Shown here: positions 1 to 64,000 of the stretch, piece by piece
How positions within the stretch are numbered: position 1 is the first letter of the stretch
Layout of the letters: the number at the start of each line of letters is the position of its first letter
DNA from: a virus
Reading direction: 5' to 3' (one strand)
Length of the DNA stretch: 64,000 nucleotides
Virus record (IMG/VR): IMGVR_UViG_3300008266_000014
Span: 32,001-96,000 of that record
Notes under the pieces: generated by a model
What the model saw: only the letters and a program-made list of their open reading frames with translations
Databases searched by the model: none
What the model was told of the DNA's origin: nothing
Position numbers and translations under genes: made by a program

Positions 1-2
1 TT

Positions 3-2507
3 AGATTTACTGGGGTCAAGAACGCTAATCTCGTTGCAAATAGCACTGGAGGTCTCGCAGGTGTATTATATGTTCCTGCTGGCACCTTTAATGTGGGCCA
101 GAGAGAAATTTTAATTACCGATGTCAATGACGTCGATAGTCTTGATACATCTATATCAAAAGCTACGTGCTCTTTCAACGCTTACAATTTCACCAAGCAG
201 ATATCAAATCTGACTATGGTGACAAAGCAGCCGTCTACATACTCACCCGTCACCACAGTTAATACCATTGTAAACACAGTCCCTATTTCAAGAGTTAGAA
301 GATGGGACCCACTTGCCCAGACATTTAATATCAACTTCAATGATGGTAGTGATGGGTGTTTCTTGACTAAGTTTGATTTATTCTTTAAACAAAAAAGTTC
401 CACTCTTGGTTTAACAATACAAGTGAGGGAAACTGACAACGGATATCCATCGCCTACGGTGTTGACGCAAAAACAAATTGCAGCTTCTTCTGTGAATGTT
501 AGTGATGATGGAACGTCTGCAACAACGATTGTTTTAGACACCCCAGTCTTTATAAGAAATAATAAAGATTATTGTATTACAGTAATGCCGGATCAAAATT
601 CGCCAGATTATTTAATATGGACAGCTGTACCTGGACAGCCAGACGTAGCTACAAACAACGTTGACAATGGTGATTTTGGGATAGGAGTTCTGTTCCTCTC
701 TTCTAACGATAAGGTTTGGACCCCGATTCAGAACGAAGATGTAAAAATTAAAGCATATTATGCTAAATTTACACCTACGTCTGGAACAGTCTTGCTTGAG
801 AATGATAACTACGAGTTCCTTTCTATATCAAATACTGAGGGTTCTTTTGTTGGTGGAGAGCGAGTTGCACAGAAAGCAAATTCATACGTCACAGCAGCTA
901 CCTTCACCGGAAATACCACCAGTGGTGTAGCAAATACGTCAGCAAGTCTAACCTCTACTGTCAGTGCTGGTGATTATTTACTGATTGTTTATGGAGACAG
1001 TGTCACATCTGCAAAGACTGGAACTGTTTCAGTGTCGTCTGGAAACACAACGGTCACAGGATCAGGCACGAGCTTCAATACCGAATATACTGTTGGTGAT
1101 TATTTACTAATCAGCAGTAATGTGAGAGAAGTTGTTGCTATAGCGAATTCAACCCAGATGACTATTGATGCTCCGCTAACAGCAGTCGCAGCTTCTGTTG
1201 CTCATTATGGAGTTACTGATACACTACAAATTAATAAAGTTCTTTCAGTCAATGCTACTTCTGTATCACTGAGAGACAACTTAATTAAAACAATCGACAA
1301 TGCAACAGTATATGCTGGTGTACAGAAAGTTGTTACAGGTATTGTTGACAAGGTAGGAACTGATAACACAATTGTTATTAAAAATTCTACCGCTGCTAAT
1401 AGCTCGTTTGTGTTTGCTTCTACGAAGTCCTTGGTTGGTGGCATTTCGCAAGCAAGAAGCACCATCAGTAGTGTGGATGATTTTACTGTTAATTATGTCG
1501 AACCACATATTTCTACAGTTGTTCCTAATCCTACAGGTGTGTCATTGACACAATCTATTGCTGGAACCTCAGCAGCAACTGCGAATCAATCAGTATCGTT
1601 TGGTGTTTCTAACAAAACTCTCTATGAAGCTGAAATTAGATCAAGAAGTAATGAAATTATTTTAGATTCAGGAAACAAATCTTTCAATCTATTTGTTTCT
1701 TTGACAAGACCATCAAATGTAAATAAAATAAGCCCTATCATCGATTTGAATCCTGCAAGTGTGGTTGTGTTGCAGAATAAAGTGAACAATTCAAGCAGTA
1801 ATGAAAATACGAAGTATGGATCTGCAACTGTTAAATATATTTCCAAGCAGGTAGTTCTTGCTGATGGGCTCGATGCTGAAGATTTGAAGGTTTATCTCAC
1901 AGCCTACAAGCCAGTGAGTACAGATGTGCTGGTCTATGGTAAATTCCTCAATAGTTCTGATACGGAATCGTTTAACGATAAAGATTGGACGCTTTTGGAT
2001 CAAACTACGGAAACAAACTTGTACAGTGACCTTGCTGACGCCCAAGATTACTTGGAGTATGAGTATTCGGTACCAAGAAGTCCTTTATCAACCTCAGTTG
2101 CTGGAAAAGTAACTACAAACTCTAATACAACATTGACTGGTGTAGATACTACATTCACGTCAGCTCTTTCAAGTGGTGATGTGATTAAGATTGTTAGTCC
2201 ATCTTCTCCTTCTGCGTTTGAGATAAATGTTGTGCAGTCGGTTTCTAATAATACAACTGTTGTGTTGTCAAACAGTAACGGACCTTACTCCAACACCAGT
2301 TCAAGTGGGTTTGATTTAGAGAAAGTAACATATCCAAAAACTGCATTTAAGTACTCAAATGATAATAACATAATTAGATATTACGATTCTAACCAATCTG
2401 GATACTCAACATATAAGATTTTTGCAATAAAAATTGTACTTCTTTCAGGGTCTACAGAAGTTGTTCCGGTTGTTAAGGATATTAGAGCTTTGGCGGTATC
2501 GGTATGA
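3..2507 (+). CDS. Large virion structural/baseplate protein, C-terminal part (VrlC/DUF4815-like); 5' truncated by window
   Basis: Frame is open from base 3 (RFTGVKNANLVAN...). Contains DPLAQTF...FLTKFDLFF and ends FAIKIVLLSG...VPVVKDIRALA, typical of the giant structural protein of aquatic T4-like phages. Confidence 0.7.
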   Translation, partial: RFTGVKNANLVANSTGGLAGVLYVPAGTFNVGQREILITDVNDVDSLDTSISKATCSFNAYNFTKQISNLTMVTKQPSTYSPVTTVNTIVNTVPISRVRRWDPLAQTFNINFNDGSDGCFLTKFDLFFKQKSSTLGLTIQVRETDNGYPSPTVLTQKQIAASSVNVSDDGTSATTIVLDTPVFIRNNKDYCITVMPDQNSPDYLIWTAVPGQPDVATNNVDNGDFGIGVLFLSSNDKVWTPIQNEDVKIKAYYAKFTPTSGTVLLENDNYEFLSISNTEGSFVGGERVAQKANSYVTAATFTGNTTSGVANTSASLTSTVSAGDYLLIVYGDSVTSAKTGTVSVSSGNTTVTGSGTSFNTEYTVGDYLLISSNVREVVAIANSTQMTIDAPLTAVAASVAHYGVTDTLQINKVLSVNATSVSLRDNLIKTIDNATVYAGVQKVVTGIVDKVGTDNTIVIKNSTAANSSFVFASTKSLVGGISQARSTISSVDDFTVNYVEPHISTVVPNPTGVSLTQSIAGTSAATANQSVSFGVSNKTLYEAEIRSRSNEIILDSGNKSFNLFVSLTRPSNVNKISPIIDLNPASVVVLQNKVNNSSSNENTKYGSATVKYISKQVVLADGLDAEDLKVYLTAYKPVSTDVLVYGKFLNSSDTESFNDKDWTLLDQTTETNLYSDLADAQDYLEYEYSVPRSPLSTSVAGKVTTNSNTTLTGVDTTFTSALSSGDVIKIVSPSSPSAFEINVVQSVSNNTTVVLSNSNGPYSNTSSSGFDLEKVTYPKTAFKYSNDNNIIRYYDSNQSGYSTYKIFAIKIVLLSGSTEVVPVVKDIRALAVSV

Positions 2508-2734
2508 GTATAGTAAAAACCGATGTTTCTGATTTTGATAGGGATGTTGGTAATGGTGCGTTAATAAATAATAATGTTAACGCATTCACCCTCTATAAGC
2601 AAAGAAGACAGCAGCAGCAAGATGCAAATAGTCTTCAAACCCAGGTTGATAACTTGAAAACAGATATCAATGAAATCAAGAGTTTATTAATGGTCCTAAT
2701 TCAAAGAGATAGCAATGGCACTTTCAACAGCTAA
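2504..2734 (+). CDS. Small conserved T4-like protein with coiled-coil C-terminus
   Basis: 76 aa, ATGA overlap with upstream gene; RD..GALIN N-terminus and LKTDINEIKSLL tail. Confidence 0.6.
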   Translation: MSIVKTDVSDFDRDVGNGALINNNVNAFTLYKQRRQQQQDANSLQTQVDNLKTDINEIKSLLMVLIQRDSNGTFNS

Positions 2735-3836
2735 TGTAAACACAAGCACGGATTCTTTCCAAAACTGGATTGATAAAACTAACATTCTTCTTGATGCTTA
2801 TTCCACGACTATTGTAACCACCGCTGCAAATACCGGGGGTGGTACCACAGTCGGTAATGCTGTCATAAACGGCACTTTCCGAGCAAATACTTTAGTAGCT
2901 GGGGAAAATCTTAGAGGTGGTAACGTCACTACCAGTGGAGTCCTTTCAATATCCAGTAACGTATCGATAGGCAACTCTACTGTTAATACTGTTTTTAGCA
3001 CTACTACTATTGATACAGACCTGGCTCTAACAGTTGGGGGAGCAGCGACTCTCTCAGGTACTCTTTTGGTTAGTGGGGTGGCTACTCTTGCAGGAAATAC
3101 AATTCTTTCCGGAACATCCCACACAATTGCTGGTAATTCTAGTTTTGATTCTGGTGTTCTGTTTGTTGATGGTACAAATAATAGAGTTGGAGTAAATGAT
3201 AATACTCCTTCCGTTGCCCTTGACGTAACAGGGGACATTAACGTAACAGCTACTGCAAATGTTCAAGGAAATGCTAACGTAGGTGGAACATTTGGTGTCA
3301 CAGGAATTACTACACTAGCTGCTAACGTGAATATCGGCGGGGTTGCTACAGTATCCAACAACTTCAGTGTCACTGGAGATTCGAGACATAGTGGCGACAG
3401 ATTCGTTGTTACTACTTCAGGAGTGAGCGTTAATAGTGTAGCAACATTCACTGCAAACGCAACATTCCAGCAGCAAGTAGTTTCTCAGTCTAACACCCTT
3501 ACAATTAATGTTGCTACATTCATTACATCGTCAAATGGAGATCTAGGTTCAAATACAACATCCCCACTCTTGGTAATGAGTGTACCCAAGGCTACTTACA
3601 AAGGCGGCGAATTAATCGTAAGTATTACTAAATCCACAAAGTCCCAAATATCCAAACTTCTTTTTGTTCATGATAGTAGTGATGTTGAAATGACTGCGTA
3701 TGGAACAATAATGACTCCAGCACTAGACCCTGATCTTGGTACAATTACTGCGGGTATAAATAATGCCAATGTAGAAATAAAAATACAACAATCAACAGGA
3801 AATACGGCCGTTAAAATGATGGCAACCTTATTCTAA
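2715..3836 (+). CDS. Virion structural protein / tail-fibre-like
   Basis: 373 aa, T/S/N/G-rich beta repeats; shares the FDSGVLFVDxxNNRVGVN repeat with the next gene. Confidence 0.65.
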   Translation: MALSTANVNTSTDSFQNWIDKTNILLDAYSTTIVTTAANTGGGTTVGNAVINGTFRANTLVAGENLRGGNVTTSGVLSISSNVSIGNSTVNTVFSTTTIDTDLALTVGGAATLSGTLLVSGVATLAGNTILSGTSHTIAGNSSFDSGVLFVDGTNNRVGVNDNTPSVALDVTGDINVTATANVQGNANVGGTFGVTGITTLAANVNIGGVATVSNNFSVTGDSRHSGDRFVVTTSGVSVNSVATFTANATFQQQVVSQSNTLTINVATFITSSNGDLGSNTTSPLLVMSVPKATYKGGELIVSITKSTKSQISKLLFVHDSSDVEMTAYGTIMTPALDPDLGTITAGINNANVEIKIQQSTGNTAVKMMATLF

Positions 3837-3847
3837 ACAGGTTATAA

Positions 3848-6622
3848 ATGGCAAATACAAGATTCAAAACCCACCACGGTTTAAACTCCACAGCTAATAG
3901 TTATGTCCAGGGTGATTTGGAGGTTACAGGAAATGTGCAAATTGGAGGTGTATTAGCTTATAGCGGTGTTGCTGTTGGTAACTTTATTCCAGATTCTGAC
4001 CAGCGTGATTTAGGAAATACGACAAATAGATGGGATCTTTTTGGTTTTACAGCTAATATTGCCAGTACATTAAGAGCTAATGGAGCAGCATCTCTCGGAA
4101 ATACGTTAACAGTCACTGGTGCTGCTACATTTTCCAACACTATCACTATTGAAAATAATGCAAATTTAACGAGCACGTTATCAGTTAACGGAGCAGCCTC
4201 TTTTTCAAATAGTATTACGGTTGTTGGGGATGTTATATCTAATAACACATTAACGGCTAATGGTAATACGTCTTTTACCAACACCCTCTTTGTTCTCACT
4301 ACTAACAGCACCTCAAATGTATTAACGATTGGTGCTGTCAATACCTCGGTAGATTCGGGTGTTCTTTTCGTTGATTCAGTGAATAACAGAGTCGGTGTTA
4401 ATAATACTGCTCCTGGAGTCGCTTTGCGTGTCACTGGTGCAGTTGACATTTCTTCTACTGCAAATATTCAAGGTAGTGCCAATGTAAGTGGTACTTTTGG
4501 TGTTGGTGGCAATACAACACTCAGTGGGACTCTCCAGACAGTTGCTGGTAATGTAAACTTTGATTCTGGTGTTCTATTTGTTGATTCTGTAAATAATAGA
4601 GTTGGTGTAAATAACACGACACCAGATGCGTCCTTCGTAGTTACAGGTACAGCAAATATTAGTGGCAATACTGTTATTACTGGTACATCACACTCAATAA
4701 CTGGTAATGTTAATATTGACTCTGGAGCGCTCTATGTTGATGGAGTAAGCAACAGAGTAGGTATCAATAATACAACACCAGATGCAGCGCTAACGCTGAC
4801 AGGTTCTGCAAATATATCTGGACTGATCACAGGATCTTCTGGTGCATCTTTAACGGGTACTGTTAATGTTTCTAGTGGCATTAACATTGGTTCAACTTTA
4901 AGTGTAAACACGTCTTCACTTCTAGTTAATACTTTTGTTACTGTATCGGGACTGCTGTCGTCTAATACAACAAGCCCGCAAGTAAATGGATTCAGCACAT
5001 TGTTTCTTTCAGAAGTATCTCCAGGAGATCAAATTCTTTTTTCAGGAAATACATCTTTATTCACTGTACAGTCCATAACAAATAATACAATATTAACACT
5101 AACAACTAATGCACCAACATCAAGTTCAAATACTGCTCAGCGTTTGGCAACAACAAGAATATCTGTTTCCGAAGTAACAACGAATGGTACCCTCTCTGCT
5201 CAGAGATCGGCTAATCTGTTTGGCAATGTTGCATTGACAAATCAACTTCTTTCTCTAACATCTAATAGTACTTCTAATGTTGTTACCTTTGGATCAGGGA
5301 ATGTGAATTTTGATACCGGTACTTTATTTGTTGATGCGGTAAACAATCGTGTTGGTATAGGTAACACTGCACCAAATGTAACTTTACAAGTATCCGGTAC
5401 TGTTAACACATCAACACTAACAACAACCACAATAACATCTGGTAATTCTACCAGCAATGTCGTAGCAAACAGTGTAGGTGTAACGGCACCAAATATTAAC
5501 TCCGCTACTCTATTTGTTGGCAACACAACAAGCAATGTGTTTGCAAATAGTACAGGTATTTACACACCTCTTGTTAATGCAACGTCACTTAATGTGAGTT
5601 CTTTCACATCTGGAACCATTGCTGTTGGTAATTCAACTGTTAATGCTTCTATTAACAGCACCTCAATTGTAGTTGGTAACTCAACTTTCAATACGTTTAT
5701 CGGATCTACATATCTTGATATAGATGGATATGTAAACATTGCTGGTGATTTTGCTGTGGATACCAATGTATTAAAGGTAGATGTAACAACAAACCGTGTC
5801 GCTGTGAACAAATCAGTACCAGCAGCAGCTTTAGATGTTGTGGGTGAAGCGCTTATTTCTACAAGTGTTAACTCTGCCTTGTATACCATTGGTAGTACAT
5901 TCATTGCAAATACTACTGGGGTGTATCATACTGGTACTGTAAATGCAACTTCATTTACAACAACTAATTTTATTGCTAATACTAGCCAGATTGGTTTCAC
6001 TAACCTAATTGCAAACTCTATTGGCATTTACCATACGGGCACTGTTAATGCAGCATCGCATACGATTGGATCAAGCTTAATTGCTAACTCTGCTGGTGTG
6101 TATCATACGGGTACAGTCAACGCTGCTTCTCATACTGTTGGTGGTAATTTTACTGCTAACTCCACTGGAGTATATGCTGGAGTAATTTCTGGAACTACAA
6201 CAACCATTACTTCATTGGGTGTTGGAACAGCGCCAACAGGAACGACAGGTGAAATTGTTGCAACAAATGATGTTACAGCTTACTACTCTGATAAACGTCT
6301 CAAAAACATTTTAGGTAATATTGAAAATCCACTGGAAAAGATTAGCAGGATTAATGGTGTGTATTACAAGCAGAACGAGCTTGCTGAGCAGATGGGATAT
6401 AGAAACTACGATACACAAGTTGGTCTAATTGCTCAAGAAGTGCAGAGTATTTTACCGGAAGTAATTAAAATAGCTCCTTTCGATATGGGTCCAGAAAAAG
6501 AAAGTAAGTCGGGTGAGAATTATCTCACTATCCAGTATGAAAAATTAGTGCCATTGCTCGTAGAAGCAATTAAAGAACTTAAACAACAATTAGACGAGTT
6601 AAAAAATGGCAACAAAGGCTAA
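3848..6622 (+). CDS. Tail fibre with C-terminal peptidase S74 intramolecular chaperone
   Basis: 924 aa; repeated LFVDxVNNRVG and ANxTGVYHTGTVNA units; YSDKRLK...GLIAQEV...YEKLVPLLVEAIKEL chaperone signature. Confidence 0.85.
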   Translation: MANTRFKTHHGLNSTANSYVQGDLEVTGNVQIGGVLAYSGVAVGNFIPDSDQRDLGNTTNRWDLFGFTANIASTLRANGAASLGNTLTVTGAATFSNTITIENNANLTSTLSVNGAASFSNSITVVGDVISNNTLTANGNTSFTNTLFVLTTNSTSNVLTIGAVNTSVDSGVLFVDSVNNRVGVNNTAPGVALRVTGAVDISSTANIQGSANVSGTFGVGGNTTLSGTLQTVAGNVNFDSGVLFVDSVNNRVGVNNTTPDASFVVTGTANISGNTVITGTSHSITGNVNIDSGALYVDGVSNRVGINNTTPDAALTLTGSANISGLITGSSGASLTGTVNVSSGINIGSTLSVNTSSLLVNTFVTVSGLLSSNTTSPQVNGFSTLFLSEVSPGDQILFSGNTSLFTVQSITNNTILTLTTNAPTSSSNTAQRLATTRISVSEVTTNGTLSAQRSANLFGNVALTNQLLSLTSNSTSNVVTFGSGNVNFDTGTLFVDAVNNRVGIGNTAPNVTLQVSGTVNTSTLTTTTITSGNSTSNVVANSVGVTAPNINSATLFVGNTTSNVFANSTGIYTPLVNATSLNVSSFTSGTIAVGNSTVNASINSTSIVVGNSTFNTFIGSTYLDIDGYVNIAGDFAVDTNVLKVDVTTNRVAVNKSVPAAALDVVGEALISTSVNSALYTIGSTFIANTTGVYHTGTVNATSFTTTNFIANTSQIGFTNLIANSIGIYHTGTVNAASHTIGSSLIANSAGVYHTGTVNAASHTVGGNFTANSTGVYAGVISGTTTTITSLGVGTAPTGTTGEIVATNDVTAYYSDKRLKNILGNIENPLEKISRINGVYYKQNELAEQMGYRNYDTQVGLIAQEVQSILPEVIKIAPFDMGPEKESKSGENYLTIQYEKLVPLLVEAIKELKQQLDELKNGNKG

Positions 6623-6935
6623 TATTGTTATTGATCAGGGTACTACGTTTTCTACGAGTATTTCTCTTACTGATGAAAATGGAGATGCTATAGATCTTAC
6701 TGGATATACTGGTAGATCGCAGATGAGAAAACACTATACATCTTCCAACTCTCAGAGTTTTACAGTTGTCTTGAATACATCTGAAGGAACAGTTGCTCTA
6801 TCATTAACACCAGTTCAAACTGCCAACCTTACCCCAGGTAGGTATGTTTACGATGTGGAGATAGTTAGTGCTGCAAATGTGGTATCAAGAATTGTAGAGG
6901 GAATAGTAACAGTCACTCCAGAAGTCACAAGATAA
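6606..6935 (+). CDS. Small beta-sandwich tail-associated protein
   Basis: 109 aa; NIVIDQGTTF...GRYVYDVEI...RIVEGIVTVTPEVT pattern common in fibre regions of T4-like phages. Confidence 0.65.
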   Translation: MATKANIVIDQGTTFSTSISLTDENGDAIDLTGYTGRSQMRKHYTSSNSQSFTVVLNTSEGTVALSLTPVQTANLTPGRYVYDVEIVSAANVVSRIVEGIVTVTPEVTR

Positions 6936-7199
6936 ATGAGTGTTAATAACGCAAGAGTGAGGCTAGTAACAGGCTCAAACATAACCGCAAGAGTAGGAAC
7001 TAGCAACGGTCAGATCCAGGCATCTGCGCCAGTTACTCTTACCACCAGACCAAACAGACTTGATTTGCTCGACGATGTTGAGGAGGGGGTTTCACCCGCA
7101 AATGGCGCTGTCCTCATGTACAGAGCTTCGGATGATAAATATGTTGTAGATCAGATTTCTTTTAGTAATTTAGGTAATCTTGATGGTGGCACATTCTAA
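6936..7199 (+). CDS. Small virion protein
   Basis: 87 aa, ends LDGGTF like the next gene. Confidence 0.55.
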   Translation: MSVNNARVRLVTGSNITARVGTSNGQIQASAPVTLTTRPNRLDLLDDVEEGVSPANGAVLMYRASDDKYVVDQISFSNLGNLDGGTF

Positions 7200-7224
7200 A
7201 AAAGAACAAAAATAAGGTAGGGAA

Positions 7225-9399
7225 ATGGCAAACTTAATCCAGATTAAGAGATCAACGGATACAGCAACACCACCAACGTTGGCTAATGGTGAATTGGCTT
7301 ATACGTCTAACGGTAACATACTCTTCATCGGCGACGAGGGTAGTATTCTTGCAATTGCTGGTGAAAGGGTTCCAGGTACCCTGACAGCTAATCAGGCACT
7401 TGTTGCAAACTCAACCAGCGGCATCGACAAGGTTATTGTAGCTAACCTTGTTCCTACTTCTGTCTATGCTAATGGATCATCTGGCGCCAATGGAACAGTT
7501 TTAACATCAAATGGGTCTGCAGTTTATTGGGGACCTGGAACCGTTTCCGGATCAAACACTCAAGTACAGTTCAACGACTCTGGTTTTGCTAACGGATCTG
7601 CAAACTTCACGTTTGATAAAGTAAACGGAGATCTATCTGTCTCCAATAATGTTTTACTAAAGTATGTTGCTGGTACAAATGGCTCTAGAAACATAACAAC
7701 CAACTACAATACAGAAAATGGTACTGTAGGAATCCAAGCTAATTTGTTTGTTGGAGTTGCAGGTGGTGGTAGTGTTTTAATTGGACAAACGTCTAACAAC
7801 CAACTGGTTAACCTCTCCAACACCACCATGGAGGTGAGAGGTGGTTGGGAAGCAAACAACGGTGCGTTGAGTCTTTTTGGTGGTAGCTTCACTGATAGTA
7901 ATTATGCAAAAATATTCTTGCAGGGTAATACCAGCACCGCAACAATTGAAGCTAACACCACTGTAGTTAAAACAATTGGTGGAACAACTCTTTCCACAAC
8001 AAATAGTACAGCTCTAACAATTTCTTCAGGGCTGGTATTTAGCGGTAATGGTGCATCAGTCACTTCTGTAAATGCAGCCACGGTTGGTGGTAATTCTGCT
8101 TCGGATTTGAGAACATATACTGAGGATAAAGCAGCGAACGCTTACTCCAATGCAATGTCCGACACACTGTCGAGAAGTGGTAGCTACACAGGTAATAATA
8201 CGTTTGGTGGAACAAACACCGTATTCAATTCTAATGTAAGTATTGCAGGAACAATTAATAGAGACCCTGTTATTACTCTTGCTGGTGATTTAACTGGCTC
8301 TGTAACTCTTACAAACTTAGCAAACGGTACGCTGACTGCAACAATTGCAGCAAATTCTATAGCACTTGGTGTCGATACAACTGGTGATTATGTTGCAAAT
8401 GTAACAGCAGGCAACGGTCTTTCTGGAACAGCATCAGGTGAAGGATCAACACCAACACTAGCTGTTGTAGCTAACAACGGTCTTGCAAGCAACTCTACAG
8501 GAGTGTTTGTTGTAGCAAATAACGGACTTGCATCAAACTCTACAGGGGTATTTGTTGTTGCTGGTACAGGTGTCACCTCCAATGCAACTGGTGTTCATAT
8601 TGGACAGGCTGTTGGAACAACTGATAGTGTAACATTCCAAGACTTAACTACCAATGGTAATACAGTTCTTGGTAGTGGTTCAATGGACGTTGTTTCATTT
8701 AATGCATCTGTTAATACTAACATACTACCTGCTGCCAACGCCACATACAATTTTGGTAATAATACACTAAGGTGGTATCAGGTTTTTGCTCAGAATGTTC
8801 ATTCAGAATATGGATATTTTGACAAAGATGTTACTATCTCAGGTAACTTGACTGTTTCAGGTAATGTTACTACCATCAATGTATCAACCTTGTCTGTTAC
8901 CGACTCACTAATTCAGCTTGCGTCAAATAATACTTTATCTGATTCGTTAGATATTGGTTTCTTTGGTAGCTATCAAACGGGTGGTGGAGATCATGAACAT
9001 ACTGGTCTTTTCAGAGACGCATCTGACGACAAATACAAACTGTTCAAAGGGTTGACCGTATCGCCAACAACAACAGTTGATACCTCTAACAACACATATC
9101 AGGTAGCAACTCTTGTTTCTTATCTTGAGTCCGGTGCGCTATCAACAAATTCGACCAGCATTACGCTAACAGCTAATGCAACAGTCAACGTATCTATAAC
9201 AGCTAACTCGCTTACTCTCAGTTCACCTCTTGCTGGAACTAGTGGTGGTACAGGGTTAAGTTCGGTTACTGCAGAGGATATTCTTGTTGCTAACTCAACC
9301 AATGGATTCCGCACACTGGCATTAGGTACCGATGGGTATGTGCTTCAATCAAATGGAAGTGCTGTTGTTTATGCTACTCTTGATGGGGGAACATTTTAG
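7225..9399 (+). CDS. Tail fibre-like protein (Mtd N-terminal-like IQIKRS...LANGELAY)
   Basis: 724 aa; N-terminal IQIKRS/GELAY motif, tandem VVANNGLASNSTG repeats, ends LDGGTF. Confidence 0.7.
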   Translation: MANLIQIKRSTDTATPPTLANGELAYTSNGNILFIGDEGSILAIAGERVPGTLTANQALVANSTSGIDKVIVANLVPTSVYANGSSGANGTVLTSNGSAVYWGPGTVSGSNTQVQFNDSGFANGSANFTFDKVNGDLSVSNNVLLKYVAGTNGSRNITTNYNTENGTVGIQANLFVGVAGGGSVLIGQTSNNQLVNLSNTTMEVRGGWEANNGALSLFGGSFTDSNYAKIFLQGNTSTATIEANTTVVKTIGGTTLSTTNSTALTISSGLVFSGNGASVTSVNAATVGGNSASDLRTYTEDKAANAYSNAMSDTLSRSGSYTGNNTFGGTNTVFNSNVSIAGTINRDPVITLAGDLTGSVTLTNLANGTLTATIAANSIALGVDTTGDYVANVTAGNGLSGTASGEGSTPTLAVVANNGLASNSTGVFVVANNGLASNSTGVFVVAGTGVTSNATGVHIGQAVGTTDSVTFQDLTTNGNTVLGSGSMDVVSFNASVNTNILPAANATYNFGNNTLRWYQVFAQNVHSEYGYFDKDVTISGNLTVSGNVTTINVSTLSVTDSLIQLASNNTLSDSLDIGFFGSYQTGGGDHEHTGLFRDASDDKYKLFKGLTVSPTTTVDTSNNTYQVATLVSYLESGALSTNSTSITLTANATVNVSITANSLTLSSPLAGTSGGTGLSSVTAEDILVANSTNGFRTLALGTDGYVLQSNGSAVVYATLDGGTF
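8464..8559 (+). repeat. Tandem 45-nt coding repeat (VVANNGLASNSTGVF x2 plus a partial)
   Basis: gttgtagctaacaacggtcttgcaagcaactctacaggagtgttt followed by gttgtagcaaataacggacttgcatcaaactctacaggggtattt. Confidence 0.8.
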
Positions 9400-9593
9400 T
9401 GGAAGCTGAATTTGTTAATGTTTATATTCAGAAACAAAAAGCATGGATTGAAGATCTTACAGCAAAGCAAATAATTCTAGAAACAAGACTTCAGCTAGCC
9501 GAAACACAGTGTGCAAAGCTAGCTGAAGAGTTATCCAAGCTAAATAGCAAGATAGAAAAAACAAAAAAGAAATCAGAACATTCTGATTTTTAG
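9399..9593 (+). CDS. Small coiled-coil protein
   Basis: 64 aa, GTG start overlapping upstream stop, heptad pattern. Confidence 0.6.
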   Translation: MEAEFVNVYIQKQKAWIEDLTAKQIILETRLQLAETQCAKLAEELSKLNSKIEKTKKKSEHSDF

Positions 9594-9621
9594 TGCTCTA
9601 TATAGAGTCTGAAAGGCCCAC

Positions 9622-9936
9622 ATGGCTAATAAATTACAGATCAAACGTACGGCTGTTTCAGGACGTACTCCTAATACTACCAACTCTGGTAACACTCACT
9701 TCATAGATACTGGTGAGTTAGCATTGAATCTGGCCGATGGGAAACTCTTCTCGTCAAATGGATCGGCATATTTTGAAGTTGGTGCAAATATTTCAAGTCT
9801 TTCAGTCACCTCTATTGTTGCAAACGGCTCCACAGGAACAGCTGATCAGGTGTTGGCATCCAATGGTACTGGTGTCTATTGGGCCTCCTCTTCTGCCGAA
9901 TCGGCAGCTATTGTTTATGCAATCGCTTTAGGATAA
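9622..9936 (+). CDS. Short fibre-associated protein (LQIKRT...GELALN)
   Basis: 104 aa; same N-terminal motif class as 7225; ends YAIALG. Confidence 0.6.
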   Translation: MANKLQIKRTAVSGRTPNTTNSGNTHFIDTGELALNLADGKLFSSNGSAYFEVGANISSLSVTSIVANGSTGTADQVLASNGTGVYWASSSAESAAIVYAIALG

Positions 9937-9939
9937 AAA

Positions 9940-10305
9940 ATGGCAAGTACTTTTAAAAGATATTTTTATCAGAGTGTAGGAACTGCTAATACAACAGTTT
10001 ATAACCCTACAACAACTGGAATTCAATCTACTATTATCGGATTTTCTTTATGTAATAAAACAAACAACACTATCGAAGCTAGTGCAACATTTTCTCAGGG
10101 TGCTAATTCTGCTAGTGCCGGTGCCAACACAGTTTACTTAATTAAAAGTGCTGTTATTCCTGCTGGTTCATCTCTTGTTGTTGTTGGTGGTGATCAGAAG
10201 CTAGTACTTGTTGCAAATAGTACATCAAGTGATGTCCTTGAAGTATCAAGTAATACTTCTTCTTCTGTTGACGTTATGTTATCTGTTCTTGAGGTAACCC
10301 CATAA
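9940..10305 (+). CDS. Virion structural protein
   Basis: 121 aa; LIKSAVIPAGSSL..VGGDQKLVL...SVDVMLSVLE family seen in fibre operons. Confidence 0.6.
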   Translation: MASTFKRYFYQSVGTANTTVYNPTTTGIQSTIIGFSLCNKTNNTIEASATFSQGANSASAGANTVYLIKSAVIPAGSSLVVVGGDQKLVLVANSTSSDVLEVSSNTSSSVDVMLSVLEVTP

Positions 10306-10820
10306 TGTCTTACATAGGAACCCCAGCTCAAAACTTTGAAGAGACCTACGAGACCAGAACTGATTTCTTTTCCGGTAATGGTAGCAATACACAATTCACT
10401 CTAACCTATCCTGTAACCAAAACAATTGATATTGAGGTACTTGTTAATAATGTACAACAAAATCCTCACTCTGGATCATACTCTGTAAATGGTACAACTC
10501 TGACATTTACATCTGCACCAAGTGCAGCGTCAAATAATGTATACGTTGTTTATAGGAGCTTCTTCAGAACAAGTCCAATATTAAACACCAGTGCAGTAAT
10601 TTCCGATTATATTGCCCCACTAGCTGTTACGACATCCAAAATAGCAGCACAGGCAGTCACAACAGAAAAAGTTGCTAATACTATCACGCTTGGAAATGTA
10701 ACACTTACAGGCCCAGCAACATCAGCTAATAATATTTCAATTAACACAAGAGCAACGTCTGCAAATCATGCAACACAAAAACAATATGTTGATGCATTGA
10801 CGATTATCTTTGGAGCATAA
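10305..10820 (+). CDS. Virion structural protein
   Basis: 171 aa; MSYIG start, FSGNGSNTQFTL, LTFTSAP, ATQKQYVD motifs. Confidence 0.6.
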   Translation: MSYIGTPAQNFEETYETRTDFFSGNGSNTQFTLTYPVTKTIDIEVLVNNVQQNPHSGSYSVNGTTLTFTSAPSAASNNVYVVYRSFFRTSPILNTSAVISDYIAPLAVTTSKIAAQAVTTEKVANTITLGNVTLTGPATSANNISINTRATSANHATQKQYVDALTIIFGA

Positions 10821-10822
10821 TA

Positions 10823-13681
10823 ATGGCACGTAAATTTGTATCTAACTATTCATTCACTCCTGGTACTAGCACGGTTAAGGTTCAGGGGTTTGTTCCAAAA
10901 AATAAGTTTTTGATGATAACTCACATTCCTTCAGGGGCTGTTATTCATCAGTTTGCATCTCCAGAAAACGGGATTTCATCTCATAGCTTCAATGATTCAT
11001 CTACAGATCTTGACTCGACTTCTGGTGTAACAACAATTGTTCTTGAAAATCCTTGCACTGGTATGAGTAGTAGTGATGAATTACAGATTGTTATTGAAGA
11101 AGATTTTATTAAAACAAGACCTTTTGATTTTGGCACTGATGCAATTGAAAGAGCAAGAGTATCAAATCCTCAGAGCTTGATTGATGCTGACTTTGAGTAT
11201 GGACTACAAGGTACTAAATGGCAAACATACCAGTCGATTAATAATATTCCTGGTATCTACGAGTTTCCAGGACAGGATATTCCAATTTCTAATGTGACAA
11301 CGAATAATACATCGCCATATTCAACAATCACTGTTACATCTACATCTGCCCACGGATTAGCGAATGGAAATGCGATAACCATTGTTGGACTAGAAAATGA
11401 TCCACCTACATCTGCAAGAGCAGAGGGCTCATTCTTAATTACAACATCAAATACAACGGTGTTCACATATCTTGCAAAAGGGTATGTTGGACCTGCAAAC
11501 AACACTTCTTTGTTTACTCAAGCAACTCTTGTGAGAAAAGCAGGCTTTTATACTGGTGCAGGCATTCCTTTTGATGCAATGACTTCCGATGGGGCCAGCC
11601 CTTCAGTTATTACTGCAAACACTGCTACTCCTCATGGACTGGTTCCAGGACATACAATCTCTATTACAACCACAACTACAGGCAATAACCACACTCTTAT
11701 TAGAGGTAACTTTTTTGTAGAGCAGATTCCAACAGCCAACTCAATTAAATTTACTGCTTTGACTGGTGGTATTGTTGGTGCTGGGTTGTCAAACACAAAT
11801 GTAACAATCTACTCGAGAACTGATGCGTTTAACATCCACAGACCATTTGATGGTGGTGTGCTGATTGGTCCAGATAGTTCTGCTCATGGAGCTCAAGTTC
11901 TTAGACAATCTAAAAAATATTTTAGATATCAGTCCGGTAAAGGCTTACTTTGGACATCTGGTACCCTATATCAGCCAAATTATGACGTAGAAGTAGTCAA
12001 TGCATCGAGTACTTCAATTGGTGCATCCATTACAATCAAGACAGAGCAAAACCACGGTCTTCAGTCTGGTGCGACAGTAAAATTAACAGGAACAGAAACC
12101 TCGGGATATGCAAATACCTACACAGTAGGTACTATTGTATCAGACCAAGAATTTACTGTAACAGCTGTTACTGCCTTAGGAGCCACTACCTGTGTTCTGA
12201 GTTCACAGCCAAGAATTGTTGTTACTGGATGGCATGGGTCATCTATTAGAGCTGGTATTTTTGATGATCAAAATGGTTTGTTCTGGGAGAGTGATGGACA
12301 AAAAGTATATGTTGTAAAACGAAGTTCGACATTTCAGCTAGCTGGAACACTAACCATATCAAATAATAGTACATCTATTACTGGATCTTCTACCAGATTT
12401 GCAGAGCAAATTAGAGCTGGAGATAGGATTGTTGTTAGAGGTCAGTCAAGACTAGTAACGCAGGTTTCAAACAATACGCTAATGTATGTTTCTCCTCCTG
12501 TTCGTATATCAGGAGCGACATCTGTTGCTGGTGTCAAAGGAACACTTACTATTGACAATAAAACTCCTCAGGAAGATTTTAATCGCGATAGAATTGATGG
12601 TACCGGTGATTCGGGATACAACTTTAACTTTAATAAAATGCAAATGACTGGTGTTCAGTATTCCTGGTACGGTGCTGGGTTTGCTGATTTTATCATCAGA
12701 GGATTAAATGGTGATTTTGTATATGCTCATAGAATCAAGAACAACAACGTAAATGATGAAGCATATATGCGTTCTGGTAACCTACCAGCAAGATATGAAA
12801 TTATCAACGATGGTGCTAAATCATATCTTACAGAAGCAGCTAATGCAACCCAAACTTTTCTGAAACTTGCCAACACATACGCCTTTCCATCATCTGGAAC
12901 ACTGTATGTTGACAACGAGATGATCTCTTATACAGCAAAGACAACTAATAATACTGGTCAGTTTATTACTAGCTGTACAAGAGCAGCAAACCTTACTCAG
13001 TATGCTGGTGGATCAAGTAGAACATTCTCCGCTGGTGTAGCAGCAACACATGCAAATAATGTAGGGGTTCAGATTTTTAGTGTTACTTGTTCACCAACAC
13101 TTTCTCACTGGGGATCTTCTGTAATTATGGATGGTGGGTTTGATTCTGACAGAGGATATTTCTTTAATTATGCAAGAACTAACTATTCTGTTGGTAGTGG
13201 TGCAACCGGTACAGCATTCATAATCAGACTTGCTCCAACGGTGAGTAATAGCTTGCCAGGTGATATGGGAATTAGAGAATTAATTAACAGATCCCAGATT
13301 GTTTTGGAAAAGATTGAAATTATTTCTACACAGAATGTATTGGTAACTGGTATTCTGAATCCTGCTAATACATCATCTATTACGTGGAGTAACTTAAATA
13401 CGTCTGCTCTTGGTTCACAGCCCTCATTTACTCAATTCTCACAAACATTTACTGGGGTTGCTGCTCCTGGAGAGCAAATTCTTTCCACGATTGTTTCTTC
13501 AGCTGGCGGTTTAACTACGGTTGATCTTACTTCTCTGAAAGAGCTTGGTAATGCTGTAAACGGTGGAAACCAACAATTCCCTGATGGTCCAGACGTACTA
13601 GCTATCAATGTGAGAAACTTGAGCGGTCTTACAGCGGCAAACGTACAGATCAATCTATTCTGGTCGGAGACACAGGCATAA
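10823..13681 (+). CDS. Large virion structural protein
   Basis: 952 aa; RVSNPQSLIDADFEYGLQ, three xxHGL beta repeats, RQSKKYFRYQSGKG, YSWYGAG motifs. Confidence 0.7.
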   Translation: MARKFVSNYSFTPGTSTVKVQGFVPKNKFLMITHIPSGAVIHQFASPENGISSHSFNDSSTDLDSTSGVTTIVLENPCTGMSSSDELQIVIEEDFIKTRPFDFGTDAIERARVSNPQSLIDADFEYGLQGTKWQTYQSINNIPGIYEFPGQDIPISNVTTNNTSPYSTITVTSTSAHGLANGNAITIVGLENDPPTSARAEGSFLITTSNTTVFTYLAKGYVGPANNTSLFTQATLVRKAGFYTGAGIPFDAMTSDGASPSVITANTATPHGLVPGHTISITTTTTGNNHTLIRGNFFVEQIPTANSIKFTALTGGIVGAGLSNTNVTIYSRTDAFNIHRPFDGGVLIGPDSSAHGAQVLRQSKKYFRYQSGKGLLWTSGTLYQPNYDVEVVNASSTSIGASITIKTEQNHGLQSGATVKLTGTETSGYANTYTVGTIVSDQEFTVTAVTALGATTCVLSSQPRIVVTGWHGSSIRAGIFDDQNGLFWESDGQKVYVVKRSSTFQLAGTLTISNNSTSITGSSTRFAEQIRAGDRIVVRGQSRLVTQVSNNTLMYVSPPVRISGATSVAGVKGTLTIDNKTPQEDFNRDRIDGTGDSGYNFNFNKMQMTGVQYSWYGAGFADFIIRGLNGDFVYAHRIKNNNVNDEAYMRSGNLPARYEIINDGAKSYLTEAANATQTFLKLANTYAFPSSGTLYVDNEMISYTAKTTNNTGQFITSCTRAANLTQYAGGSSRTFSAGVAATHANNVGVQIFSVTCSPTLSHWGSSVIMDGGFDSDRGYFFNYARTNYSVGSGATGTAFIIRLAPTVSNSLPGDMGIRELINRSQIVLEKIEIISTQNVLVTGILNPANTSSITWSNLNTSALGSQPSFTQFSQTFTGVAAPGEQILSTIVSSAGGLTTVDLTSLKELGNAVNGGNQQFPDGPDVLAINVRNLSGLTAANVQINLFWSETQA

Positions 13682-16600
13682 TGGCATACATTGGAATAGA
13701 ACCTGGAAGTAGGTCGGTAAGAACAGTAACAAAGCATACTGCTACTGCTAATCAAAGTGTTTTTAATGTTAGTGGTGGATATGTCAAAGGGTTTGTTGAT
13801 GTTTTCAAGCAAGGTTTGAAACTTACAGAAGGCACAGACTATACTGCTAACGACAATCTAACAATCACACTGACAGCCAATGCTTCGTTAAATGACAAGG
13901 TAGATGTGGTTGCTTTCAGTCCATTAGCTATTTACAGCGTTGTATCAAAAGCAGGTGATGCAATGACTGGAAGCCTTACAGTTCCGGATATATCTTCTAC
14001 TGCTAATGTGATAGGGGCCAATGGATATTTTACACATTTGAAGGTAGATAGTAACACCGTTGTTAACAGCTCACTTTTTGTCACCGGCAACACTATTCAG
14101 ACAGGTGATTATAATCTTACCGGTAACATTAATCTTACAGGTAGTTTAACCATCACTGGTGCTGCAACATCTGTATCTACACAATCTTTGAATGTTCAAG
14201 ATTCCATTATTATTATGGCGTCCAACAACAGTGTTGATACCCTTGATATTGGTTTTGCGGGTAGATACAATAACGGTTCTGCGAACGTCTATACCGGTAT
14301 GGTGAGAAATGCTACCGATAAAGAATTCTATGTGTTTGAAGAATACGACACCGTACCAGGTAATGATATTGATATCAATGATGCGTCATTTAAACTTGCT
14401 AATCTTCATGCGAACTTTAACGGTAATCTAATATCAAATAGTGTCACAGTTGTTGCTCTCAATGCTACCAACGGTAACTTCACCTCTTCAATCACACTGA
14501 CTGGTGATGCATCTGGTTACAGACAAGATACAACTACAATATACGGAGGTGATGCGGGAGTTGGGTTTGGAAGACTAGAATATCACAATAACCAGTGGAT
14601 TCTTAACGCCGGATCTGATAGCTCTAATGTAGTGGCTTTCCAGCGAGGAAACCTAATCAAGTCGCACATTGATAACAATGGTGCCTATAATGGTCCTCTT
14701 GTTATTTCTGGTACTGTAACAGCGAACGGAGGAGTGGGTACTTCTGGACAGGTTTTAACTTCAAACAGTACTGGAGTCTACTGGTCCACTGTAACAGCTG
14801 GAGCAACTCCTGGTGGAACAAATACAACTATTCAGTTTAATGATAGTACTAATCTTGGTGGTAGTGTTGGGTTCACATTTGATAAAACAACAAATAATGT
14901 AGTAATTGCTAACACATTAACTGTTGGAACAGCGACAGTAAACTCCACGTTCTTCTCACAAACAGCTAACAATACTAACAATCTTGGCGGGGTAGCTGCT
15001 GCAAATTATGTACAAAATACTGACTCTAGAACTCTTTCTGGCAATCTAGTAATTTCAGGTACTTATTTTAATCCTGATTCTAATACAGTTCTTCTTGGAA
15101 ACAGTACTCAACGTTGGGTATTGTCTGCTAATACGGGATCCTTTTCTGGAGCAGTGTCAGGTATTACCACACTAGCAGCTGGAAACACAACTATTACTGG
15201 TTTTGCGAATGCTTCTGTTAGTGTCAACTCTGCTTTATTAACTGTTGGCACTAGTTTCATTGCTAACACTACAGGTGCTTACCACACTGGTACTATAAAC
15301 GCTGCAAGTTATACAACATCTGGTATTATTGCAAACACATCCGGCGTATATCCAACATCCAACACAGTTGGTACTGCCTTGGGTAGTACAACCAACAGAT
15401 GGAATATTACTGCTAACGCTGGCTTTTTCACCGGCCAAGTTGAAATTGATCATACATGGAATACAGCAACAGGTGCAGGTGCACTGTACCTTGATGCTTT
15501 AACAGGTAATAGAATTGATTGGAATACTACCGGCATTGCAGCTCCTGCAGTAACAACAAGAAGCGTTGGTACAAAACTGGTTCTTTATCCTGGAGTATCG
15601 GCCACATCTGTTGACTATGGTATTGGTGTTGAATCAAATCATTTATGGTTGAGTGCTGCTGATGCAGGTAGTGGTATTAAGCTGTACGCAAACACTACTC
15701 AACTTGCTGTTGCAAATATATCAGGCATAACAGTCAATTCGGGTGGCATCTTTCCAACTTCGAATACATCTGCAACTTCACTAGGATCATCAACTCAAAG
15801 ATGGGTGCTGAATGCTAATACTGGTTCCTTTGCTGGTGCTGTTTCAGGCATTACTACCTTGGCAGCAGGCAACACAACTATTACAGGATTTGTAAATGCC
15901 ACGTCAACAATTCAAGGTGGTTCAAGTTTAACCATTGCTGGTGCTGCATCAGGTATTACCACACTAGCGGCCGGCAACACCACTATTACAGGGTTTGCAA
16001 ATGCTTCTGTGAGTGTTAACTCAGCACTACTAACAGTTGGTACCAATTTTATTGCTAATACCACAGGAGCATATCATACCGGTACAGTAAATGCTGCATC
16101 GCTTACAATTGGTACCACCTTTATTGCTAATACAACCCAGGTTACTTTAACTGGTATTCCACTTTCTGCAAACGGGTCTGTAGGAACAGCGGGACACACT
16201 CTACACTCAAACGGAACCACGGGATCTCCGTACTGGGCAGCAGATGATCAGGGAGTTACATCAGTTGCATCCGGTGATGGTCTTACAGGTGGTCCAATAA
16301 CATCCACTGGTACATTATCTGTTAGTGCTCAGAGTGGTTTACTTGCTAACTCAACTGGTCTTTACGTCAATGCAACGTCAATTGCACTAGGCACTGTTCC
16401 AACAGCAAGACTGGGATCTGGTACTGCAAACTCAACTACATATCTTGCTGGTGACCAGAGCTGGAAAACAATTACTGGAGGATCTGGCACTGTAACATCT
16501 ATTGCAAACGGTGCTGGGTTAACAGGTGGAACAATTACCACTTCTGGTACTTTAGCAGTAAGTACAACCCAAGATCAAAGATTAACTTTTAACGCTGGTC

Positions 16601-17226
16601 AGTCTAGCGGATCACTGCTCAATGCTACCGGTAGCTTGGGTGGTATAGAACTGAACTGTGTCAGTGGTGCAAATGCAGCTTTTCTGGCATTTCATCGTCC
16701 AGGTTTATATGCTGCTTATTTTGGACTAGACACTGACAACCAATTTGCAGTGGGTGGTTGGTCAGCAGGGGCGGCTCTTGCAAACATGAAAGTTGGGTCG
16801 TTTGGTGTCGGCACTACAGCATCTGGTACCGCTGGCGAAATACGAGCAACAAACAATATTACTGCATACTTCTCTGATAAACGACTCAAAAAAGATATAG
16901 AACTGATACCAGACGCCTTGGATAAAATTAAATCCATATCTGGTGTTTATTATAAATCCAATGATGTTGCAAAGAAGTATGGTTATACTGATGAGTCTCA
17001 ACAGGTTGGTGTGTTAGCTCAGGAAATAGAGAAAGTACTTCCACATGCTGTAAAGATGGCTCCTTTTGATAGTAAATATGATTCTGAAGGAAATATGTAT
17101 TCTGAATCTGGAGAGAACTATCTCACTGTTCAATATGAGAAATTAATCCCTGTATTAATTCAGGCAATCAAAGAACAGCAGCAGCTTATAGAGAATTTGG
17201 AAGAAAAAGTCAGGAATTTGAGTTAG
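13681..17226 (+). CDS. Long tail fibre with C-terminal peptidase S74 chaperone
   Basis: 1181 aa; internal duplications; FSDKRLK...GVLAQEI...YEKLIPVLIQAIKE signature. Confidence 0.85.
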   Translation: MAYIGIEPGSRSVRTVTKHTATANQSVFNVSGGYVKGFVDVFKQGLKLTEGTDYTANDNLTITLTANASLNDKVDVVAFSPLAIYSVVSKAGDAMTGSLTVPDISSTANVIGANGYFTHLKVDSNTVVNSSLFVTGNTIQTGDYNLTGNINLTGSLTITGAATSVSTQSLNVQDSIIIMASNNSVDTLDIGFAGRYNNGSANVYTGMVRNATDKEFYVFEEYDTVPGNDIDINDASFKLANLHANFNGNLISNSVTVVALNATNGNFTSSITLTGDASGYRQDTTTIYGGDAGVGFGRLEYHNNQWILNAGSDSSNVVAFQRGNLIKSHIDNNGAYNGPLVISGTVTANGGVGTSGQVLTSNSTGVYWSTVTAGATPGGTNTTIQFNDSTNLGGSVGFTFDKTTNNVVIANTLTVGTATVNSTFFSQTANNTNNLGGVAAANYVQNTDSRTLSGNLVISGTYFNPDSNTVLLGNSTQRWVLSANTGSFSGAVSGITTLAAGNTTITGFANASVSVNSALLTVGTSFIANTTGAYHTGTINAASYTTSGIIANTSGVYPTSNTVGTALGSTTNRWNITANAGFFTGQVEIDHTWNTATGAGALYLDALTGNRIDWNTTGIAAPAVTTRSVGTKLVLYPGVSATSVDYGIGVESNHLWLSAADAGSGIKLYANTTQLAVANISGITVNSGGIFPTSNTSATSLGSSTQRWVLNANTGSFAGAVSGITTLAAGNTTITGFVNATSTIQGGSSLTIAGAASGITTLAAGNTTITGFANASVSVNSALLTVGTNFIANTTGAYHTGTVNAASLTIGTTFIANTTQVTLTGIPLSANGSVGTAGHTLHSNGTTGSPYWAADDQGVTSVASGDGLTGGPITSTGTLSVSAQSGLLANSTGLYVNATSIALGTVPTARLGSGTANSTTYLAGDQSWKTITGGSGTVTSIANGAGLTGGTITTSGTLAVSTTQDQRLTFNAGQSSGSLLNATGSLGGIELNCVSGANAAFLAFHRPGLYAAYFGLDTDNQFAVGGWSAGAALANMKVGSFGVGTTASGTAGEIRATNNITAYFSDKRLKKDIELIPDALDKIKSISGVYYKSNDVAKKYGYTDESQQVGVLAQEIEKVLPHAVKMAPFDSKYDSEGNMYSESGENYLTVQYEKLIPVLIQAIKEQQQLIENLEEKVRNLS

Positions 17227-17236
17227 TATTTTTATT

Positions 17237-17265
17237 CATAAATACCATAAACCGTAGAATAAATA
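17237..17265 (+). promoter_or_regulatory. Tandem late-promoter-like boxes (CATAAATA, AATAAATA)
   Basis: Near-matches to the T4 gp55 TATAAATA box in the intergenic gap before 17324. Confidence 0.5.
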
Positions 17266-17323
17266 AAAGATGTACAACACGCAAATTTTTTTAATTACTT
17301 TAAAGATTTAATGGAGTAGGAAG

Positions 17324-18226
17324 ATGCCTTTAAATCCCAGTGGTCAGATAAGCATTGGTGGGTCTACAGTCGGACAATCTATTAACTTGGAATTAGGTAG
17401 AGCCGCAACTGCAACATCAAGTTTAAATGAATCAGCATTACGCACGCTAGCAGGTGTACCTAGTGGTGCAATATCTTTGTCTAATTTTTATGGTAAATCT
17501 AACCAGTTTTCTTTCAGTATTGCTGCAAGCACGAATAATCTTGATCTAAGAACTGCTGCAGTTAATGCAGGTTGGAATCAGTCGACTAAAGTTGTTGCCA
17601 CAATTAATGGCGGGGTAACTATTAGTTCTACCTCTACTGGATCTGCTGCAATGACTATTTCTGGATCTTTCCCAGGTGGTGTTGAGCTAATAAACAACGG
17701 TACAATTATTGGTCGCGGCGGTAATGGTGGAAGAGGTGGTGGATTTGCTCCAAGTCCGCCTACAGGTGGTACTGCCGCGGGTACAGGTCTTTCTGTTTCG
17801 ACTGCTGTATCAATAACTAATAATGGAACTGTTGCTGGCGGTGGCGGTGGCGGCGGTGGTGGTGGTAATAGAGTTGGACCACGTGGTATAGCGTTTGGTG
17901 GCGGTGGTGGCGGTGGTGGTAGAGGAGGTTCGACAGGCGGTCCAGCAGCTATACAATCATCTTACTACGGACAAGCTGGTCAGCCAGGAACTACTGCTGC
18001 AGCGGGAAATGGTGGAGCGGGTGCGGGTCCTAACCCGGCAAGCTTACCTGGAGTTGCTGGGGGTCCAGGTGGCGCTGGTGGATCTGCAGGAACCAAGGGA
18101 ACCAATGGAAACACAGCTACCCCACTTGGATTTGGTGGTGCAGGTGGTGCCGCGGGCTCAGCAACGTCAGGCGGGGGTAACATCACATGGTTAGTAAATG
18201 GAACAAGACTTGGTCCATTGAATTAA
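17324..18226 (+). CDS. Glycine-rich fibre-tip/adhesin-like protein (gp38-like)
   Basis: 300 aa with poly-Gly loops (GGGGGGGG) and ELINNGTIIGRGGNGG, located after a long fibre. Confidence 0.65.
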   Translation: MPLNPSGQISIGGSTVGQSINLELGRAATATSSLNESALRTLAGVPSGAISLSNFYGKSNQFSFSIAASTNNLDLRTAAVNAGWNQSTKVVATINGGVTISSTSTGSAAMTISGSFPGGVELINNGTIIGRGGNGGRGGGFAPSPPTGGTAAGTGLSVSTAVSITNNGTVAGGGGGGGGGGNRVGPRGIAFGGGGGGGGRGGSTGGPAAIQSSYYGQAGQPGTTAAAGNGGAGAGPNPASLPGVAGGPGGAGGSAGTKGTNGNTATPLGFGGAGGAAGSATSGGGNITWLVNGTRLGPLN

Positions 18227-18236
18227 GGAAACATAA

Positions 18237-18704
18237 ATGGATATTAAACACGAAATATTAGATTTTGAACCTTCTATTGGTGGAATATTGGTCAGGTATT
18301 ATACTGACAATTTCCCTTCTGGGTTTACATACAATATAGACCTTCCAGTTGTTGATGGGAAGTACCCAACCGAAGAAGAAATCCAAGAAATAATTAAGCA
18401 TTATGAGCCTAGAGGGCAGATAGAAAGAGCTCTTGCAATAGAGTCTACTTCTGTCCCAGCAAGCCTATTAAACCTAGTCAAACACACTGGACAAAATCCA
18501 GAAACAAAAGCTGTGAATGTAAGATTAGAAAGAGACGAGTTACTTAAGGATTCAGATTTCTCTCAGCTGCCTGATGTTCCATTTTCAGAAATTGAAAAAC
18601 AAGCATGGGCTTCATATCGCCAGCAATTGAGAGATATAACAGAGCAGGAAGGATTTCCAGAAAACGTAATATTTCCTAAGCGGCCTGATGAAGAACCAAG
18701 ATAA
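18237..18704 (+). CDS. Tail fibre assembly chaperone-like protein
   Basis: C-terminal RLERDELLKDSDFSQLPD...WASYRQQLRDITEQEGFP..V.FP motif. Confidence 0.75.
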   Translation: MDIKHEILDFEPSIGGILVRYYTDNFPSGFTYNIDLPVVDGKYPTEEEIQEIIKHYEPRGQIERALAIESTSVPASLLNLVKHTGQNPETKAVNVRLERDELLKDSDFSQLPDVPFSEIEKQAWASYRQQLRDITEQEGFPENVIFPKRPDEEPR

Positions 18705-18715
18705 TTTAATATATT

Positions 18716-19255
18716 ATGGCGGCGGAGATCTGTTTACAGCAAATAATTCCTAAAGATCAACACTTAACTTTTTTAGAAGTGGGTGTACTAAGAGCAACAA
18801 ATCTTGTTGCTCTTGCAGAAGTTTACCCACATATCATCTTCACCGGTGTTGATTCATATGATGTATACTATGATTATTTACATGGGTATTATGTAACAAA
18901 AGAAACTAGTACCCTCAATAAATATCTCGCAGAACAGAATATATCAAAATCACGCCACAGAGATAGAATTAATCTTATTATCAAAGATTCATCAGACTAT
19001 AATAAAAGTGTTGATGATACTTCGTTAGATATTGTTTTTTTGGACAAAAGTTTAACTGAAAAAGAGATGATTCAAGATGTATTGGATTGGTTTCCCAAGG
19101 TAAAGTATGGTGGAATTCTTTGCGGACATGACGCATACACAAGAGGAGTAATGGAGGGAGCTTTCAAGGGTCTGAGGTATTTTCTAAGAGACGACCAACT
19201 TAATGATGTAAAAATTATTGATGAGGAAGTGTGGTATGTTGTCAAGACTGAGTAG
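18716..19255 (+). CDS. Class I SAM-dependent methyltransferase (Methyltransf_24-like)
   Basis: FLEVGV, GVDSY, LDIVFLD, WFPKVKYGGILCGHD motifs. Confidence 0.8.
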   Translation: MAAEICLQQIIPKDQHLTFLEVGVLRATNLVALAEVYPHIIFTGVDSYDVYYDYLHGYYVTKETSTLNKYLAEQNISKSRHRDRINLIIKDSSDYNKSVDDTSLDIVFLDKSLTEKEMIQDVLDWFPKVKYGGILCGHDAYTRGVMEGAFKGLRYFLRDDQLNDVKIIDEEVWYVVKTE

Positions 19256-19283
19256 ATTGATTTGAATTTTTTAAGGATTGATT

Positions 19284-19886
19284 ATGTTATATGAAGTTCC
19301 ACCAAGATACAATCATGAACAAAATTATGGTGCTTACTGGGAAGGATTTCTTACAGAAGAAGACATTAATCTTATTCTTGCCCAACCAGAATGGCTTGAT
19401 CTGAGTCTAGGGGAAGTAGCTGATGAGAAATTGAACTCTGAGTTGCAGGTTCGCCGGTCAAAAATTAACTGGCTGAATAAAAAACCCGAACTAGATGACG
19501 TGTGGGAAAAGATTGTTGGTGCTGTTGCTGATGTTAACAGTAGATTTTTTCATTTTGATTTGAGAGGTCTTTATGAGCCAGCTCAGCTCACTGTATATTC
19601 CGGTCAAACCCAGGATACATATGAGTGGCACGTAGATTGCGTTCCTAACACGTCCATAAAAAGACCTCCTCGAAAGCTATCATTATCGTTACTGCTTTCC
19701 GATCCGGCTGATTATGAAGGTGGCGACTTGATGATTAAATCTATTTCTGATGAACCCATGGTATTAGAACAAAGAAGAGGCAGAGCTTGGTTTTTTCCTT
19801 CTTTTACCCTCCACAGAGTTAGTCCAGTAACTAAAGGTATTAGAAGATCTTTGGTTTTGTGGATTGGTGGGCCTCCTTTCAAATAA
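19284..19886 (+). CDS. 2OG-Fe(II) oxygenase (prolyl-hydroxylase-like)
   Basis: WHVD...RKLS...YEGGDL...FPSFTLHRVSPVTKGIRRSLVLW; ATG at 19284 follows AAGGA. Confidence 0.85.
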   Translation: MLYEVPPRYNHEQNYGAYWEGFLTEEDINLILAQPEWLDLSLGEVADEKLNSELQVRRSKINWLNKKPELDDVWEKIVGAVADVNSRFFHFDLRGLYEPAQLTVYSGQTQDTYEWHVDCVPNTSIKRPPRKLSLSLLLSDPADYEGGDLMIKSISDEPMVLEQRRGRAWFFPSFTLHRVSPVTKGIRRSLVLWIGGPPFK

Positions 19887-19902
19887 CCGATTATTCTGTA
19901 AT

Positions 19903-19910
19903 AATAAATA
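19903..19910 (+). promoter_or_regulatory. Late promoter-like AATAAATA before gp13
   Basis: Box about 20 nt upstream of AAGGAG SD and ATG. Confidence 0.55.
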
Positions 19911-19931
19911 CTCCAAAAATAAGGAGTTATA

Positions 19932-20672
19932 ATGGCCGTCCCAACAACAAGATCTGAATTCAAAGAGTTTTGCCTAAGAAAACTAGGTAAACCTGTCATT
20001 GAAATTAATGTTGATGATGATCAAGTGGAGGATAGAATTGACGAGTCGTTAAAGTATTATTATGACTATCATTTTGATGGCACGGAAAAATTATATTATA
20101 AACACCAAGTAACAGCAAACACAGTTTCTGACAAGTATATTACCATGCCAGAAAATATTATTGGTGCTGTGAAAGTGTTTCCTATCAGCAATTCTCTCAT
20201 ATCCACAAACATATTTGATATCAGATATCAGATTGCGTTAAATGATCTTTACACTCTGACGTCGGTTTCTATGGTGCCATATTACATGGCATTCCAGCAC
20301 ATTCAGTTGATTGAGCAGCTGTTAGTTGGACAGCAGCCAATAAGATATAACAGACACACAAATAAACTCTTCATTGATATGAATTGGGACAAGGTAAAGG
20401 TTGGTGACTTTTTGTTAGTAGAAGCTTATGAGGTTATTGATCCTGCGACATACTCAGATGCATGGGGTGATAGATGGCTCCAGGAATACTGTACAGAAAA
20501 AATCAAGTATCAGTGGGGAACAAATCTCAGTAAGTTTAATGGGATGCAGTTACCAGGTGGTGTAACTTTCAACGGACAGGCTATTAAAGAAGAAGCAAAG
20601 GAAGCTATTGAAGCTCTTGAAAAAGAGATGATTTCTAGCTATTCGCTACCGGTCATAGACATGATTGGCTAG
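19932..20672 (+). CDS. gp13: Neck protein gp13
   Basis: CLRKLGKPVIEINVDDDQVEDRIDE...QWGTNLSKF.GMQLPGGVTFNG. Confidence 0.93.
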   Translation: MAVPTTRSEFKEFCLRKLGKPVIEINVDDDQVEDRIDESLKYYYDYHFDGTEKLYYKHQVTANTVSDKYITMPENIIGAVKVFPISNSLISTNIFDIRYQIALNDLYTLTSVSMVPYYMAFQHIQLIEQLLVGQQPIRYNRHTNKLFIDMNWDKVKVGDFLLVEAYEVIDPATYSDAWGDRWLQEYCTEKIKYQWGTNLSKFNGMQLPGGVTFNGQAIKEEAKEAIEALEKEMISSYSLPVIDMIG

Positions 20673-20682
20673 GAGATAAAAA

Positions 20683-21408
20683 ATAGCTACCTCGTTCTAT
20701 TTCAATAATTTTGGAGCAAGTCAAGAACAGCTCCTCATAGAAAATCTTGTTGTTGAATCCATTAAAATTTATGGACACGATGCCTATTATCTGCCAAGAA
20801 CAAGAGTCAATGATGATTTGATATACGGTGAAGAATCGTACTCCAAATTTGATTCTCAATACTTTGTTGAAATGTATATCAAGAATGTTGAGGGGTTTGG
20901 AGGGCAGGGTGACTTTCTTTCCAAGTTTAACCTCGAGATTCGTGATCAGGTAACTCTAACAATTGCAAGAAGAACATTCTTTGATGAGGTAGGCACATAT
21001 ACTTCATTCTCTCGCCCAAGAGAGGGTGATCTCGTGTATTTCCCACTGAACAAAAAACTCTTCGAGATCAAGTTTGTAGAACATGAAGCTATTTTTTATC
21101 AACTAGGATCTTTACAGACATTTGATCTTACCTGTGAGTTGTTTGAATACAGTAATGAAATATTGAATACTGGTATTCAGGAGATTGATGAAAAGCAAAA
21201 AGATATCACCTTCAATATGTCTGATTTTGCTATCAAACTGGAATCCGGACTTGCTCTTGCAGATGAAGAAGGATACGATTTGATTCTTGAGGCATACAGT
21301 TTAGATACGCAGGATCCAATATCCGATAACACAGATATTCAGACAGAGTCTGATGGAATTTTGGACTTCACAGAAATAGATCCATTCAGTGAAGGAGAAA
21401 ATTACTAA
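20683..21408 (+). CDS. gp14: Neck protein gp14 (apparent ATA start; ORF track truncates it to 20818)
   Basis: In-frame extension (I/M)ATSFYFNNFGASQEQLLIENLVVESIKIYGHDAYYLPR after AGGAG SD; RPREGDLVYFP, FYQLG motifs. Confidence 0.9.
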   Translation: MATSFYFNNFGASQEQLLIENLVVESIKIYGHDAYYLPRTRVNDDLIYGEESYSKFDSQYFVEMYIKNVEGFGGQGDFLSKFNLEIRDQVTLTIARRTFFDEVGTYTSFSRPREGDLVYFPLNKKLFEIKFVEHEAIFYQLGSLQTFDLTCELFEYSNEILNTGIQEIDEKQKDITFNMSDFAIKLESGLALADEEGYDLILEAYSLDTQDPISDNTDIQTESDGILDFTEIDPFSEGENY

Positions 21409-22205
21409 TGTTTGGTCAGGTATTCTATCACGACACTATTCGTAAGTATGTAATCTTATTTGGCACTCTTTTTAATGATATCTACATTAAAAAGGGAGAT
21501 GGTACCGACATCACACAGACGATGAAGATACCAATTTCTTACGCTCCCAAGCAGAAGTTCTTGGTAAGATTAACTCAAGATCCAAATCTTAACAAACCAG
21601 TTGCCATTCAACTCCCGAGAATGGGGTTTGAAATGACTAAAATAAGTTATGCAGGTGAGCGAAAGCTTCCAACAATGAACAAAATAGCTGTTCAGGATCC
21701 TACTAATTCTAACAGACTTGCATATCAGTACTCACCAGTACCATATGATCTCGAATTCAGTCTGTACATCTTTGTAAAACAAGCGAGAGATGGAACAAGA
21801 ATACTTGAACAGATTTTGCCTTACTTTACTCCTGACTGGACTGCAACTTTAAATCTCGACAATACAATGCAGCATAAGTATGACATACCAGTGATACTAG
21901 ATTCAGTATCAAGTGAGGATTCATACGAAGGTAGTTTCACTGAGCGAAGAGCTATTATTTGGACGCTAAACTTTACTCTCAAAGGGTATATCTTTGGTCC
22001 CACAAGAAAGGCCAAACCAATTAAAACCAGCTTTATTAATCTTTACAGTATTGGTGCAGATCAGCCAATGAGTAACGCAGTAGGTAATACACAAATTTAC
22101 GACACAATAACGACTATCCCTACTGTTACAGGTAAGACTTTGAGTCAAGTAGAAGCAGATGATGACTACACAATCACCCAAACAATTGACCAATTCTACG
22201 AGTAG
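21408..22205 (+). CDS. gp15: Tail sheath stabiliser / tail terminator gp15
   Basis: FYHDTIRKYVILFGTLFNDI, LPRMGFE, EQILPYFTP, IWTLNFTLKGYIFGP. Confidence 0.92.
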   Translation: MFGQVFYHDTIRKYVILFGTLFNDIYIKKGDGTDITQTMKIPISYAPKQKFLVRLTQDPNLNKPVAIQLPRMGFEMTKISYAGERKLPTMNKIAVQDPTNSNRLAYQYSPVPYDLEFSLYIFVKQARDGTRILEQILPYFTPDWTATLNLDNTMQHKYDIPVILDSVSSEDSYEGSFTERRAIIWTLNFTLKGYIFGPTRKAKPIKTSFINLYSIGADQPMSNAVGNTQIYDTITTIPTVTGKTLSQVEADDDYTITQTIDQFYE

Positions 22206-22575
22206 TGATCCGATAGCGGATGCACTAGAGCTGACTCCTATTCAGGAAATCCTTCCTAAGGAAGTATCTACTACTGAAGCAGTCGACTCGGATTATGAAT
22301 TTGCAAGATCCAATCTCATTAATGTCATAGGCAAGGGAAGTGAAGCACTTGATGATATGCTGGGTGTTGCTCAGATGTCACAGCAACCAAGAGCGTACGA
22401 GGTGATAGCAACTCTAATAAAGACACTTTCTGATTCTAACAAAGATCTTCTTGAGTTATCAAAGAAAGCAAAGGAACTCAAGAAGGATGAGGATCAGGGT
22501 CCGAAGACAATCAATAACAATCTTTTTGTGGGGTCAACTGCAGAACTGCAGAAGCTTTTGAAAAATAATGAGTAA
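22159..22575 (+). CDS. gp16: Terminase small subunit gp16
   Basis: DYEFARSNL, QPRAYEV, NNNLFVGSTAELQKLL; exact start uncertain. Confidence 0.9.
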   Translation: MMTTQSPKQLTNSTSSDPIADALELTPIQEILPKEVSTTEAVDSDYEFARSNLINVIGKGSEALDDMLGVAQMSQQPRAYEVIATLIKTLSDSNKDLLELSKKAKELKKDEDQGPKTINNNLFVGSTAELQKLLKNNE

Positions 22576-24250
22576 AAATGATAGTTATTTGGGTAATAAA
22601 AACCTAAAAAAGGTTGATGTTCCTATAGAATTCACCAAACAACAAATTCAAGAATATGTAAAGTGTGCAAGAGACTGCACATACTTTATTGAGAATTATG
22701 TTAAAATTATTAATGTTGATAGAGGTTTAATTCAGTTTAAACCTTATGAGTACCAAAAAGATATTGTAAAACTGTTTGAGAAAGAGCGTTTTGTAATATG
22801 CAAGATGCCTCGCCAGGTTGGAAAAACAACCATAGTTGTTGGGATTATTCTTCATCATGCTCTATTCAATGAGAATTATAGAATAGCAATTCTTGCTAAC
22901 AAAGAGAAGCAAGCACATGAGATTCTTGGGAGAATCCAGCTGGCCTATGAGCATCTACCAAGATGGCTTCAGCAAGGAATCAAAGAATGGAATAAAGGTA
23001 GTATTGAACTTGAAAATGGATCAATGATTCAGGCAGAAGCAACAGGATCATCTGCTATTCGTGGTACTTCTCAGAATCTAGTTTACCTTGATGAGTTTGC
23101 TTTTGTCCCAAACAATATTCAAGAAAGTTTCTTTTCTTCTGTCTACCCAACAATCTCTTCTGGTGAGACAACAAAAGTATTAATCACTTCAACACCCAAT
23201 GGTTTAAATCTATTTTACAAACTATGGGTTGATAGTGAGAATGAACGTAACTCGTATAAGAGAGTAGATGTTCACTGGTCGGATGTACCAGGTAGAGATG
23301 ATAAATGGAAAGAAGAGACTATAAGGAACACTTCTAAAGAACAGTTCCGTCAGGAGTTCGAATGTGAGTTTATTGGTTCTTCTAACACACTGATCTCCCC
23401 AGAAGTACTAAGAAGGCTTGTTTTTGAAACCCCTATACACTCAAATGATTTTCTAAAAGTATACTCAGAACCATCACAAGATAGATTGTACATGATGATT
23501 GTTGATGTGTCAAGAGGGTTGGGTGGCGACTATTCAGCCTTCATTATATGGGATATCACATCTGCACCGTATTCAGTTGCTGCGACGTATAGAAATAATA
23601 ACATATCAACGCTAGTATTTCCAGAAGTAATTTACACAAGTTGTAGAAAGTTTAACCACTGTTATGTATTGATAGAGACCAACGACTTGGGTCAACAGGT
23701 TGCAGATATACTTCATGAAGATCTTGAATATGAAAACATCATATACACTCAGAAGAATCCTAAAGGACTGACAGAAGTTTCACAGGGTTTCAGGCAGAAT
23801 TCTGTAAAGGGTGTAAGAACAACAAAGACGACGAAGAAGATTGGGTGTAACAACTTCAAAGCTCTTGTTGAAAATGATAAGGTCGTTCTTAAAGACATGG
23901 ATCTTATTTCTGAACTTTATAGATTTGTGAGTGATGGACAGAACTATTCTGCAGAAGAAGGCAATGACGATCTTGCCATGTGTGGAGTTTTGTTTGGATG
24001 GGTAATGACCCAGAATTTCATCAGGGAAATAACTAACCTTGATATTAGACAAAGAATATTAGTAGAGCAGCAGAGAGTCCTTGATGATGAGATGCTGCCG
24101 TTTGGTTTTGTGGAGGATGGGCAACCAGAACCTGAAGAGCTTCCACTAACGAAAGACATACTTCAGGAGCTCATGTTTCCTTCAGAAGATAAGCAAGAAC
24201 TTCATGAAAAATATGCTACTTTTGTTGAAAATAAACAATATTATAAATAG
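22568..24250 (+). CDS. gp17: Terminase large subunit gp17
   Basis: YLGNKNLK, PRQVGKTT Walker A, YLDEFAF, STPNG, FRQEFEC, DDLAM. Confidence 0.96.
   Translation: MSKNDSYLGNKNLKKVDVPIEFTKQQIQEYVKCARDCTYFIENYVKIINVDRGLIQFKPYEYQKDIVKLFEKERFVICKMPRQVGKTTIVVGIILHHALFNENYRIAILANKEKQAHEILGRIQLAYEHLPRWLQQGIKEWNKGSIELENGSMIQAEATGSSAIRGTSQNLVYLDEFAFVPNNIQESFFSSVYPTISSGETTKVLITSTPNGLNLFYKLWVDSENERNSYKRVDVHWSDVPGRDDKWKEETIRNTSKEQFRQEFECEFIGSSNTLISPEVLRRLVFETPIHSNDFLKVYSEPSQDRLYMMIVDVSRGLGGDYSAFIIWDITSAPYSVAATYRNNNISTLVFPEVIYTSCRKFNHCYVLIETNDLGQQVADILHEDLEYENIIYTQKNPKGLTEVSQGFRQNSVKGVRTTKTTKKIGCNNFKALVENDKVVLKDMDLISELYRFVSDGQNYSAEEGNDDLAMCGVLFGWVMTQNFIREITNLDIRQRILVEQQRVLDDEMLPFGFVEDGQPEPEELPLTKDILQELMFPSEDKQELHEKYATFVENKQYYK
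24242..24249 (+). promoter_or_regulatory. T4-type late promoter TATAAATA before gp18
   Basis: Exact consensus 31 nt before the gp18 ATG. Confidence 0.8.
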
Positions 24251-24280
24251 AAAGAAAACTCTTGTCCTTAGGAGAACAAA

Positions 24281-26353
24281 ATGGCATTTCAAGTTAGTCC
24301 AGGCGTAAATGTATCCGAAGTTGACCTAACTACCGTTATCCCAGCTGTTTCAACATCCGTTGGAGCTGTTGCTGGTGTATTTAGATGGGGTCCTGTTGGA
24401 AAAAGAACTTTAGTGAGTTCTGAAATCGATTTAGTATCCAGATTCGGAAAACCTACCAATTATAATTCAGAAACATTCTTCACAGCTGCAAACTTCTTAT
24501 CGTATGGTAACGCTCTTTACGTCGTAAGAGCTGCTAATACAACTGACTACTCCAATGGAGTGATTTCAGCTGTTGCTAATACAGGATCCGTTACAAACGC
24601 TCAAGTATTTGTTGTAAAAAACGATGACGTATATGAGTCTGTTAATACCGCAGTAGATACTGATGTTTTGTATATCGCAAGATATCCAGGTGAACTAGGA
24701 AACTCGTTGAAAATATCGGTTTGTGATAGCATCAACGCCTACAGCAAATCCGTTGACATTCAAAATGGTAACGCCAACCTCGAGTTTGGTTTTATTGAAG
24801 CTGTTGTCGGAAGCAATACAATTACGTTTGGTGTTGCTAATAGTGCTACGGGAACTTTAGCAGAAGCAAACACTAGAATGGTTGCTGTGTTGGCAGAATT
24901 AACTGTTGGTGATGTCGTTGAGGTTGGAAATAATTCTATAGGTAAGCAGTATTTGAAAATTACCTCACTACCAGCTTCAATAGGAACCAACTCCTCTTTT
25001 GCTAATTCGACATATAGATACTTCACTGCAAATGTTGATTCAGTTTATCAGCTTTCTACAGACTATGATAGCAATACATTCTCTAGATATTGGGAATACT
25101 TCAACAATGTAGATGGAGCTCCTGGCGTGTCTACTTTCCAATCTTCTCAGGGTAATTCTGCTGCTGTGGATGAGATTCACGTTGTTGTTGCTGATGAAGA
25201 TGGAAAAATCACAGGTGTATCTGGTACGGTACTTGAAGTTTATGCAGGTCTTTCTAGATCAACCGATGCTAAAACTTCTGACGGTTCCACCAATTACTAC
25301 AAGACTGTAGTAAACGATAATAGTAAGTATGTGTGGTGGGCCAATGACAGATCAACAGCTCCTTCCAACACAGCACTAAATGTTGCTAGTGTTGACACTA
25401 AACCTATCACAATCTCTTTCCAACTAGGTCAAGATGGTGATGGTGAAGATGTGGTAGCTATTGGTACAATCTTAGCGGGATATGATTCGTTTACTTCTGC
25501 TGAAGAGGTTGATATTTCTTTAGTAATGACTGGAAAATCAAGAGGGGGAGCTAATAGTGCCCAGATTGCTAATTACCTAGTAGACAATATTGCTGAGGTA
25601 AGAAAAGACTGTGTAGTGTTTGCTTCGCCAGACAAATCAGACGTTGTTAACAACAGCGCAGCAGATGAGGCTCAGGATATCGTTGATTTTAGAAACGGAG
25701 CTCGTGCTTCTTCGTATCTTGTGATTGACTCTGGTTACAAATATCAGTACGACAAGTATAATGATATTTTCCGTTGGGTTCCTTTAAACGGAGATATTGC
25801 TGGTTTGTGTGTTAGAACAGATTCAACAAGAGATCCTTGGTTCTCTCCAGCAGGATTTAATCGCGGGCAGATTAAGAATCTCGTGAAGCTAGCGTTCAAT
25901 CCTGACAAGGCAGAAAGAGATCTTCTATACAAAAACGATGTTAATCCTGTTGTAACATTCCCTGGTCAAGGTACGGTTCTGTTTGGAGATAAAACAGCAC
26001 TAGGCAAGCCAAGTGCTTTCGATAGAATTAACGTACGTAGACTATTCATTACCCTTGAAAAAGCTATTTCCACTGCAGCAAGATCCTCGCTATTTGAATT
26101 CAATGATGAATTCACAAGAGCTCAGTTTGTTGCTCTTGTAGAACCATTCTTACGCGATGTACAAGGTCGCAGAGGTATTTTGGATTATAGGGTTGTTTGC
26201 GATGAAACAAACAATACTGGCGATGTAATTGATAGGAATGAATTTGTCGGAGATATATACGTGAAGCCAGCAAAAGCTATCAACTTTATTCAACTCAACT
26301 TTGTTGCTGTTAGAACGGGTGTTGCGTTTGAAGAAGTTGTTGGTAGATTTTAA
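24281..26353 (+). CDS. gp18: Tail sheath protein gp18
   Basis: MAFQVSPGV, PWFSPAG, FDRINVRRLF, INFIQLNFVAVRTG. Confidence 0.96.
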   Translation: MAFQVSPGVNVSEVDLTTVIPAVSTSVGAVAGVFRWGPVGKRTLVSSEIDLVSRFGKPTNYNSETFFTAANFLSYGNALYVVRAANTTDYSNGVISAVANTGSVTNAQVFVVKNDDVYESVNTAVDTDVLYIARYPGELGNSLKISVCDSINAYSKSVDIQNGNANLEFGFIEAVVGSNTITFGVANSATGTLAEANTRMVAVLAELTVGDVVEVGNNSIGKQYLKITSLPASIGTNSSFANSTYRYFTANVDSVYQLSTDYDSNTFSRYWEYFNNVDGAPGVSTFQSSQGNSAAVDEIHVVVADEDGKITGVSGTVLEVYAGLSRSTDAKTSDGSTNYYKTVVNDNSKYVWWANDRSTAPSNTALNVASVDTKPITISFQLGQDGDGEDVVAIGTILAGYDSFTSAEEVDISLVMTGKSRGGANSAQIANYLVDNIAEVRKDCVVFASPDKSDVVNNSAADEAQDIVDFRNGARASSYLVIDSGYKYQYDKYNDIFRWVPLNGDIAGLCVRTDSTRDPWFSPAGFNRGQIKNLVKLAFNPDKAERDLLYKNDVNPVVTFPGQGTVLFGDKTALGKPSAFDRINVRRLFITLEKAISTAARSSLFEFNDEFTRAQFVALVEPFLRDVQGRRGILDYRVVCDETNNTGDVIDRNEFVGDIYVKPAKAINFIQLNFVAVRTGVAFEEVVGRF

Positions 26354-26369
26354 TCAAGGAGAAACATAA

Positions 26370-26879
26370 ATGGCTTTCAATATTAATGCATTTAAATCGG
26401 TAGTTAGTACTACCGATTTTGCAAGACCATCGTTATTTCAGGTATTCATTTCTACTCCACCAGGAGTTACTCCGCTAATTCCTTTCAGCCCATTTTTGGT
26501 TCGTTCAGCAAGCTTGCCAGCCTCTACAGTAGGACAGATTGCTATTCCATACGGTGGAAGAACAATCAAAATTGCAGGTGAAAGAACATATGGAGACTGG
26601 TCGACTACCGTTATGAATGATGAGGGATTTATCATCAGAAACGCAGTTGAACAATGGATTGATATTATCAACCAAAGAACAACTAACTTTAGAGCATTTC
26701 CTAGCGAGTACAAAGTTGATCTTACTGTATCACAATACTCTAAAAAAGGTCCTCCACTAAAGCTAATCAAACTTGTTGGATGTTTCCCAACAGCGGTTAG
26801 TGAAATTGGACTTGATTGGGGTACACCTGACGCGATTGAAGAATTTAGTATTACTTGGTCTTACGACTACTGGGAATGA
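26370..26879 (+). CDS. gp19: Tail tube protein gp19
   Basis: ARPSLFQV, ASLPAS, GRTIKIAGERTYGDW, IEEFSITWSYDYW. Confidence 0.92.
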   Translation: MAFNINAFKSVVSTTDFARPSLFQVFISTPPGVTPLIPFSPFLVRSASLPASTVGQIAIPYGGRTIKIAGERTYGDWSTTVMNDEGFIIRNAVEQWIDIINQRTTNFRAFPSEYKVDLTVSQYSKKGPPLKLIKLVGCFPTAVSEIGLDWGTPDAIEEFSITWSYDYWE

Positions 26880-26919
26880 AATGAGAGGGGCTCTGCCCCT
26901 CTTCTAACAAGAGGATAAT

Positions 26920-28440
26920 ATGGCCAGTTTGTTTGGGTACGAGTTTAGAAAGCAGGTACCAGAAGAGGAACCAGTTTCTTTTGCACCACCGTCTAATGAT
27001 GACGGTGCTGTTGTTGTGGCTGCTGGTGGTGCTTATGGTACTTTTGTAGACTTAGAAGGTACTGCAAGAACAGAAGCAGAATTAGTAACAAGATATAGGG
27101 ATATGTCTCTTGTCGCTGATGTGGAGCGTGCAGTAGATGAGATTGTAAATGAATCTATTGTTACGGACGTACGACATGATACAGTTAAGATAAATCTTGA
27201 TAAATTAAACTATCCAGAAAACATTACAACTATTATAACTCAAGAGTTTGATAATATCAAAATGCTCTTGGATTTTGAAAATCAGGCATATGAAATTTTC
27301 AAAAAGTGGTATGTGGATGGAAGGTTGTACTACCATGCAATCATTGACGACGCTAATCCTCGTCTTGGTATTCGCGAACTAAGAAACATCGATCCTAGAA
27401 AGATCAGAAAAGTAAGAGAACAGAAAAAGAAAAGAGATCCTAAATCTCAAACTGTTCTCACACAAAATCAACGTGAGTATTTTATATACAATGAAAAAGG
27501 TTACAACGCGCAAGGAATTGGTAGTGGTGCAGTAGCTGCATCTACTACAGGAGTCAAAATTGCAAAGGACTCTATTGTTCACTGTGTGTCAGGTTTGATG
27601 GACAACAATGGCTCAATGGTGCTCTCTTATTTGCACAAAGCCATTAAACCTTTGAACCAGCTAAGAGTACTTGAAGATGCAACAGTAATTTACAGACTTT
27701 CAAGAGCTCCAGAAAGAAGAATATTTTATATTGACGTTGGCAATCTACCGAAGATGAAAGCCGAGCAATATCTTCGAGATATGATGATCCGTCATAAGAA
27801 TCGGCTAGTATATGACGCATCTACTGGTGAGGTGAGAGACGACAGAAAATTCATGACAATGCTGGAAGACTATTGGCTTCCTCGTCGTGAAGGTGGTAGA
27901 GGTACCGAGATTACAACTCTTCCAGGAGGAGAGAATCTAGGTAAGATTGAAGATGTGGAGTACTTCCAACAAAAACTATACCAATCTCTCAGCGTTCCAG
28001 TAACAAGACTTCAGTCTGAGCAAGTTTATTCTATTGGACGTGCAACAGAGATCACAAGAGACGAAGTTAAATTTAGTAAGTTTATTAAAAGACTCAGATC
28101 TCGCTTTTCAATGCTTTTTCTTAAGTGCCTTGAAAAACAATTAGTATTAAAAGGAGTGGTGACAACTGACGACTGGAAATTAATGTCTCAGTTTATTGAG
28201 TTTGACTTTGCAAGCGACGACTATTACGAAGAACTAAAAGAAACAGAAGTACTAACTACAAGAGTACAGGTTGCAAGCCAAATGGCTCCGTACATTGGAA
28301 AGTATTATTCGCACGACTGGGTTAGAAAACAGATCTTCAAACAGAATGATGAAGAGATGTCAGAGCAGGATTCTAGGATAAAAGATGAGTTAAAAAACAA
28401 TCTTTTATATCCTCCTCCACCAGAAGAGATTCAACAATAA
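26920..28440 (+). CDS. gp20: Portal protein gp20
   Basis: WYVDGR, YRLSRAPERRIFYIDVGNLP, EDYWLPRREGGRGTEITTLPGG. Confidence 0.97.
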   Translation: MASLFGYEFRKQVPEEEPVSFAPPSNDDGAVVVAAGGAYGTFVDLEGTARTEAELVTRYRDMSLVADVERAVDEIVNESIVTDVRHDTVKINLDKLNYPENITTIITQEFDNIKMLLDFENQAYEIFKKWYVDGRLYYHAIIDDANPRLGIRELRNIDPRKIRKVREQKKKRDPKSQTVLTQNQREYFIYNEKGYNAQGIGSGAVAASTTGVKIAKDSIVHCVSGLMDNNGSMVLSYLHKAIKPLNQLRVLEDATVIYRLSRAPERRIFYIDVGNLPKMKAEQYLRDMMIRHKNRLVYDASTGEVRDDRKFMTMLEDYWLPRREGGRGTEITTLPGGENLGKIEDVEYFQQKLYQSLSVPVTRLQSEQVYSIGRATEITRDEVKFSKFIKRLRSRFSMLFLKCLEKQLVLKGVVTTDDWKLMSQFIEFDFASDDYYEELKETEVLTTRVQVASQMAPYIGKYYSHDWVRKQIFKQNDEEMSEQDSRIKDELKNNLLYPPPPEEIQQ

Positions 28441-28449
28441 ATAGGAGAT

Positions 28450-28686
28450 ATGATGGAAGTCGAAACACAACAATATGAATTAAGTGATCTTGTGAAGCTT
28501 GCCTATGAGGATCAACCAGCTCAAATGCAGGATGTTTTTAATGAGCTGATGGGAAGTAGAGTTCAAAACTCTATCGGACAAAGAAAATACGAGATTGCAC
28601 AGAATTTTTTTAATTCTGCACAAGAAGTAGATGCAGATTACGAAGAACAAGAAGAAGAGGATTTAGTAGATGGCCAAAACTCTTAA
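28450..28686 (+). CDS. Acidic prohead core protein (gp67-like)
   Basis: 78 aa, acidic tail, directly after portal; preceded by AATAAATA and AGGAG. Confidence 0.6.
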   Translation: MMEVETQQYELSDLVKLAYEDQPAQMQDVFNELMGSRVQNSIGQRKYEIAQNFFNSAQEVDADYEEQEEEDLVDGQNS

Positions 28687-29665
28687 ACAAATGCTGGAGG
28701 TATACGCTCCTAAGTCGAAAGACGAGAAGCGTTTTAAAGACAAGCACGTTGTCGCTAAGTACAAGCTGGATGAGCCTTCAAAGGACGATAAAGTTTTCAC
28801 TGGAAGTAATGTGAAAGAAGTTGACAGAGAAAACACTCGTCATGGGTATAAGACCGGTAATGATGAAAAAGTCTATGAGCAACACGATTACACAGATGGT
28901 AAGATTGGTACTGTAGAAGTTATCCATCCAAAAGCCATTGTCGTAAGCCATGCAGGAAAAGGCAAGTACAAAGTTCACAAGGTTGGCAAAGAGTTTAGTG
29001 ACGGTATCAAAGTTGGAGAGCATCTGACTGACTCTGAACTCGATGATGCTACAGAAATGGGTGCTAAGATCTATAACAGAAATACTCAGACCAAAACAAA
29101 AATCAAAGAAGAAGCTCTTGACGAGAAGAAACTTACTCCAGCTGAAATGAAGAAGCGTGAGCAAGTAGCAAAAGCTCTCAAGCGTGAAAATCCTAATATG
29201 CCAATGGCCAAGAAAATGGCAATCGCTACTGCTACAGCAAAACGTGTTGCTGAAGAAGATCTTCACGAGAGCGAAGACTCACATAAGGCGTTTCAGGATC
29301 ATCATAATAAAGCTGCAAAGACAATCAAAGATATCACAAAGACACTTTCAGATCACTACAATACTGTAACAAATAAGAACCAGTATAATAAAGGTGAAGC
29401 TCAGTGGCATCATGTTAGTGCAATTAAAAACATCAACAGACAACTAGAAGATTTGCAGCAGGTGGTTGCTCAGGAAGTTGATTATAGCAAACCACCAAAG
29501 CCACTTAAAGAAGGTATTCAACTTGACGACGAAGGTCTTGAACTACTGAACATTGTGTACGACAGTCTCACAGACGAGAACAAAGTAGTGCTAGAAGATA
29601 TTATCGAAAACAATCCAGACCAATTGGTTGAGTTCCTTGATCAGCTGGAGGTGGATAATGGCTAG
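28670..29665 (+). CDS. Prohead core / internal head protein (gp68 position)
   Basis: 331 aa, K/E-rich, modular with IKEE/VAEE/LKE candidate gp21 cleavage sites; MAKTLKQMLE N-terminus. Confidence 0.5.
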   Translation: MAKTLKQMLEVYAPKSKDEKRFKDKHVVAKYKLDEPSKDDKVFTGSNVKEVDRENTRHGYKTGNDEKVYEQHDYTDGKIGTVEVIHPKAIVVSHAGKGKYKVHKVGKEFSDGIKVGEHLTDSELDDATEMGAKIYNRNTQTKTKIKEEALDEKKLTPAEMKKREQVAKALKRENPNMPMAKKMAIATATAKRVAEEDLHESEDSHKAFQDHHNKAAKTIKDITKTLSDHYNTVTNKNQYNKGEAQWHHVSAIKNINRQLEDLQQVVAQEVDYSKPPKPLKEGIQLDDEGLELLNIVYDSLTDENKVVLEDIIENNPDQLVEFLDQLEVDNG

Positions 29666-29999
29666 AGTTCTTTCTAATCAGCTAGGTGGTAAATATGTTG
29701 TGCAGTGTACTGCCAACGATACAATTCAAGTTGCCTCTGCAAACGCTACTGCAAGTGAAACAGTAACTGGTCTAACTATCAATCAAGTGTGGTTCGGATT
29801 AGATTCTGGGTACTGGAAGATCAGCAGGGGAGCAAACACTCTCGTCATTTCAGACACAACTGGATACCTGGACTTTTCAGGTGCTGGTCAAGCACTGACT
29901 CTCGATTCAGCTGCAAATGTAGTTGTTAACTGCACAACTGCCAACTGCACACTAATCATAGATTTCACCAAGCAATCCTCATTCACTAGCGAGTACTAA
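29658..29999 (+). CDS. Small virion/head-associated protein
   Basis: ATG after GGAGG SD (MARVLSNQL...), between core proteins and gp21. Confidence 0.55.
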   Translation: MARVLSNQLGGKYVVQCTANDTIQVASANATASETVTGLTINQVWFGLDSGYWKISRGANTLVISDTTGYLDFSGAGQALTLDSAANVVVNCTTANCTLIIDFTKQSSFTSEY

Positions 30000-30000
30000 G

Positions 30001-30648
30001 ATGAAGTTAATTAGCGAAGTATATGAAAAGGTAAATTTCCTTATAGAAGAAAAGGAAGGTAAGAAGAACTTCTTCATCGAAGGTATCTTCATGGTTTCTG
30101 AAAAAGGCAATAAGAATAATAGAGTCTACAGAAAACATATTTTGGATAGAGAAGTTGAGAGATACAATAGAGAATATATTAAAGAAAACAGAGCATTTGG
30201 AGAATTAGGCCATCCACAAGGTCCTAACATCAATCTCGAGAGAACAGCTATTCTTATCAAGTCTTTAGTTAGCGAGGGAAATAACTTTATTGGCAAGGCC
30301 AAGGTTATGGAAACTCCTTATGGAAATATTGTAAAAAATATTATTATGGAAGGAGGAACTGTTGGTGTTTCTTCAAGAGGCATGGGTTCACTAAAGATGA
30401 ATGACAGCGGCTTAAACGAAGTTCAAGACGACTTCTATCTTGCAACAGCAGCAGATGTTGTTGCCGATCCTTCTGCTCCAGGCGCATTCGTGCGAGGAAT
30501 CATGGAAGGTGTTGAGTGGGTATGGGATAACGGAGTTCTTAAACCTCAGCAAGTAGAAGAAATGAAACAAACAATTCAGAAGGCATCAAGTAGAAACCTA
30601 GAAGAGGCCCAGCTTAAAGTCTTCAAGCAATTCATCAATTCACTGTAA
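30001..30648 (+). CDS. gp21: Prohead protease gp21
   Basis: MKLISE, NKNNRVY, GELGHP, GVSSRGMGSL, DVVADPSAPGAF. Confidence 0.96.
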   Translation: MKLISEVYEKVNFLIEEKEGKKNFFIEGIFMVSEKGNKNNRVYRKHILDREVERYNREYIKENRAFGELGHPQGPNINLERTAILIKSLVSEGNNFIGKAKVMETPYGNIVKNIIMEGGTVGVSSRGMGSLKMNDSGLNEVQDDFYLATAADVVADPSAPGAFVRGIMEGVEWVWDNGVLKPQQVEEMKQTIQKASSRNLEEAQLKVFKQFINSL

Positions 30649-30658
30649 ATCTCAATTA

Positions 30659-30666
30659 TATAAATA
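30659..30666 (+). promoter_or_regulatory. Late promoter TATAAATA before gp22
   Basis: Exact consensus. Confidence 0.8.
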
Positions 30667-30692
30667 ATAAAGATACTTTAAGGAGTAAACAA

Positions 30693-31679
30693 ATGGCAAC
30701 AAAACAACAACTAGATGAATTACAAGTGGGTGGTGGTGCTACTGGTGTCTCAATGGTTCCAGATGCTGGCACTAAGAAAACCACTTTGCCTAATTCTAAA
30801 AGTCAAGGTGACATGGCATCTCAGAAACTTGCTGGTGATCAAGAAGAAACAGATCCAGCAAATAACACAAAGCCAACTGGTGATATGTCTGCTCAAAATG
30901 CAGCTACTATCGCAACTAAACCTAGCGCAGCAGGTGCAAGCATGAAAGAACACATCGACGCAATGTTTAATGGTGAAGATCTCTCAGAAGACTTCAGACA
31001 AAAAGCATCAACAATCTTCGAAGCAGCTGTCCAGGCTCGCATTGCTGAAGAGTTGGTCTCTATTGAAGAGCAGTACGAACAAAAACTAGAAGAAGCTGTT
31101 TCTGAAATCGCTTCTGAGCTAACTGCTAAACTAGATGACTATCTAGATTACTGTGTTGAGCAGTGGATGGCAGAAAATGAAGTTGCTATCGAAGCTTCGC
31201 TAAGATCAGAAATCACAGAAGAGTTCATGGACGGTCTAAAGAACCTCTTTGCTGAAAACTATATTGAGATCCCAGAAGACAAGCTAGATGTTCTAGAGCA
31301 ATTGACTGCTAAAGTCGAAGAGCTAGAGAACAAACTCAACAGCTCGATCTCTGAGAATATCGAACTCAACAAAACAATCGACGAATACACAAAGCAAGAA
31401 ATCTTCGACAACGTTGCTGAGGGTCTAGCTCTTACCCAGGTAGAGAAGCTACGCCAGCTAGCAGAGGGTATTGATTTTGATGGTATGCAATCGTATCAGA
31501 AGAAGTTGGTCCTCGTCAAGGAAAACTATTTCCCAAGCCAGTCTCCTAAAGCTGCTGCAGCTAAAGAAGAAGATGATGCTATCGGAAACAATGATCTAGC
31601 AGAAGACACCCAGATCACTTTCCAGGATCAGTCAGTTAAGCGCTATTTCTCGGCTATTTCGCGCACAACAAAAGTATAA
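30693..31679 (+). CDS. gp22: Prohead scaffold gp22
   Basis: LSEDFRQKASTIFEAAV, DYLDYCVEQWMAENEVAIE. Confidence 0.93.
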   Translation: MATKQQLDELQVGGGATGVSMVPDAGTKKTTLPNSKSQGDMASQKLAGDQEETDPANNTKPTGDMSAQNAATIATKPSAAGASMKEHIDAMFNGEDLSEDFRQKASTIFEAAVQARIAEELVSIEEQYEQKLEEAVSEIASELTAKLDDYLDYCVEQWMAENEVAIEASLRSEITEEFMDGLKNLFAENYIEIPEDKLDVLEQLTAKVEELENKLNSSISENIELNKTIDEYTKQEIFDNVAEGLALTQVEKLRQLAEGIDFDGMQSYQKKLVLVKENYFPSQSPKAAAAKEEDDAIGNNDLAEDTQITFQDQSVKRYFSAISRTTKV

Positions 31680-31682
31680 ATA
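31675..31682 (+). promoter_or_regulatory. Late promoter TATAAATA before gp23
   Basis: Exact consensus overlapping the gp22 stop. Confidence 0.8.
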
Positions 31683-31719
31683 AGAAGAATTATTATCAAC
31701 CCCGTAAGGAGAAGTAAAA

Positions 31720-33033
31720 ATGATGTTAGCTGAAGAACTACAATCCAAATGGGATCCAATTCTGTCTCATCCAGATTTGGCTCCTATCAAGGATGCACAT
31801 CGTCGTGGTGTTACCGCTGTTGTTCTAGAGAACACAGAGAAAGCACTTCGCGAAGCCAATCAGTATGTCCCACAAACACTTACTGAAGCCCCTACTAACG
31901 TAACCGGTGCTGACATTGACACTTTCGACCCAGTTTTGATTAGCTTGGTTCGTCGTGCAATGCCTAACCTAATCGCTTATGATATCTGCGGTGTCCAGCC
32001 AATGACTGGTCCTACAGGTCTTATTTTCGCAATGCGTTCGAAGTACAGCAATGCTACAAACAGCGCTGTTGAAACATTCTACAATGAAGTTAATACTTCG
32101 TTCTCGACTCAAGTTTCTGGTGCCAACACACTAGGTCAGAAGAATGTTGGTGGATATCCAGGTAACACAACTACCGGTACTGCTAACCTTGCTGAAACTG
32201 GTATCTACAACTTTGGCTCCGGCATGGCTACTGCTAACGCAGAAAGCAACAATGCATTTGCTGAAATGGCTTTCTCGATCGAGAAAGTTACTGTCACAGC
32301 TAAGTCGCGTGCTCTAAAAGCTGAGTACTCGATGGAACTCGCACAAGACTTGAAAGCAATTCATGGTCTTGACGCTGAGACAGAATTGTCGAACATCCTA
32401 TCGGCTGAAATCCTTGCTGAAATCAACCGTGAAGTCGTTCGTACAATCAACGTAACAGCTACCCGTGGTGCTACTGAGAACACCACAACCACTGGACGTT
32501 TTGACCTCGACACCGACTCGAACGGTCGTTGGAGCGTTGAGAAGTTCAAGGGTCTAATGTTCCAAGTTGAGCGTGAAGCTAACCAAATTGCCAAAGCTAC
32601 TCGTAGAGGCAAAGGTAACATGATCATCTGCTCGTCTGATGTTGCTTCGGCACTCCAGATGGCTGGTGTTCTTGATTACGCTCCTGCTCTAAACAGCAAC
32701 AATCTAAACGTCGATGACACAGGCAATACTTTTGCTGGTGTTCTCAATGGACGTATCCGTGTCTACATCGATCCATATGCAACTGGTAACTACCTAACTG
32801 TTGGTTACAAAGGTTCGTCGGCATTCGATGCTGGTCTCTTCTACTGCCCATATGTTCCACTACAGATGGTCCGTGCTGTTGACCCAGACACCTTCCAGCC
32901 TAAGATTGGTTTCAAGACACGTTATGGTATGGTTGCTAACCCATTTGCAGAGGGTGCAACAGTTGGACTTGGCGCATTGACCAAGGACAGCAACGTCTAC
33001 TATCGTCGTGTTCTAGTTGACAATCTAATGTAA
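31720..33033 (+). CDS. gp23: Major capsid protein gp23
   Basis: DPVLISLVRR, GVQPMTGPTGLIFAMR, ELAQDLKAIHGLDAE, FQPKIGFKTRYG. Confidence 0.98.
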   Translation: MMLAEELQSKWDPILSHPDLAPIKDAHRRGVTAVVLENTEKALREANQYVPQTLTEAPTNVTGADIDTFDPVLISLVRRAMPNLIAYDICGVQPMTGPTGLIFAMRSKYSNATNSAVETFYNEVNTSFSTQVSGANTLGQKNVGGYPGNTTTGTANLAETGIYNFGSGMATANAESNNAFAEMAFSIEKVTVTAKSRALKAEYSMELAQDLKAIHGLDAETELSNILSAEILAEINREVVRTINVTATRGATENTTTTGRFDLDTDSNGRWSVEKFKGLMFQVEREANQIAKATRRGKGNMIICSSDVASALQMAGVLDYAPALNSNNLNVDDTGNTFAGVLNGRIRVYIDPYATGNYLTVGYKGSSAFDAGLFYCPYVPLQMVRAVDPDTFQPKIGFKTRYGMVANPFAEGATVGLGALTKDSNVYYRRVLVDNLM

Positions 33034-33068
33034 TAGTAGTTAGAATAATAATTATATAATCATGCTTT

Positions 33069-33096
33069 AAGGGGGCTCACAAGGCCCCCTTTTTTT
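33069..33096 (+). terminator. Rho-independent terminator after gp23
   Basis: AAGGGGGC-tcacaag-GCCCCCTT followed by T run. Confidence 0.9.
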
Positions 33097-33128
33097 GTTT
33101 GGATAAATAGAAAGAAAAAGGATCAACC

Positions 33129-33671
33129 ATGAGTGCTGTAGATAATACACCCACAAATAGAAACTTTCTTTCTCCTTTAAACTTCAAAATGGTGCTTCAA
33201 AGAGCACCAATGATCTCGTTCTTTCTTCAGTCGTTCTCACTACCAGGATTGACATTTGAAGGTCCAATGACGATGCCTACACCTTTCGTCAAGATACCTT
33301 TACCTGGAGATCACCTCAACTTTGCTCCGCTAACAGTATCTTTTGCTGTTGATGAGGATATGAAAAACTACTTGGAGATATTCAATTGGATTTCAAGTAT
33401 CGCAGGTCCTGCTTCTTTAACGCCTGGCGAAGTAAACACACTTTACGGTCTTGACAATTCAATTGGAACCGATCCCCTTAGTACCATCAGGTCTGATATT
33501 AAAATACTAATTCTATCAAGTTCAAAGAACCCAAATATTGAGATTACTTTTAAAGATGCTTTTCCATCTGCATTGGGAGAAATGTCTTTCGCAACAACCT
33601 CATCATCTGTCAACTATCTTGAGTCTACAGTGACATTTGAATACATTAAGTACGAGATTGTCAAGTTATAG
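33129..33671 (+). CDS. gp3: Tail completion / sheath stabiliser gp3
   Basis: NRNFLSPLNF, F.VDEDMKNYLEIFNW, FKDAFP; preceded by GATAAATA (33102-33109). Confidence 0.8.
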   Translation: MSAVDNTPTNRNFLSPLNFKMVLQRAPMISFFLQSFSLPGLTFEGPMTMPTPFVKIPLPGDHLNFAPLTVSFAVDEDMKNYLEIFNWISSIAGPASLTPGEVNTLYGLDNSIGTDPLSTIRSDIKILILSSSKNPNIEITFKDAFPSALGEMSFATTSSSVNYLESTVTFEYIKYEIVKL

Positions 33672-33700
33672 TTGACCTTTTAATAAAAATACATTATACT
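33672..33700 (+). promoter_or_regulatory. Sigma70-type early promoter
   Basis: TTGACC-17 nt-TATACT ahead of uvsY. Confidence 0.75.
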
Positions 33701-33723
33701 CTCCTGCAGAATAGGAGAACTTT

Positions 33724-34158
33724 ATGAAAACAGAAGAGCTGATTCAAGAGTGGGAAAGAGACAGCATAATAGACAGTACAGAACTTGGAAAAGAGTCGCT
33801 TCGAATTCCTCAACTCCACTCAAAATATCTTAAAGAGTTTTATATGGCAAAGACTCTTCTTGCAAAACTTACTCAAGAATACAAATCGCTATATAAATTG
33901 AGATATCAATACTATCAGGGAATTCTACCTAAAGAAGATCTTGATCAACATGGGTGGGACCCACAGCCGCTCAAGATATTAAAGTCAGACATACCAATCT
34001 ACATTGAGTCGGATGATCTGCTACAGATCCAGCAACAAAAGATTAAACTAATAGAAGATAAAATAGAATTTCTTGAAAATATTATCAGAACACTCAACAA
34101 CAGGGGATACCTTTTGAAAAATTGCATTGAGTGGGAAAAATTCAAAATGGGATTATGA
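33724..34158 (+). CDS. uvsY: Recombination mediator UvsY
   Basis: WERDSIID, ESLRIPQLHSKYL, NRGYLLKNCIEWEKF. Confidence 0.9.
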   Translation: MKTEELIQEWERDSIIDSTELGKESLRIPQLHSKYLKEFYMAKTLLAKLTQEYKSLYKLRYQYYQGILPKEDLDQHGWDPQPLKILKSDIPIYIESDDLLQIQQQKIKLIEDKIEFLENIIRTLNNRGYLLKNCIEWEKFKMGL

Positions 34159-35597
34159 TAAAGATTGAAAAGTTCAATGAGACTTACATCAAGGTACATT
34201 GTGAGGATGATATTGCCCAGCAACTGGGTGATTACTTCACTTTTGAAGTACCTGGTGCTAAGTTTATCCCAGCAGTCAGAAATAAAAAATGGGATGGTAA
34301 GATAAGACTTTTCAACTCTGGTACGCACCACATATATGCTGGACTAATTGATTACGTAACCGATTTTGCTGCACAAAATGAATATGACGTTGAATTATTG
34401 TCTGACTTTTCAGACAATAAAGAAAAAATAGATCTCGAGAAATTTGTTGAAGATATCGGTGCAGCGAAGACACCAAGAGACTATCAATTTGCTGCTCTTG
34501 ATCATGCTATCAGAAAACAAAGAGCACTGCTTCTTTCTCCCACTGCATCAGGTAAGTCGTTAATCATTTACCTTCTATGTAGATTCTACAATCAAAAAAC
34601 TCTTATTATTGTTCCTACAACAAGTCTTGTTCATCAGATGTACTCTGATTTTGAAGAGTACGGGTTTGATTCAAAGAGTAACTGCCATATGATATTTTCA
34701 GGGCAGGAGAAAGAAACAGATAAACAAATTTATATTTCTACGTGGCAGTCAATTTATAACATGCCACGTAAATGGTTTCAACAGTTCAATGTTGTGATTG
34801 GTGATGAGGCTCATTTATTCAAGGCTAAATCACTTACAACAATCATGCAGAATCTAAGCAGCTGTAAGTATAGGTTTGGATTCACGGGCACCCTTGATGG
34901 TTCACAAACCCACAAACTTGTTCTTGAAGGGTTGTTTGGTACAGTAAAAAAAGTAACAACAACTGCTAGTCTGATCGAACAAAAGCATCTCTCTAACTTC
35001 AAAGTTAAAGCTGTTGTTCTTAAGTACGACGATTACTATAAGAACCTAATGAAGAATGCTTCTTACAGAGACGAGATAGCGTTTCTTGTTAACCACATAC
35101 CAAGAAATGAGTTCATATGCAATATAGCAGCCAATCTAAAAGGCAACACACTTATACTGTATCAATATGTTGATGCGCATGGAAAAGCACTTTACGACAT
35201 TTTAAAAAACGATGTTAAATATGATAAACCACTTTTTTTCGTTTCTGGTCAGGTATCTGGTGAGGATAGAAATTCTATTAGAAGAACTTTGGAGCTGGAA
35301 GCTGATTCGATTACTGTCGCTTCTTATGGCACTTTTTCTACTGGCGTCAATATTACGAACTTGCACAATATCATTTTCGCTTCACCTTCAAAATCAAGAA
35401 TCAAGGTCTTACAGTCCATCGGACGCGGACTACGAAGAGGATCAAAAAAAGACACAGCCTGCTTATACGACATAGCAGATGATTTGCAGTGGAAACATCG
35501 TCCTAATTACACACTGAAACATTTCGTAGAACGAGTAAGGATATATAGTGAAGAAAGGTTCGAATACAAAACGTACTCTATCGACCTCAAAGGATAA
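34155..35597 (+). CDS. uvsW: DNA helicase UvsW
   Basis: WDGKIRLF, SPTASGKS, GDEAH, GFTGTL, QSIGRGLR; ATGA overlap with uvsY. Confidence 0.95.
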   Translation: MIKIEKFNETYIKVHCEDDIAQQLGDYFTFEVPGAKFIPAVRNKKWDGKIRLFNSGTHHIYAGLIDYVTDFAAQNEYDVELLSDFSDNKEKIDLEKFVEDIGAAKTPRDYQFAALDHAIRKQRALLLSPTASGKSLIIYLLCRFYNQKTLIIVPTTSLVHQMYSDFEEYGFDSKSNCHMIFSGQEKETDKQIYISTWQSIYNMPRKWFQQFNVVIGDEAHLFKAKSLTTIMQNLSSCKYRFGFTGTLDGSQTHKLVLEGLFGTVKKVTTTASLIEQKHLSNFKVKAVVLKYDDYYKNLMKNASYRDEIAFLVNHIPRNEFICNIAANLKGNTLILYQYVDAHGKALYDILKNDVKYDKPLFFVSGQVSGEDRNSIRRTLELEADSITVASYGTFSTGVNITNLHNIIFASPSKSRIKVLQSIGRGLRRGSKKDTACLYDIADDLQWKHRPNYTLKHFVERVRIYSEERFEYKTYSIDLKG

Positions 35598-35599
35598 AG

Positions 35600-36004
35600 A
35601 TGGTAAAAATTGTCAAGCTCCAAAATAATGTAGAGATTATAGGCAATATTGACTTGGTTGATGGTGAAAAGGTAGTTGTAGAAAACCCATTTAGCATTAA
35701 TTATATGATTTCTCCAAGAAGTGAAAGACCAATTGTAGGACTACTAAGGTATATGCCGTTTGCAGAAAATCGAGAAATAGAATTTAAGATGAGTGATGTT
35801 TTGCATGTAGTAGATGCAAGGCAGTCAATGTCAAACTACTATTCAGCTGTACTGGCAAATCACATTGGTGAAATAGATGATACGATTGATCGCGAATTGG
35901 AGCAAGTTGCTGAGATAGAGTCCAGTACACACAATACTGAAGAACCCACAGACTTACTATCAGCAATGCTTGAAAGAATAAATTCAAACAATAACCTACA
36001 TTGA
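35600..36004 (+). CDS. Conserved T4-like hypothetical protein (Sm-like fold likely)
   Basis: KIVKLQNNVEIIG N-terminus, usual position between uvsW and gp55. Confidence 0.6.
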   Translation: MVKIVKLQNNVEIIGNIDLVDGEKVVVENPFSINYMISPRSERPIVGLLRYMPFAENREIEFKMSDVLHVVDARQSMSNYYSAVLANHIGEIDDTIDRELEQVAEIESSTHNTEEPTDLLSAMLERINSNNNLH

Positions 36005-36006
36005 CT

Positions 36007-36546
36007 ATGGCAGAACATTATATTGATAATAAGACTTTCTACGAAGCTATAAAGAAATACAAAGAAAGTGTCCTACTTGCTGAGAAAGAAGGTAAAACAA
36101 AACCTAGGGTTCCTAACTACATTGGAGAGTGTATTTTACTGATAGCGAACCGACTTGCAACCAAACCAAACTTCATCAACTACTCATACAAAGATGAAAT
36201 GGTTGCAGATGGAATTGAAAATTGTATGATGTATATTGATAACTTTGATCCAGAAAAGTCAACCAATCCTTTTGCATACTTCACACAAATTATATACTTT
36301 GCTTTTTTAAGAAGAATACAAAAAGAAAAAAAGCACTTGTATATCAAACACCAAGTCCTCAAAAACTCTCTCATTTCAGACGAACTTTTTAATATGCAGG
36401 ATGGGGACGATTTCGATGGTTCCACAGTAGAGAACATTGTAGATAACGATAAGATGAATGATTTTATCAAGTCTTTTGAGGAAGGACTCGAGAAGAAACG
36501 AAAGTCTTCACAAAAGGTTGGACTAGAAAAATACTTCGACGAATAA
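36007..36546 (+). CDS. gp55: Late sigma factor gp55
   Basis: HYIDNKTF, YIGECILLIA, PNFINYSYKDEM, NPFAYFTQI. Confidence 0.95.
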   Translation: MAEHYIDNKTFYEAIKKYKESVLLAEKEGKTKPRVPNYIGECILLIANRLATKPNFINYSYKDEMVADGIENCMMYIDNFDPEKSTNPFAYFTQIIYFAFLRRIQKEKKHLYIKHQVLKNSLISDELFNMQDGDDFDGSTVENIVDNDKMNDFIKSFEEGLEKKRKSSQKVGLEKYFDE

Positions 36547-36547
36547 T

Positions 36548-37594
36548 ATGAAAATAGCTTTAATTACAGATACGCATTTCGGAGCAAGAGGGGACAATGG
36601 AGCATTCGATAGACACTTCAAGAAGTTTTATGAAGAGACATTTTTTCCAACACTTGAACGAGAATCCATACACAGGGTGGTTCACCTTGGCGACATGTTC
36701 GATCGCCGTAAGTATATTAATTATCTTACTCTCAACAATTGTCGCGAGTATTTTTTCGATAATCTGGTTCGTATCGGGGCTACTCTGGATGTTATCGTGG
36801 GTAATCACGACGTGTTCTATAAAAACACAAACAAAATAAATTCACCAGAGTTGCTACTGAAAGAGTACGACAACATCACCGCGTGGAAAGATCCATCAGA
36901 AGTTGTTATAGGCGATATTGAACTGTTGTTTCTTCCATGGATCACTTCAGATAATTATGAACAGTCTATGAAGATGATAAAGAAGACTAGTGCAGAAGTT
37001 TGTTTTGGTCATCTCGAGATTGCTGGGTTTCAAATGTATAAAGGACATAAAAATGACCATGGATTCGACGCCTCAATATTTAATAGATTTGATGCTGTTT
37101 TTTCTGGGCACTTTCATCACCGTTCCACTAGTGGTAATATCACTTATCTTGGAAACCCTTATGAACTCACTTGGGCTGACTACCAAGACCCAAGAGGCTT
37201 CCACATCTTCGACACAAGCACACGAGAGCTGCAATTTATAAAAAACCCAGTAAATGTATTTCACAAGATATTCTTCAACGATTCATACACTATACAGAAC
37301 TATGATCATCTCAAAGATTGTTTTGTTAAGATCATAAACCAGAGTAAAGAAAGTGTACTTCTTGATATGCTTGTTGATAAGTTAGAGAAAGCAGACGTAG
37401 CAGATCTACAAGTTGTAGAAGATCACCACCATTTAGATCTACAAGATGAACAAGAAATAATTGAGGATGCAGAAGACACTCTTTCCATTCTCACAAAGTT
37501 CTGTGATCAAATAGACACCGATGTAGACAAGACAAGACTTAACTCGCTGATGAGAAATTTATACAGTGAAGCACTAGATTTAGAATCCAATTAA
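36548..37594 (+). CDS. gp47: Recombination endonuclease gp47 (SbcD/Mre11-like)
   Basis: ITDTHFG, LGDMFD, GNHD, SGHFH. Confidence 0.95.
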   Translation: MKIALITDTHFGARGDNGAFDRHFKKFYEETFFPTLERESIHRVVHLGDMFDRRKYINYLTLNNCREYFFDNLVRIGATLDVIVGNHDVFYKNTNKINSPELLLKEYDNITAWKDPSEVVIGDIELLFLPWITSDNYEQSMKMIKKTSAEVCFGHLEIAGFQMYKGHKNDHGFDASIFNRFDAVFSGHFHHRSTSGNITYLGNPYELTWADYQDPRGFHIFDTSTRELQFIKNPVNVFHKIFFNDSYTIQNYDHLKDCFVKIINQSKESVLLDMLVDKLEKADVADLQVVEDHHHLDLQDEQEIIEDAEDTLSILTKFCDQIDTDVDKTRLNSLMRNLYSEALDLESN

Positions 37595-37600
37595 CGTCTA

Positions 37601-37678
37601 TGGGTGAATGCTAGTATGTGTTATCCACCCGGAAAGCTGCCAGACTTTCACAGGACCTAGCATTCGCCCACCCTTTTT
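37601..37678 (+). other. Structured intergenic RNA element between gp47 and gp46
   Basis: TGGGTGAATGCTAG (37601-14) pairs with CTAGCATTCGCCCA (37657-70), 14 bp with one G-U; inner GAAAG/CTTTC stem; short T run follows. Confidence 0.6.
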
Positions 37679-37683
37679 GCTTT

Positions 37684-39399
37684 ATGATCTTATTTAAAAA
37701 TATCAAATGGAAAAACATTCTATCCACAGGTGATGCGTGGACAGAAATAAGTTTTACCAGATCAAAATCTACACTGATTGTTGGAGAGAATGGTGCTGGT
37801 AAGAGTACTATTCTTGACGCTCTTTGCTTTGCCCTTTTTGGCAAACCATTTAGAAAAGTCAATAAGTCTCAACTAGTCAATTCAATAAACAAAAAAGGAC
37901 TCTTAGTTGAGGTAGAATTTTCTGTAGGTAGAAAGAACTACACCATAAAAAGAGGGATCAAGCCTAACTTTTTCGAAATATATTCCGATGGTGAAATGGT
38001 AAACCAATCATCTGAAACAAAGGAGTATCAAGAGTATCTAGAAAGGAATATCCTCAAACTAAACTTCAAGTCGTTCTCACAAATAGTTATTCTTGGCAGC
38101 GCTTCGTTTGTTCCATTTATGCAGCTGACTGCTGCTAATCGTAGAGAGATTATTGAAGATCTGTTAGACATTCAGATCTTCTCGACGATGAATTCTTTAC
38201 TCAAAGAAAAGGTGTCTCAGAACAAAACAGATCTTCAGGAAATAACATACGAAATGAAACTTGTTGGTGAGAAGATTGAGATGAATAAGAAGTTAATCCA
38301 GTCTCTCAAAGAAAACAACAAAGGGGAGGAAGAGAAAAAGATTCAGAAGGGGATTGAGGTATCTGGTAATTTACAGCTTGCTTTGTCAGAACTTAAAGCC
38401 AATCAAGATTCAGTTGAGCAACTAAGAAAAACAATATCTGATCAGGAACAAGTAGACGAGAAACGGTCGAAACTAATATCTCTCAGACAGGACCTGCAGC
38501 AAAAGATCAATCATATCAATGCGGATGTAGATTTCTTCGATAAGCATGACAACTGTCCTACCTGCAAACAGTCTATTGATACAAACTTCAAACATACAAC
38601 CGTTACTGAAAAACAGACACTTCTCACTGAGTGTACATCATCAATTGAAAAGATCAATGCTAAGTTATCTATTATAGAACAGCGTAACAAAGAGATTGCA
38701 GATGTTCTTTCTATCATAGATGAAAACAACTCAGCTGCTAGGGATATTCAAACCCAGATTAAAATTTATGAAGCAACACTAACTCAGTTACGCCAAGAAG
38801 TAAAAGACTTAAGAAGTAAAAACAAGCAGATTGAAGTAGATAACACAGAGCTAGACACTCTCAAAGAAGATTTAAAACAATCAATTACAACAAAAGAACA
38901 ACTTCTTGCTGATAAATCCATACTTGATGTTGCATCGGTACTTTTAAAAGACTCAGGAGTAAAAACTAGGATTATCAAGCAGTATGTTCCCGTAATAAAT
39001 AAACTCGTAAACAAGTATCTTGCTGCAATGGACTTTTTTGTTAACTTTGAGTTAAATGAGAACTTTGAGGAGACTATAAAGTCAAGACATAGAGATGAGT
39101 TCAGCTATGAATCATTCTCTGAGGGTGAGAAGATGCGTATTGATCTTGCTCTACTCTTTACATGGAGAGCAATCAGTAAAATGAGGAACTCTGCATCTAC
39201 AAACTTACTAATTATGGATGAAGTATTCGATAGCTCTCTTGATAATAATGGTACAGAAGAGTTCCTAAAAATTATCAGTACATTAACTTCCGACACAAAC
39301 CTATTTGTTATATCTCACAAAGGGGATCAACTTTTTGATAAGTTCCACTCTGTGATCAAATTCCAAAAGCATAAAAACTTTAGCACGATGGTGAAATAA
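37684..39399 (+). CDS. gp46: Recombination ATPase gp46 (SbcC/Rad50-like)
   Basis: MILFKNIKWKNILSTG, GENGAGKS, CPTC zinc hook, FSEGEK, MDEVFDSSLD. Confidence 0.96.
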   Translation: MILFKNIKWKNILSTGDAWTEISFTRSKSTLIVGENGAGKSTILDALCFALFGKPFRKVNKSQLVNSINKKGLLVEVEFSVGRKNYTIKRGIKPNFFEIYSDGEMVNQSSETKEYQEYLERNILKLNFKSFSQIVILGSASFVPFMQLTAANRREIIEDLLDIQIFSTMNSLLKEKVSQNKTDLQEITYEMKLVGEKIEMNKKLIQSLKENNKGEEEKKIQKGIEVSGNLQLALSELKANQDSVEQLRKTISDQEQVDEKRSKLISLRQDLQQKINHINADVDFFDKHDNCPTCKQSIDTNFKHTTVTEKQTLLTECTSSIEKINAKLSIIEQRNKEIADVLSIIDENNSAARDIQTQIKIYEATLTQLRQEVKDLRSKNKQIEVDNTELDTLKEDLKQSITTKEQLLADKSILDVASVLLKDSGVKTRIIKQYVPVINKLVNKYLAAMDFFVNFELNENFEETIKSRHRDEFSYESFSEGEKMRIDLALLFTWRAISKMRNSASTNLLIMDEVFDSSLDNNGTEEFLKIISTLTSDTNLFVISHKGDQLFDKFHSVIKFQKHKNFSTMVK

Positions 39400-39917
39400 T
39401 GATATATGATCTTGTACCTCCTGACCATCCTCTATTGAGGACCAAACTTGAGAGGTTTAATTTTACTGATCCCCCCATCAATCCTCATGAGTTGGCTAAC
39501 AATCTTATTGAAACGATGGTGCACTATCAAGGGATCGGTCTCTCAGCTAATCAGTGTGGTCTTCCTTATCGAGTTTTTGTTTTGTGGTCTAACCCAACAA
39601 AAGTCATGTTCAATCCTACCGTGGCAGATGTATCAACCGAAGATATTTTGCTTGAAGAAGGATGCTTGACTTATCCCAATCTTTTTATTAAAATCAAGAG
39701 ACCTAAATTAGTCAGAGTCCGTTACATGGATTCTTTTGGTGAAGCACATACAGACAAATTTACTGGGATGTCCGCTCGTTGCGTTCTTCATGAGGTGGAT
39801 CATCTGAACGGTGTTAACTTCACTCTCAAAGCCAATAAGTTTCATTATGATCAAGCGATGAGGCAGAGGAGCAAGAGAATGAAATCATATAAGGTGCCTA
39901 CATATGAGCAAAATTAA
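39399..39917 (+). CDS. def: Peptide deformylase
   Basis: GIGLSANQCG, EGCLT, HEVDHLNG motifs. Confidence 0.92.
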   Translation: MIYDLVPPDHPLLRTKLERFNFTDPPINPHELANNLIETMVHYQGIGLSANQCGLPYRVFVLWSNPTKVMFNPTVADVSTEDILLEEGCLTYPNLFIKIKRPKLVRVRYMDSFGEAHTDKFTGMSARCVLHEVDHLNGVNFTLKANKFHYDQAMRQRSKRMKSYKVPTYEQN

Positions 39918-40755
39918 AGTAGCAGAATTATTTTATAGTCTTCAGGGTGAAGGAAAATACGTTGGGGTACCTAGTGTGTTTCTTCGCACTTTCGGTTGTA
40001 ACTTCACGTGTAGTGGATTTGGAATGCCATCAGGTCAACTTTCTACGGAACGCGAAGCAATTGTAAAGAACATTGACCAGTATAAATCGTATAATGATCT
40101 GCCTCTTGTTCATACAGGCTGTGATTCATATGCAAGTTGGGATCCAAGATTCAAGCACCTGTCTCCGCTGTTTACTACAGACGAGATTGTTGATAAGATT
40201 ATGACACTTCTTCCAGAACAGAAGTGGAACAATGAACATTTAATTATTACTGGTGGTGAGCCTTTGCTTGGGTGGCAACGGTCTTATGAGGATTTGTTGA
40301 ATCATGAAAAGATGGAAGGTCTTTCATCACTTACTTTTGAAACAAACGGAACACAGAAGCTAACAGAAGATTTTAAAAAGTATCTATACAAATATTCTAG
40401 GTTACACAAAGGAAGCACAGAGATTGTTTTCTCTGTCAGTGCTAAGTTAAGTCCGTCAGGTGAGAAGTGGGAGGAGGCAATTCTTCCGGATGTTGTAAAA
40501 GAATATGATTGGTATGGTGAAGTGTATTTGAAGTTCGTTGTCGATAAAGAGACAGATATATACGAAATCGATAGAGCAGTTGCTGCTTATCGTGATGTCG
40601 GTATTCGTGGTGATGTTTATTTAATGCCAGTTGGTGGTACTGACCAACTTTACTTTAACAACTACCGAGCAGTTGCAGAGATGGCAATGAAGCGTGGCTG
40701 GAGATACAGTCCAAGACTACAGGTAGATATATGGAGAAACGCATGGGGAACATGA
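39904..40755 (+). CDS. queE: 7-carboxy-7-deazaguanine synthase (radical SAM)
   Basis: ELFYSLQGEG, FLRTFGCNFTC...GCDS, ITGGEP, FETNGT, SPRLQ. Confidence 0.9.
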   Translation: MSKIKVAELFYSLQGEGKYVGVPSVFLRTFGCNFTCSGFGMPSGQLSTEREAIVKNIDQYKSYNDLPLVHTGCDSYASWDPRFKHLSPLFTTDEIVDKIMTLLPEQKWNNEHLIITGGEPLLGWQRSYEDLLNHEKMEGLSSLTFETNGTQKLTEDFKKYLYKYSRLHKGSTEIVFSVSAKLSPSGEKWEEAILPDVVKEYDWYGEVYLKFVVDKETDIYEIDRAVAAYRDVGIRGDVYLMPVGGTDQLYFNNYRAVAEMAMKRGWRYSPRLQVDIWRNAWGT

Positions 40756-40758
40756 TTT

Positions 40759-41199
40759 ATGGACATTACAACGGATGATTTCTTCAAAGCAGTGGCTTGT
40801 CTTCATCAGCAAATCAGAAACTCTGAGGATACGTTTGACAGCGTTGTTGGGATCTCTCGTGGGGGCCTTATTAGTGGCGTTATTCTCTCTCACCGTCTTG
40901 AGATTCCTTTTCGACCTATTGAATGGTCATTAAGAGATTCTCATAGAAAATATATTCCACCCGATATCATTGTTGATGCGTGGGAAGGTAAGAAGATACT
41001 TCTTGTTGATGATATTGTTGATAGTGGGGAAACAATAGTAACAATTAAGAATCGTTTTGGAGATTCTTCTAAAAATGTTAAAGTGGCCTGCCTTGTCTAC
41101 AACAAAGAACAACAGTTAGTTATACCAGATTTTTGGTATGAATCTATTGACAGGAATGAGGATAAGGATTGGGTCAATTTCTGGTGGGAATCTAAATAA
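40759..41199 (+). CDS. Type I phosphoribosyltransferase (purine/XGPRT-like)
   Basis: GISRGG, ILLVDDIVDSGET PRPP-binding motif, WVNFWWE C-terminus. Confidence 0.85.
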   Translation: MDITTDDFFKAVACLHQQIRNSEDTFDSVVGISRGGLISGVILSHRLEIPFRPIEWSLRDSHRKYIPPDIIVDAWEGKKILLVDDIVDSGETIVTIKNRFGDSSKNVKVACLVYNKEQQLVIPDFWYESIDRNEDKDWVNFWWESK

Positions 41200-41205
41200 A
41201 TTCTC

Positions 41206-41275
41206 ATAGCGGCCTTTCTGGACTTCATCCCGCTTTATAAATTCTGCAGGCCTATATCTCATATAGGAGAATTTA
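41206..41275 (+). promoter_or_regulatory. Candidate riboswitch-like leader of queD (preQ1-I-like)
   Basis: AGCGG/CCGCT stem with loop ending CATC, A/T-rich tail, GGCCT/AGGCC pairing, and CCTATAT/ATATAGG hairpin over the AGGAGA SD. Confidence 0.5.
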
Positions 41276-41788
41276 ATGTCTCAAACTATGTTTCCATCAA
41301 AAACATACAAATATGTTTCAACAAAAGAATACCATGATGCATTTCCTTGCGCTTATAGGCAATGGCGTGCAGATTCGCATTGTAATCTGATTCATGGTTA
41401 TTCCTTTTCAATGAAGTTTTATTTTGGTACAGATGATCTTGATGTTCGTAACTGGGCGGCTGATTATGGTGGTCTGAAAGAGCTCAAGGGTGTTCTCGAG
41501 AGTCAGTTTGATCATACCTTGCTTGTTGCGGAGGATGATCCTGAATTGGATTTGTACATGGAGATGCAGCGTAGAAACATTGCCAAGCTAACCATTCTTC
41601 CAAAGTTGGGGTGTGAAGGTCTAGCAGACCAACTTTACAAATACGTAAATGGTGTATATATTCCTGACTACTGGGGTCCTGGTGAAGCCGATCGCCTTTG
41701 GTGCTATCGTGTAGAAGTTCGTGAGACACAAAGCAACATGGCTTTCCGTGAAGGTCATCGTGAATGGAATGAGGACTTGTTTGCGTGA
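41276..41788 (+). CDS. queD: 6-carboxy-tetrahydropterin synthase (QueD/PTPS family)
   Basis: SHCNLIHGY (CxxxHG), DYGGLK, FDHTLL, VEVRET motifs; in a cluster with queE. Confidence 0.85.
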   Translation: MSQTMFPSKTYKYVSTKEYHDAFPCAYRQWRADSHCNLIHGYSFSMKFYFGTDDLDVRNWAADYGGLKELKGVLESQFDHTLLVAEDDPELDLYMEMQRRNIAKLTILPKLGCEGLADQLYKYVNGVYIPDYWGPGEADRLWCYRVEVRETQSNMAFREGHREWNEDLFA

Positions 41789-42054
41789 TAAAAAGATCCC
41801 AAGTATGGTTTTCTGGTGGTAGAGTCAGGAATACTCCTTTCGATACCTCTAAGAGACATATTAGAAAACAGTTTCCCTGGGTACCAGATGGCGTATATGA
41901 TCACTCTGGTTTTCAAATACGGTATGAAATTCAACAAGGTTTTATACTCACCTGTATATCAAAAATGTGGATTGACAACGGTGGGCCAGACGATGCAGAC
42001 GTGGCGTTGAGACTACCATGGGGAACATACTTAGATATTCCACCTAAACCCTAA
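41785..42054 (+). CDS. Hypothetical protein
   Basis: 89 aa, GTGA overlap with queD stop. Confidence 0.45.
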   Translation: MIKRSQVWFSGGRVRNTPFDTSKRHIRKQFPWVPDGVYDHSGFQIRYEIQQGFILTCISKMWIDNGGPDDADVALRLPWGTYLDIPPKP

Positions 42055-42081
42055 GATGTATTAAAGTAAAAAATAATTATC

Positions 42082-42669
42082 ATGAAAAGGGAAAACTGGT
42101 TCGCTACTCCCGTTTGGTATGATGATACTGATGTGCCAGATGCAGTAGTCGAGCAAATAGCTAGCAAGTGGATATCTTTGTCACGAGATGTGCAATCAGC
42201 AAGTGTATCTAATGTTGGTGGATGGCAAAGCCATAGTCTGACATATGATGAATGTGATTCTTTTGAGAGAGAGTTATTTCATCATGTAGACCTCGCTGCT
42301 GACTTTATACACGAAGACTATAAGATAAAGAATAAAATAGTTCTCGGCAATTGGTGGGTTAACATTAACGGGTATGGTAACTACAACAGGCTCCACATAC
42401 ACGGAGGAGTTTTGTCTGGAGTTTTTTATGTGAAAACTGCTAAAGCTGACTCAGGATCCTTAATTTTCCACAGACCTTCTTACATGTACGAGGTTGCATC
42501 CTTTACTACCACCGATTTAGATTCTACAGCTTTGGAAGTTAGTTATGAGCCTTTGGATAAGAGATTGATATTGTTTCCTGCGTGGATACCCCATAGCGTA
42601 AATGCTAATTTTTCTGACCAAAAGCGAGTATCTATTGGGTTCAACTACGTCGTGGCACAGGGGTTATAG
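42082..42669 (+). CDS. 2OG-Fe(II) oxygenase (TIGR02466-like)
   Basis: SNVGGWQS, WVNIN..HIH..LSGVFY, LFPAWIPHSV..N....RVSIGFN. Confidence 0.8.
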   Translation: MKRENWFATPVWYDDTDVPDAVVEQIASKWISLSRDVQSASVSNVGGWQSHSLTYDECDSFERELFHHVDLAADFIHEDYKIKNKIVLGNWWVNINGYGNYNRLHIHGGVLSGVFYVKTAKADSGSLIFHRPSYMYEVASFTTTDLDSTALEVSYEPLDKRLILFPAWIPHSVNANFSDQKRVSIGFNYVVAQGL

Positions 42670-42709
42670 GATGTTACATAAATGTTAACTATTACTATTT
42701 TAGTAACTG

Positions 42710-42738
42710 TTGACCTATGATGAACTTATCTATATGAT
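42710..42738 (+). promoter_or_regulatory. Sigma70-type early promoter
   Basis: TTGACC-17 nt-TATGAT, followed by a CACC-GAAA-GGTG tetraloop hairpin. Confidence 0.65.
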
Positions 42739-42780
42739 AAGGGTTCCTCACCGAAAGGTGGTTTTGTAATGGAGAACATC

Positions 42781-43104
42781 ATGGCGAAAAAATCAAAAGT
42801 AGATCCAGACACGGGTTACACCCCAGAAGAGCAGCAAGAGAAGTTCAAGGAGATCTTCTCTGCAAAAAAGCAGTCAAAGCAGAAGCCACAGACCAAGCGA
42901 AAAGTACATCGCAATCCAATGGTGGAAGCAAAAAGCGAAGCGGATCTAAAGGCAAAAGCAGTGGCTCTGTATGAAGGTGGTAAGGGTCCAAAAGAGGTTT
43001 CCAAAGAACTCAGTATCAGCTATGCTAGCGCATATTACTACAAGCGCTTTGCTGGTTCTTCTGTTAAGAAAGAGCGTTTGAAAAAGTCGATGGAACGCGT
43101 GTGA
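42781..43104 (+). CDS. Basic early protein with HTH-like C-terminus
   Basis: AVALYEGGKGPKEVSKELSISYASAYYY; GGAG SD before ATG 42781. Confidence 0.55.
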   Translation: MAKKSKVDPDTGYTPEEQQEKFKEIFSAKKQSKQKPQTKRKVHRNPMVEAKSEADLKAKAVALYEGGKGPKEVSKELSISYASAYYYKRFAGSSVKKERLKKSMERV

Positions 43105-43139
43105 GGTGATTAGTGGGGTGCGACACTTCAACGCACTTA

Positions 43140-43216
43140 GGGCCGGAAGCTTAATTGGTATAAGCGTCCGACTCATAATCGGAGGACAGTGAGTTCGAGT
43201 CTCACCCGGCCCACCA
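43140..43216 (+). tRNA. tRNA with CAT anticodon (likely Ile2; elongator Met possible)
   Basis: GGGCCGG/CCGGCCC acceptor, TCCGA-CTCATAA-TCGGA arm, TTCGA, encoded CCA; lacks initiator GGG/CCC anticodon stem. Confidence 0.9.
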
Positions 43217-43231
43217 CCTGATGGAGATAAT

Positions 43232-43675
43232 ATGGAAAAGAAGTGGACATTGCCAGTACTAGAAAATCAAAACGGTGAGCTCTATATTGAACTCAATGAT
43301 GAGATTCTCGAAGGGTCTGGTTTGAATATTGGTGATACGTTGAACTGGAAAGACAACAAAGATGGATCTTACAGTCTCACAAAAGCTGAGGGTGATCTCT
43401 TCGTTGTAGATTCCATTAGCGTGTTTCACATCAGGCATGTTGTGAGAGCAAAGAATGCAGAGCACGCGATGGACGAGGTCGTGTGTGATAACGGTAATCT
43501 AAGAGAGTTTAGCCAGAAGCATGTCGATTGTAATATTATTGATGCACGAAAGATCACTGCAGAGGAGTATCTGAATATGTTTGATAAGGATAACTCATAC
43601 CTATCCAGCTGGTCTGAAGATAAAAAGTTGGAGTTCATTAATACCATTGACTACGAGAAGCACTACAAATCATGA
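43232..43675 (+). CDS. Hypothetical protein (AbrB-like N-terminus)
   Basis: GELYIELNDEIL..GL.IGDTLNW..NKDGSYSL; GGAG SD. Confidence 0.6.
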   Translation: MEKKWTLPVLENQNGELYIELNDEILEGSGLNIGDTLNWKDNKDGSYSLTKAEGDLFVVDSISVFHIRHVVRAKNAEHAMDEVVCDNGNLREFSQKHVDCNIIDARKITAEEYLNMFDKDNSYLSSWSEDKKLEFINTIDYEKHYKS

Positions 43676-43830
43676 AAGTTATTGAGAAGTGGTACGAGAG
43701 GCTGCTAGGATATGACTGGCACTATCGACTAAGATCACGGTTTACTTTTCTTGAATGGCTGTTCCTAGCAGCAGCTATTGTGTTCATTGTTTGGTGGCTC
43801 TATGACTGGTTAATTTTAGGAATACTATGA
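43672..43830 (+). CDS. Small membrane protein (52 aa, not in ORF track)
   Basis: MKVIEKWYERLLGYDWHYRLRSRFTFLEWLFLAAAIVFIVWWLYDWLILGIL; ATGA overlaps at both ends. Confidence 0.65.
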   Translation: MKVIEKWYERLLGYDWHYRLRSRFTFLEWLFLAAAIVFIVWWLYDWLILGIL

Positions 43831-44177
43831 TGGATACTAATTTACGGCGTGGTTTTTTAAAGAATCTTGGATTCCTTGGTGCATTTGCTTCCGGTGCTGC
43901 ATCAGCAAAGATCGTTATTGAAGAAAAGCTACCAGAAGTTAAGCCAGAACCAAAAGAAGATATATCTCATCTGGCACCAGAGTTTGGTGATCAGTTCGTA
44001 TTACAAGGTAATCGAAAGTACAAAGACTATTCAAATTTAACTGTAGATGGTATTTCTACCTATGGTATTCAAAGTTGGGAGTATGCAAATAGAGTGCAGC
44101 TTGGTGTAGGCAAAGATAATCGTCTTTGGCTACAGATTGGTGATAGCTGGCACAGGGTAGCACTGGAGTCCAGATGA
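43827..44177 (+). CDS. Protein with twin-arginine (Tat)-like signal
   Basis: NLRRGFLKNLGFLGAFASGAASA. Confidence 0.6.
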   Translation: MMDTNLRRGFLKNLGFLGAFASGAASAKIVIEEKLPEVKPEPKEDISHLAPEFGDQFVLQGNRKYKDYSNLTVDGISTYGIQSWEYANRVQLGVGKDNRLWLQIGDSWHRVALESR

Positions 44178-44833
44178 AAGTAAACATAGGATGCTACAAG
44201 AACTGGATTGGTCCGTACCAAATAGCTGAGAAGTTGATGTTCTGGGCTGATAAGTACGAAGACGATCGAGTACATAGACTTGGTGATCTTCTGGATAAAA
44301 TTCCAGGACTCACCAAGTTTTGTTTGTGGGTTGATAAACACAGACAGCGCAATGTTGAGGTACGCATTGACAAGTGGGACACGTGGTCAATGGATCACAC
44401 ACTCGCTCTTATCATTTTACCAATGCTGAAACAGTTACAAGAAACAAAACATGGATCACAGTTTGTTGATGATGAGGATGTACCTGAAGAACTAAAATCC
44501 ACATCTGCTCCCCCTAAGGAAAATGAGTGGGATACTGATGACAACATTCACAAAAGATGGGACTGGGTTCTTAAAGAAATGATATTTGCTTTTGAATGTA
44601 AGCTGAATGATAACTGGGATGATGAGTTTTGGACCGGAGAATGGGGGGAATCCACGTTCGTTGAGACAGGTGAAGAGCACTTTAATTCGTTGACCAACAA
44701 ATCTGAAAAGTTGTATACTATGCATAACACAGGTAATCGTACTTGTGACTGGGAAGCGCGTCAAAAGGTTCAAAACCGTATTACTAATGGTTTCAGACTT
44801 TTTGGCAAATATTATGAAGGACTTTGGGATTAA
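44174..44833 (+). CDS. Conserved phage hypothetical protein
   Basis: 219 aa; IDKWDTWSMDHTLA, RWDWVLKEMIFAF, GFRLFGKYYEGLWD. Confidence 0.7.
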   Translation: MKVNIGCYKNWIGPYQIAEKLMFWADKYEDDRVHRLGDLLDKIPGLTKFCLWVDKHRQRNVEVRIDKWDTWSMDHTLALIILPMLKQLQETKHGSQFVDDEDVPEELKSTSAPPKENEWDTDDNIHKRWDWVLKEMIFAFECKLNDNWDDEFWTGEWGESTFVETGEEHFNSLTNKSEKLYTMHNTGNRTCDWEARQKVQNRITNGFRLFGKYYEGLWD

Positions 44834-44841
44834 TCTATATC

Positions 44842-45357
44842 ATGAAAACTTTATACGTTGTACTGCTAGCAGCTGCAATTACAGGTTGTTCGAGTCAGAA
44901 GATGGTAAAGATTCCGGATTCAAAAGGAACTGTGCCAGAGTGGTTTGCTGCTGAGCCAGAAAAGCAAGGTAGTGATATCATTGTCACTGCAACAGATACT
45001 TCTCGTGATATGCAGTTTGCGATTGACAAAGCAATGCTACAGGGCCGTGTAGAGCTTGCTAATCGTATTGGTGTTCGTGTTGATTCTCTTGTTCGTGAAA
45101 GCGTCAAAGAAGATTCCGGTGCCAAGATGAAAGATGTTGATCGCGAAGTTGATCGTGTATCCAAGCAGGTAACAAATCAGATGTTATCAATGTATACGCG
45201 TGAGAAGCTAACAGTGATGAAAGAAGATGGTGGGTTCCGTGCTTTCGTCATGTTGAAAATTTCTGAAGATCAGAGTAGGAAACTTTTTGAGTTGAATCGC
45301 CGCAATCCAAAGAATCGTGACGAACAGTTCAGAGAGCTGGAAGTACTTACTCGATGA
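44842..45357 (+). CDS. Lipoprotein (LPP20-like)
   Basis: MKTLYVVLLAAAITGC lipobox; VPEWF; FAIDKAMLQGRVELA. Confidence 0.7.
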   Translation: MKTLYVVLLAAAITGCSSQKMVKIPDSKGTVPEWFAAEPEKQGSDIIVTATDTSRDMQFAIDKAMLQGRVELANRIGVRVDSLVRESVKEDSGAKMKDVDREVDRVSKQVTNQMLSMYTREKLTVMKEDGGFRAFVMLKISEDQSRKLFELNRRNPKNRDEQFRELEVLTR

Positions 45358-45383
45358 TCAACGAAAGATATATAGTAAATTAG

Positions 45384-45408
45384 AACCCGAGTTATACTCG
45401 GGTTTTTT
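45384..45408 (+). terminator. Rho-independent terminator
   Basis: AACCCGAGT-tat-ACTCGGGTT followed by T run. Confidence 0.8.
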
Positions 45409-45422
45409 ATTGTTAAATTAAA

Positions 45423-45965
45423 ATGCCAAATTCTTTTTTTATTAGCGACACTCATTTTGGTCACACAGGTGTATGTAAGTTTCTCAGAGATGATGGAACA
45501 AAACTTCGTCCGTGGGATGATCCAGATGAGATGGATCAGGCTATGATCGAGAATTGGAACAAGACTGTCCGACCGAATGATAAGGTGTACCATCTTGGTG
45601 ATGTGGTGATCAATCGAAAATCATTGAAGACACTTGCTCTTCTCAATGGTGATAAGGTTCTGATCAAAGGTAATCATGATATATTTAAACTTAATGAGTA
45701 TACAGAGTTCTTTCGCGATATAAGAGGGTATCATGTTTTAAATGGCATGATCCTTAGTCATATTCCGATCCACGAAGAAAGCATTGCAAGATTTGGTGTT
45801 AACATTCACGGACATTTGCACTACAACCGTGTAAAGAAGAATGGTGAGATTGATCCTCGCTATTTCAACGTGAGTGTAGAGCAGATTAACTATACCCCCA
45901 TTTCAATTGACGAACTGAGACAGAGAGTGATTGAACAGGGTGGACAAGTGAATTTCAGGAGCTAA
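45423..45965 (+). CDS. Calcineurin-like metallophosphoesterase
   Basis: SDTHFGH, YHLGD, KGNHD, HGHLH. Confidence 0.88.
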   Translation: MPNSFFISDTHFGHTGVCKFLRDDGTKLRPWDDPDEMDQAMIENWNKTVRPNDKVYHLGDVVINRKSLKTLALLNGDKVLIKGNHDIFKLNEYTEFFRDIRGYHVLNGMILSHIPIHEESIARFGVNIHGHLHYNRVKKNGEIDPRYFNVSVEQINYTPISIDELRQRVIEQGGQVNFRS

Positions 45966-45967
45966 TT

Positions 45968-46159
45968 ATGTCAGGCAAAGGAAGCAAACCAAGACCTTAT
46001 AGTGTTGACCAAGAAACTTTTGACAAAAATTGGGATGAGATATTCACTAAAGAAAAGAAAATGACACGTGAAGAAGCCCTGCAAGAAATGGTTAGAATCA
46101 GTGAAGAAATGGGATTATATATAGATGATCCTATCGATAATCCGTTAATCAAGAAATAA
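45968..46159 (+). CDS. Hypothetical protein
   Basis: 63 aa; GKGSKPRP..V...F..NWD.IF. Confidence 0.6.
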   Translation: MSGKGSKPRPYSVDQETFDKNWDEIFTKEKKMTREEALQEMVRISEEMGLYIDDPIDNPLIKK

Positions 46160-46160
46160 T

Positions 46161-46234
46161 CCCGGTGTAGTGTAGTGGCAACACGTTGATCTCCAAAATC
46201 AAAATTCGCGGTTCGATTCCGTGCACCAGGGCCA
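46161..46234 (+). tRNA. tRNA-Trp(CCA)
   Basis: TTGAT-CTCCAAA-ATCAA arm, GGTTCGATTCC, CCA end; one C-A mismatch in acceptor stem. Confidence 0.85.
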
Positions 46235-46263
46235 TTGACATACATATAAATATAATGTATAAT
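46235..46263 (+). promoter_or_regulatory. Perfect sigma70 promoter with embedded late promoter
   Basis: TTGACA-17 nt-TATAAT; TATAAATA at 46245-46252 within the spacer. Confidence 0.85.
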
Positions 46264-46285
46264 CTTTTTGCCGGAGGAAAAATAA

Positions 46286-46942
46286 ATGCAGAAGTTCTCT
46301 AGTTACCTTCTGAACGAGGAAGAGAGAGTTAATGACACTCGTAAGACCCAGGTTGCAACAACTGGTGGTACCTATGAGAAAACAGGTAAGTTCCTCCATC
46401 CACTTCTACAACCAAAATCCAAGATCATTAGCATTGGAGCAGGGTTGGAACACACCAAGGTAGCTTTACAAAGAGGTCTTGGTGGTGAGAAGAGTACTCA
46501 TACAATCCACGATATGGAACCTAATCCCGAAGGGAGAAAGGTAAAACCAGAGTACACCAAAGCCGAGGATATCCCTCATAATCATTATCATGCAGCAGTG
46601 TCACATAATGTATTGAATGTTGTTGAACCTCATGTACGTGAGCACGTTATGCATTCCATCTTCAATTCAATGAAGGAAGGTGGTCATGCAGTGATTGGCA
46701 CACGTAAATGGAAGGGTGATATTGATAAGACAAAAAATGCAGAACCTGGAGACGAACCCAAGTCATTGTGGGTTAAGAAGAAGGGTGGGGCATCTTATCA
46801 AAAAGGTTTTGATGGTAACGAACTAAAAGAATATGTTCATGATTACGCTTCGCGTCACGGGCATGAAGTTAAGGTTACGAACTTGAAAGGCATCGCAGCA
46901 ACTGGCGTCCATGTTCATTTGCTGAAGAAAGCAAAACCGTAA
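46286..46942 (+). CDS. Class I SAM-dependent methyltransferase-like protein, possibly capsid-targeted
   Basis: IISIGAG, HDMEP, SHNVLNVV, MKEGGHAVIGTR, YQKGF; N-terminus MQKFSSYLLNEEE. Confidence 0.7.
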   Translation: MQKFSSYLLNEEERVNDTRKTQVATTGGTYEKTGKFLHPLLQPKSKIISIGAGLEHTKVALQRGLGGEKSTHTIHDMEPNPEGRKVKPEYTKAEDIPHNHYHAAVSHNVLNVVEPHVREHVMHSIFNSMKEGGHAVIGTRKWKGDIDKTKNAEPGDEPKSLWVKKKGGASYQKGFDGNELKEYVHDYASRHGHEVKVTNLKGIAATGVHVHLLKKAKP

Positions 46943-47029
46943 TAAAGGTGGACATCAAATGGGGCAATGTTTGTAATTATTTTTGTTTTACTTCTACTAT
47001 TTTATATACATAATAGCTTTTGAAGCGCT

Positions 47030-47584
47030 ATGAATATTTTTTTATATGATGATCTCATCGATAGTAATACGGTAGATGAGACAGAGCAGCTTCTATGCGG
47101 TATCTACTTTCCATGGTATTTTCAAAACTCTACCGTGCTACCTCCTGAAGTTTTTGGTATTAGTGGAGGTCCTCTATACGATTTTCAATTCATTCACACA
47201 TTTATTAGGAATGGAGAATTAAACTCTGGTAGTGTGAATCTTCCAATGAAAATTTTTGATATTGTTGCTGAAAGATTGAAACTCAACATACGGCACGTCA
47301 CCAGAATAAAGGCTAATCTTCTCACCACGGGGTTCCCTTCAAGTCAAGATTTAGATCAACAATATCACACCGATCACACGGAAGAAAGCACATATAGTAT
47401 GATTTATTATGTTAATGATTCGGACGGTGATACTGTATTTAAAGACATCAACAACAACGAACAGAGAAGAATAAGTCCGAAAAAAGGAAGAATTGCTTTG
47501 TTTAGATCTAATATTATGCACAGAGCAACCAACCCTACTCACCATAAGCGCAGAGTTGTCATTAATTACATTTTTCAAGTATAA
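47030..47584 (+). CDS. 2OG-Fe(II) oxygenase
   Basis: RIKANL, YHTD, YYVNDSDGDT, HRATNP...RRVVINY. Confidence 0.8.
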   Translation: MNIFLYDDLIDSNTVDETEQLLCGIYFPWYFQNSTVLPPEVFGISGGPLYDFQFIHTFIRNGELNSGSVNLPMKIFDIVAERLKLNIRHVTRIKANLLTTGFPSSQDLDQQYHTDHTEESTYSMIYYVNDSDGDTVFKDINNNEQRRISPKKGRIALFRSNIMHRATNPTHHKRRVVINYIFQV

Positions 47585-47592
47585 TAACCAAT

Positions 47593-47764
47593 CATTTTTG
47601 AGAGTCCTTAAGCGAGGAGCCTAACCAGCGACCTGACTGCCGAGGGAAAACAATACCTCTTTCAATTGCATCTGGAAACCAGATATGTACGTGGTGCGTA
47701 CGCAAGACAATGAGGGGCCAACAAAATTCTGGCTTAAAAGGACATGGCAGTACTCTCAAAAATG
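47593..47764 (+). ncRNA. Candidate structured ncRNA upstream of tRNA-Asn
   Basis: 13-bp terminal stem CATTTTTGAGAGT/ACTCTCAAAAATG, several internal helices and a possible pseudoknot; no credible ORF. Confidence 0.6.
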
Positions 47765-47765
47765 T

Positions 47766-47841
47766 TGACCGGTAGCTCAGTCGGTAGAGCAGGTGACTGT
47801 TAATCACCCTGTCGCTGGTTCGATCCCAGCCCGGTCAGCCA
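47766..47841 (+). tRNA. tRNA-Asn(GTT)
   Basis: TGACCGG/CCGGTCA acceptor, GGTGA-CTGTTAA-TCACC arm, CCA. Confidence 0.95.
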
Positions 47842-48035
47842 TCTTAGATGTGGTGTTATGGAAAATCCCTGTGTACCAGGGCAGTGCACTGTCAATGGGT
47901 CCTCTGTCTAGCTAGCACGGCCAATACAGTTGATATAAACAAAAACACAGGGACGCCTATACAAATAAGTTTATTCGTTAAAAGCAAACAGTAGTAGGTA
48001 TTACTACTCATAACATGGCATCACACCTAAGATGG
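47842..48035 (+). ncRNA. Candidate structured ncRNA downstream of tRNA-Asn
   Basis: About 22-bp imperfect closing stem (47839-60/48014-35) and 9-bp TCCCTGTGT/ACACAGGGA inner stem. Confidence 0.5.
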
Positions 48036-48068
48036 ATATATACTCTTTTAAATATCACAAAGGAAAAA

Positions 48069-48836
48069 ATGAAGCATCTGTTTTTTACCTTTGCATTACT
48101 ATTCTCGGGAAGTAGTTTTGCAGGATCACAATTCGTACTCAACGTATCAAAAAATGAGGTTGTACTAGACTCAAGAGCAGAGGTTGTAAGACCAATTGCA
48201 AGTGTTACAAAATTAATGACAGCACTTGTTGTTATTGATAGTAATCTTGATATGCAGGAAAAGATTCCATATAGAGGATCAAAATCTGTTCCAGGCAAAC
48301 CAAGAACGAGAGAAGAACTCTTATCACTAATGTTAATTAAGAGTGATAATAATGCAGCAGAGTCTCTTGCAAAAAGTCATCCGCTAGGACGATCTGGATT
48401 CATCTATTTGATGAACAAGAAAGCGCAAGACATAGGAATGCAGTTTACTTCATACGAAGACCCTTCTGGTATAGGTATTAACAACCAGAGTACAGCCAAA
48501 GACTTGTCGTTGTTGTTGAAACATACTTCCAACTATTCTAAGATTACAGAGGTTGCATCCTCAACAAATTACACCCTTGTTGAACCTGTTAGCAGCAGAA
48601 AGAAAAAGAAGAAGTCGAAGGGGTATAGAGTGATTAGTGTTAATAACACCAACTTTAGACTTCTTAATGAATATGAAGAAATAAAGATTTCTAAAACTGG
48701 TTTTACTAACCCTGCTGGTAAATGTCTTGCAATGTTCATTAACAAGCACGGTGATAACTTTGCCGTTGTAATCCTTGGTGAGAGGGACATGAGAGCAGTA
48801 GAGAAAGTATCAAGAAACATCATTAATAGTTTATAG
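48069..48836 (+). CDS. Peptidase S11 D-Ala-D-Ala carboxy/endopeptidase (PBP7/PbpG-like) with signal peptide
   Basis: ASVTK (SxxK), SDN, KTG triad; MKHLFFTFALLFSGSSFA signal; AAGGA SD. Confidence 0.88.
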   Translation: MKHLFFTFALLFSGSSFAGSQFVLNVSKNEVVLDSRAEVVRPIASVTKLMTALVVIDSNLDMQEKIPYRGSKSVPGKPRTREELLSLMLIKSDNNAAESLAKSHPLGRSGFIYLMNKKAQDIGMQFTSYEDPSGIGINNQSTAKDLSLLLKHTSNYSKITEVASSTNYTLVEPVSSRKKKKKSKGYRVISVNNTNFRLLNEYEEIKISKTGFTNPAGKCLAMFINKHGDNFAVVILGERDMRAVEKVSRNIINSL

Positions 48837-48911
48837 CCCACTTAGCACAATTGGTAGTGCAACTGATTTGTAATCAGTAGGTTGGGAGTTCGAGTCTCTC
48901 AGTGGGCACCA
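48836..48911 (+). tRNA. tRNA-Thr(TGT)
   Basis: GCCCACT/AGTGGGC, ACTGA-TTTGTAA-TCAGT, CCA. Confidence 0.95.
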
Positions 48912-48912
48912 T

Positions 48913-48989
48913 CTCGGTATAGCACAGCCTGGTAGTGCGCCTGGTTTGGGACCAGGAGGTCGGGAGTTCGATCCTCTCTACCGAGACCA
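48913..48989 (+). tRNA. tRNA-Pro(TGG)
   Basis: CTCGGTA/TACCGAG, CCTGG-TTTGGGA-CCAGG, CCA. Confidence 0.95.
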
Positions 48990-48996
48990 GTAATAG

Positions 48997-49079
48997 GCGT
49001 CTGTGGCGTAATTGGTAGCCGCGCTGGATTTAGGTTCCAGTCTTTCGGGGTGGGGGTTCGAGTCCCTCCAGACGCACCA
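48997..49079 (+). tRNA. tRNA-Leu(TAG)
   Basis: GCGTCTG/CAGACGC, CTGGA-TTTAGGT-TCCAG, variable arm, CCA. Confidence 0.93.
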
Positions 49080-49080
49080 A

Positions 49081-49165
49081 GCCCAAGTGGTGAAACGGTA
49101 GACACAGGAGACTTAAAATCTCCCACCCATTGGGTGTGCCGGTTCGATTCCGGCCTTGGGTACCA
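49081..49165 (+). tRNA. tRNA-Leu(TAA)
   Basis: GCCCAAG/CTTGGGT, GGAGA-CTTAAAA-TCTCC, variable arm, CCA. Confidence 0.93.
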
Positions 49166-49186
49166 CGTATAAACTAACGTATAGAC

Positions 49187-49843
49187 ATGCTAGAAGACAT
49201 AGCAACAGAGTTGAAGAATAAACAAATATTCTACAGACCAAATATCTTAAGCAATATATTTTCTTGGCAAGAATTAGAGAAACTAATAAATCTTAGACCG
49301 TTCATTAATTCTCAAAGAGTTCATATTATATCTGATCAAGAAGATGATTGGAAATGGCCGTATCAAAATTGGTTGACAGATGTTAATACATACCCTCCAA
49401 CACTTTTTGAGAATTTGATTCGCAAGTACACTGTTTTTCTTTCTGACTGTTCTAGAGTAAATGAGAAAATTAATTCCATATGTGGTGAAATAGAAAATAT
49501 CACTGGATGTTCCTCCGATGCTCATTTATACTTTAATTTAGTAGGAAATAATTCGGAAAGTTTTGGGATACATTGTGATATATCAAATGTCCTTGTTTTG
49601 CAGGTAGAAGGGACTACTAGGTTTAAAATATGGTCAAAGTTCAACAAAAACAGAATGGTTGATAACTTGGGTCACATAGACCAACCACCTGTTGTGGATG
49701 TGGAAATGAAACCAGGGGACGTTGTATACATTCCAAAATATTACTATCACCAGGGCATATCCACAACAAAACGGCTGTCAATAAGTTTTCCTCACTTCGA
49801 AAGTGAGGATCTGCATCAAGATAGAAAATGGATAGAATTATAA
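49187..49843 (+). CDS. JmjC/cupin-4 family oxygenase
   Basis: FGIHCD, VLQVEG, MKPGDVVYIPKYYYH, RLSISF. Confidence 0.8.
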   Translation: MLEDIATELKNKQIFYRPNILSNIFSWQELEKLINLRPFINSQRVHIISDQEDDWKWPYQNWLTDVNTYPPTLFENLIRKYTVFLSDCSRVNEKINSICGEIENITGCSSDAHLYFNLVGNNSESFGIHCDISNVLVLQVEGTTRFKIWSKFNKNRMVDNLGHIDQPPVVDVEMKPGDVVYIPKYYYHQGISTTKRLSISFPHFESEDLHQDRKWIEL

Positions 49844-49854
49844 GGTGATATGAT

Positions 49855-50055
49855 ATGAGTATAGAGTTAAAAAGAGAGCAGATTGAGAAGCTGATTGACA
49901 TTTACAACCACTTCCACGAAATTCAATCATTCACAATTGCTCTGGAAGAAGATTCTGATATGATAACAGTGAGCTTTAATATTAATGATGTTAAACCAGA
50001 GCACACTACAGAAGATCGATTTGATAAACCATTTAAGAAACAGGTATTCAAATGA
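49855..50055 (+). CDS. Hypothetical protein
   Basis: 66 aa ORF with AAGG SD, in operon. Confidence 0.5.
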   Translation: MSIELKREQIEKLIDIYNHFHEIQSFTIALEEDSDMITVSFNINDVKPEHTTEDRFDKPFKKQVFK

Positions 50056-50264
50056 AAATAGACATCAGTGATGAAACAGTATACAATCTCGTGGTTGATG
50101 TACTGATGAATGATTACAAGTATCTGTGTAGTGACATTGAACGATACCAAGATAAGACAATTCTTTCTGATATTGAACAAGAAGATTTAAGTAACTGGAT
50201 CAGTCACCGAGATGCTCTGGAAATAACAATTAACTACTATGCAGGATATAACAGCTGGAAATAA
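50052..50264 (+). CDS. Hypothetical protein
   Basis: 70 aa acidic ORF, ATGA overlap. Confidence 0.5.
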   Translation: MKIDISDETVYNLVVDVLMNDYKYLCSDIERYQDKTILSDIEQEDLSNWISHRDALEITINYYAGYNSWK

Positions 50265-50265
50265 T

Positions 50266-50715
50266 ATGAGTGATTATAGAGACACATACTACCTTGATGT
50301 TGGATTTACATGCTCCTGCTTTGACTTGTTTCATGCTGGTCATGTGTTGATGTTACAAGAAGCACGCTCACAGTGTGACTATCTGATAGTGGGATTGCAG
50401 ACCGATCCAACAATTAATCGACCAGAGAAGAACAAACCAGTCCAGTCAATCTTCGAACGATACGTTCAACTTAAAGCATGTAAGTATGTCGATGAGATTG
50501 TGATATATGAAACAGAAAATGATCTGTTGAATATTTTGAGATCTTATCGTATAGATAAAAGGTTTGTTGGTGAAGAATATCAAGACAGAATGTTTACTGG
50601 ATCTGATATCTCAACCATTGAGATAATTTATAACTCGAGAAGACACAACTTCTCAACAACAGAATTACGAAAGCGTGTTGCTGACTGCAACGCAATTGAT
50701 AGTTTAGTTAAGTAG
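50266..50715 (+). CDS. Cytidylyltransferase (TagD/glycerol-3-phosphate CT-like)
   Basis: FDLFHAGH (HxGH), LIVGLQTD, ERY..L..CKYVDE, FSTTELR. Confidence 0.85.
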   Translation: MSDYRDTYYLDVGFTCSCFDLFHAGHVLMLQEARSQCDYLIVGLQTDPTINRPEKNKPVQSIFERYVQLKACKYVDEIVIYETENDLLNILRSYRIDKRFVGEEYQDRMFTGSDISTIEIIYNSRRHNFSTTELRKRVADCNAIDSLVK

Positions 50716-50741
50716 TATCCTATCTGACCGTAGACGAGAAT

Positions 50742-50816
50742 CTGGCTATAGTTAAATGGATATAACAAGGGTCTTCTAAACCTTAATTCCTGGTTCGATT
50801 CCAGGTAGCCGGACCA
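50742..50816 (+). tRNA. tRNA-Arg(TCT)
   Basis: CTGGCTA/TAGCCGG, AGGGT-CTTCTAA-ACCTT, GGTTCGATTCC, CCA. Confidence 0.9.
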
Positions 50817-50843
50817 AAAAATCAGGCCATATTTTTATTTCAT

Positions 50844-51212
50844 ATGATTTTAGTAAAAACGTATATTGATAAAAGCGACATTCATGGTGTAGGGGTGTTT
50901 GCTGCTGAGTTCATATCTAAGGGAACCAAAATTTGGGAAATTAATAGACAGCTAGATTTAGAGTGGGCAATCGAAGAGTTTATTGAGTTACCTCGTGAGG
51001 CTCAGCTCTATATTCAGCACTGGGGATATAGAGATCCTGAAACATTAATGTATAGACTAAGTTTTGATAATGATAGATTTATGAATTGGAGTAGTGATCC
51101 TAACGTAATTGGTAATTCTAAAGAAACATTTGCAGCAAGAGATATAGACAAATATCAAGAGCTGACTTATCCTTTCAGTGAAGATCTGTTTTCTCAGTTT
51201 ACTTCAAGTTAA
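50844..51212 (+). CDS. SET-domain protein
   Basis: SDIHGVGVFA.EFI.KG, RFMNWSSDPN (NHS is NWS), FAARDI...ELTY. Confidence 0.8.
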   Translation: MILVKTYIDKSDIHGVGVFAAEFISKGTKIWEINRQLDLEWAIEEFIELPREAQLYIQHWGYRDPETLMYRLSFDNDRFMNWSSDPNVIGNSKETFAARDIDKYQELTYPFSEDLFSQFTSS

Positions 51213-51213
51213 T

Positions 51214-51288
51214 GCGGGTGTAACTCAGTGGTAGAGTGTCAGCCTTCCAAGCTGTTCGTCGCAGGTTCGATCCCTGTCACCCGCTCCA
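51214..51288 (+). tRNA. tRNA-Gly(TCC)
   Basis: GCGGGTG/CACCCGC, CAGC-CTTCCAA-GCTG, TCCA end. Confidence 0.95.
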
Positions 51289-51301
51289 TTATTACAACAA
51301 A

Positions 51302-51868
51302 ATGCAAAATCTAATTTTAACTTTAGATAGTAGTGGAATACCAAACAACTGGACAACGTGGCAAGAAGCAGTACTATTAAAATGTAAGGGATTGATTGCA
51401 TGGGAGTTTGGTGATAGAGAGTTCATGTTCAGAGGTGGTATATCAAGAATAACCGGAGAGCAGTCGGTAATTGAAGTGTCCTCTATTATTGCATTGAAGA
51501 CTAAATTCAAATACAAGGGACGCACCCCCACATTCTCTAACAGAAATCTTTTTAGACGCGATTTACATACGTGTGCATATTGTGGTAAGAGCTCTGGGGA
51601 TCATGAACTAACGAAGGATCATATCATTCCGATATCTAAAAAAGGTCCTACGTCTTGGATGAATTGTGTTACTTCCTGTAAGAAGTGTAATGGTAAGAAA
51701 GGGAACAGAACCCCAGAAGAGTCTGGTATGCATCTTCTTTATGTGCCATATATACCAGATAAGGCAGAATCGTTGATCCTGCAAAACAGAAACATTCTTG
51801 CAGACCAAATGCAGTTTTTGTTGAATTTCATTCCCAAACACAGTAGAGTGTGGAACACTGTTGATTAA
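51302..51868 (+). CDS. HNH endonuclease (McrA-like)
   Basis: NLFRRDLHTCAYCG, TKDHIIPISKKG, CVTSCKKCNGKKG; ATG just after tRNA-Gly. Confidence 0.85.
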   Translation: MQNLILTLDSSGIPNNWTTWQEAVLLKCKGLIAWEFGDREFMFRGGISRITGEQSVIEVSSIIALKTKFKYKGRTPTFSNRNLFRRDLHTCAYCGKSSGDHELTKDHIIPISKKGPTSWMNCVTSCKKCNGKKGNRTPEESGMHLLYVPYIPDKAESLILQNRNILADQMQFLLNFIPKHSRVWNTVD

Positions 51869-51901
51869 CAGATTGAATTCTTTACTATGAGGTAACACAC
51901 A

Positions 51902-52222
51902 ATGCTTCAGCAGACAAATAAGTTAATGAAAAGTAGCATCATATCAAAGCAGTTTAATTATGTTGAATTTGACCCTAACAACAAAAAACATAGAATAGCT
52001 TTCTTTCAGTTTAAAGTCTCTGGTAAGTGGCCAGATAATATGAGATTTAATCTTGATCCGTTGTATGGAAATGTTCCGTCAATGATTAATCAGAAACTTC
52101 TTGATTTTTATTTTGCAAGAGATAGAGCTATCCCTAAAGATCTCAAAGAGAAATATAGTGAGAAGAAACTAGTATACCCTATAAGTGACATGACTGAAAT
52201 GACAGGAGAAGAAATTGAGTGA
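51902..52222 (+). CDS. Hypothetical protein
   Basis: 106 aa; FDPNNKKHR, GAGG SD. Confidence 0.55.
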   Translation: MLQQTNKLMKSSIISKQFNYVEFDPNNKKHRIAFFQFKVSGKWPDNMRFNLDPLYGNVPSMINQKLLDFYFARDRAIPKDLKEKYSEKKLVYPISDMTEMTGEEIE

Positions 52223-52913
52223 CAATGATCCCAAAGTTGATGTTTCGAATCTAATTAAGCAGCGATTGAAAGCTGCGAATGCACAATACAAAGCATGTGA
52301 CAATATCTCTTCATACATTAACGAAGAAGAGATACCCCTTCTCATAGATGAGGTCAAGTATAAGTTTCAGCAGGTACTTGACTCTCTCATTATCGATACA
52401 GAAAACGATCCTAACTCCAAAGACACAGCAAAGCGTCTTGCAAAGATGTATGTGTATGAGTTGATGTCTGGTCGTTATGAACCAAAACCAGATGTCACTT
52501 CATTTCCTAACGAAGGTGAAAACAGATTCGAAGGAATGCTGGTTGTTCGAGCAGAGATTCGTTCTATGTGCTCGCATCACCACCAGCCAGTGAAGGGTGT
52601 TTGTTATATTGGTATTGTTCCTACTGGTCGAGTAATTGGATTGTCGAAGTATGTTCGTATTGCACAATGGTGTGCACGTCGTGGACAATTACAAGAAGAA
52701 TTAGTTAATCAAATTGCAGGGGAAATTATGAAAGCAACAGAGACAGAAAATGTTGCTGTGTATATTGAGGCCACACATGGATGTATGGATAACAGAGGAG
52801 TAATGGCACACTCATCAATGACTCAGACATCTGCTGTGCATGGATTGTTCCACAACAATAGTGTCAAGCAAGAATTCTTTGACAACATTAAATTACAGTC
52901 GATGAGATGTTGA
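52215..52913 (+). CDS. folE: GTP cyclohydrolase I
   Basis: DTAKRLAKMY, SMCSHH, GLSKYVR, QLQEEL, HGCMDNRGV. Confidence 0.93.
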   Translation: MSDNDPKVDVSNLIKQRLKAANAQYKACDNISSYINEEEIPLLIDEVKYKFQQVLDSLIIDTENDPNSKDTAKRLAKMYVYELMSGRYEPKPDVTSFPNEGENRFEGMLVVRAEIRSMCSHHHQPVKGVCYIGIVPTGRVIGLSKYVRIAQWCARRGQLQEELVNQIAGEIMKATETENVAVYIEATHGCMDNRGVMAHSSMTQTSAVHGLFHNNSVKQEFFDNIKLQSMRC

Positions 52914-52938
52914 CACTGAGTATAACTTTTTATAAGGT
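52910..52938 (+). promoter_or_regulatory. Sigma70-type promoter candidate
   Basis: TTGACA-17 nt-TAAGGT at the end of folE. Confidence 0.5.
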
Positions 52939-52944
52939 AGTTAA

Positions 52945-53157
52945 CTGAGAGATTTATCAGTATTTGCTCAAGAAGTATGGGCTGCAGAAAGTCTTGAAGC
53001 TAAACGTAGTGCAATGCTATGTTTATTAGGGGAGCTTCAACACAGGCAAAAGTTGCAACAGTTCATCAAGGAGGTAGAAACAACTACATCTTTGAAACGT
53101 CTCGACTTCTTGGCTGCTAATCTCGTGTTAAGAGACGGTGACCCTGTAATTAAATAA
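52945..53157 (+). CDS. Small helical protein with apparent CTG start (70 aa, not in ORF track)
   Basis: Open frame (L/M)RDLSVFAQEVWAAESLEAKRSAML...LDFLAANLVLRDGDPVIK fills the gap; AAGG upstream. Confidence 0.45.
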   Translation: MRDLSVFAQEVWAAESLEAKRSAMLCLLGELQHRQKLQQFIKEVETTTSLKRLDFLAANLVLRDGDPVIK

Positions 53158-53186
53158 TTTTTTAACATGTAATAAGGAGAAATCTT

Positions 53187-53405
53187 ATGACTCAATATGA
53201 AAAAATCATCAACTTCCTAGACTCTGGTAAAGAGTTGACCGCATCGCAAGCAGCATCGCGCTTTGGTATTACTAATTTATCGGCACGTGTTCATGAACTA
53301 CGTGAAGATGGTTACAAGATTGCAACCGTAAAGACTAAGTCTGGTAAGTCGGCTTATGTCAAGGCTACTGGTAAGAAAGTTGCTCGTGCAACAGCACGTG
53401 CTTAA
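53187..53405 (+). CDS. Small winged-HTH DNA-binding protein
   Basis: LTASQAASRFGITNLSARVHELREDGYKI; AAGGAG SD. Confidence 0.75.
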   Translation: MTQYEKIINFLDSGKELTASQAASRFGITNLSARVHELREDGYKIATVKTKSGKSAYVKATGKKVARATARA

Positions 53406-53422
53406 TTAATAGCACTTCTACC

Positions 53423-53453
53423 AACCCTCTCTGCAAAACAGAGAGGGTTTTTT
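53423..53453 (+). terminator. Rho-independent terminator
   Basis: AACCCTCTCTG-caaaa-CAGAGAGGGTT followed by T run. Confidence 0.88.
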
Positions 53454-53456
53454 CGT

Positions 53457-53933
53457 ATGCAAAGACTGACAACCAAATGGACTGACACTCTCGAGGAAGC
53501 TTTTGGTCCTCAAGTAAAGAGAGCAAGAGATGCTGAAATCATGGTAATGGATGCATTTACTAAATGGGGGTATGAAGTAATAGATCATGAGTCAGATAGG
53601 GATTTACAGACTCAAGGGCTTGATTTTTCTATACGAAAGAATACGTGGAGAAACTTTTACTCAATCGATGTGAAGGCCAACCTCGACAGCTACGGTTCTT
53701 ATTACGTTGATCTAAAACCAGATGGGTGGTTGTTTAACCCTAAAAAGACAAGTGATAGAATCTGTCATGCCTGCGTTGAGACAGGGTGGTTCCTCTGGTA
53801 CGGTAGAGACGACATGAAGAACTATATTCATAAAATGAATTTTGATATTTCCGAAGAAACAGTATTCAAGATAACTCCAAAAATTAAACTTGATTTTGTG
53901 ACACGCCGGAATGCTAACAAGGAGAGAGAATGA
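53457..53933 (+). CDS. Putative PD-(D/E)XK nuclease
   Basis: AEIMV...QTQGLDF...SIDVKAN...GWL pattern. Confidence 0.5.
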   Translation: MQRLTTKWTDTLEEAFGPQVKRARDAEIMVMDAFTKWGYEVIDHESDRDLQTQGLDFSIRKNTWRNFYSIDVKANLDSYGSYYVDLKPDGWLFNPKKTSDRICHACVETGWFLWYGRDDMKNYIHKMNFDISEETVFKITPKIKLDFVTRRNANKERE

Positions 53934-54313
53934 TAAAAACGTCAATATGGGTCACATTCCAAAAAGAAGGAATACACAAATATCCCCAAGCAGCAACAGA
54001 CCCCAAGCTAGTCCACGTAGCATTCCTTGCAAATCCCCATCGTCACATCTTCCACTTCAGAGTCGAATTAGAAGTTTTTCATGATGACCGTGACATAGAA
54101 TTTATTTTACTGAAGCGTGAGTTGGAGGAGCTATATAATACAGGAACTCTCATGCTGAATAATATGTCATGTGAAATGATAGCAAGAGAGTTGCTGGCGT
54201 ACATATCAGAATACTACCCTGGTCGCGACTGCACCATCAGTGTTAGTGAAGATAATGAAAATGGATGCACACTTCATTATGTGAAGGAAAGTCCTAAATC
54301 TGATTGGAAATAA
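53930..54313 (+). CDS. dpdL: QueD-paralogue T-fold protein, DpdL-like (CDG decarboxylase candidate)
   Basis: EGIHKYP, LANPHRHIF (LxxxHRHxF in place of QueD CxxxHGH), DRDIEF, SCEMIA, VSEDNENG. The DpdL motif is recalled from literature, not verified here. Confidence 0.7.
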   Translation: MIKTSIWVTFQKEGIHKYPQAATDPKLVHVAFLANPHRHIFHFRVELEVFHDDRDIEFILLKRELEELYNTGTLMLNNMSCEMIARELLAYISEYYPGRDCTISVSEDNENGCTLHYVKESPKSDWK

Positions 54314-54316
54314 ATT

Positions 54317-55171
54317 ATGGCTACATTCTGTCACATCGCTCCCATCCCACACCTAGATATCATCAAAGGATCAAAGGCTCATCTTGCGCTTGCACATCTT
54401 ATCGAGCAAAGCGAAGAGTACACTTCCTTTTATGCCAAGGAAAGACAAAATGGCAGTATGGTAATTCTAGATAATTCTGCTTTTGAAATGTACAAGCAAG
54501 GGAAGCCAATGTATGAAATACCCAAGCTGATTGAGATGGCAGATCGACTGAAAGCAGATTATGTTGTAATGTCGGATTATCCAAACGACTACAGCAAAAC
54601 AACAATCAGTGCTGCAAAAGAAATTGCACCTGTTTTGAAGGACAAAGGATACGGTACTTTCTTTTGTCCACAGTCTAAGATTGGAGACAAGGGTGATTTG
54701 TTTAATTGTTTTGAATGGGCCGCTGATTCTGATCTCGTTGACTATATCGGTGTATCAATTCTTGCAATTCCAAATGCTTATGGTGTGGAAAAAAAGAACA
54801 AACTCCAGCGTTTTGTTAGCCGGTATATGTTTATGCAGGAGTTGAGAGATAGTGGTGTACTTGATCATGCAAAGTCCAAAGGTAAAAAGATCCACATGCT
54901 CGGTATGTTAGATGGTCCTGGTGAGATTAGATTGATGGAATCATTTAAAGACTATATCGATACGTGGGACAGTAGTGCTGCGATGTGGTTAGGTCTTCAT
55001 GCCGGTAAAACATTCGACAGTTCCCCAACAGGACTGATAAACGGTAAGTATGAGGAAGAAGTAGACTTTGATTATCAAAATGATAAAGGTAAGTTGAATG
55101 CAATTATCAACATGAGTATAATCAACAACTATATTCAAATGTACCTAACACCGGAGAGCGATGATGAGTAA
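54317..55171 (+). CDS. dpdA: TGT-fold deazaguanine transglycosylase-like protein (DpdA family)
   Basis: ILDNSAFE, KIHMLGM, DTWDSS motifs resemble TGT/DpdA; adjacent to dpdL-like gene with folE/queD/queE nearby. Confidence 0.6.
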   Translation: MATFCHIAPIPHLDIIKGSKAHLALAHLIEQSEEYTSFYAKERQNGSMVILDNSAFEMYKQGKPMYEIPKLIEMADRLKADYVVMSDYPNDYSKTTISAAKEIAPVLKDKGYGTFFCPQSKIGDKGDLFNCFEWAADSDLVDYIGVSILAIPNAYGVEKKNKLQRFVSRYMFMQELRDSGVLDHAKSKGKKIHMLGMLDGPGEIRLMESFKDYIDTWDSSAAMWLGLHAGKTFDSSPTGLINGKYEEEVDFDYQNDKGKLNAIINMSIINNYIQMYLTPESDDE

Positions 55172-55541
55172 TTACAGATACAATGAAGATGTGTATCTTG
55201 GTAACATAATGAAATACCTTAAAGGAACATATGGAGAACATTATGTTGCTAAAGATATCCAGGTAATTGATATATGGGAGTCTCTAGACTCTCTTGAGTC
55301 TACAGCAAGAGACACAGCTATTAAATATCTATGTCGGTATGGAAAAAAGGATGGCAAGAATCGAAAAGATTTAATGAAGGCGATTCATTACATCATTCTT
55401 ATGATGTACGCAAGTGATAGGCAGGATCAACAAGAAAAGATCGATGCTTCCAAATACGAGGCTGTAAAAAACAATCAGCCAGAAATTCAAGATGCTTATG
55501 ATAAGGTGAATAATTATGATACATATCTCAGGACATCATAG
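55161..55541 (+). CDS. DUF3310 / T7 gp1.7-like protein
   Basis: TYGEHY, AIKYLCRYGKKDG...DLMKAIHY. Confidence 0.65.
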   Translation: MMSNYRYNEDVYLGNIMKYLKGTYGEHYVAKDIQVIDIWESLDSLESTARDTAIKYLCRYGKKDGKNRKDLMKAIHYIILMMYASDRQDQQEKIDASKYEAVKNNQPEIQDAYDKVNNYDTYLRTS

Positions 55542-56007
55542 TAAATCAACTCTTACAAATGTAAGAGAAAATGATAATCAACCCAATGCTGTTGACCTTC
55601 GGTTAGATAAAGTTTTCGTCATTGCTAAAAACAATTTTGTGATTAGTGAAGATGAAAAACAGCACAGAGGTACTATCGAGTGGATACCAGATGAGGATGG
55701 GTGGTTTACCCTTTCTGAAGGCACGTACGAAGTTGTAATGGAAAACATTATTCATGTTGGTCCAGATGAAGCAGGATGGGTAATTACAAGATCCACACTA
55801 AACCGTAATGGGGTTTTTATAACTTCTGGTCTGTATGATTCTGGATATCATGGTGTTATGGCAGGTGCTCTTCATGTAAGGGGAGGACCTTTAAAGATTA
55901 AAAGAGGAACACGAGTTGCTCAGTTCCTTCTTTTCAAAGCCGAGGCTCTCTCAGAATATAATGGATCTTATGGTTTGAAAAGTGAACACGATAAAAAATA
56001 CGTATAA
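55516..56007 (+). CDS. dUTPase/dCTP-deaminase-fold protein
   Basis: QPNAVDLRL, RSTLNRNG, YDSGYHG, RVAQF, YNGSY. Confidence 0.8.
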   Translation: MIHISGHHSKSTLTNVRENDNQPNAVDLRLDKVFVIAKNNFVISEDEKQHRGTIEWIPDEDGWFTLSEGTYEVVMENIIHVGPDEAGWVITRSTLNRNGVFITSGLYDSGYHGVMAGALHVRGGPLKIKRGTRVAQFLLFKAEALSEYNGSYGLKSEHDKKYV

Positions 56008-56018
56008 GGAGATAGACT

Positions 56019-56984
56019 ATGGCAGAGCCTTTTAAATTGCAGGTAAGTGTGGAAGAATTACAGAAACGTAAATTGTTTCTCGCAGTTCCAATGTATGGTG
56101 GTCAGTGTGCAGGTATGTTTACAAGATCAGTAGCAGATCTTTCAGCACTATGTACCAAATATCAAATACCTCTTCAAATGTTTTTCTTGTTTAATGAGTC
56201 GCTTATTACTCGAGCAAGAAACTACTGCGTTGATGAGTTCATGCGTTCAGGTGCAACTCACTTGATGTTTATCGATAGTGATATTGGATTCAACCCTCAA
56301 GATGTTATTGCCCTGCTTGCAATGCAGGATGACGCAAGCCCCTATGATGTTATTGGCGGTCCATATCCTAAGAAATGTATTTCATGGGAAAAGATCAAAC
56401 AAGCTGTTGATAAAGGAATGGCTGATGAAGATCCGCAACGACTAGAGAAGTATGTCGGTGACTATGTTTTCAATCCAAAAACAACATCCCGTGAGATTCC
56501 AATCAACCAGCCTGTAGAAGTTCTTGAGATTGGTACTGGCTTTATGATGGTTCGTCGTAAGACATTTGAAGACTATCAAAAAGCATTTCCTCATCTCTGG
56601 TACAAACCAGATCACGTTCGCACAGAAGCATTTGATGGTTCTCGTGAGATCATGGCATACTTTGATTGTATTATTGATCGTGGGTATGGTTATGAATATC
56701 TACATCAACTGTTACGTGACGTGGCTGATGGTAAAGAGGGCATACAAGAAGTAGCTAAGAAAATGGTTGAAGGTGAGGCTCATTCATCGAAGCGATATCT
56801 GTCCGAAGACTATATGTTTTGCTACAATGTTCAACGGATGGGTGCTAAAGTCTGGTTCTGTCCTTGGATGCAGCTACAACACGTTGGTAGTTATGTATTC
56901 GGTGGTTCTCTTGCTGATCTTGCATCCATTGGTGCTTCTGCAACAGCAGATTCAGGACAGCTAAAAAAAGCCAAGAAGAAGTAA
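56019..56984 (+). CDS. GT-A-like glycosyltransferase family protein
   Basis: PMYGG, NESLITRARN, FIDSDI (DxD), GTGFMM, YLSEDYMFC, HVGSY. Confidence 0.65.
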   Translation: MAEPFKLQVSVEELQKRKLFLAVPMYGGQCAGMFTRSVADLSALCTKYQIPLQMFFLFNESLITRARNYCVDEFMRSGATHLMFIDSDIGFNPQDVIALLAMQDDASPYDVIGGPYPKKCISWEKIKQAVDKGMADEDPQRLEKYVGDYVFNPKTTSREIPINQPVEVLEIGTGFMMVRRKTFEDYQKAFPHLWYKPDHVRTEAFDGSREIMAYFDCIIDRGYGYEYLHQLLRDVADGKEGIQEVAKKMVEGEAHSSKRYLSEDYMFCYNVQRMGAKVWFCPWMQLQHVGSYVFGGSLADLASIGASATADSGQLKKAKKK

Positions 56985-57003
56985 TTTTTTAGGAATCTAT
57001 ATT

Positions 57004-57681
57004 ATGAAGTTTAGTGCACGTACAATTCAAATCCTGAAGAACTTTAATCAGATCAATCAGAGTATTATCTTTGCACCAGGAAACACTATTAAGACAGTAT
57101 CTCCAATGATGACTGTCATGGCTAAAGCTACGATCGACGAAACTATCCCTCGTAGCTTTGCCATCTTCGATCTGTCACGTTTCCTTGGTGTTCTATCTCT
57201 CTTTGATGATCCAGAGATTGATTTTAGTGAAAAGTTCCTAGAAATTAAAAGTGGCAAACAAAAACTTAGCTACCAGTATGCGGATCCTAGCCATATCAAA
57301 GCTCCACCAGAGAAAGAGATAGAGATTCCTGCAGACAATGTTGAGAAGATTCTCACTGCTGCGACAATGCAATCAGTAATGAAAGCAGTTGCAGTTCTTC
57401 AACTACCAGACATTGCTTTTACTGGAAAAGATGGTAATATGTTTATTGAGGCAATCGATACATCACCAAAATCAAAAGCGGTTGGTGTATCGAGTGACAC
57501 ATTCGCTATTAACATTGGTGAGACCACCAAACAGTTCAAAGTAATTGTTAAGCCGGATAATATTAAACTACTTCATGGTGATTACACTCTCAAGATCTCA
57601 TCCAAGAAAGTTCTCTACCTACAAGGTCCAGACGTCCAGTATTGGATTGCCTGCGAGGAGAGCTCTGTCTATAATGGATGA
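57004..57681 (+). CDS. gp45: Sliding clamp gp45
   Basis: ILKNFNQINQSI, FAIFDLSRFL, YWIACE; position before gp44. Confidence 0.92.
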   Translation: MKFSARTIQILKNFNQINQSIIFAPGNTIKTVSPMMTVMAKATIDETIPRSFAIFDLSRFLGVLSLFDDPEIDFSEKFLEIKSGKQKLSYQYADPSHIKAPPEKEIEIPADNVEKILTAATMQSVMKAVAVLQLPDIAFTGKDGNMFIEAIDTSPKSKAVGVSSDTFAINIGETTKQFKVIVKPDNIKLLHGDYTLKISSKKVLYLQGPDVQYWIACEESSVYNG

Positions 57682-57696
57682 ATTTGAGGTGACTAA

Positions 57697-58635
57697 ATGC
57701 ATGATGATTTCTTGTGGGTTGAACGATTTAGACCAAAGTCAGTATCGGAAACAGTTCTTCCAGCATCACTGAAGCAGACGTTTCAGCAGTTCGTAGATCA
57801 GAAGAACATTCCTAATCTACTACTATCTGGTCGTGCAGGGGTTGGTAAGACAACAATTGCTCGAGCAATGTTGGAAGAACTGGGAAATGATTACCTCGTC
57901 ATCAATGGATCGATGAATGGTAACATTGACACTCTTCGTAACGACATCAGACAGTTTGCATCGTCGGTATCTTTTTATGGCGGACGTAAGTACGTCATAC
58001 TTGATGAGGCTGACTATCTGAATCCAAATAGTACACAACCAGCTCTTCGTAACTTCATGGAAGAGTTTTCAAAGAATTGTGGGTTCATTCTTACTTGCAA
58101 TTACGTTAATCGTATTATCGAACCACTGCATAGTCGTTGTTCGGTAGTTGAGTTCAAGATAGACAAAGAAGAAAAGCCAAAGATGGCTGGTGCTTTCTTC
58201 AAGCGTGTTTGTCATATACTTGAACAAGAAGGTGTTGAATATGATCAGAAAGCTGTTATCGAGGTTATCAAGAAGTTCTTCCCAGATTGGAGAAGAGTAC
58301 TAAACGAACTTCAACGATATTCTGCTACTGGTAAAATTGATTCCGGTATCCTTGTTAATTTCTCTGATGATAATCTCAAGCACATTGTTGAGTTAATCAA
58401 GCAGAAAAACTTTACAGAAATTCGAAAGTGGGTTGGAGAAAATTCTGATATTGACACAACAACATTCTTTCGCAAGTTGTACGATACTGCTTCTGAATAC
58501 TTAAAGCCATCATCCATCCCTCAGTTAGTATTGATCCTTGCTCAATACCAATATAAGGCAGCTTTCGTTGCAGACCATGAAATAAATATTCTGGCTTGTC
58601 TAACAGAAATAATGGTCGAAGGAGAATTTAAATGA
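57697..58635 (+). CDS. gp44: Clamp loader large subunit gp44
   Basis: LWVERFRP, GRAGVGKTT, ILDEAD, PLHSRC, FPDWRR. Confidence 0.95.
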   Translation: MHDDFLWVERFRPKSVSETVLPASLKQTFQQFVDQKNIPNLLLSGRAGVGKTTIARAMLEELGNDYLVINGSMNGNIDTLRNDIRQFASSVSFYGGRKYVILDEADYLNPNSTQPALRNFMEEFSKNCGFILTCNYVNRIIEPLHSRCSVVEFKIDKEEKPKMAGAFFKRVCHILEQEGVEYDQKAVIEVIKKFFPDWRRVLNELQRYSATGKIDSGILVNFSDDNLKHIVELIKQKNFTEIRKWVGENSDIDTTTFFRKLYDTASEYLKPSSIPQLVLILAQYQYKAAFVADHEINILACLTEIMVEGEFK

Positions 58636-58814
58636 GTGTACTGCTGAGTGAGTTTGAGCAAGGTCAGATAAACACAAGAGTGTTTAGACTTAATGACGGT
58701 AATTATCAAGTACTCGTTTTCAATGCAACAACAGGGAAAGAAGTAGCTGAGTTCTTTAAAAATTATGAGCAAGCCTGTAATTTTGCTGAAAATAAAGTGC
58801 TTCTAAATGAATGA
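58632..58814 (+). CDS. Hypothetical protein
   Basis: 60 aa, ATGA overlap. Confidence 0.55.
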   Translation: MSVLLSEFEQGQINTRVFRLNDGNYQVLVFNATTGKEVAEFFKNYEQACNFAENKVLLNE

Positions 58815-59094
58815 TGCTGTTAGAGGAGTTTTTGACTGGATTAGGACTGACTATAATTCAAACCGTTTTCGTTTCTGTGTTGAGTTATTGGCTTGGGCTA
58901 TTTCTATTTGTTGTGCTCTTACTATGGCTCTCACTGTGCCTGACCCACCTCTTCGAATACTCTACCCGATTTGGATTCTTGGGTGTTCTATGTATGCTTG
59001 GGCTGCTTGGACTCGTAGGTCTTTCGGTATGCTCGCAAACTATATGCTGTTAGTCACTATTGATATGGTAGGTCTCATTAGAATGATTGGGTAG
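58807..59094 (+). CDS. Small multi-pass membrane protein
   Basis: Three hydrophobic segments. Confidence 0.65.
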   Translation: MNDAVRGVFDWIRTDYNSNRFRFCVELLAWAISICCALTMALTVPDPPLRILYPIWILGCSMYAWAAWTRRSFGMLANYMLLVTIDMVGLIRMIG

Positions 59095-59097
59095 GGT

Positions 59098-59673
59098 ATG
59101 AGAAAAAAATGTCTAACAACAAGCACAGGTGATGATATACTGATCTTTGATGATGTGTTTGAGGTAAGTCTGATAGGTAGATTTCAAGAATTTGCAGAAC
59201 AGTCTTTTTATACGCTGACGTGTGCAGCTCTACCTTTTCTTCACAAAAGGGATGAGACGAGTATGCGATGTATGTTCACACCCGATGATTTACAGCGGTT
59301 TGGTATATTAGACACATTTGCGTTCCAGGAGATCAGTAAATATATCGTAAACAAGAATGCTCCAATTAAAAATTGGATTGTTCTTTCAGACCAGTCATCT
59401 AACTATAGTTTTCATTCTGATGTGTTTAAACACCCAGGTGTATCAAAAAAAGAAGCAGGTCAAACTCTGCTTTATTTTATAAACACAGAGTGGGACAAAA
59501 ACTGGGGAAGTGAAATTCTGTTTTGTAATGATGTAGGAGAACTGGAGGTTGCGGTATCATGTACACCAAATAGGATTGTTCTTTTTGATAGTGTAATTCC
59601 GCATAGATCAACTTTAATCTCACCTAAAGCACCCTCTTACAATCTAATATTTGTATCCCAATTTTTACTATGA
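59098..59673 (+). CDS. 2OG-Fe(II) oxygenase
   Basis: FHSD, TLLYFIN.EWDKNWGSE, PNRIVLFDSVIPHRS. Confidence 0.8.
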   Translation: MRKKCLTTSTGDDILIFDDVFEVSLIGRFQEFAEQSFYTLTCAALPFLHKRDETSMRCMFTPDDLQRFGILDTFAFQEISKYIVNKNAPIKNWIVLSDQSSNYSFHSDVFKHPGVSKKEAGQTLLYFINTEWDKNWGSEILFCNDVGELEVAVSCTPNRIVLFDSVIPHRSTLISPKAPSYNLIFVSQFLL

Positions 59674-60041
59674 CTCCTTTTGATTTTGTCAATGCAATAA
59701 ACAAGACTAAAGAAGATCTACTAAAAGACCCTACCAACGAGAAGCTTTATCAGCCATTTATGGTCAATAAAGCATTGTCATATTTCTCTGATACTGCATT
59801 ATATGCAAATGAGATGAATCTGTATCGTGATCTTGACCATAAACTGCAATTTCATTTTTTTCTAAATAGTATAAGACCTGCCAAGCGGTTTGCAAAGTGG
59901 GTGAAGAGGCAAGAAGATAATGATCTTTCAGCAGTAATGGAATATTATGGTTATAGCACCGAAAAAGCTCAAAAAGCATTATCTGTCCTTTCTTCTGATC
60001 AAATTACAATAATAAAACAAAAATTAGAAAAAGGTGGTTAG
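59670..60041 (+). CDS. gp62: Clamp loader small subunit gp62
   Basis: PFDFVNAIN, YQPFMVNKALSYF, KRFAKW, EYYGYS.EKA, KGG end. Confidence 0.92.
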   Translation: MTPFDFVNAINKTKEDLLKDPTNEKLYQPFMVNKALSYFSDTALYANEMNLYRDLDHKLQFHFFLNSIRPAKRFAKWVKRQEDNDLSAVMEYYGYSTEKAQKALSVLSSDQITIIKQKLEKGG

Positions 60042-60043
60042 CT

Positions 60044-60442
60044 ATGAGTATTATCGATAGTCTTGTAGAGGTTGCACTTTCAGCAGAAGATGATTTTCTA
60101 AAAGTGAAAGAAACACTCACACGTATTGGGGTTGCATCAAGAAAAGACCGCAAATTGTTTCAGTCATGTCATATTCTCCATAAGCAGGGTAGGTATTATA
60201 TTGTTCATTTTAAAGAGTTGTTTGCTCTTGATGGCAAACCTTCTAACTTTTCCGATGATGATAGAGCACGAAGAAACACGATCATTAATCTACTTGCAGA
60301 GTGGGGGTTAATCAAGCTACTAAATCCTCAAAAGTCTAGTTCCCCTGTTGCACCATTCTCTCAGGTCAAAGTTATTACTCACAAAGAGAAAAACGACTGG
60401 GAGCTTGTTGCCAAATATAATATCGGCTCCAAACGTGGATAA
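60044..60442 (+). CDS. regA: Translational repressor RegA
   Basis: DDFLKVKETLTRIGVAS, QSCHILHKQGRYYIVHFKELFALDG. Confidence 0.96.
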   Translation: MSIIDSLVEVALSAEDDFLKVKETLTRIGVASRKDRKLFQSCHILHKQGRYYIVHFKELFALDGKPSNFSDDDRARRNTIINLLAEWGLIKLLNPQKSSSPVAPFSQVKVITHKEKNDWELVAKYNIGSKRG

Positions 60443-61058
60443 TCAGAAGATATGGGACTATAGGTTTCTTGAGCTGGCAGAAACCGTGGCACAGTGGTCC
60501 AAAGACCCATCAACGAAAGTTGGTAGTGTGATTGTTGATAACAATCGAAGAGTTATTGGGCTTGGTTATAACGGGTTTCCAAGAGGGATAGAAGACCACT
60601 CGGAGCGATATTCAGACCGCGATGTAAAATACCTGTTTGTTTGCCATGCAGAGCGAAATGCTCTTGATAATGCGCCGGGAAACGTGGAAGGGTCCACTCT
60701 CTATGTAACCCTGTTTCCATGCAACGAATGTTGTAAAAGTATTATCCAAAGAGGTGTTAAAAAAGTAGTAACTTTTGTTCCTTCCGCGGGGAAACGACTG
60801 TTGCACAACCATGACATTTCGTATATAATGTTAAAAGAGGCTGGTGTGGAACTGCACCAGTTAGCTCGGACATATTATGAGGAGTGGAAAAATGGAATTA
60901 GTATCAGTGGAAAAGATGAAGGAAGATCTGAGATCAAACAAGTGCAAAGTGACGTTCACCAAACAAGATGGGACGGTCCGAGATATGTTATGCACACTGA
61001 TGGAAGCCTTTATTATACCTCAGGAGAAAAAGACAGAACGTGTAAAGACACCTTCTGA
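60435..61058 (+). CDS. cd: dCMP deaminase
   Basis: WSKDPSTKVG, GYNGFPRG, HAERNA, PCNEC; probable GTG start; C-terminal tail overlaps next gene. Confidence 0.88.
   Translation: MDNQKIWDYRFLELAETVAQWSKDPSTKVGSVIVDNNRRVIGLGYNGFPRGIEDHSERYSDRDVKYLFVCHAERNALDNAPGNVEGSTLYVTLFPCNECCKSIIQRGVKKVVTFVPSAGKRLLHNHDISYIMLKEAGVELHQLARTYYEEWKNGISISGKDEGRSEIKQVQSDVHQTRWDGPRYVMHTDGSLYYTSGEKDRTCKDTF
60801..60829 (+). promoter_or_regulatory. Internal sigma70-type promoter
   Basis: TTGCAC-17 nt-TATAAT inside the deaminase gene, about 60 nt before ATG 60892. Confidence 0.55.
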
Positions 61059-61143
61059 GAATACTTTGGCAGTATGGGATCTTGAAAAAAATGCATGGAG
61101 ATCTTTCAGAACTGACTCGGTTTCAGCCTTTCAGGTATTATAA
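60892..61143 (+). CDS. Conserved T4-like SH3/WYL-like protein (DUF2693-like)
   Basis: VTFTKQDGTVRDMLCTL...VWDLEKNAWRSFR; GAGGAG SD. Confidence 0.8.
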   Translation: MELVSVEKMKEDLRSNKCKVTFTKQDGTVRDMLCTLMEAFIIPQEKKTERVKTPSENTLAVWDLEKNAWRSFRTDSVSAFQVL

Positions 61144-61146
61144 ATA
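61139..61146 (+). promoter_or_regulatory. Late promoter TATAAATA
   Basis: Exact consensus upstream of phoH. Confidence 0.7.
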
Positions 61147-61207
61147 ATGTAAAGTACAACTAGGACAACTGCATGCATCGTAAAAAAGAAGTAAAGCAGT
61201 CGTAGGG

Positions 61208-61244
61208 AAAAGGGCACATAGCTGAGAGGCGTGTGCCCTTTTTT
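61208..61244 (+). terminator. Terminator-like hairpin upstream of phoH
   Basis: AAAAGGGCACAT...GTGTGCCCTTTT followed by more T. Confidence 0.75.
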
Positions 61245-61273
61245 GTTTTATAACCATAACAAGAAGGACAGCC

Positions 61274-62017
61274 ATGAAACACAAAGCAAGAATTGCTGAA
61301 GCCTCAATCCACAATTTCCCAGACCAACCAAAAAGAAAACTCAAATTAAGAATAGATGATTTATCAGTTTTTGATCCTCTCACCAGAAACCAATCACTGT
61401 TTTTCGAAACATACAAGCAAGGAGCCAAAGCAATGATGCTGCATGGTGCAGCAGGTACAGGAAAAACCTTCATAGCCATGTATAAGGCGTTGGAAGAGGT
61501 TATGGATAAGGGTAATCCCTATCAGAAGGTGGTTCTTGTACGGTCTGTTGTTCCTTCACGTGAGATCGGTCATCTTCCAGGTGATGAAAAAGAAAAGACC
61601 GATGTATACCTTGCACCGTATAAAGCAACGTGTCAACAACTCTTTAACATAGATCAGGCATATGAAAGACTTGTTGAACAGAAAAACATTGAGTTCATGA
61701 TTACATCTTTTGTTCGTGGCATTACAATCGATAACGCAGTTATAATTGTCGATGAATGTCAAAACATGAACTTCCAGGAACTTAGTTCAATCATGACAAG
61801 GGTTGGTGAAAACACAAAGATCATTTTCTGCGGGGACTTCAAGCAGACAGATCTCTGCAAGAAAAATGATCAATCTGGCTTGCGGGACTTTGTAGAAATT
61901 ATAAAGCACATGCCATCGTTCAGATCCATTGAGTTTGGGATTGAGGATATTGTTCGCAGTGATCTAGTTCGTGAATTTATCGTGGCAAACCTACACATTC
62001 AAACAATAAAAAGTTGA
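61274..62017 (+). CDS. phoH: PhoH family ATPase
   Basis: GAAGTGKTF, GHLPG, RGITI, VDECQN, GDFKQTDL, DIVRS. Confidence 0.93.
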   Translation: MKHKARIAEASIHNFPDQPKRKLKLRIDDLSVFDPLTRNQSLFFETYKQGAKAMMLHGAAGTGKTFIAMYKALEEVMDKGNPYQKVVLVRSVVPSREIGHLPGDEKEKTDVYLAPYKATCQQLFNIDQAYERLVEQKNIEFMITSFVRGITIDNAVIIVDECQNMNFQELSSIMTRVGENTKIIFCGDFKQTDLCKKNDQSGLRDFVEIIKHMPSFRSIEFGIEDIVRSDLVREFIVANLHIQTIKS

Positions 62018-62044
62018 AATAGTTTAGTAACTTTAGTATAAATA
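62014..62044 (+). promoter_or_regulatory. Composite promoter TTGAAA-17-TATAAA(TA)
   Basis: Late box TATAAATA at 62037-44 also sits at -10 spacing from TTGAAA. Confidence 0.6.
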
Positions 62045-62045
62045 T

Positions 62046-62110
62046 GGGGTGCGTTGCCAATCGGGACGCACCTTTTTAATTTAATAAACCTTGCTTAATA
62101 GGAGGTCGTA
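62046..62110 (+). promoter_or_regulatory. ROSE-like RNA thermometer leader of hsp20
   Basis: 5' GC-rich hairpin, then ACCUUGCU-UAAU-AGGAGGU with bulged G opposite the SD. Confidence 0.6.
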
Positions 62111-62503
62111 ATGACTAATGATGAGCTGACAAAGAACATTCCTAACTATCCTCCATACAACATCAAAAAAGTTGATGAAAACAAATATACAATCGAGCTT
62201 GCAGTGGCTGGTTTTGCAAAGCAAGATGTTGAAATCACTTTCGAAGATAACAAACTAATCATCTCAGGCAAAGCTTCTGACGATTCCGATGGTGAAAACT
62301 TCATCTGGAAGGGTATTGCTAATCGTGCCTTCACTCGTACTTTTGTTCTCGATGATCAGGTTGAGATTGAAAACGCGGAGATGTTGAATGGAATGTTGAA
62401 GATCTTTCTTGAGCGCATCATTCCAGAGCACAAGAAGCCAAAGAAGATTGATATCAACGAGAAGCCTTCAAAAAGTGATAAGCAGCTACTGACGGAGGAA
62501 TAA
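62111..62503 (+). CDS. hsp20: Small heat-shock protein Hsp20 (IbpA-like)
   Basis: YPPYNI, IELAVAGF, KGIANRAFTRTF, NGML.I.LER.IPEHKKP. Confidence 0.94.
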   Translation: MTNDELTKNIPNYPPYNIKKVDENKYTIELAVAGFAKQDVEITFEDNKLIISGKASDDSDGENFIWKGIANRAFTRTFVLDDQVEIENAEMLNGMLKIFLERIIPEHKKPKKIDINEKPSKSDKQLLTEE

Positions 62504-62673
62504 TGAGTAATCCAGTTGAAGACTTTCTCAGAGTAACGAGAGAGTTTTTGTTTGGTGACAACTCTCATTTTTCCAAAACAGAACTCACTTATTTGAATCA
62601 ATCTGTTGATGCGGTAGATCTTGAATACCGTATGAAGCAGCTTGAAAGAAATCGTAATTATCTTCGTTACTAA
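62503..62673 (+). CDS. Small DUF3563-like protein (56 aa, not in ORF track)
   Basis: MSNPVEDFLRVTREFLFGDNSHFSKTELTYLNQSVDAVDLEYRMKQLERNRNYLRY; GGAGG SD. Confidence 0.6.
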   Translation: MSNPVEDFLRVTREFLFGDNSHFSKTELTYLNQSVDAVDLEYRMKQLERNRNYLRY

Positions 62674-62715
62674 AACATAGGGGACGATTGTCCCCTATCT
62701 CAAAGGAAATATATT

Positions 62716-63006
62716 ATGACCATCAAAGTTATTCGACTTGTCAATGGTGAAGAATTGATCGGCAAGTATTCAGAAGCACCTACTCATGTTACTCTAGATA
62801 AGGTCGGAGTAGTTCAAATGATCCCAACCCAAAAAGGTGTAAATATTGGATTGTTCCCTTTTGCACCATATGCTGAAGAAGACTCGTTTAAATTTAGTCA
62901 TGAACATATCGTGACAACCTTTACTCCCGCAACTGATCTACTTAACAACTACAACCAAATGTTTGGATCTGGGATACAAATTGCTGGTGCGGGTTCATTG
63001 AAGTAA
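62716..63006 (+). CDS. Conserved T4-like hypothetical protein (Sm-like)
   Basis: IKVIRLVNGEELIG...YNQMFGSGI; usual position between hsp20 and gp43. Confidence 0.7.
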   Translation: MTIKVIRLVNGEELIGKYSEAPTHVTLDKVGVVQMIPTQKGVNIGLFPFAPYAEEDSFKFSHEHIVTTFTPATDLLNNYNQMFGSGIQIAGAGSLK

Positions 63007-63021
63007 TCTCCAAGAGGTAAT

Positions 63022-64000
63022 ATGCGTTTCTACACCAATGTTCATGTGAACAGTAGTTCTGCTTTTGTACGTGGGTACGAGGATGGAAAGAGGTTTCAGT
63101 ATCGACAGGACTTCTCCCCATACCTCTTTGCTCCATCACAAATCCCAACGGGGTATAGAACCCTTGATGGTAAGTATGTAAAACCTCTGCATTTTACTGA
63201 TGTGAGAGAAGCAAGAGATTTTCTGAAGAGGTATGAGGAAGTCTCAAACTTTGCTCTCTACGGTTCTAATATGTTTACGTATCAATGCATATACGACACA
63301 TTCAAAGGCGAGATTGAATATAACGTCGATGACATTAGTGTCGTATCTCTTGATATAGAAACATCAACGAAGAATGGTTTTCCAAATATTGCCCTTGCGG
63401 ATAAAGAAGTAATCACTCTTTCTATGCGAAAGAATGGAAAGTGTGCAGTTATTGGTACGAGACCGTATACACCAAAGTCTGATGATATTGTTTATTATCA
63501 GTGTAAGAATGAGTCTGATCTTCTCACTACATTTCTTAATCTTTGGAATTCTGAAGAATGGAAACCAGATGTTGTGACTGGCTGGAACGTCGAGGTATTT
63601 GATATTCCCTATCTGTACGTTCGGATATCAAACATACTTGGTGAGAAGGAGGCAAAGAGAATGTCTCCATGGAAACTTGTTAACTCGAGGTCCATTAGTG
63701 CAGAGAATCAAGGTCCGTTTGTTTATGATCTGATTGGTATTTCAACTCTAGACTATCTTGCCTTATACAAAAAGTTCTCATACACACCTCAAGAGTCATA
63801 TAAGCTCGATCACATTGCTGAATACGAGCTTGGTGAAAATAAACTAGACTACTCTGAATATGAATCGATGCATGAGTTTTATGTTCAGAATTACGAAAAG
63901 TTTATTGACTATAACATCCACGACGTTGTTCTTGTTGATAAGCTGGAAGAGAAGTTGAAGTTTATCGAGCAGGTATTTGCTATCGCATATGATGCGAAGG
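63022..64000 (+). CDS. gp43: DNA polymerase gp43 (family B), 5' part; runs off window
   Basis: MRFYTNV start after GAGG; SLDIETS (ExoI), TGWNVEVFDIPY (ExoII), LDYLALYKKF, ESYKLDHIA, YNIHDV (ExoIII). Confidence 0.95.
   Translation, partial: MRFYTNVHVNSSSAFVRGYEDGKRFQYRQDFSPYLFAPSQIPTGYRTLDGKYVKPLHFTDVREARDFLKRYEEVSNFALYGSNMFTYQCIYDTFKGEIEYNVDDISVVSLDIETSTKNGFPNIALADKEVITLSMRKNGKCAVIGTRPYTPKSDDIVYYQCKNESDLLTTFLNLWNSEEWKPDVVTGWNVEVFDIPYLYVRISNILGEKEAKRMSPWKLVNSRSISAENQGPFVYDLIGISTLDYLALYKKFSYTPQESYKLDHIAEYELGENKLDYSEYESMHEFYVQNYEKFIDYNIHDVVLVDKLEEKLKFIEQVFAIAYDAK

Follow-up and report, generated by a model that had tools for sequence, protein, structure and literature searches.

A 7-deazaguanine locus in an uncultured freshwater T4-like phage and a candidate nucleotide-pool route of its base into DNA

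Introduction

Is 7-deazaguanine exchanged into phage DNA that has already been replicated, or can it reach the polymerase as a nucleotide? The question is raised by a locus in a window of 64,000 nucleotides (positions 32,001 to 96,000 of IMG/VR record IMGVR_UViG_3300008266_000014), whose source is an uncultured freshwater T4-like phage, a myovirus, with a contig of 155.5 kb that is about 86% complete. The initial annotation of the window described a split pathway for 7-deazaguanine (dDG) with hints of a pre-replicative route. The kind of system is already known (Cui, Hutinet et al., NAR 2023; PMC10516641), and the authors of the family regard all 7-deazaguanine insertions as post-replicative. 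A swap on free nucleotides before replication, if true, would run contrary to that published view.

The gene set and its assignment

The nine genes named at the outset are real open reading frames, all on the plus strand, and are given in Table 1 with one further downstream frame. The pathway is indeed split into two halves about 10 kb apart, the interval holding nine tRNA genes and other cargo; the halves are contiguous in more distant relatives. The operon of the second half is set among replisome genes, and from 53457 to 56984 neighbouring genes overlap or abut throughout, with 3 nt between the DpdL and DpdA3 genes, an overlap of 11 nt between the DpdA3 and DUF3310 genes and one of 26 nt between the DUF3310 and DCD-fold genes.

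Table 1. Features of the locus, with positions in the window and the matches or motifs behind each name
Feature	Position	Strand	Match or motif
QueE-like radical-SAM enzyme (CDG synthase)	39904..40755	+	phrog_2076 4.7e-57
6-oxopurine-type phosphoribosyltransferase (PRTase), 146 aa, between queE and queD	40759..41199	+	PF00156 1.7e-14; phrog_8995
QueD-like CPH4 synthase, CxxxHGY variant	41276..41788	+	PF01242 2e-13; phrog_2389 9e-35
FolE, GTP cyclohydrolase I	52215..52913	+	PF01227 2.3e-41; phrog_2197 1.2e-48
Accessory ORF, possibly PD-(D/E)XK-like nuclease	53457..53933	+	motif D55...D71-x-K73
DpdL homologue (QueD paralogue, proposed CDG decarboxylase)	53930..54313	+	LANPHRHIF; phrog_17812 8.7e-36
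DpdA3-subfamily TGT-like base-exchange enzyme	54317..55171	+	TGT fold; hhalign to phiST CGPG_00065
DUF3310 protein, candidate deoxynucleotide kinase	55161..55541	+	PF11753 6.6e-11
DCD/dUTPase-fold NTP pyrophosphatase, candidate canonical-dNTP remover	55516..56007	+	PF22769 1.9e-15; PF00692 1.3e-6
Conserved downstream ORF, possibly GT-A glycosyltransferase	56019..56984	+	phrog_1574 2.9e-60 (function unassigned)

FolE, QueD and QueE convert GTP to 7-carboxy-7-deazaguanine (CDG) by established family chemistry. The presence of these three, of a T-fold paralogue that is DpdL and of a DpdA was borne out by family and motif matches. The queE product matches Pfam Radical_SAM at 24.6 bits, under the cut-off of that model, and Fer4_12 weakly, and its homologues are found within the que blocks of relatives. 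QueD carries CNLIHGY in place of CxxxHGH, a variant common to the QueDs of phiST, immuto, ACP17, RHph_I1_18 and BUCT-ZZ01. The T-fold protein singled out earlier for its LxxxHRHxF motif is a DpdL homologue, matched by the DpdL family HMM (2e-22) and by phiST DpdL, CGPG_00067 (36% identity, 2e-11, tblastn).

The TGT fold of the exchange enzyme, on which the earlier reading depended, was confirmed by structural comparison. The structure model (pLDDT 92.3) has TGTs as its top Foldseek matches (1iq8, 3.2e-8); in VIA, TGTs fill all 50 top rows, and archaeosine TGT aligns over 246 residues with Z 18.2 and rmsd 3.3 A. By sequence profile the protein is a member of the DpdA3 subfamily, defined on phiST CGPG_00065, to which it aligns over its full length (hhalign 98.1%, E 1e-13). 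Residues D52, D87, Q119, G196 and D218 are invariant in DpdA3, and the alignment holds no invariant Cys and hence no conserved Cys-based zinc site.

The window very probably encodes a phiST-type system that swaps genomic guanine for dDG, because of these family and motif matches, the TGT fold and full-length profile homology of its DpdA3, and a contig without QueC, QueF or classical TGT, and because dDG reaches 100% in phiST, which has this same core set (PMC10516641). The initial statement that queC and queF are missing from the window extends to the whole contig at its completeness of about 86%, where Pfam TGT and MazG were likewise not found. Phage que genes have at times been labelled auxiliary metabolic genes, and the present ones might stimulate host queuosine/tRNA metabolism or yield a soluble deazapurine, leaving DNA unmodified. 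We consider this very improbable: neither preQ0 nor preQ1 can be made without QueC and QueF, replisome genes surround the operon, and the pair of DpdL and DpdA3 is the published signature of dDG-DNA in phiST, phi19:2 and phi13:1 (PMC10516641).

Two flanking frames are less constant. The first was proposed to be a PD-(D/E)XK-like nuclease, which its motif and its nearest named Atlas clusters make plausible (NOV_C, 18% of members, and PDDEXK_14, 32%, both leads only), although it has no match in Pfam or PHROG; it is present in some relatives only (7/28 loci of the window clade and nine immuto-type loci). The downstream frame matches Anp1 weakly (0.018), has 'nucleotide-diphospho-sugar transferase' as its nearest named Atlas cluster (0.97), and keeps its place in RHph_I1_18 and in almost every window-clade locus; its membership of the module is uncertain.

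A kinase and a pyrophosphatase accompany DpdA3

A kinase-like gene lies within 3 kb of DpdA3 in all 98 loci with enough flank (28/28 window-clade, 5/5 phiST-type, 58/58 immuto-type and 7/7 other), and an NTP pyrophosphatase does so in 94 (28/28, 5/5, 57/58 and 4/7, respectively), the loci within a clade not being independent, so that the effective sample is about 7 to 9 lineages. Each slot is filled by interchangeable families: DUF3310, DNMK, AAA_18 or AAA_28 as kinase, and DCD/dUTPase-fold, MazG, PRA-PH or conventional dUTPase as pyrophosphatase. In the Campylobacter and Bacillus DpdA3 loci the kinase is present and no recognised pyrophosphatase is nearby.

Neither gene was found near classical DpdA (0/17 loci) in a search with the same seeds, which were drawn from DpdA3 loci. 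The control for this bias consisted of one Pfam scan, in which none occurred among 65 ORFs neighbouring classical DpdA, and of public annotations, in which neither gene adjoins classical DpdA in 9g, ART, Yong-L2-223, MS1 or 033B. Kinases and dUTPases are frequent in phage replication modules. A working partnership of the pathway with a kinase and an NTP hydrolase has good comparative-genomic support, through these counts, the exchange of families and the gene fusions. Natural DpdA3::DUF3310 fusions occur in isolate RHph_I1_18 and in five 50%-identity clusters, at no fewer than two places on the tree.

The candidate kinase had been likened to T7 gp1.7, and this likeness holds for one domain. 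The DUF3310 domain, roughly 60 residues with a KY..R.GKK motif, is common to both (residues 25-78 of 126 in the window protein, 122-184 in gp1.7), and the window protein is without the N-terminal 120 residues of gp1.7. It matches PHROG 'nucleotide kinase' families at 1e-9 to 4e-5; pairwise BLASTP against gp1.7 was not significant (E 0.055-0.076), and its all-helical model had no PDB match. Homologues of DUF3310 were found in 469 phage records. Most of these are cyanophages that have no DpdA3 and carry the gene next to gp45, so its adjacency to DpdA3 in the window clade may be partly inherited synteny.

For the neighbouring gene, the dUTPase-fold identity given initially was upheld by both Pfam models. 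Aligned to 4xjc, the protein keeps the motif-III Asp and is missing the dCTP-deaminase Glu. Homologues above 40% identity were found only in the four DpdA3 isolates.

The phosphoribosyltransferase of the que operon

The best PDB relatives of the PRTase are Sulfolobus GpT-2 (4z1o, 1.9e-11), Pyrococcus purine PRTase (1vdm) and E. coli XGPRT. Homologues were found in just 14 of 50,697 phage records, mostly of complete-replacement phages; among them are phiST and immuto, for each of which 100% replacement has been published, and where the gene lies within que operons or beside kinase and RNR. The linkage to que genes recurs in relatives: the PRTase is beside QueE, QueD or FolE in 12/28 window-clade loci with enough flank, 55/58 immuto-type loci, one phiST-type locus and cyanophage BUCT-ZZ01.

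The PRTase had been proposed as the entry of the base into nucleotides. By such a route DG or CDG would react with PRPP, the kinase would raise the ribonucleotide to the diphosphate, the phage RNR would reduce it and dDGTP would be incorporated, leaving DpdA3 a secondary task such as mopping up residual G. An enzyme of 6-oxopurine type, embedded in que operons of three distant clades, would suit this, as would an RNR on this contig, a PRTase that in phiST has a DNMK-like kinase next to it and RNR two genes away, and the order RNR, DNMK, FolE, PRTase in Brevundimonas phage MaInes. We judge the route unlikely all the same, since RHph_I1_18, D479, Ahp1, Bakedbeans and the Campylobacter and Bacillus DpdA3 phages, all of which have DpdA3, gave no tblastn match to this PRTase. 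The frequency of DUF3310 in cyanophages that have no DpdA3 also counts against it. Moreover, the PRTase is within 3 kb of the universal DpdA3 in only 12/28 window-clade loci (about 13 kb off in the window itself), 7-deaza-GTP for RNA would also arise, and guanine salvage explains the same gene position. The pre-replicative proposal gains comparative support from the kinase and pyrophosphatase next to DpdA3, and its entry by way of the PRTase is improbable.

How the base may enter DNA

The nucleotide pool is the likeliest way for the base to reach DNA, by analogy with the logic of T4 hydroxymethylcytosine and S-2L 2-aminoadenine, a reading in which our confidence and our reserve are about equal. 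What is established is the identity of the genes, their folds and motifs, and how they are distributed among relatives; every substrate in the steps that follow is inferred. DpdL, as proposed in the literature, would remove the carboxyl of CDG to give the free base DG. The DCD/dUTPase-fold enzyme would turn dGTP into dGMP, removing the competitor and supplying the substrate; DpdA3, a minimal TGT barrel, would swap G for DG on the deoxynucleotide; the DUF3310 protein would rephosphorylate the product, which host kinases would complete to dDGTP; and the phage polymerase would incorporate it. The PRTase may recycle the released guanine through GMP to GTP, feeding FolE.

This order of events is favoured because a kinase and a pyrophosphatase adjoin DpdA3 and are missing at classical DpdA, their families swap in place, DpdA3::DUF3310 fusions recur, the DCD-fold subfamily has its close homologues only in DpdA3 phages, and the rare PRTase occurs in the fully replaced phiST and immuto. 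It also fits two published observations, namely that DpdL and DpdA3 alone yielded no dDG in E. coli and that CP220-infected cells hold ADG nucleoside in the cytoplasm (PMC10516641). A precedent is given by MazZ, a (d)GTP-specific enzyme of MazG/HisE fold that supplies dGMP to PurZ (PMC8342488).

Several points weaken it. Every TGT/DpdA enzyme so far characterised acts on polynucleotides, and no trimeric enzyme of dUTPase fold is known to favour a purine dNTP. The single domain shared with gp1.7, the abundance of DUF3310 in cyanophages without DpdA3, the non-independence of the loci, the origin of the seeds, the frequency of kinases and dUTPases in replication modules, the Campylobacter and Bacillus loci and the stated view of the family's authors all count in the same direction. 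By the published model (PMC10516641), DNA would be replicated with dGTP and DpdA3 would afterwards act on the polymer, replacing each G by DG. The kinase, the dUTPase-fold enzyme and the PRTase would be general nucleotide genes of the replication module, concerned at most with precursor supply such as guanine salvage to GTP. This is a real possibility that we hold more in doubt than in favour. The fold of DpdA3 is that of polynucleotide-acting enzymes; its gene has replisome genes as neighbours here and the polymerase gene in phiST, BSP7 and CC_R7, an arrangement also seen for classical DpdA in 9g; in cyanophages, DUF3310 and gp45 side by side form part of the backbone; and the DCD-fold gene, the only one of its fold on the contig, could simply be the phage dUTPase. 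The model leaves unexplained, however, an adjacency that is universal for DpdA3 and absent for classical DpdA, the in-place swaps of unrelated families, the recurrent fusions and the restriction of the DCD-fold subfamily to DpdA3 phages, and the heterologous null result stands against it.

Relation to known systems

Cellulophaga phage phiST has the same five core families (FolE, QueD, QueE, DpdL and DpdA3) and no QueC (PMC10516641). The two phages have in common the LxxxHRHxF DpdL, the CxxxHGY QueD and a DpdA3 with end-to-end homology. In each, DpdL/DpdA3 are accompanied by a kinase-like gene and an NTP pyrophosphatase, and the genome includes a purine PRTase. They differ in that phiST is a 79-kb siphovirus, the two DpdA3 proteins are about 26% identical, the kinase is AAA_18 and the pyrophosphatase MazG in phiST, and the window phage has its PRTase within the que operon and its pathway split.

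Classical DpdA1/DpdA2 systems (Enterobacteria phage 9g, dG+; Queuovirinae) likewise place a TGT-fold enzyme by FolE, QueD and QueE near replisome genes. Unlike the window, they carry QueC, have no adjacent kinase, NTP pyrophosphatase or PRTase, encode a DpdA of 317 aa against 260-285 aa for DpdA3, and modify G partially, at 0.1-30% (PMC10516641).

The Z-cluster of S-2L (DatZ, MazZ and PurZ; Czernecki et al., 2021; PMC8342488) resembles the locus in its logic of complete base replacement. In S-2L and T4 a pyrophosphatase takes the canonical dNTP to dNMP, a converting enzyme acts on the dNMP and a kinase returns the product to the pool. The kinase beside DpdA3 in D479 and Ahp1 belongs to the T4 gp1 family (DNMK), and the pyrophosphatase of phiST and immuto has a MazG/HisE-type fold, as has MazZ. 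In the T4 hydroxymethylcytosine route the corresponding enzymes are gp56 dCTPase, gp42 dCMP hydroxymethylase and gp1 dNMP kinase. DpdA3 is without homology to PurZ or gp42, and the resemblance to S-2L and T4 is thus one of working logic, not of family membership.

Gene content and layout of the locus

The window spans positions 32001-96000 of an IMG/VR viral contig that is linear, 155.5 kb long and estimated to be 86% complete. The nine ORFs from which the initial annotation had assembled a 7-deazaguanine (dDG) DNA modification pathway were all found on the + strand at their original positions. The reported absence of QueC and QueF from the window holds as well and extends to the 155.5 kb of the contig (~86% complete), in which the searches detected neither of these genes, nor a Pfam-detectable TGT or MazG. 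The DCD/dUTPase-fold gene is the sole dUTPase-like gene of the contig.

Genes of the module and of the intervening region in the window
Feature	Coordinates	Strand	Basis
QueE	39904-40755	+	phrog_2076, 4.7e-57
Small phosphoribosyltransferase (PRTase)	40759-41199	+	PF00156, 1.7e-14
QueD	41276-41788	+	PF01242, 2e-13, above cut-off
Two 2OG-Fe(II) oxygenase-family ORFs and a JmjC/cupin ORF	42082-42669, 47030-47584, 49187-49843		
Nine dispersed tRNA genes	43140-51285		Rfam, 55-74 bits
D-alanyl-D-alanine carboxypeptidase	48015-48836		Peptidase_S11, 2.3e-32
HNH endonuclease	51236-51868		PF14279, 6.4e-16
FolE	52215-52913	+	PF01227, 2.3e-41
Possible PD-(D/E)XK protein	53457-53933	+	D...DxK arrangement, Atlas leads to PD-(D/E)XK families; no Pfam match
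DpdL	53930-54313	+	LANPHRHIF motif; no Pfam match
DpdA3	54317-55171	+	TGT-type TIM barrel by structure model; no Pfam match
DUF3310 protein	55161-55541	+	PF11753, 6.6e-11
DCD/dUTPase-fold protein	55516-56007	+	PF22769, 1.9e-15
Possible GT-A glycosyltransferase ORF	56019-56984		phrog_1574 (function unknown), weak Anp1 match, Atlas lead to nucleotide-diphospho-sugar transferases

The genes from 53457 to 56984 are contiguous or overlapping, and the series continues with those for the gp45 clamp and the gp44 clamp loader. The pathway appears split because a 10-kb stretch from queD to folE is taken up by tRNA genes and by unrelated cargo (2OG oxygenases, an HNH endonuclease and a peptidase). QueE-PRTase-QueD directly adjoins FolE or DpdL in more distant relatives, and judged from such gene orders the separation is a local trait. 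An Rfam search (E <= 1) of the region at 39-57 kb found the nine tRNAs and no riboswitch, whether of the preQ1 or another class. Neither gene block had a megablast match in a set of 50,697 phage records, and hence no closely related phage has been sequenced.

Among the intervening genes, the carboxypeptidase amid the tRNA genes stands out, being unusual as auxiliary cargo in a T4-like phage. The HNH endonuclease, which immediately precedes the folE block, probably represents a homing element; the DpdA3 phage D479 has a homing endonuclease inside its own module. The ORF at 53457, for which a PD-(D/E)XK-like identity is plausible, has homologues immediately downstream of QueF in nine loci (within L091-L170) of the type of Flavobacterium phage immuto_2-6A, so this accessory gene recurs in two distant DpdA3 clades. 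The ORF between the dUTPase-fold gene and gp45 may encode a GT-A glycosyltransferase, and it accompanies the module in nearly all loci of the window clade (the relatives of the window's DpdA3) and in phage RHph_I1_18.

Identity of DpdA3, DpdL and QueD

The product of the DpdA3 ORF is modelled as a TIM barrel (pLDDT 92.3), with archaeosine and bacterial tRNA-guanine transglycosylases as top Foldseek matches (3.2e-8). The VIA-align score is Z 18.2 (246 residues aligned at rmsd 3.3 A), TGTs fill all of the top 50 rows, and the TGT fold suspected earlier is thus borne out on the predicted structure. The DpdA3 profile found no TGT among PDB sequences, the fold being visible by structure only.

Comparison with the DpdA subfamilies places the protein in DpdA3. 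The window family profile (39 sequences, alignment A1) aligned at full length over 245 columns with CGPG_00065 of Cellulophaga phage phiST (hhalign 98.1%, E 9.7e-14), and the family HMM matched phiST (2.2e-12), the DpdA of immuto_2-6A (2e-16) and BSP7_057 (2.5e-14). Identity is ~26% to CGPG_00065 (tblastn, 7e-6) and 41-48% to the proteins of four cultured phages (Rhizobium phage RHph_I1_18, Vibrio phages D479 and Bakedbeans, Aeromonas phage Ahp1), whose genes are annotated as hypothetical only. The phiST proteins CGPG_00067 and CGPG_00065 were named DpdL and DpdA3, respectively (Cui, Hutinet et al., NAR 2023; PMC10516641).

Five residues (D52, D87, Q119, G196 and D218) are invariant across the 39 family sequences. 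D52 sits in DNSAFE (cf. DSGGFQ of TGT) and D218 in WDSS; both are kept in phiST. They are candidate equivalents of the catalytic D102 and D280 of Z. mobilis TGT, the profile alignment with E. coli Tgt reaching the first motif only (E 0.16). The five residues appear to correspond in position to the DSGGFQ, substrate-binding and nucleophile motifs of TGT. The family has no invariant Cys and hence no conserved Cys-based zinc site of the TGT kind. As proxies for DNA binding, charge and pI were rejected as discriminators: the DpdA3 proteins are acidic (median pI 4.7-5.4), but 9g DpdA and E. coli Tgt are acidic as well, at pI 5.6 and 6.0.

At 90% identity the DpdA3 family comprises at least 1,520 clusters, with 1,646 representatives at 50%, and no source annotates it. 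Given this large unannotated family, many environmental phages probably carry G-replaced genomes, which is relevant to restriction evasion and sequencing. A scan of IMG/VR with the DpdA3 of the Bacillus BSP7 type gave no confirmed locus.

The reading of ORF 53930 as DpdL, a paralogue of QueD, was confirmed by motif and homology. LANPHRHIF at residues 33-41 fits LxxxHRHxF, which replaces the CxxxHGH of QueD; tblastn finds the DpdL of ACP17 (54% identity, 3e-34) and CGPG_00067 of phiST (36%, 2e-11), and the family HMM matches phiST at 2e-22. DpdL co-occurs with FolE, QueD, QueE and DpdA without QueC, and is the proposed decarboxylase of 7-carboxy-7-deazaguanine (CDG). QueD itself, which had no match among PDB sequences, has CNLIHGY, i.e. 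CxxxHGY rather than CxxxHGH. This variant is shared with phiST and immuto_2-6A and is evidently compatible with QueD function, since DNA modification has been measured in both. In alignment A4, CxxxHGY is found in the window, phiST, immuto_2-6A, ACP17, RHph_I1_18 and BUCT-ZZ01, all of them phages of DpdL or DpdA3 type, and CxxxHGH is kept in 9g and BSP7, both QueC carriers. The window very probably encodes a dDG system of the phiST type, and by its sequences this system is a new, divergent member of the group.

DpdL is present in two phages where DpdA3 was not detected, Acidovorax phage ACP17 (locus L081, 5692-7991) and Synechococcus phage BUCT-ZZ01 (L074, 10855-15012). Its neighbours there are GT-B (GT1/GT4-like) glycosyltransferase-like genes and large family-less ORFs, with no kinase or pyrophosphatase, an arrangement that may reflect a different use of the free base 7-deazaguanine (DG). 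In Chryseobacterium phage MA9V-3 (L082, 7461-8342) and Vibrio phage Bakedbeans (L083, 3058-4209), the DpdL match is C-terminal in longer ORFs (293 and 383 aa, respectively), the N-terminal parts of which have no Pfam family. The Bakedbeans match runs beyond the annotated ORF end, where a frameshift or a miscalled boundary is possible.

Kinase and pyrophosphatase neighbours of DpdA3

The gene neighbourhoods were collected from 66 window-clade, 4 phiST-type and 80 immuto-type loci of IMG/VR, from eight GenBank DpdA3 phages, and from 17 controls with classical DpdA (DpdA1/DpdA2) of the type of Enterobacteria phage 9g; the neighbour counts are limited to loci with >= 3 kb on each side of DpdA3. 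A kinase-like gene lies <= 3 kb from DpdA3 in 28/28 window-clade, 5/5 phiST-type, 58/58 immuto-type and 7/7 other loci, and an NTP pyrophosphatase in 28/28, 5/5, 57/58 and 4/7, respectively. The co-occurrence with DpdA3 of a kinase-like gene and an NTP hydrolase, whose parts in the pathway the initial annotation had suggested, is thus seen in 98/98 and 94/98 loci, with ~7 to 9 lineages behind these counts since loci inside a clade are not independent. In two DpdA3 lineages no pyrophosphatase was recognised nearby.

The families that fill these positions vary. The kinase belongs to DUF3310 in the window and RHph_I1_18, to AAA_18 in phiST and MA9V-3, and to AAA_28 in immuto_2-6A, Campylobacter phage CC_R7 and Bakedbeans; D479 and Ahp1 have a T4 gp1-type DNMK in the identical slot between DpdA3 and the DCD-fold gene. 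Likewise, the pyrophosphatase is of the DCD/dUTPase fold in the window, MazG in phiST, DCD-fold in the metagenomic relatives of phiST, and PRA-PH (MazG/HisE superfamily) in the immuto-type loci, one of which has a conventional dUTPase instead. Unrelated families that replace one another in the same slot classically point to the function as the thing conserved.

Seed searches found the same kinase and pyrophosphatase genes near classical DpdA in 0/17 loci. An unbiased Pfam scan of 65 neighbour ORFs from six distinct classical loci detected no MazG, dUTPase, DCD, PRA-PH, DNMK, DUF3310 or PRTase. It returned one AAA_28 protein, which may be related to NadR, given that the pooled ORFs also include an NMN transporter and a protein with a NADAR domain. 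In the annotated genomes of 9g, ART, Yong-L2-223, MS1 and 033B, DpdA has no such gene next to it; among them MS1 alone has a dUTPase, four genes from DpdA. Candidate genes for a pyrophosphatase, a dNMP-level base-converting enzyme and a dNMP kinase are adjacent and co-conserved in ~7 to 9 lineages and absent at classical DpdA loci.

The assignment of the DCD/dUTPase-fold protein was borne out by its PF22769 match and by the motif-III aspartate, SGLYDSGYHG aligning with motif III; the best PDB match is 9w59, a 'probable dUTPase' (1.2e-10). A dCTP deaminase was considered and rejected. The alignment with 4xjc has A/G where the deaminase has 'TLE', so the catalytic glutamate is missing and the protein is a hydrolase-type member, not a deaminase. 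Homologues of this subfamily at > 40% identity were found only in the four DpdA3 isolates. The PRA-PH-like enzyme of immuto_2-6A and the MazG-like enzyme of phiST gave chance-level matches only when compared with the PDB (phmmer), from which no link to MazZ could be drawn.

The DUF3310 protein and its fusions to DpdA3

The protein following DpdA3 had been described as gp1.7-like, and this stands as far as the domain is concerned: DUF3310 is common to the window protein and to the T7 nucleotide kinase gp1.7, where PF11753 matches at 4.5e-23. Full-length similarity was not found, as the window protein has 126 aa against the 196 aa of gp1.7, the N-terminal 120 residues of the latter are not matched, and BLASTP gives E 0.055-0.076 over just 33-61 residues. 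A fold search with the DUF3310 model returned no structural match at E <= 0.001.

The family was rejected as specific to DpdA3 phages, since 469 phage records have DUF3310 proteins and most of these are from cyanophages that lack DpdA3. In S-CAM7, for example, the gene lies immediately upstream of gp45, and hence the adjacency of DpdA3 and DUF3310 within the T4-like clade could be inherited. Judged from the protein architectures, this caveat is offset by recurrent DpdA3::DUF3310 fusions. RHph_I1_18 encodes both as a single 422-aa protein, and an exhaustive profile search found the same architecture in five further 50%-identity cluster representatives (P0126, P0128, P0131, P0143 and P0164). The fusions fall at at least two separate places on a quick tree, one pair lying inside a clade (SH-aLRT 97) that leaves out the others. 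They are confined to the 327-457 aa range; none of >= 498 aa was found.

The purine phosphoribosyltransferase

The PRTase is of the 6-oxopurine type. Its best matches are all purine PRTases, the best solved relatives being Sulfolobus GpT-2, Pyrococcus PH0095 and E. coli XGPRT, and it is a type I enzyme whose PRPP-binding acidic loop LLVDDIVDSGET aligns with GpT-2 and PH0095. Homologues occur in just 14/50,697 phage records (five phiST-group, four immuto-group, cyanophage BUCT-ZZ01, two Brevundimonas phages and two faecal contigs), and the enzyme is nearly confined to DpdA3 phages. The gene order is QueE-PRTase-x-QueD-FolE in BUCT-ZZ01, which also has DpdL, and RNR-DNMK-FolE-PRTase in the Brevundimonas phages; the phiST PRTase is flanked by a DNMK-like gene and lies two genes from RNR. 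Brevundimonas phage MaInes (L076, 3633-8447) carries RNR, a DNMK-type kinase, FolE and the purine PRTase, with no QueD, QueE, DpdL or DpdA3 detected within 8 kb, and may have a different GTP-derived pathway using the same PRTase.

The initial annotation suggested that the deaza base could enter the nucleotides through the PRTase. Its linkage to que genes is real in relatives, where it lies inside the que operon in 55/58 immuto-type loci and beside QueE/QueD in 12/28 window-clade loci. However, tblastn found no homologue of it in RHph_I1_18, D479, Ahp1, Bakedbeans, or the Campylobacter and Bacillus phages, DpdA3 carriers all of them, which makes the PRTase probably an accessory and not the entry point. 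Salvage of guanine freed in a base exchange would explain its position at least as well, and entry through the PRTase is improbable.

A possible nucleotide-level route

Few phages replace a canonical base throughout their DNA, and the cases known to us run through the nucleotide pool. The 7-deazaguanines are regarded as an exception to this, with DpdA3 inserting them once the DNA has been replicated. To our knowledge, TGT-fold enzymes are known only on polynucleotides, and we know of no purine-specific trimeric dUTPase-fold enzyme. The published model, under which all 7-deazaguanine DNA modifications are post-replicative (PMC10516641) and insertion would be purely of this kind, is a serious possibility to which we give less than even chances. 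Three published observations fit a nucleotide-level reading: 100% replacement is limited to DpdA3 systems, DpdL and DpdA3 alone yielded no dDG in E. coli, and ADG nucleoside was present in the cytoplasm of CP220-infected cells, the last as cited in the same paper (PMC10516641). That paper mentions no kinase or PRTase and leaves CGPG_00066 aside, for the stated reason that it has no sequence homologues in other phages. In the literature searched, no later work on DpdA3 or on a nucleotide-level route was found.

Some nucleotide-level (pre-replicative) step, argued by analogy and with all of the substrates inferred, is the reading we favour, at about even chances. In it the pyrophosphatase would make dGMP from dGTP, DpdA3 would swap the G of the nucleotide for DG, dDGMP would be brought back to the nucleotide pool by the kinase, and the polymerase would write dDG into DNA. 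A more specific scheme is offered tentatively and is rather unlikely in its entirety: DpdA3 would be not a DNA transglycosylase but a deoxynucleotide base exchanger (dGMP + 7-deazaguanine -> dDGMP + guanine), working in a metabolon with the kinase, to which some phages fuse it, and a dGTP pyrophosphatase, with the PRTase closing a cycle that would turn the pool of guanine nucleotides into dDGTP. The released guanine would pass through the PRTase to GMP and on to GTP, the FolE substrate.

If the base-exchange scheme is true, all complete 7-deazaguanine replacements (dDG, dADG and fdPreQ1) would be pre-replicative, overturning the view of every such modification as post-replicative. Its confirmation would add a new reaction type to the TGT fold and provide a portable pathway for fully 7-deaza-G DNA in vivo. 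The kinase and pyrophosphatase pattern also offers a concrete explanation for the failure of DpdL and DpdA3 alone in E. coli. The pattern as a whole, with a kinase and usually a pyrophosphatase beside DpdA3 and neither beside classical DpdA, in-place family swaps, DpdA3::DUF3310 fusions and near-confinement of the PRTase, allows the pre- versus post-replicative question to be tested directly with a defined set of genes.

Comparison with known systems

In the hmC system of T4, a dCTPase, the dCMP hydroxymethylase and the gp1 kinase have the equivalent roles. The logic proposed here is likewise that of phage S-2L, where MazZ, an enzyme of the MazG/HisE fold, hydrolyses dGTP to dGMP for PurZ, and where three genes, the datZ, mazZ and purZ of the Z-cluster, are enough in E. 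coli (PMC8342488). Both T4 hmC and S-2L Z reach complete replacement via the nucleotide pool, and the candidate genes of the window mirror this combination.

Follow-up and report, generated by a model that had tools for sequence, protein, structure and literature searches.

The window analyzed here, a 64,000-nucleotide stretch (positions 32,001 to 96,000 of IMG/VR record IMGVR_UViG_3300008266_000014) of a 155.5-kb genome of a T4-like phage, codes for a QueE-like radical SAM protein, a purine-type phosphoribosyltransferase (PRTase), a 170-residue member of the PTPS/QueD family and a GTP cyclohydrolase I (FolE) (Table 1). The product of the QueE-like gene scores below the NCBIfam QueE models' own cut-offs, while the FolE domain (PF01227, 142 bits) maps to genome positions 84365-84889, i.e., 52365-52889 of the window. 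QueD is the first committed step in the conversion of H2NTP to 7-carboxy-7-deazaguanine. FolE, QueD and QueE are present, but QueC and TGT have zero Pfam matches in the phage genome, and QueC is also missing from two complete relatives. Thus, with QueC absent, the phage shows no apparent preQ0/preQ1 branch.

As noted in a preliminary description of this DNA, a gap of 76 nt (41200-41275) separates the PRTase gene, with its stop codon at 41197-99, from the queD ATG at 41276. We interpret positions 41208-41270 as probably giving the queD mRNA its 5' leader, with an H-type pseudoknot aptamer (helices P1 and P2, loops L1 to L3) and a hairpin, P3, over the ribosome-binding site (RBS). The element is present in a single copy: the window yields one match (66.8 bits), and so does the entire genome. 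The late-promoter-like box reported earlier lies just upstream, and a transcript starting from it would open with the aptamer.

Table 1. Genes and leader features around the queD locus (window coordinates)
Feature	Position	Strand	Remarks
QueE-like radical SAM gene	39904..40755	+	pathway context; PHROG 2076 QueE-like, 4.7e-57
Purine-type PRTase gene	40759..41199	+	upstream gene; Pfam Pribosyltran; NCBIfam xanthine/HGPRT-like
Late-promoter-like box CTAAATA	41192..41198	+	ends 9 nt before P1; putative promoter
P1 5' strand AGCGG	41208..41212	+	pairs with 41230-34
L1 CCTTTCT	41213..41219	+	family pattern N-C-U, then variable stretch; total 3-9 nt
P2 5' strand GGACT	41220..41224	+	pseudoknot helix; pairs with 41248-52
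L2 TCATC	41225..41229	+	U, C, A and last C invariant in family
P1 3' strand CCGCT	41230..41234	+	pairs with 41208-12
L3 TTATAAATTCTGC	41235..41247	+	A-rich beginning, then invariant UCUG plus C
P2 3' strand AGGCC	41248..41252	+	terminal two C also open the Shine-Dalgarno (SD) hairpin; putative switching strand common to both
P3 hairpin CCTATAT/ATATAGG, loop CTC	41251..41267	+	covers AGG of SD
SD AGGAGA	41265..41270	+	5 nt before ATG
queD-like gene, PTPS/QueD family	41276..41788	+	170 aa; presumed controlled gene; Pfam PTPS, 2e-13; PHROG 2389 QueD-like, 9e-35
GTP cyclohydrolase I (FolE) gene	52215..52913	+	pathway context

Conservation and covariation of the leader

Judged by the single sequence, the features of the window are not above chance: the minimum free energy (MFE) of the leader comes to −15.9 kcal/mol, where shuffled sequences give −13.3 ± 2.7 (z = −1.0), and the duplex energy of P2 is only −0.7 kcal/mol. 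It is the comparison with relatives that makes them compelling. We parsed at least 238 distinct copies of the element from IMG/VR phage contigs and drew up an alignment, A2, of 142 distinct sequences, with shuffles as the control for pairing. Common to the 238 copies are a 5-bp P1, a P2 of 4-5 bp and two invariant loops, L2 (UCAYC) and L3 (WUAHAWAYUCUGC). This comparison of queD leaders, which the preliminary description had proposed, revealed conservation and covariation of P1, P2 and the SD hairpin alike.

The P1 stem proposed earlier is present in the window and is paired in 100% of cells across a further alignment (A1), in which its second and third pairs covary (GC/CG and CG/AU/UA, respectively). 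Its floor pair is G-C in 50/50 sequences, and when a pattern that left complementarity free was searched for, 77 of the 82 matches listed still had a perfect P1. The P1 loop indeed ends in CATC (41226-29; L2 as RNA, UCAUC) and the stem is followed by the A/T-rich tail described earlier, TTATAAATT (41235-43), which belongs to an L3 reading UUAUAAAUUCUGC in RNA.

Thirteen unpaired positions are invariant among the 142 distinct sequences of A2. The invariant columns include T6, C7, A8 and C10 in L2, where the nucleotide before the final C is mostly U, otherwise C or A, and A18, A22, T24, C25, T26 and G27 in L3, with C28, T17 and A20 conserved at 90% or more. Within L3, A is invariant at loop positions 3 and 7, and the nucleotide at position 4 varies in step with the middle P1 pair (mutual information, 0.97 bit). 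The first nucleotide of L1 varies (A, U and C in 79, 95 and 64 copies, respectively), and the next two are C in 237 and U in 236 of the 238 copies.

For the second helix, the preliminary description had paired AGGCC with GGCCT at 41211-15. The two are literally complementary, but comparison does not support their pairing: as P2, this combination is paired in 76.1% of cells versus 75.3% in shuffles, and 45 of 49 sequences fail to form the fourth pair. We found that the conserved partner of AGGCC is instead GGACT, immediately 5' of L2. With this partner, P2 is paired in 84.1% of cells across the 142 distinct sequences, compared to 52.4 ± 1.5 when shuffled, all five pairs vary on both sides, and slid controls reach 20-49%. 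Over the 238 copies, 4.23 of the 5 pairs are formed, compared to 2.64 ± 0.08 in shuffles. The window itself, in the family register, has G-C, G-C, an A.G mismatch, C-G and U-A, the central mismatch being atypical for the family. Further, G.U cells outnumber A.C cells by about 3 to 1, which assigns the structure to the strand that carries queD.

The 7-bp hairpin described over the SD was likewise recovered. It is found in the MFE structures of both the leader and the isolated platform of the window (platform, −5.6 kcal/mol), and it is 96-100% paired and covarying in relatives, being kept in the SD-type clade. Because C41251-52 are common to P3 and P2, the SD hairpin competes with the strand of the pseudoknot, as had been suggested. 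The upstream box, too, proved to be a family feature: 138 of 234 copies have a TAAATA box no more than 45 nt upstream of P1, versus 2.3% of random windows, and the box mostly terminates 5-11 nt ahead of P1.

We then considered whether all this conservation might lie at the level of DNA, with a terminator of the upstream gene and a queD promoter but no RNA function, which we regard as highly improbable. A terminator is suggested by CCGCT followed by TTT; however, the stem has just 5 bp under a loop of 13-19 nt and lacks a U tract, and a terminator scan does not report it. A T4 late box is fitted at 7/8 positions by TATAAATT (41237-44) inside L3, but about half of the copies reach such a match owing to the A/U-richness of L3, and UCUGC is left unexplained. 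Many relatives carry a near-consensus TTTACA-N17-TATAAT, in line with a sigma-70 promoter; it lies within the element in 86 of the 238 copies, all of the AGCGG clade, and is absent from the window. We accordingly rejected it as the cause of the family-wide conservation, part of which could nevertheless serve transcription in those 86 phages. Moreover, the long-range covariation of a loop with an apparent spacer has no rationale at the DNA level, as is also true of the strand-specific wobble-pair bias, and the invariant UCUGC and UCAYC fit no promoter element.

Linkage to queD and phyletic distribution

The expectation that queD would be accompanied by a conserved leader RNA with a pseudoknot was borne out: in 226 of 231 copies the downstream ORF belongs to one PTPS/QueD family, with a Pfam PTPS match for 38 of 42 representatives. 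The association was recovered from either side. First, among loci anchored on queD, 63 of the 80 listed have the element, the remaining 17 being related queD loci without it. Second, a pattern based on the RNA only returned the element in 80/80 loci listed, with queD next in 77. Third, loci found with other P1 sequences have the element in 75 of the 80 listed. The downstream QueDs include proteins only 36-60% identical, and the gene upstream of the element differs among the 217 family members examined. The PRTase gene lies outside the leader element as part of its context; it is the upstream neighbor in 16 of these 217.

Hundreds of uncultured phages keep the knot with compensating base changes. 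A scan of 185,579 bacterial and archaeal species genomes gave two matches. One is a T4-like phage contig with Gp23 that was binned into a Haliscomenobacter metagenome-assembled genome; the other is partial, without L2 or an ORF, and we read it as a chance match, leaving no full copy in these genomes apart from the binned contig. Among cultured phages, blastn and tblastn retrieved distant QueD relatives only, and the leader was not shared with any of them. The element is restricted to phages and linked near-exclusively to queD.

Relationship to the preQ1-I riboswitches

The Rfam search that had been suggested as a check came back negative, in that Rfam models, including PreQ1 (RF00522, gathering score 39 bits), do not detect the element. 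RF00522 gave no match to the leader at the gathering score, nor at E-values up to 10 (searched as 301 nt and 56 nt), did not match it in a search of the whole genome, and was unmatched in the window; for eight further members of the family, Rfam likewise returned no match at E-values up to 5. The lone Rfam match, snoRNA sR38 on the opposite strand (6.8 bits), is noise. The element is not described in Rfam 15 or in the literature that we searched, and we consider it a real, new, phage-restricted riboswitch candidate, as judged from comparative sequence analysis.

Its resemblance to the class I preQ1 riboswitches, on which the preliminary description had based its reading, is nonetheless substantial. 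Both are small H-type pseudoknots with a 5-bp P1 closed by G-C, and in both a loop ending in CAUC abuts the CC on the 3' side of P1, as in the type I sequence of Carnobacterium antarcticum used for comparison (PMC10018353). In preQ1-I, the specificity cytosine lies 5' of the P1 3' strand, above the G-C floor pair, and is preceded by U in type I and by A in types II and III (PMC11625349); the corresponding cytosine here, C10, is invariant in the 142 distinct sequences and comes mostly after U. Also common to both are an A-rich start of L3 with a conserved C after it, a location ahead of a gene of the Que pathway, within its leader, and action on translation via the RBS, which is predicted in the present case. 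In preQ1-I, adenines of L3 dock into the P1 minor groove and contact the ligand; the L3 consensus here has its invariant adenines at positions 3 and 7.

An ordinary, if divergent, class I preQ1 riboswitch that binds preQ1 or preQ0 and represses queD translation by feedback would account for this topology, floor pair, invariant cytosine and A-rich L3 (PMC11625349; PMC10018353), yet we hold this to be improbable. The loop uridines U6/U7, which read the ligand edge in preQ1-I, are replaced here by N-C-U and a variable extension, with the first L1 position variable and the second an invariant C; in the E. coli aptamer, a U7C change costs 35,000-fold in preQ1 affinity (PMC10622847). The P1-strand loop spans 13-19 nt versus about 10-12 nt, P2 is a regular, covarying helix of 4-5 bp, and the 13-nt L3 has an additional invariant UCUGC that is without a preQ1-I counterpart. 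The P2 3' strand of preQ1-I lies in or next to the SD, giving an OFF switch, whereas here it is an anti-SD/anti-AUG strand, so that binding should activate. Finally, the element occurs on phage contigs only, in a phage without QueC. The proposal of a preQ1-I-like variant thus stands for the closed P1, the CAUC before CC and the A-rich L3 but not for the L1 uridine; overall, both the original observation and its interpretation were partly upheld.

Expression platform and predicted switching

The aptamer is constant over the P1 clades AGCGG, AGAGG, AGUGG and ACCGG, while the platforms behind it are SD hairpins or start-codon helices; a constant aptamer with diverse platforms is the usual signature of a riboswitch. 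The family also displays other generic features of riboswitches, namely invariant unpaired nucleotides and a metabolically coherent set of genes behind the 5' leader. In 225 of the 238 copies, the P2 3' strand pairs within the platform alone, 103 times with the SD and 122 times with the start-codon region; whichever platform type is present, it doubles as the anti-RBS strand. The complementarity is sequence-specific (−6.68 kcal/mol versus −5.57 ± 0.09 with permuted strands), position −1 covaries (CAUC with GAUG, CAUU with AAUG), and with the strand withheld the platform is on average 4.1 kcal/mol less stable. This dual identity of the strand points to a translational ON switch, and the wiring of the leader, as predicted, implies activation rather than repression. 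With the strand withheld, RNAfold predicts for the leader in the window an alternative hairpin (−5.5 kcal/mol) that still covers the SD, and the RBS accessibility predicted family-wide by this crude model rises from 0.51 to 0.58; given so modest a change, the ON logic leans mainly on the comparative argument.

We therefore favor, at a probability of roughly 0.6, the reading of the element as a phage-specific riboswitch that most likely acts as a translational ON switch; a small-molecule effector and the direction of switching are both predictions. In the absence of the effector, P1 and P3 would form, with C41251-52 helping to bury the AGG of the SD. The effector would stabilize the P1-P2 stack and draw 41248-52 into P2, which would reduce P3 to five A-U pairs, release the SD and allow QueD to be made. 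A comparable arrangement is seen in the add adenine riboswitch, where one strand is likewise common to the aptamer and the RBS-sequestering helix, and ligand-stabilized folding frees the RBS; that aptamer is a three-way junction rather than a pseudoknot, and the host here is a phage. To our knowledge, biosynthetic genes are seldom controlled by activating riboswitches, which tells against this reading.

Our best guess for the effector is a guanine-like, 7-deazapurine or pterin heterocycle that would be read by the invariant L2 cytosine. More tentatively, at close to but short of even odds, the family might represent a new, phage-only riboswitch class with a preQ1-I-like pseudoknot that responds to a ligand other than preQ1, such as CDG, 7-deazaguanine, H2NTP, CPH4 or a guanine nucleotide, and turns ON the translation of QueD during infection in a 7-deazaguanine pathway without QueC. 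We know of almost no phage-native riboswitch classes, as opposed to those carried over from hosts. If confirmed, the element would control entry to a 7-deazaguanine pathway of the kind that phages use for DNA modification, so that a phage would be metering a hypermodification pathway by a metabolite sensor of its own. The element would be, in addition, an activating relative of the well-studied preQ1-I fold and a pointer to the metabolite limiting the pathway. The large size of the family, its compactness (an aptamer of about 45 nt) and its many natural compensatory variants make these proposals directly testable by experiment.

The same RNA could also be acted on by a protein or another effector. 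As an alternative to the riboswitch, the leader might be a structured translational operator without a ligand, set by temperature, Mg2+, promoter choice or a protein, such as QueD acting on its own leader or an RNA-binding regulator of the phage. That two pairings exclude each other does not pinpoint an effector, and T4-like phages do use RBS-occluding hairpins and protein operators, with T4 e and soc gated by promoter choice. As in e and soc, long transcripts would carry a hairpin over the RBS, again in a T4-like phage, and those initiated at the sigma-70-like promoter of the AGCGG clade would begin within P3 and lack the occluding anti-SD arm; the late-type box upstream of P1 is also in keeping with an operator. 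We nevertheless find such an operator rather unlikely. Neither the window nor the AGAGG and AGUGG clades have the embedded promoter, and the link throughout is to one metabolic enzyme, with QueD identity down to 36%. The 13 invariant unpaired nucleotides cluster at a P1/P2 junction that is laid out like the preQ1-I pocket, which is easier to reconcile with a pocket for a small ligand than with a site for a protein. In a departure from e and soc, the occluding strand is also part of a conserved pseudoknot with invariant loops, and the upstream late-type box places the entire element within the transcript.

The leader RNA and its fold

The window comes from a 155.5-kb record of a T4-like phage and carries gp46/gp47-like genes, a peptide deformylase gene and nine tRNAs. 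Comparative evidence strongly supports a real, phage-restricted structured RNA in the leader of its queD gene, which we read as a candidate for a new class of riboswitch, preQ1-I-like in fold and activating in its logic (probability about 0.6). The motifs listed in the preliminary description, which had proposed a preQ1-I-like riboswitch here, are all present in the window sequence where it placed them. The leader alone folds no better than shuffled sequences (−15.9 versus −13.3 ± 2.7 kcal/mol, z = −1.0); hence, the case for the element rests on comparison.

Features of the queD leader and associated genes (window positions)
Feature	Position	Remark
Purine-type phosphoribosyltransferase (PRTase) gene	40759-41199	directly 5' of leader gap
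Leader gap	41200-41275	76 nt, between PRTase and queD genes
P1	41208-12/41230-34	
P2	41220-24/41248-52	
L2	41225-29	
L3	41235-47	
L3 position 4	41238	A2 column; tracks middle P1 pair
Middle P1 pair	41210/41232	A2 columns
SD hairpin	41251-67	
SD (AGGAGA)	41265-70	
PTPS/QueD-family gene	41276-41788	directly 3' of leader gap
ORF of 89 aa and oxygenase gene	41785-42669	
Small-gene operon after folE	53457-56007	

Searching IMG/VR with QueD as the anchor recovered at least 80 loci with 84–93% amino-acid identity, and among the matches listed their leaders are strikingly conserved. In an alignment of 50 distinct leaders (A1), every cell of P1 (AGNGG/CCNCU) is paired, with two pairs altered on both sides, and the SD hairpin is 96–100% paired and covarying; RNAalifold predicted each of them independently. 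The family was widened by two RNA-only pattern scans, which added the P1 variants AGAGG/CCUCU, AGUGG/CCACU and ACCGG/CCGGU. P1 is perfect in 77 of the 82 matches of the second pattern, which did not demand complementarity.

P2, the third helix, pairs the five loop nucleotides directly 5' of L2 with the five directly 3' of L3 and makes the fold an H-type pseudoknot. Across the 238 distinct copies parsed, P2 in fixed register forms 4.23 of its five pairs, against 2.64 ± 0.08 with the 3' strands shuffled; in the 142 distinct sequences of a second alignment (A2), 84.1% of its cells are paired, against 52.4 ± 1.5% in shuffles and 20–49% in slid controls. Changes on both sides occur in all five pairs, with as many as six standard pair types at one position (e.g., GGCG/CGCC, GGUG/CACC, GGCAU/AUGCC, GACUU/AAGUC, GACAA/UUGUC and GACGC/GUGUC), and G.U cells are about three times as frequent as A.C cells, which places the structure on the queD strand. 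Thus, P1, P2 and the SD hairpin all show the covariation that the preliminary description had proposed to look for in queD leaders. Its alternative pairing of AGGCC with GGCCT (41211-15) fell away: this is hardly more often paired (76.1% of cells) than in shuffles (75.3%), the fourth of its pairs fails to form in 45 of 49 sequences, and the partner of AGGCC in the window is GGACT, the 5' strand of P2.

Association with queD and distribution

A covariance model of the element (R1) detects a single copy in the window and no other in the genome. This copy scores 66.8 bits, compared to 75–94 for typical members, and an A.G mismatch, rare at that position in the family, lies at the centre of its P2; RNAfold offers an alternative in the window, an SD-covering hairpin reaching into the first codons. 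As every invariant position is retained, we regard it as an intact member with a weaker P2.

The element travels with queD. R1 detects it in 63 of the 80 QueD-anchored loci listed, always directly upstream of queD, and, among the matches listed, in 80/80 first-pattern and 75/80 second-pattern loci, with queD the next gene in 77 of the 80 first-pattern loci. In some first-pattern loci QueD shares only 36–60% identity with that of the window, yet the leader has hardly changed. Downstream ORFs 100 aa or longer fall into a single BLAST component in 226 of 231 cases, the exceptions having a different ORF ahead of queD, and 38 of the 42 representatives of these ORFs (80% identity) match Pfam PTPS; the PRTase is the upstream gene in just 16 of 217 copies. 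At 17 of the 80 close queD loci listed (L006, L035, L050, L061 and 13 more of L001-L080) the element is absent, and queD abuts or nearly abuts the preceding gene, which is sometimes the PRTase. Loci L164, L172, L121, L132 and L044 have an intervening ORF between the element and queD (a 113-aa cupin, a methyltransferase, a 282-aa ORF and others without a Pfam match); these look like insertions at the leader-gene junction. Locus L084 features a degenerate second copy (6-84; 26.4 bits, P1 broken, no SD hairpin) about 1 kb upstream of its intact copy (1000-1076), which looks like a decayed duplicate.

A scan of 185,579 species of bacteria and archaea, with one genome each, yielded two matches. One is a full copy (89.5 bits) on a 183-kb contig of a Haliscomenobacter sp. 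MAG (NZ_JBBAKG010000001.1); this contig also encodes a T4 Gp23 capsid protein and is a T4-like phage contig binned with a Bacteroidota MAG, which may either hint at the host or be an artefact of binning. The other is partial, lacks L2 and a downstream ORF, and was read as a chance match.

Expression platforms and transcription signals

The platform type varies by clade, the clades being named by their P1 5' strand. In the AGCGG clade, which includes the window, a hairpin CCUAUG.../...CAUAGG (CCUAUAU/AUAUAGG in the window) covers the AGG of the SD, and its first two C also form the end of the P2 3' strand. This hairpin is missing from most AGAGG and AGUGG members; in these, the P2 3' strand, extended by AUC, is complementary to the start region (e.g., AAGUCAUC with GAUGACUU, and AUGCCAUU with AAUGGCA). 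When platforms are folded alone, at least 2 nt of the P2 3' strand pair with the SD (103) or the start-codon region (122) in 225 of 238 copies, and on average the platform loses 4.1 kcal/mol of stability when that strand is withheld. The anti-RBS complementarity is sequence-specific (−6.68 versus −5.57 ± 0.09 kcal/mol with strands swapped among members), and nucleotide −1 covaries with its partner. Since in all platform types a single strand has to choose between aptamer and RBS, formation of the pseudoknot should free the RBS. This conserved complementarity would be pointless if the pseudoknot were permanent; hence, something must set the balance.

In 138 of 234 copies, compared to 2.3% of random windows, the 45 nt upstream of P1 contain a TAAATA core, as in T4-type late boxes, which mostly ends 5–11 nt before P1. 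The late-promoter-like CTAAATA reported earlier in the window thus belongs to a family-wide enrichment; it ends 9 nt ahead of P1, so that a late transcript would start with the aptamer. Conserved promoter sequence could also have explained the family itself: 86 of 238 copies contain a near-consensus sigma-70-type promoter (TTTACA-N17-TATAAT, at least 10/12 positions) spanning L3 to the P3 (SD hairpin) loop, e.g., at L005:2887-2961. All of these belong to the AGCGG clade, with none in the window or the other clades, which rules out this explanation. Where present, the embedded promoter would give transcripts without the anti-SD arm.

Comparison with preQ1-I and the pathway context

In A2, L2 reads U-C-A-N-C, with the U, C, A and last C invariant, and L3 reads W-U-A-H-A-W-A-Y-U-C-U-G-C, with A3, A7 and UCUG invariant. 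L1 starts N-C-U (C in 237/238 copies, U in 236/238) and is variable in length thereafter. L3 position 4 tracks the middle P1 pair, being C/U with C-G and A with A-U or U-A (0.97 bit of mutual information), which could reflect a minor-groove base triple or shared ancestry within clades.

We compared the element with the preQ1-I feature list of a review (PMC11625349) and the C. antarcticum type I sequence (PMC10018353). Shared with preQ1-I are the H-type fold and the G-C floor pair, the invariant specificity cytosine at a ..CAUC|CC.. junction, and an A-rich L3 followed by C. Unlike preQ1-I, L1 lacks the conserved uridine (in the E. coli preQ1 aptamer, U7C causes a 35,000-fold loss of affinity; PMC10622847), P2 is a regular 4–5 bp helix, there is an additional invariant UCUGC, and the loop length and the role of the P2 3' strand differ. 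Rfam 15 gave no match for the leader at any threshold, the preQ1 model RF00522 none at the leader in a whole-genome search, and eight other members were likewise without an Rfam match. Thus, of the proposed preQ1-I-like variant the layout stands and the family membership does not: the element is predicted to work like a preQ1-I-type pseudoknot, yet lies outside that family. The top RF00522 match in the genome (G000:C1:151043-151083, minus strand; L326:1501-1541), outside the window, reaches 19.9 bits where the cut-off is 39; it is an A-rich stretch ahead of a short ORF and probably noise from base composition.

In this genome there are genes for FolE, QueD-like and QueE-like proteins and the purine-type PRTase, with no match to Pfam QueC or TGT. 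QueC has no match in two complete genomes among five large relatives, and in another two it has just weak N-terminal PP-loop matches. The phage pathway seems to end at or branch from CDG, so that preQ1 made by the phage is unlikely to be the effector. Given the invariant cytosine, the ligand may present a guanine-like face, common to 7-deazapurines and pterins.

The operon after folE codes for a PHROG 17812 protein, one of 284 aa that matches PHROG 20335 only weakly and has no detectable Pfam TGT, a nucleotide-kinase-like protein and another with a dCTP-deaminase/dUTPase fold; this operon may supply the remainder of the deazaguanine route. Overlapping the queD stop is an 89-aa ORF without a family match, followed by a 2OG-Fe(II) oxygenase (TIGR02466 family); both may be co-expressed with queD and hence under the same control.

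Follow-up and report, generated by a model that had tools for sequence, protein, structure and literature searches.

Genomic context and fold of the element

The window, by which we mean the whole 64,000-nt stretch of DNA that was analyzed, belongs to a T4-type phage whose IMG/VR record is 155.5 kb long. A gap between a 2OG-Fe(II) oxygenase gene, which ends at position 47584, and an S11 peptidase gene, which starts at position 48069, encloses a 172-nt element followed by a tRNA-Asn gene (Table 1). The element is on the plus strand, as are all genes surrounding it, and the gp46, gp47, and uvsY genes are located upstream. The claim that it is bounded by a perfect 13-bp terminal stem ending just before the tRNA was verified by direct reading of the sequence: positions 47593–47605 and 47752–47764 are perfect reverse complements, and a single base (47765) separates the end of the stem from tRNA-Asn.

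The MFE fold of the element has an energy of −53.9 kcal/mol, compared to −38.0 ± 3.6 kcal/mol on average for shuffled sequences (z = −4.43), and none of 200 dinucleotide shuffles folded as well. The three hairpins of the original prediction (47670–84, 47687–701, and 47716–34), the TTGC/GCAA pairing (47666–69/47702–05), and the pairing between 47636–42 and 47745–51 are all present in the MFE fold. The structure noted at positions 47593–47764 is confirmed to be real and to exceed chance. Its description as an unannotated structured RNA is appropriate, and no Rfam 15 family matches it.

A σ70-type promoter-like site directly upstream would put the transcription start at ca. 47592–47594, where the terminal stem begins. 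Promoter-like sites are not enriched in the region overall (11 found vs. 8.7 expected), and the site at 47556–85 is to be read as a consensus match only. A TATAAT box is also found directly upstream of a homologous copy in L229 (lineage G5, see below).

Other parts of the stretch are matched identically by contigs from DNA runs of three studies labeled as freshwater or lake-water metagenomes. One RNA run shared words with the stretch; its contig lies inside the peptidase gene alone (48165–48429), with none over the element, and such contigs are silent on expression. Contigs coding for an identical oxygenase protein turned out to be near-identical copies of the same phage, from which no variation was gained. 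Among five near-identical public copies of this phage, L096 carries a T to G change at 47756 that breaks a pair of the terminal stem and is uncompensated. The L097 contig diverges abruptly inside the T-arm of tRNA-Asn, which is probably due to an assembly join between tRNAs.

Table 1. Positions of the element, its structural parts, and neighboring features (window coordinates unless a locus is named).
Feature	Position	Strand	Remarks
Promoter-like site, σ70 type	47556..47585	+	TTGTCA, 18-nt spacer, TATAAT; 11/12 consensus matches
Whole RNA element, 172 nt	47593..47764	+	Fold z = −4.43; covariance model R1 141.3 bits, E = 3.4e-32; homologues
P1 5′ strand, 13-bp terminal stem	47593..47605	+	With 47752–47764; 11/13 pairs compensated; 96.4% of cells paired
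PK1 5′ strand (pseudoknot, crosses P2)	47606..47608	+	With 47739–47741; 95.6% of cells paired in 15 homologues
P1b (47615–17/47632–34) around small hairpin P1a (47619–20/47628–29, loop 47621–27)	47615..47634	+	
Most conserved block, 22 nt	47627..47648	+	Identical between the window and lineage G2; P1a/P1b 3′ half, P2 5′ strand, and junction after it
P2 5′ strand, 7 bp	47636..47642	+	With 47745–47751; stacked directly on P1, 3′ side
P4, variable inner domain	47656..47715	+	Outer helix 47656–59/47712–15; junction closed by 47666–69/47702–05
P5 hairpin, 5-bp stem, 9-nt loop	47716..47734	+	Followed by conserved U-U-A-A-A junction
PK1 3′ strand	47739..47741	+	Within invariant G-G-A block
P2 3′ strand	47745..47751	+	Pairs counted in alignment A7
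P1 3′ strand	47752..47764	+	Last base 1 nt short of tRNA-Asn +1
tRNA-Asn (GTT)	47766..47841	+	ARAGORN; Rfam tRNA 67.2 bits
PF04308 genes near the RNA	L250:7943–8410, L246:3933–4403, L255:14269–14769		

A family of related elements in uncultivated phages

Homologues were searched for with a conserved 17–18-nt block, taken from the most conserved part of the element (47627–47648), and two gapped motifs (a metagenome scan among these searches), and then with covariance model R1. A scan of IMG/VR with the 18-nt block matched nine contigs, six of which contained a full look-alike. In total, the family has at least 20 loci (the window and at least 19 others), 151–178 nt in length, that fall into at least seven lineages: W (the window), G2 (L099, L103, L106, L107, L160, L185, and duplicates), G3 (L133 and L191), G4 (L009), G5 (L229), G6 (L240–L243), and G7 (L244). 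Homologues with compensatory changes, on whose absence the original prediction was to be abandoned, therefore exist. All listed homologues are located in uncultivated phage contigs, on the tRNA strand, within or at the edge of tRNA arrays. Family membership was defined by P1, PK1, P1a/P1b, and P2 in this order, the conserved core block, and a location in a phage tRNA array on the same strand as the tRNAs, all of which are found in the window.

R1 detected one copy in each of the five positive records and, in addition, a diverged second copy outside its training set; on the reverse strand, the score was 16 bits, vs. 160 or more. The window's own 155.5-kb record has a single copy. A strongly diverged copy (L244:458–624, corresponding to G004:C1:13157–13323; 72.8 bits) follows tRNA-Cys 4.3 kb away from a G6-type copy in the same phage record; part of the otherwise “invariant” block is altered in it, while P2 and P1b are compensated. 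A freshwater DNA-run contig (depth 14.5) matches positions ca. 47618–47647, with three 1-nt insertions, and then 47740–47768, skipping 92 nt between the two matched stretches. It looks like another relative that shares the ends of the element but not its interior.

The distribution of the family is patchy. R1 found no element in 15 other whole records, from gp46 relatives or from phages rich in tRNAs; seven of these records have a completeness of at least 90%. The element is absent from the four near-complete closest relatives, and must therefore be dispensable for this kind of phage. Eighty loci of gp46 relatives lacked it in an nhmmer search, blastn against GenBank phages returned no element match, and a motif scan of 50,697 phage records gave zero matches. 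Among 185,579 prokaryote species genomes, a motif that would miss diverged G7-type copies matched 10 times vs. ca. 11 matches expected by chance according to our own estimate; none of the matches was accompanied by the rest of the element, and one of them, L230, is the 3′ end of a tmRNA. A first, exact search with a 3′ pattern produced no match, and loci matched by a tRNA-Asn pattern share the tRNA alone, with the exception of L009. Searches with the flanking oxygenase and S11 peptidase proteins retrieved no relatives from IMG/VR, and among 5.8 billion proteins the homologues of the oxygenase are at most 56% identical locally (at most 41% over most of the length). The carrier phages have genomes of ca. 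105–175 kb, as estimated from fragment size and completeness. The proteins they share are only 24–60% identical, and gp46 of one carrier is 24% identical to gp46 of the window.

The conserved pseudoknotted core

To the homologues we applied the covariation analysis that had been proposed as a check of the structure. The alignment, A7, was a plain MAFFT alignment of 15 sequences that was not fitted to any structure; five helices with 28 pairs, or 420 cells, were counted. Of these cells, 96.7% are paired, vs. 26.7–39.7% when the partners are slid by one to three columns, compensatory changes are present in 17 of the 28 pairs, and none of 500 shuffles reached the observed paired fraction, the covariation score, or the number of compensated pairs. 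These counts refer to sequences rather than events; the independent units are the seven lineages, and near-identical members inflate the cell counts.

In P1, 11 of the 13 pairs are compensated (Table 1). P2 is 99% paired, with two of its seven pairs compensated, one G-C to G-U change, and a closing G-U pair in 14 of the 15 sequences. Because of this closing G-U pair and the G-C to G-U changes, the RNA strand can be identified as the strand of the tRNAs. Both pairs of P1a are compensated (96.7% of cells paired), as is one of the three pairs of P1b (93.3% of cells paired). Among the three PK1 pairs, two are invariant and one is compensated: the window and G6 have U-A as the third pair, and nine other sequences have G-C. 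A local hairpin that rivals PK1 (47606–08 with 47615–17) and is preferred by RNAfold has 71% of cells paired and zero covariation. The junction nucleotides are nearly invariant across the family.

A pseudoknot had been proposed in which GTCCTT/AAGGAC and ACTGCCG/TGGCAGT cross each other. Its core, 47606–08/47739–41, stands; the outermost bases, 47604–05, are part of the terminal stem instead, to which we assign them because their stem partners covary. The overall P1–P2–pseudoknot arrangement is borne out by the paired cells and the compensatory changes in A7. Judging from these sequence comparisons, the segment between positions 47593 and 47764 is a real, evolutionarily conserved folded RNA with a pseudoknotted core.

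The variable interior

Covariation in P4 and P5 was read by eye, without a formal count, since MAFFT registers differ in this part of the alignment. In every lineage, P4 is closed by a pyrimidine-rich strand paired with a purine-rich strand, whose letters change and whose complementarity is kept. One or two inner hairpins are present depending on the lineage; in the window, the P4 junction carries the hairpins 47670–84 and 47687–701. The letters of the P5 stem also vary by lineage with complementarity kept, and indels in the loop shift the register. A candidate P3 pairing, between the junction after P2 and the next pyrimidine run, competes with the covarying outer helix of P4.

The 7-nt loop of P1a is complementary to an apical loop of the inner domain in all lineages, with letters that vary by lineage. 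The match (PK2) is 4 bp long in W, G3, G4, G6, and G7, 6 bp in G2, and 5–7 bp in G5. Statistically, the kissing contact is not significant: the cross-lineage matrix is not diagonal, and loop shuffles give p = 0.02–0.74 per lineage, with a combined p of ca. 0.10. We keep PK2 as a contact that may form.

Comparison with known RNA classes

The original prediction called for a comparison with Rfam and noted a loose resemblance to RNase P RNA. In the five lineages compared with Rfam 15, the element matched no family, even with thresholds as permissive as E ≤ 5–10. None of the RNase P models (RF00010, RF00011, RF00373, RF00009, RF02357) produced a match at E ≤ 10 in the window region or at E ≤ 5 in four homologue loci. 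There is some general likeness to RNase P RNA, including its minimal type T: P1 is terminal and stacks on P2, a long-range pairing lies close to the 3′ end, and the RNA is connected with tRNA processing. However, the long-range strand of the element lies 5′ of the P2 strand and crosses P2, a topology that RNase P RNA does not have, and the element has roughly half the length of the smallest RNase P RNA known.

The letters that had suggested the resemblance are accounted for otherwise. The “ACAAAA..CTGGCTTA” segment, a look-alike of CR-V (ACAGAA..GGCUUA type) at 47721–47737, is made of the loop and 3′ strand of P5 (47716–34), a hairpin whose sequence is different in every lineage; the other lineages have unrelated letters at this place. 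The GAGAGTCC stretch is no free J3/4–P4 strand, since it pairs both in the terminal stem, which covaries, and in the pseudoknot. CR-I (GAGGAAAGUCC type) is unpaired in J3/4 and then forms P4 nested inside P2; in the element, the similar letters at 47600–47607 pair in P1, which covaries, and in PK1. The likeness to RNase P RNA, having no model match, no conserved CR-V, and a different topology, was therefore dropped. In contrast, the suggestion of a new class stands, given the absence of an Rfam match and the homologues with compensatory changes.

Family models of 6S RNA, Y RNA/YrlA, and tmRNA did not match the element either, and the Ro60 gene (TROVE, PF05731) is absent from the window's own 86%-complete record, the control genomes being positive. 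A 9-nt stretch at the P1/PK1 border is similar to the strand of Y RNAs that binds Ro and to CR-I of RNase P, and serves as a lead only.

The comparison with the stable non-tRNA species of T4 holds for position and fails for homology. T4 species 1 and 2 (rnaC and rnaD) are non-tRNA RNAs of 119–139 nt encoded in the tRNA cluster of a T4-type phage, on the same strand as the tRNAs; rnaD starts 1 nt after tRNA-Arg, and the element likewise adjoins a tRNA. T4 rnaC also folds far better than its shuffles (z = −4.6). Yet rnaC carries a tRNA-like T-arm, while in the element ARAGORN and Rfam call no tRNA or tRNA-like structure, and the element differs from both T4 RNAs in having a pseudoknotted core. 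With filters off, the best R1 match in positions 69000–74000 of the T4 genome had 10.9 bits on a 36-nt hairpin, and the match within rnaC (6.5 bits) covered a 26-nt hairpin alone and not the whole gene, so that nothing scored above 11 bits. A role of T4 species 1 and 2 in the tRNA or translation apparatus has been supposed and, to our knowledge, never demonstrated.

GOLLD and ROOL are ornate, covariation-supported structured RNAs of phages and prophages that are often located near tRNA islands and whose function is unknown (bioRxiv 10.1101/2024.12.08.627333). They are three to five times longer than the element (ca. 500–800 nt vs. 151–178 nt) and form RNA-only cages; their Rfam models do not match it. 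A catalogue by Fremin et al. 2023 (PMC10690425) contains 8,495 unnamed motifs of candidate structured RNAs of DNA viruses predicted from IMG/VR. Its data source and its type of evidence are those used here, and it may already include the family. The text of the paper describes no tRNA-array RNA of this shape.

Location in tRNA arrays and putative biogenesis

The tRNA neighbors of the element differ between lineages. In W, the order is promoter-like site, element, one nucleotide, and tRNA-Asn. The element lies between tRNA-Asn and tRNA-Met in G2, and between tRNA-Tyr and tRNA-Met in G3. In G4, it follows tRNA-Leu and is separated by ca. 200 nt from a tRNA-Asn. In G5, tRNA-Ser and tRNA-Arg are followed by ca. 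38 nt containing a TATAAT box, the element, and a protein gene. Finally, 5 nt separate the element from a downstream tRNA-Asp in G6, and 11 nt separate it from an upstream tRNA-Cys in G7. Each copy is thus 0–38 nt from a tRNA of the same strand on at least one side. P1 begins with the C-A of the CCA encoded by the upstream tRNA gene in G2, G3, and G4, and in L103 the last base of P1 is the +1 position of tRNA-Met.

We consider it probable that the elements constitute an uncatalogued family of compact, ca. 150–180-nt pseudoknotted ncRNAs that are cotranscribed with phage tRNAs and then excised by the enzymes of tRNA processing. How they would be released is deduced from position. The element would be transcribed together with the tRNAs and, in the window, from its own promoter. 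Release by RNase P, as originally suggested, fits the location: because RNase P cleaves at tRNA +1, a cut at +1 of tRNA-Asn, or of the downstream tRNA in other arrays, would define the 3′ end. Where an upstream tRNA is present, the cut that frees its CCA end would set the 5′ end. This 5′ cut could also be made by RNase P, with P1 serving as an acceptor-like helix; RNase P is known to act on other hairpin substrates. The flush terminal stem would then protect the excised element as a stable RNA. Our guess is that the mature RNA acts in trans via its conserved junction core, by binding a component, protein or RNA, of the tRNA/translation apparatus of the host or the phage.

Alternative explanations

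The fold could instead be a purely cis-acting processing element that spaces, insulates, or orders RNase P and 3′-end processing and has no later role. The distance of 0–11 nt from tRNAs in most lineages and the overlap of P1 with the upstream CCA are consistent with this. However, most tRNAs of the same arrays are 1–10 nt apart and have no such element, the identity of the neighboring tRNA varies by lineage (Asn, Met, Tyr, Leu, Asp, Cys), the G5 copy has a protein gene downstream, and ca. 200 nt precede the next tRNA in G4. Neither the 22-nt invariant junction block nor the pseudoknot would be needed in a spacer, and we find the cis-acting role rather unlikely. Distinctly unlikely, in our view, is a new ribozyme, either self-cleaving, freeing itself or a neighboring tRNA without host enzymes, or acting on tRNAs in trans. 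None of the models of known self-cleaving ribozymes (hammerhead, twister, HDV-like, hatchet, pistol, glmS) matched at E ≤ 10, and host RNase P already accounts for the 3′ end. Moreover, phosphotransfer cleavage leaves a cyclic phosphate, and such a cut at the upstream CCA would make the tRNA unfit for charging. These points outweigh the compact, double-crossing fold, the near-invariant unpaired junction nucleotides, and the position exactly at tRNA boundaries, which speak for a ribozyme. Two copies are placed as a cis-regulatory leader might be: the L229 (G5) copy has its own promoter and lies ca. 20 nt before a ribosome-binding site and an ATG, and the L244 (G7) copy is followed by a possible gene start. 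Still, a tRNA or a long gap comes next in five of the seven lineages, no conserved terminator or SD-sequestering alternative was found, and the conserved region ends with the P1 3′ strand, which makes a riboswitch-like aptamer controlling a downstream gene very unlikely.

Two further explanations are disfavored. A diverged version of a known protein-binding RNA (Y RNA/YrlA or 6S RNA) or a reduced RNase P RNA would have a similar size, a long terminal stem, and the 9-nt look-alike at the P1/PK1 border, itself a lead only. This origin is highly improbable, since these classes have no Rfam match in five lineages at E ≤ 5–10, the 9-nt stretch is paired in covarying P1 and in PK1, the supposed CR-V segment is a variable hairpin, the helix order is unlike that of RNase P RNA, and the 86%-complete record has no TROVE/Ro60 gene. 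The perfect terminal inverted repeats might also be viewed as a DNA-level feature (MITE remnant, origin, or recombination site) or as chance, with no RNA involved. This is barely conceivable: the 155.5-kb record has just one copy, the strand-specific G-U pairs would turn into A-C on the opposite strand, the orientation is always that of the tRNAs, the reverse strand reaches 16 bits vs. 160 or more, and compensatory changes are present in short internal helices.

That tRNA clusters of phages can hold extra stable RNAs has been known for fifty years from T4 species 1 and 2, and more recently from the giant GOLLD and ROOL; we know of no function assigned to any of them. If the elements are, as we prefer, excised ncRNAs, they add a third, unrelated, and much smaller fold to this niche. 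With its size of 150–180 nt and covariation-supported structure, the RNA should be easy to transcribe, probe, crystallize, and pull down, which makes it a practical starting point for asking why phages retain non-tRNA RNAs among their tRNAs. The family deserves an Rfam entry, so that such gaps are no longer annotated as empty. As a more speculative extension, to which we give a small chance, the RNA may represent a new functional class acting on the tRNA pool (a ribozyme or cofactor that processes, repairs, or shields tRNAs, for example against anticodon nucleases) or self-assembling via complementary loops like GOLLD and ROOL. If so, phage tRNA arrays would carry RNA machines besides tRNAs.

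Neighboring genes and other RNAs of the arrays

For partner profiling, the five positive records (and the window's own record for neighborhood clustering) were compared with four near-complete negatives. No gene was common to all carriers. A gene coding for an RNase H-like protein (PF04308) is located 0.4–2.2 kb downstream of the RNA in three carriers, but is also present in two RNA-less relatives; it is a gene of the tRNA region rather than a partner. At 45423–45965, the window has a calcineurin-like metallophosphoesterase gene (Metallophos_2, 23.7 bits, under the 27-bit cutoff, E = 5.5e-5). Homologues with 51–63% identity are found 0.8–4 kb from the RNA in two other carriers and in none of the four near-complete RNA-less relatives, a co-occurrence that may be taken as a weak lead toward RNA end-healing. 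The G5 copy is followed, at a distance of 1.1 kb downstream, by an anti-CBASS Acb1-like gene (L229:12429–12962, minus strand; PF23474, E = 1.4e-19). Genes for tmRNA are present in carriers (L009:5106–5510, L241:11401–11755, and L229:10107–10510; Rfam beta/permuted tmRNA 107 bits, ARAGORN tags ANDEQFALAA and ANDNAFLMAA); ARAGORN also finds one tmRNA in each of the four RNA-less relatives and, beyond the window, one in the record to which the window belongs.

Downstream of tRNA-Asn, positions 47839–48036 contain a second, unrelated conserved RNA, element B (fold z = −4.0). Its homologues (nhmmer, E = 6e-8) are located at L107:342–543 and in L160 and L185, G2-type contigs that carry the first RNA too. 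The sequence of the long terminal stem of element B differs among these homologues, with complementarity kept. In addition, a ca. 230-nt gap between tRNA-Met and tRNA-Asn upstream of the RNA in L099 (7579–7820) and L103 (10394–10627) is conserved between both contigs and folds at ca. −75 to −80 kcal/mol; this G2-type gap may contain a third array-embedded RNA.
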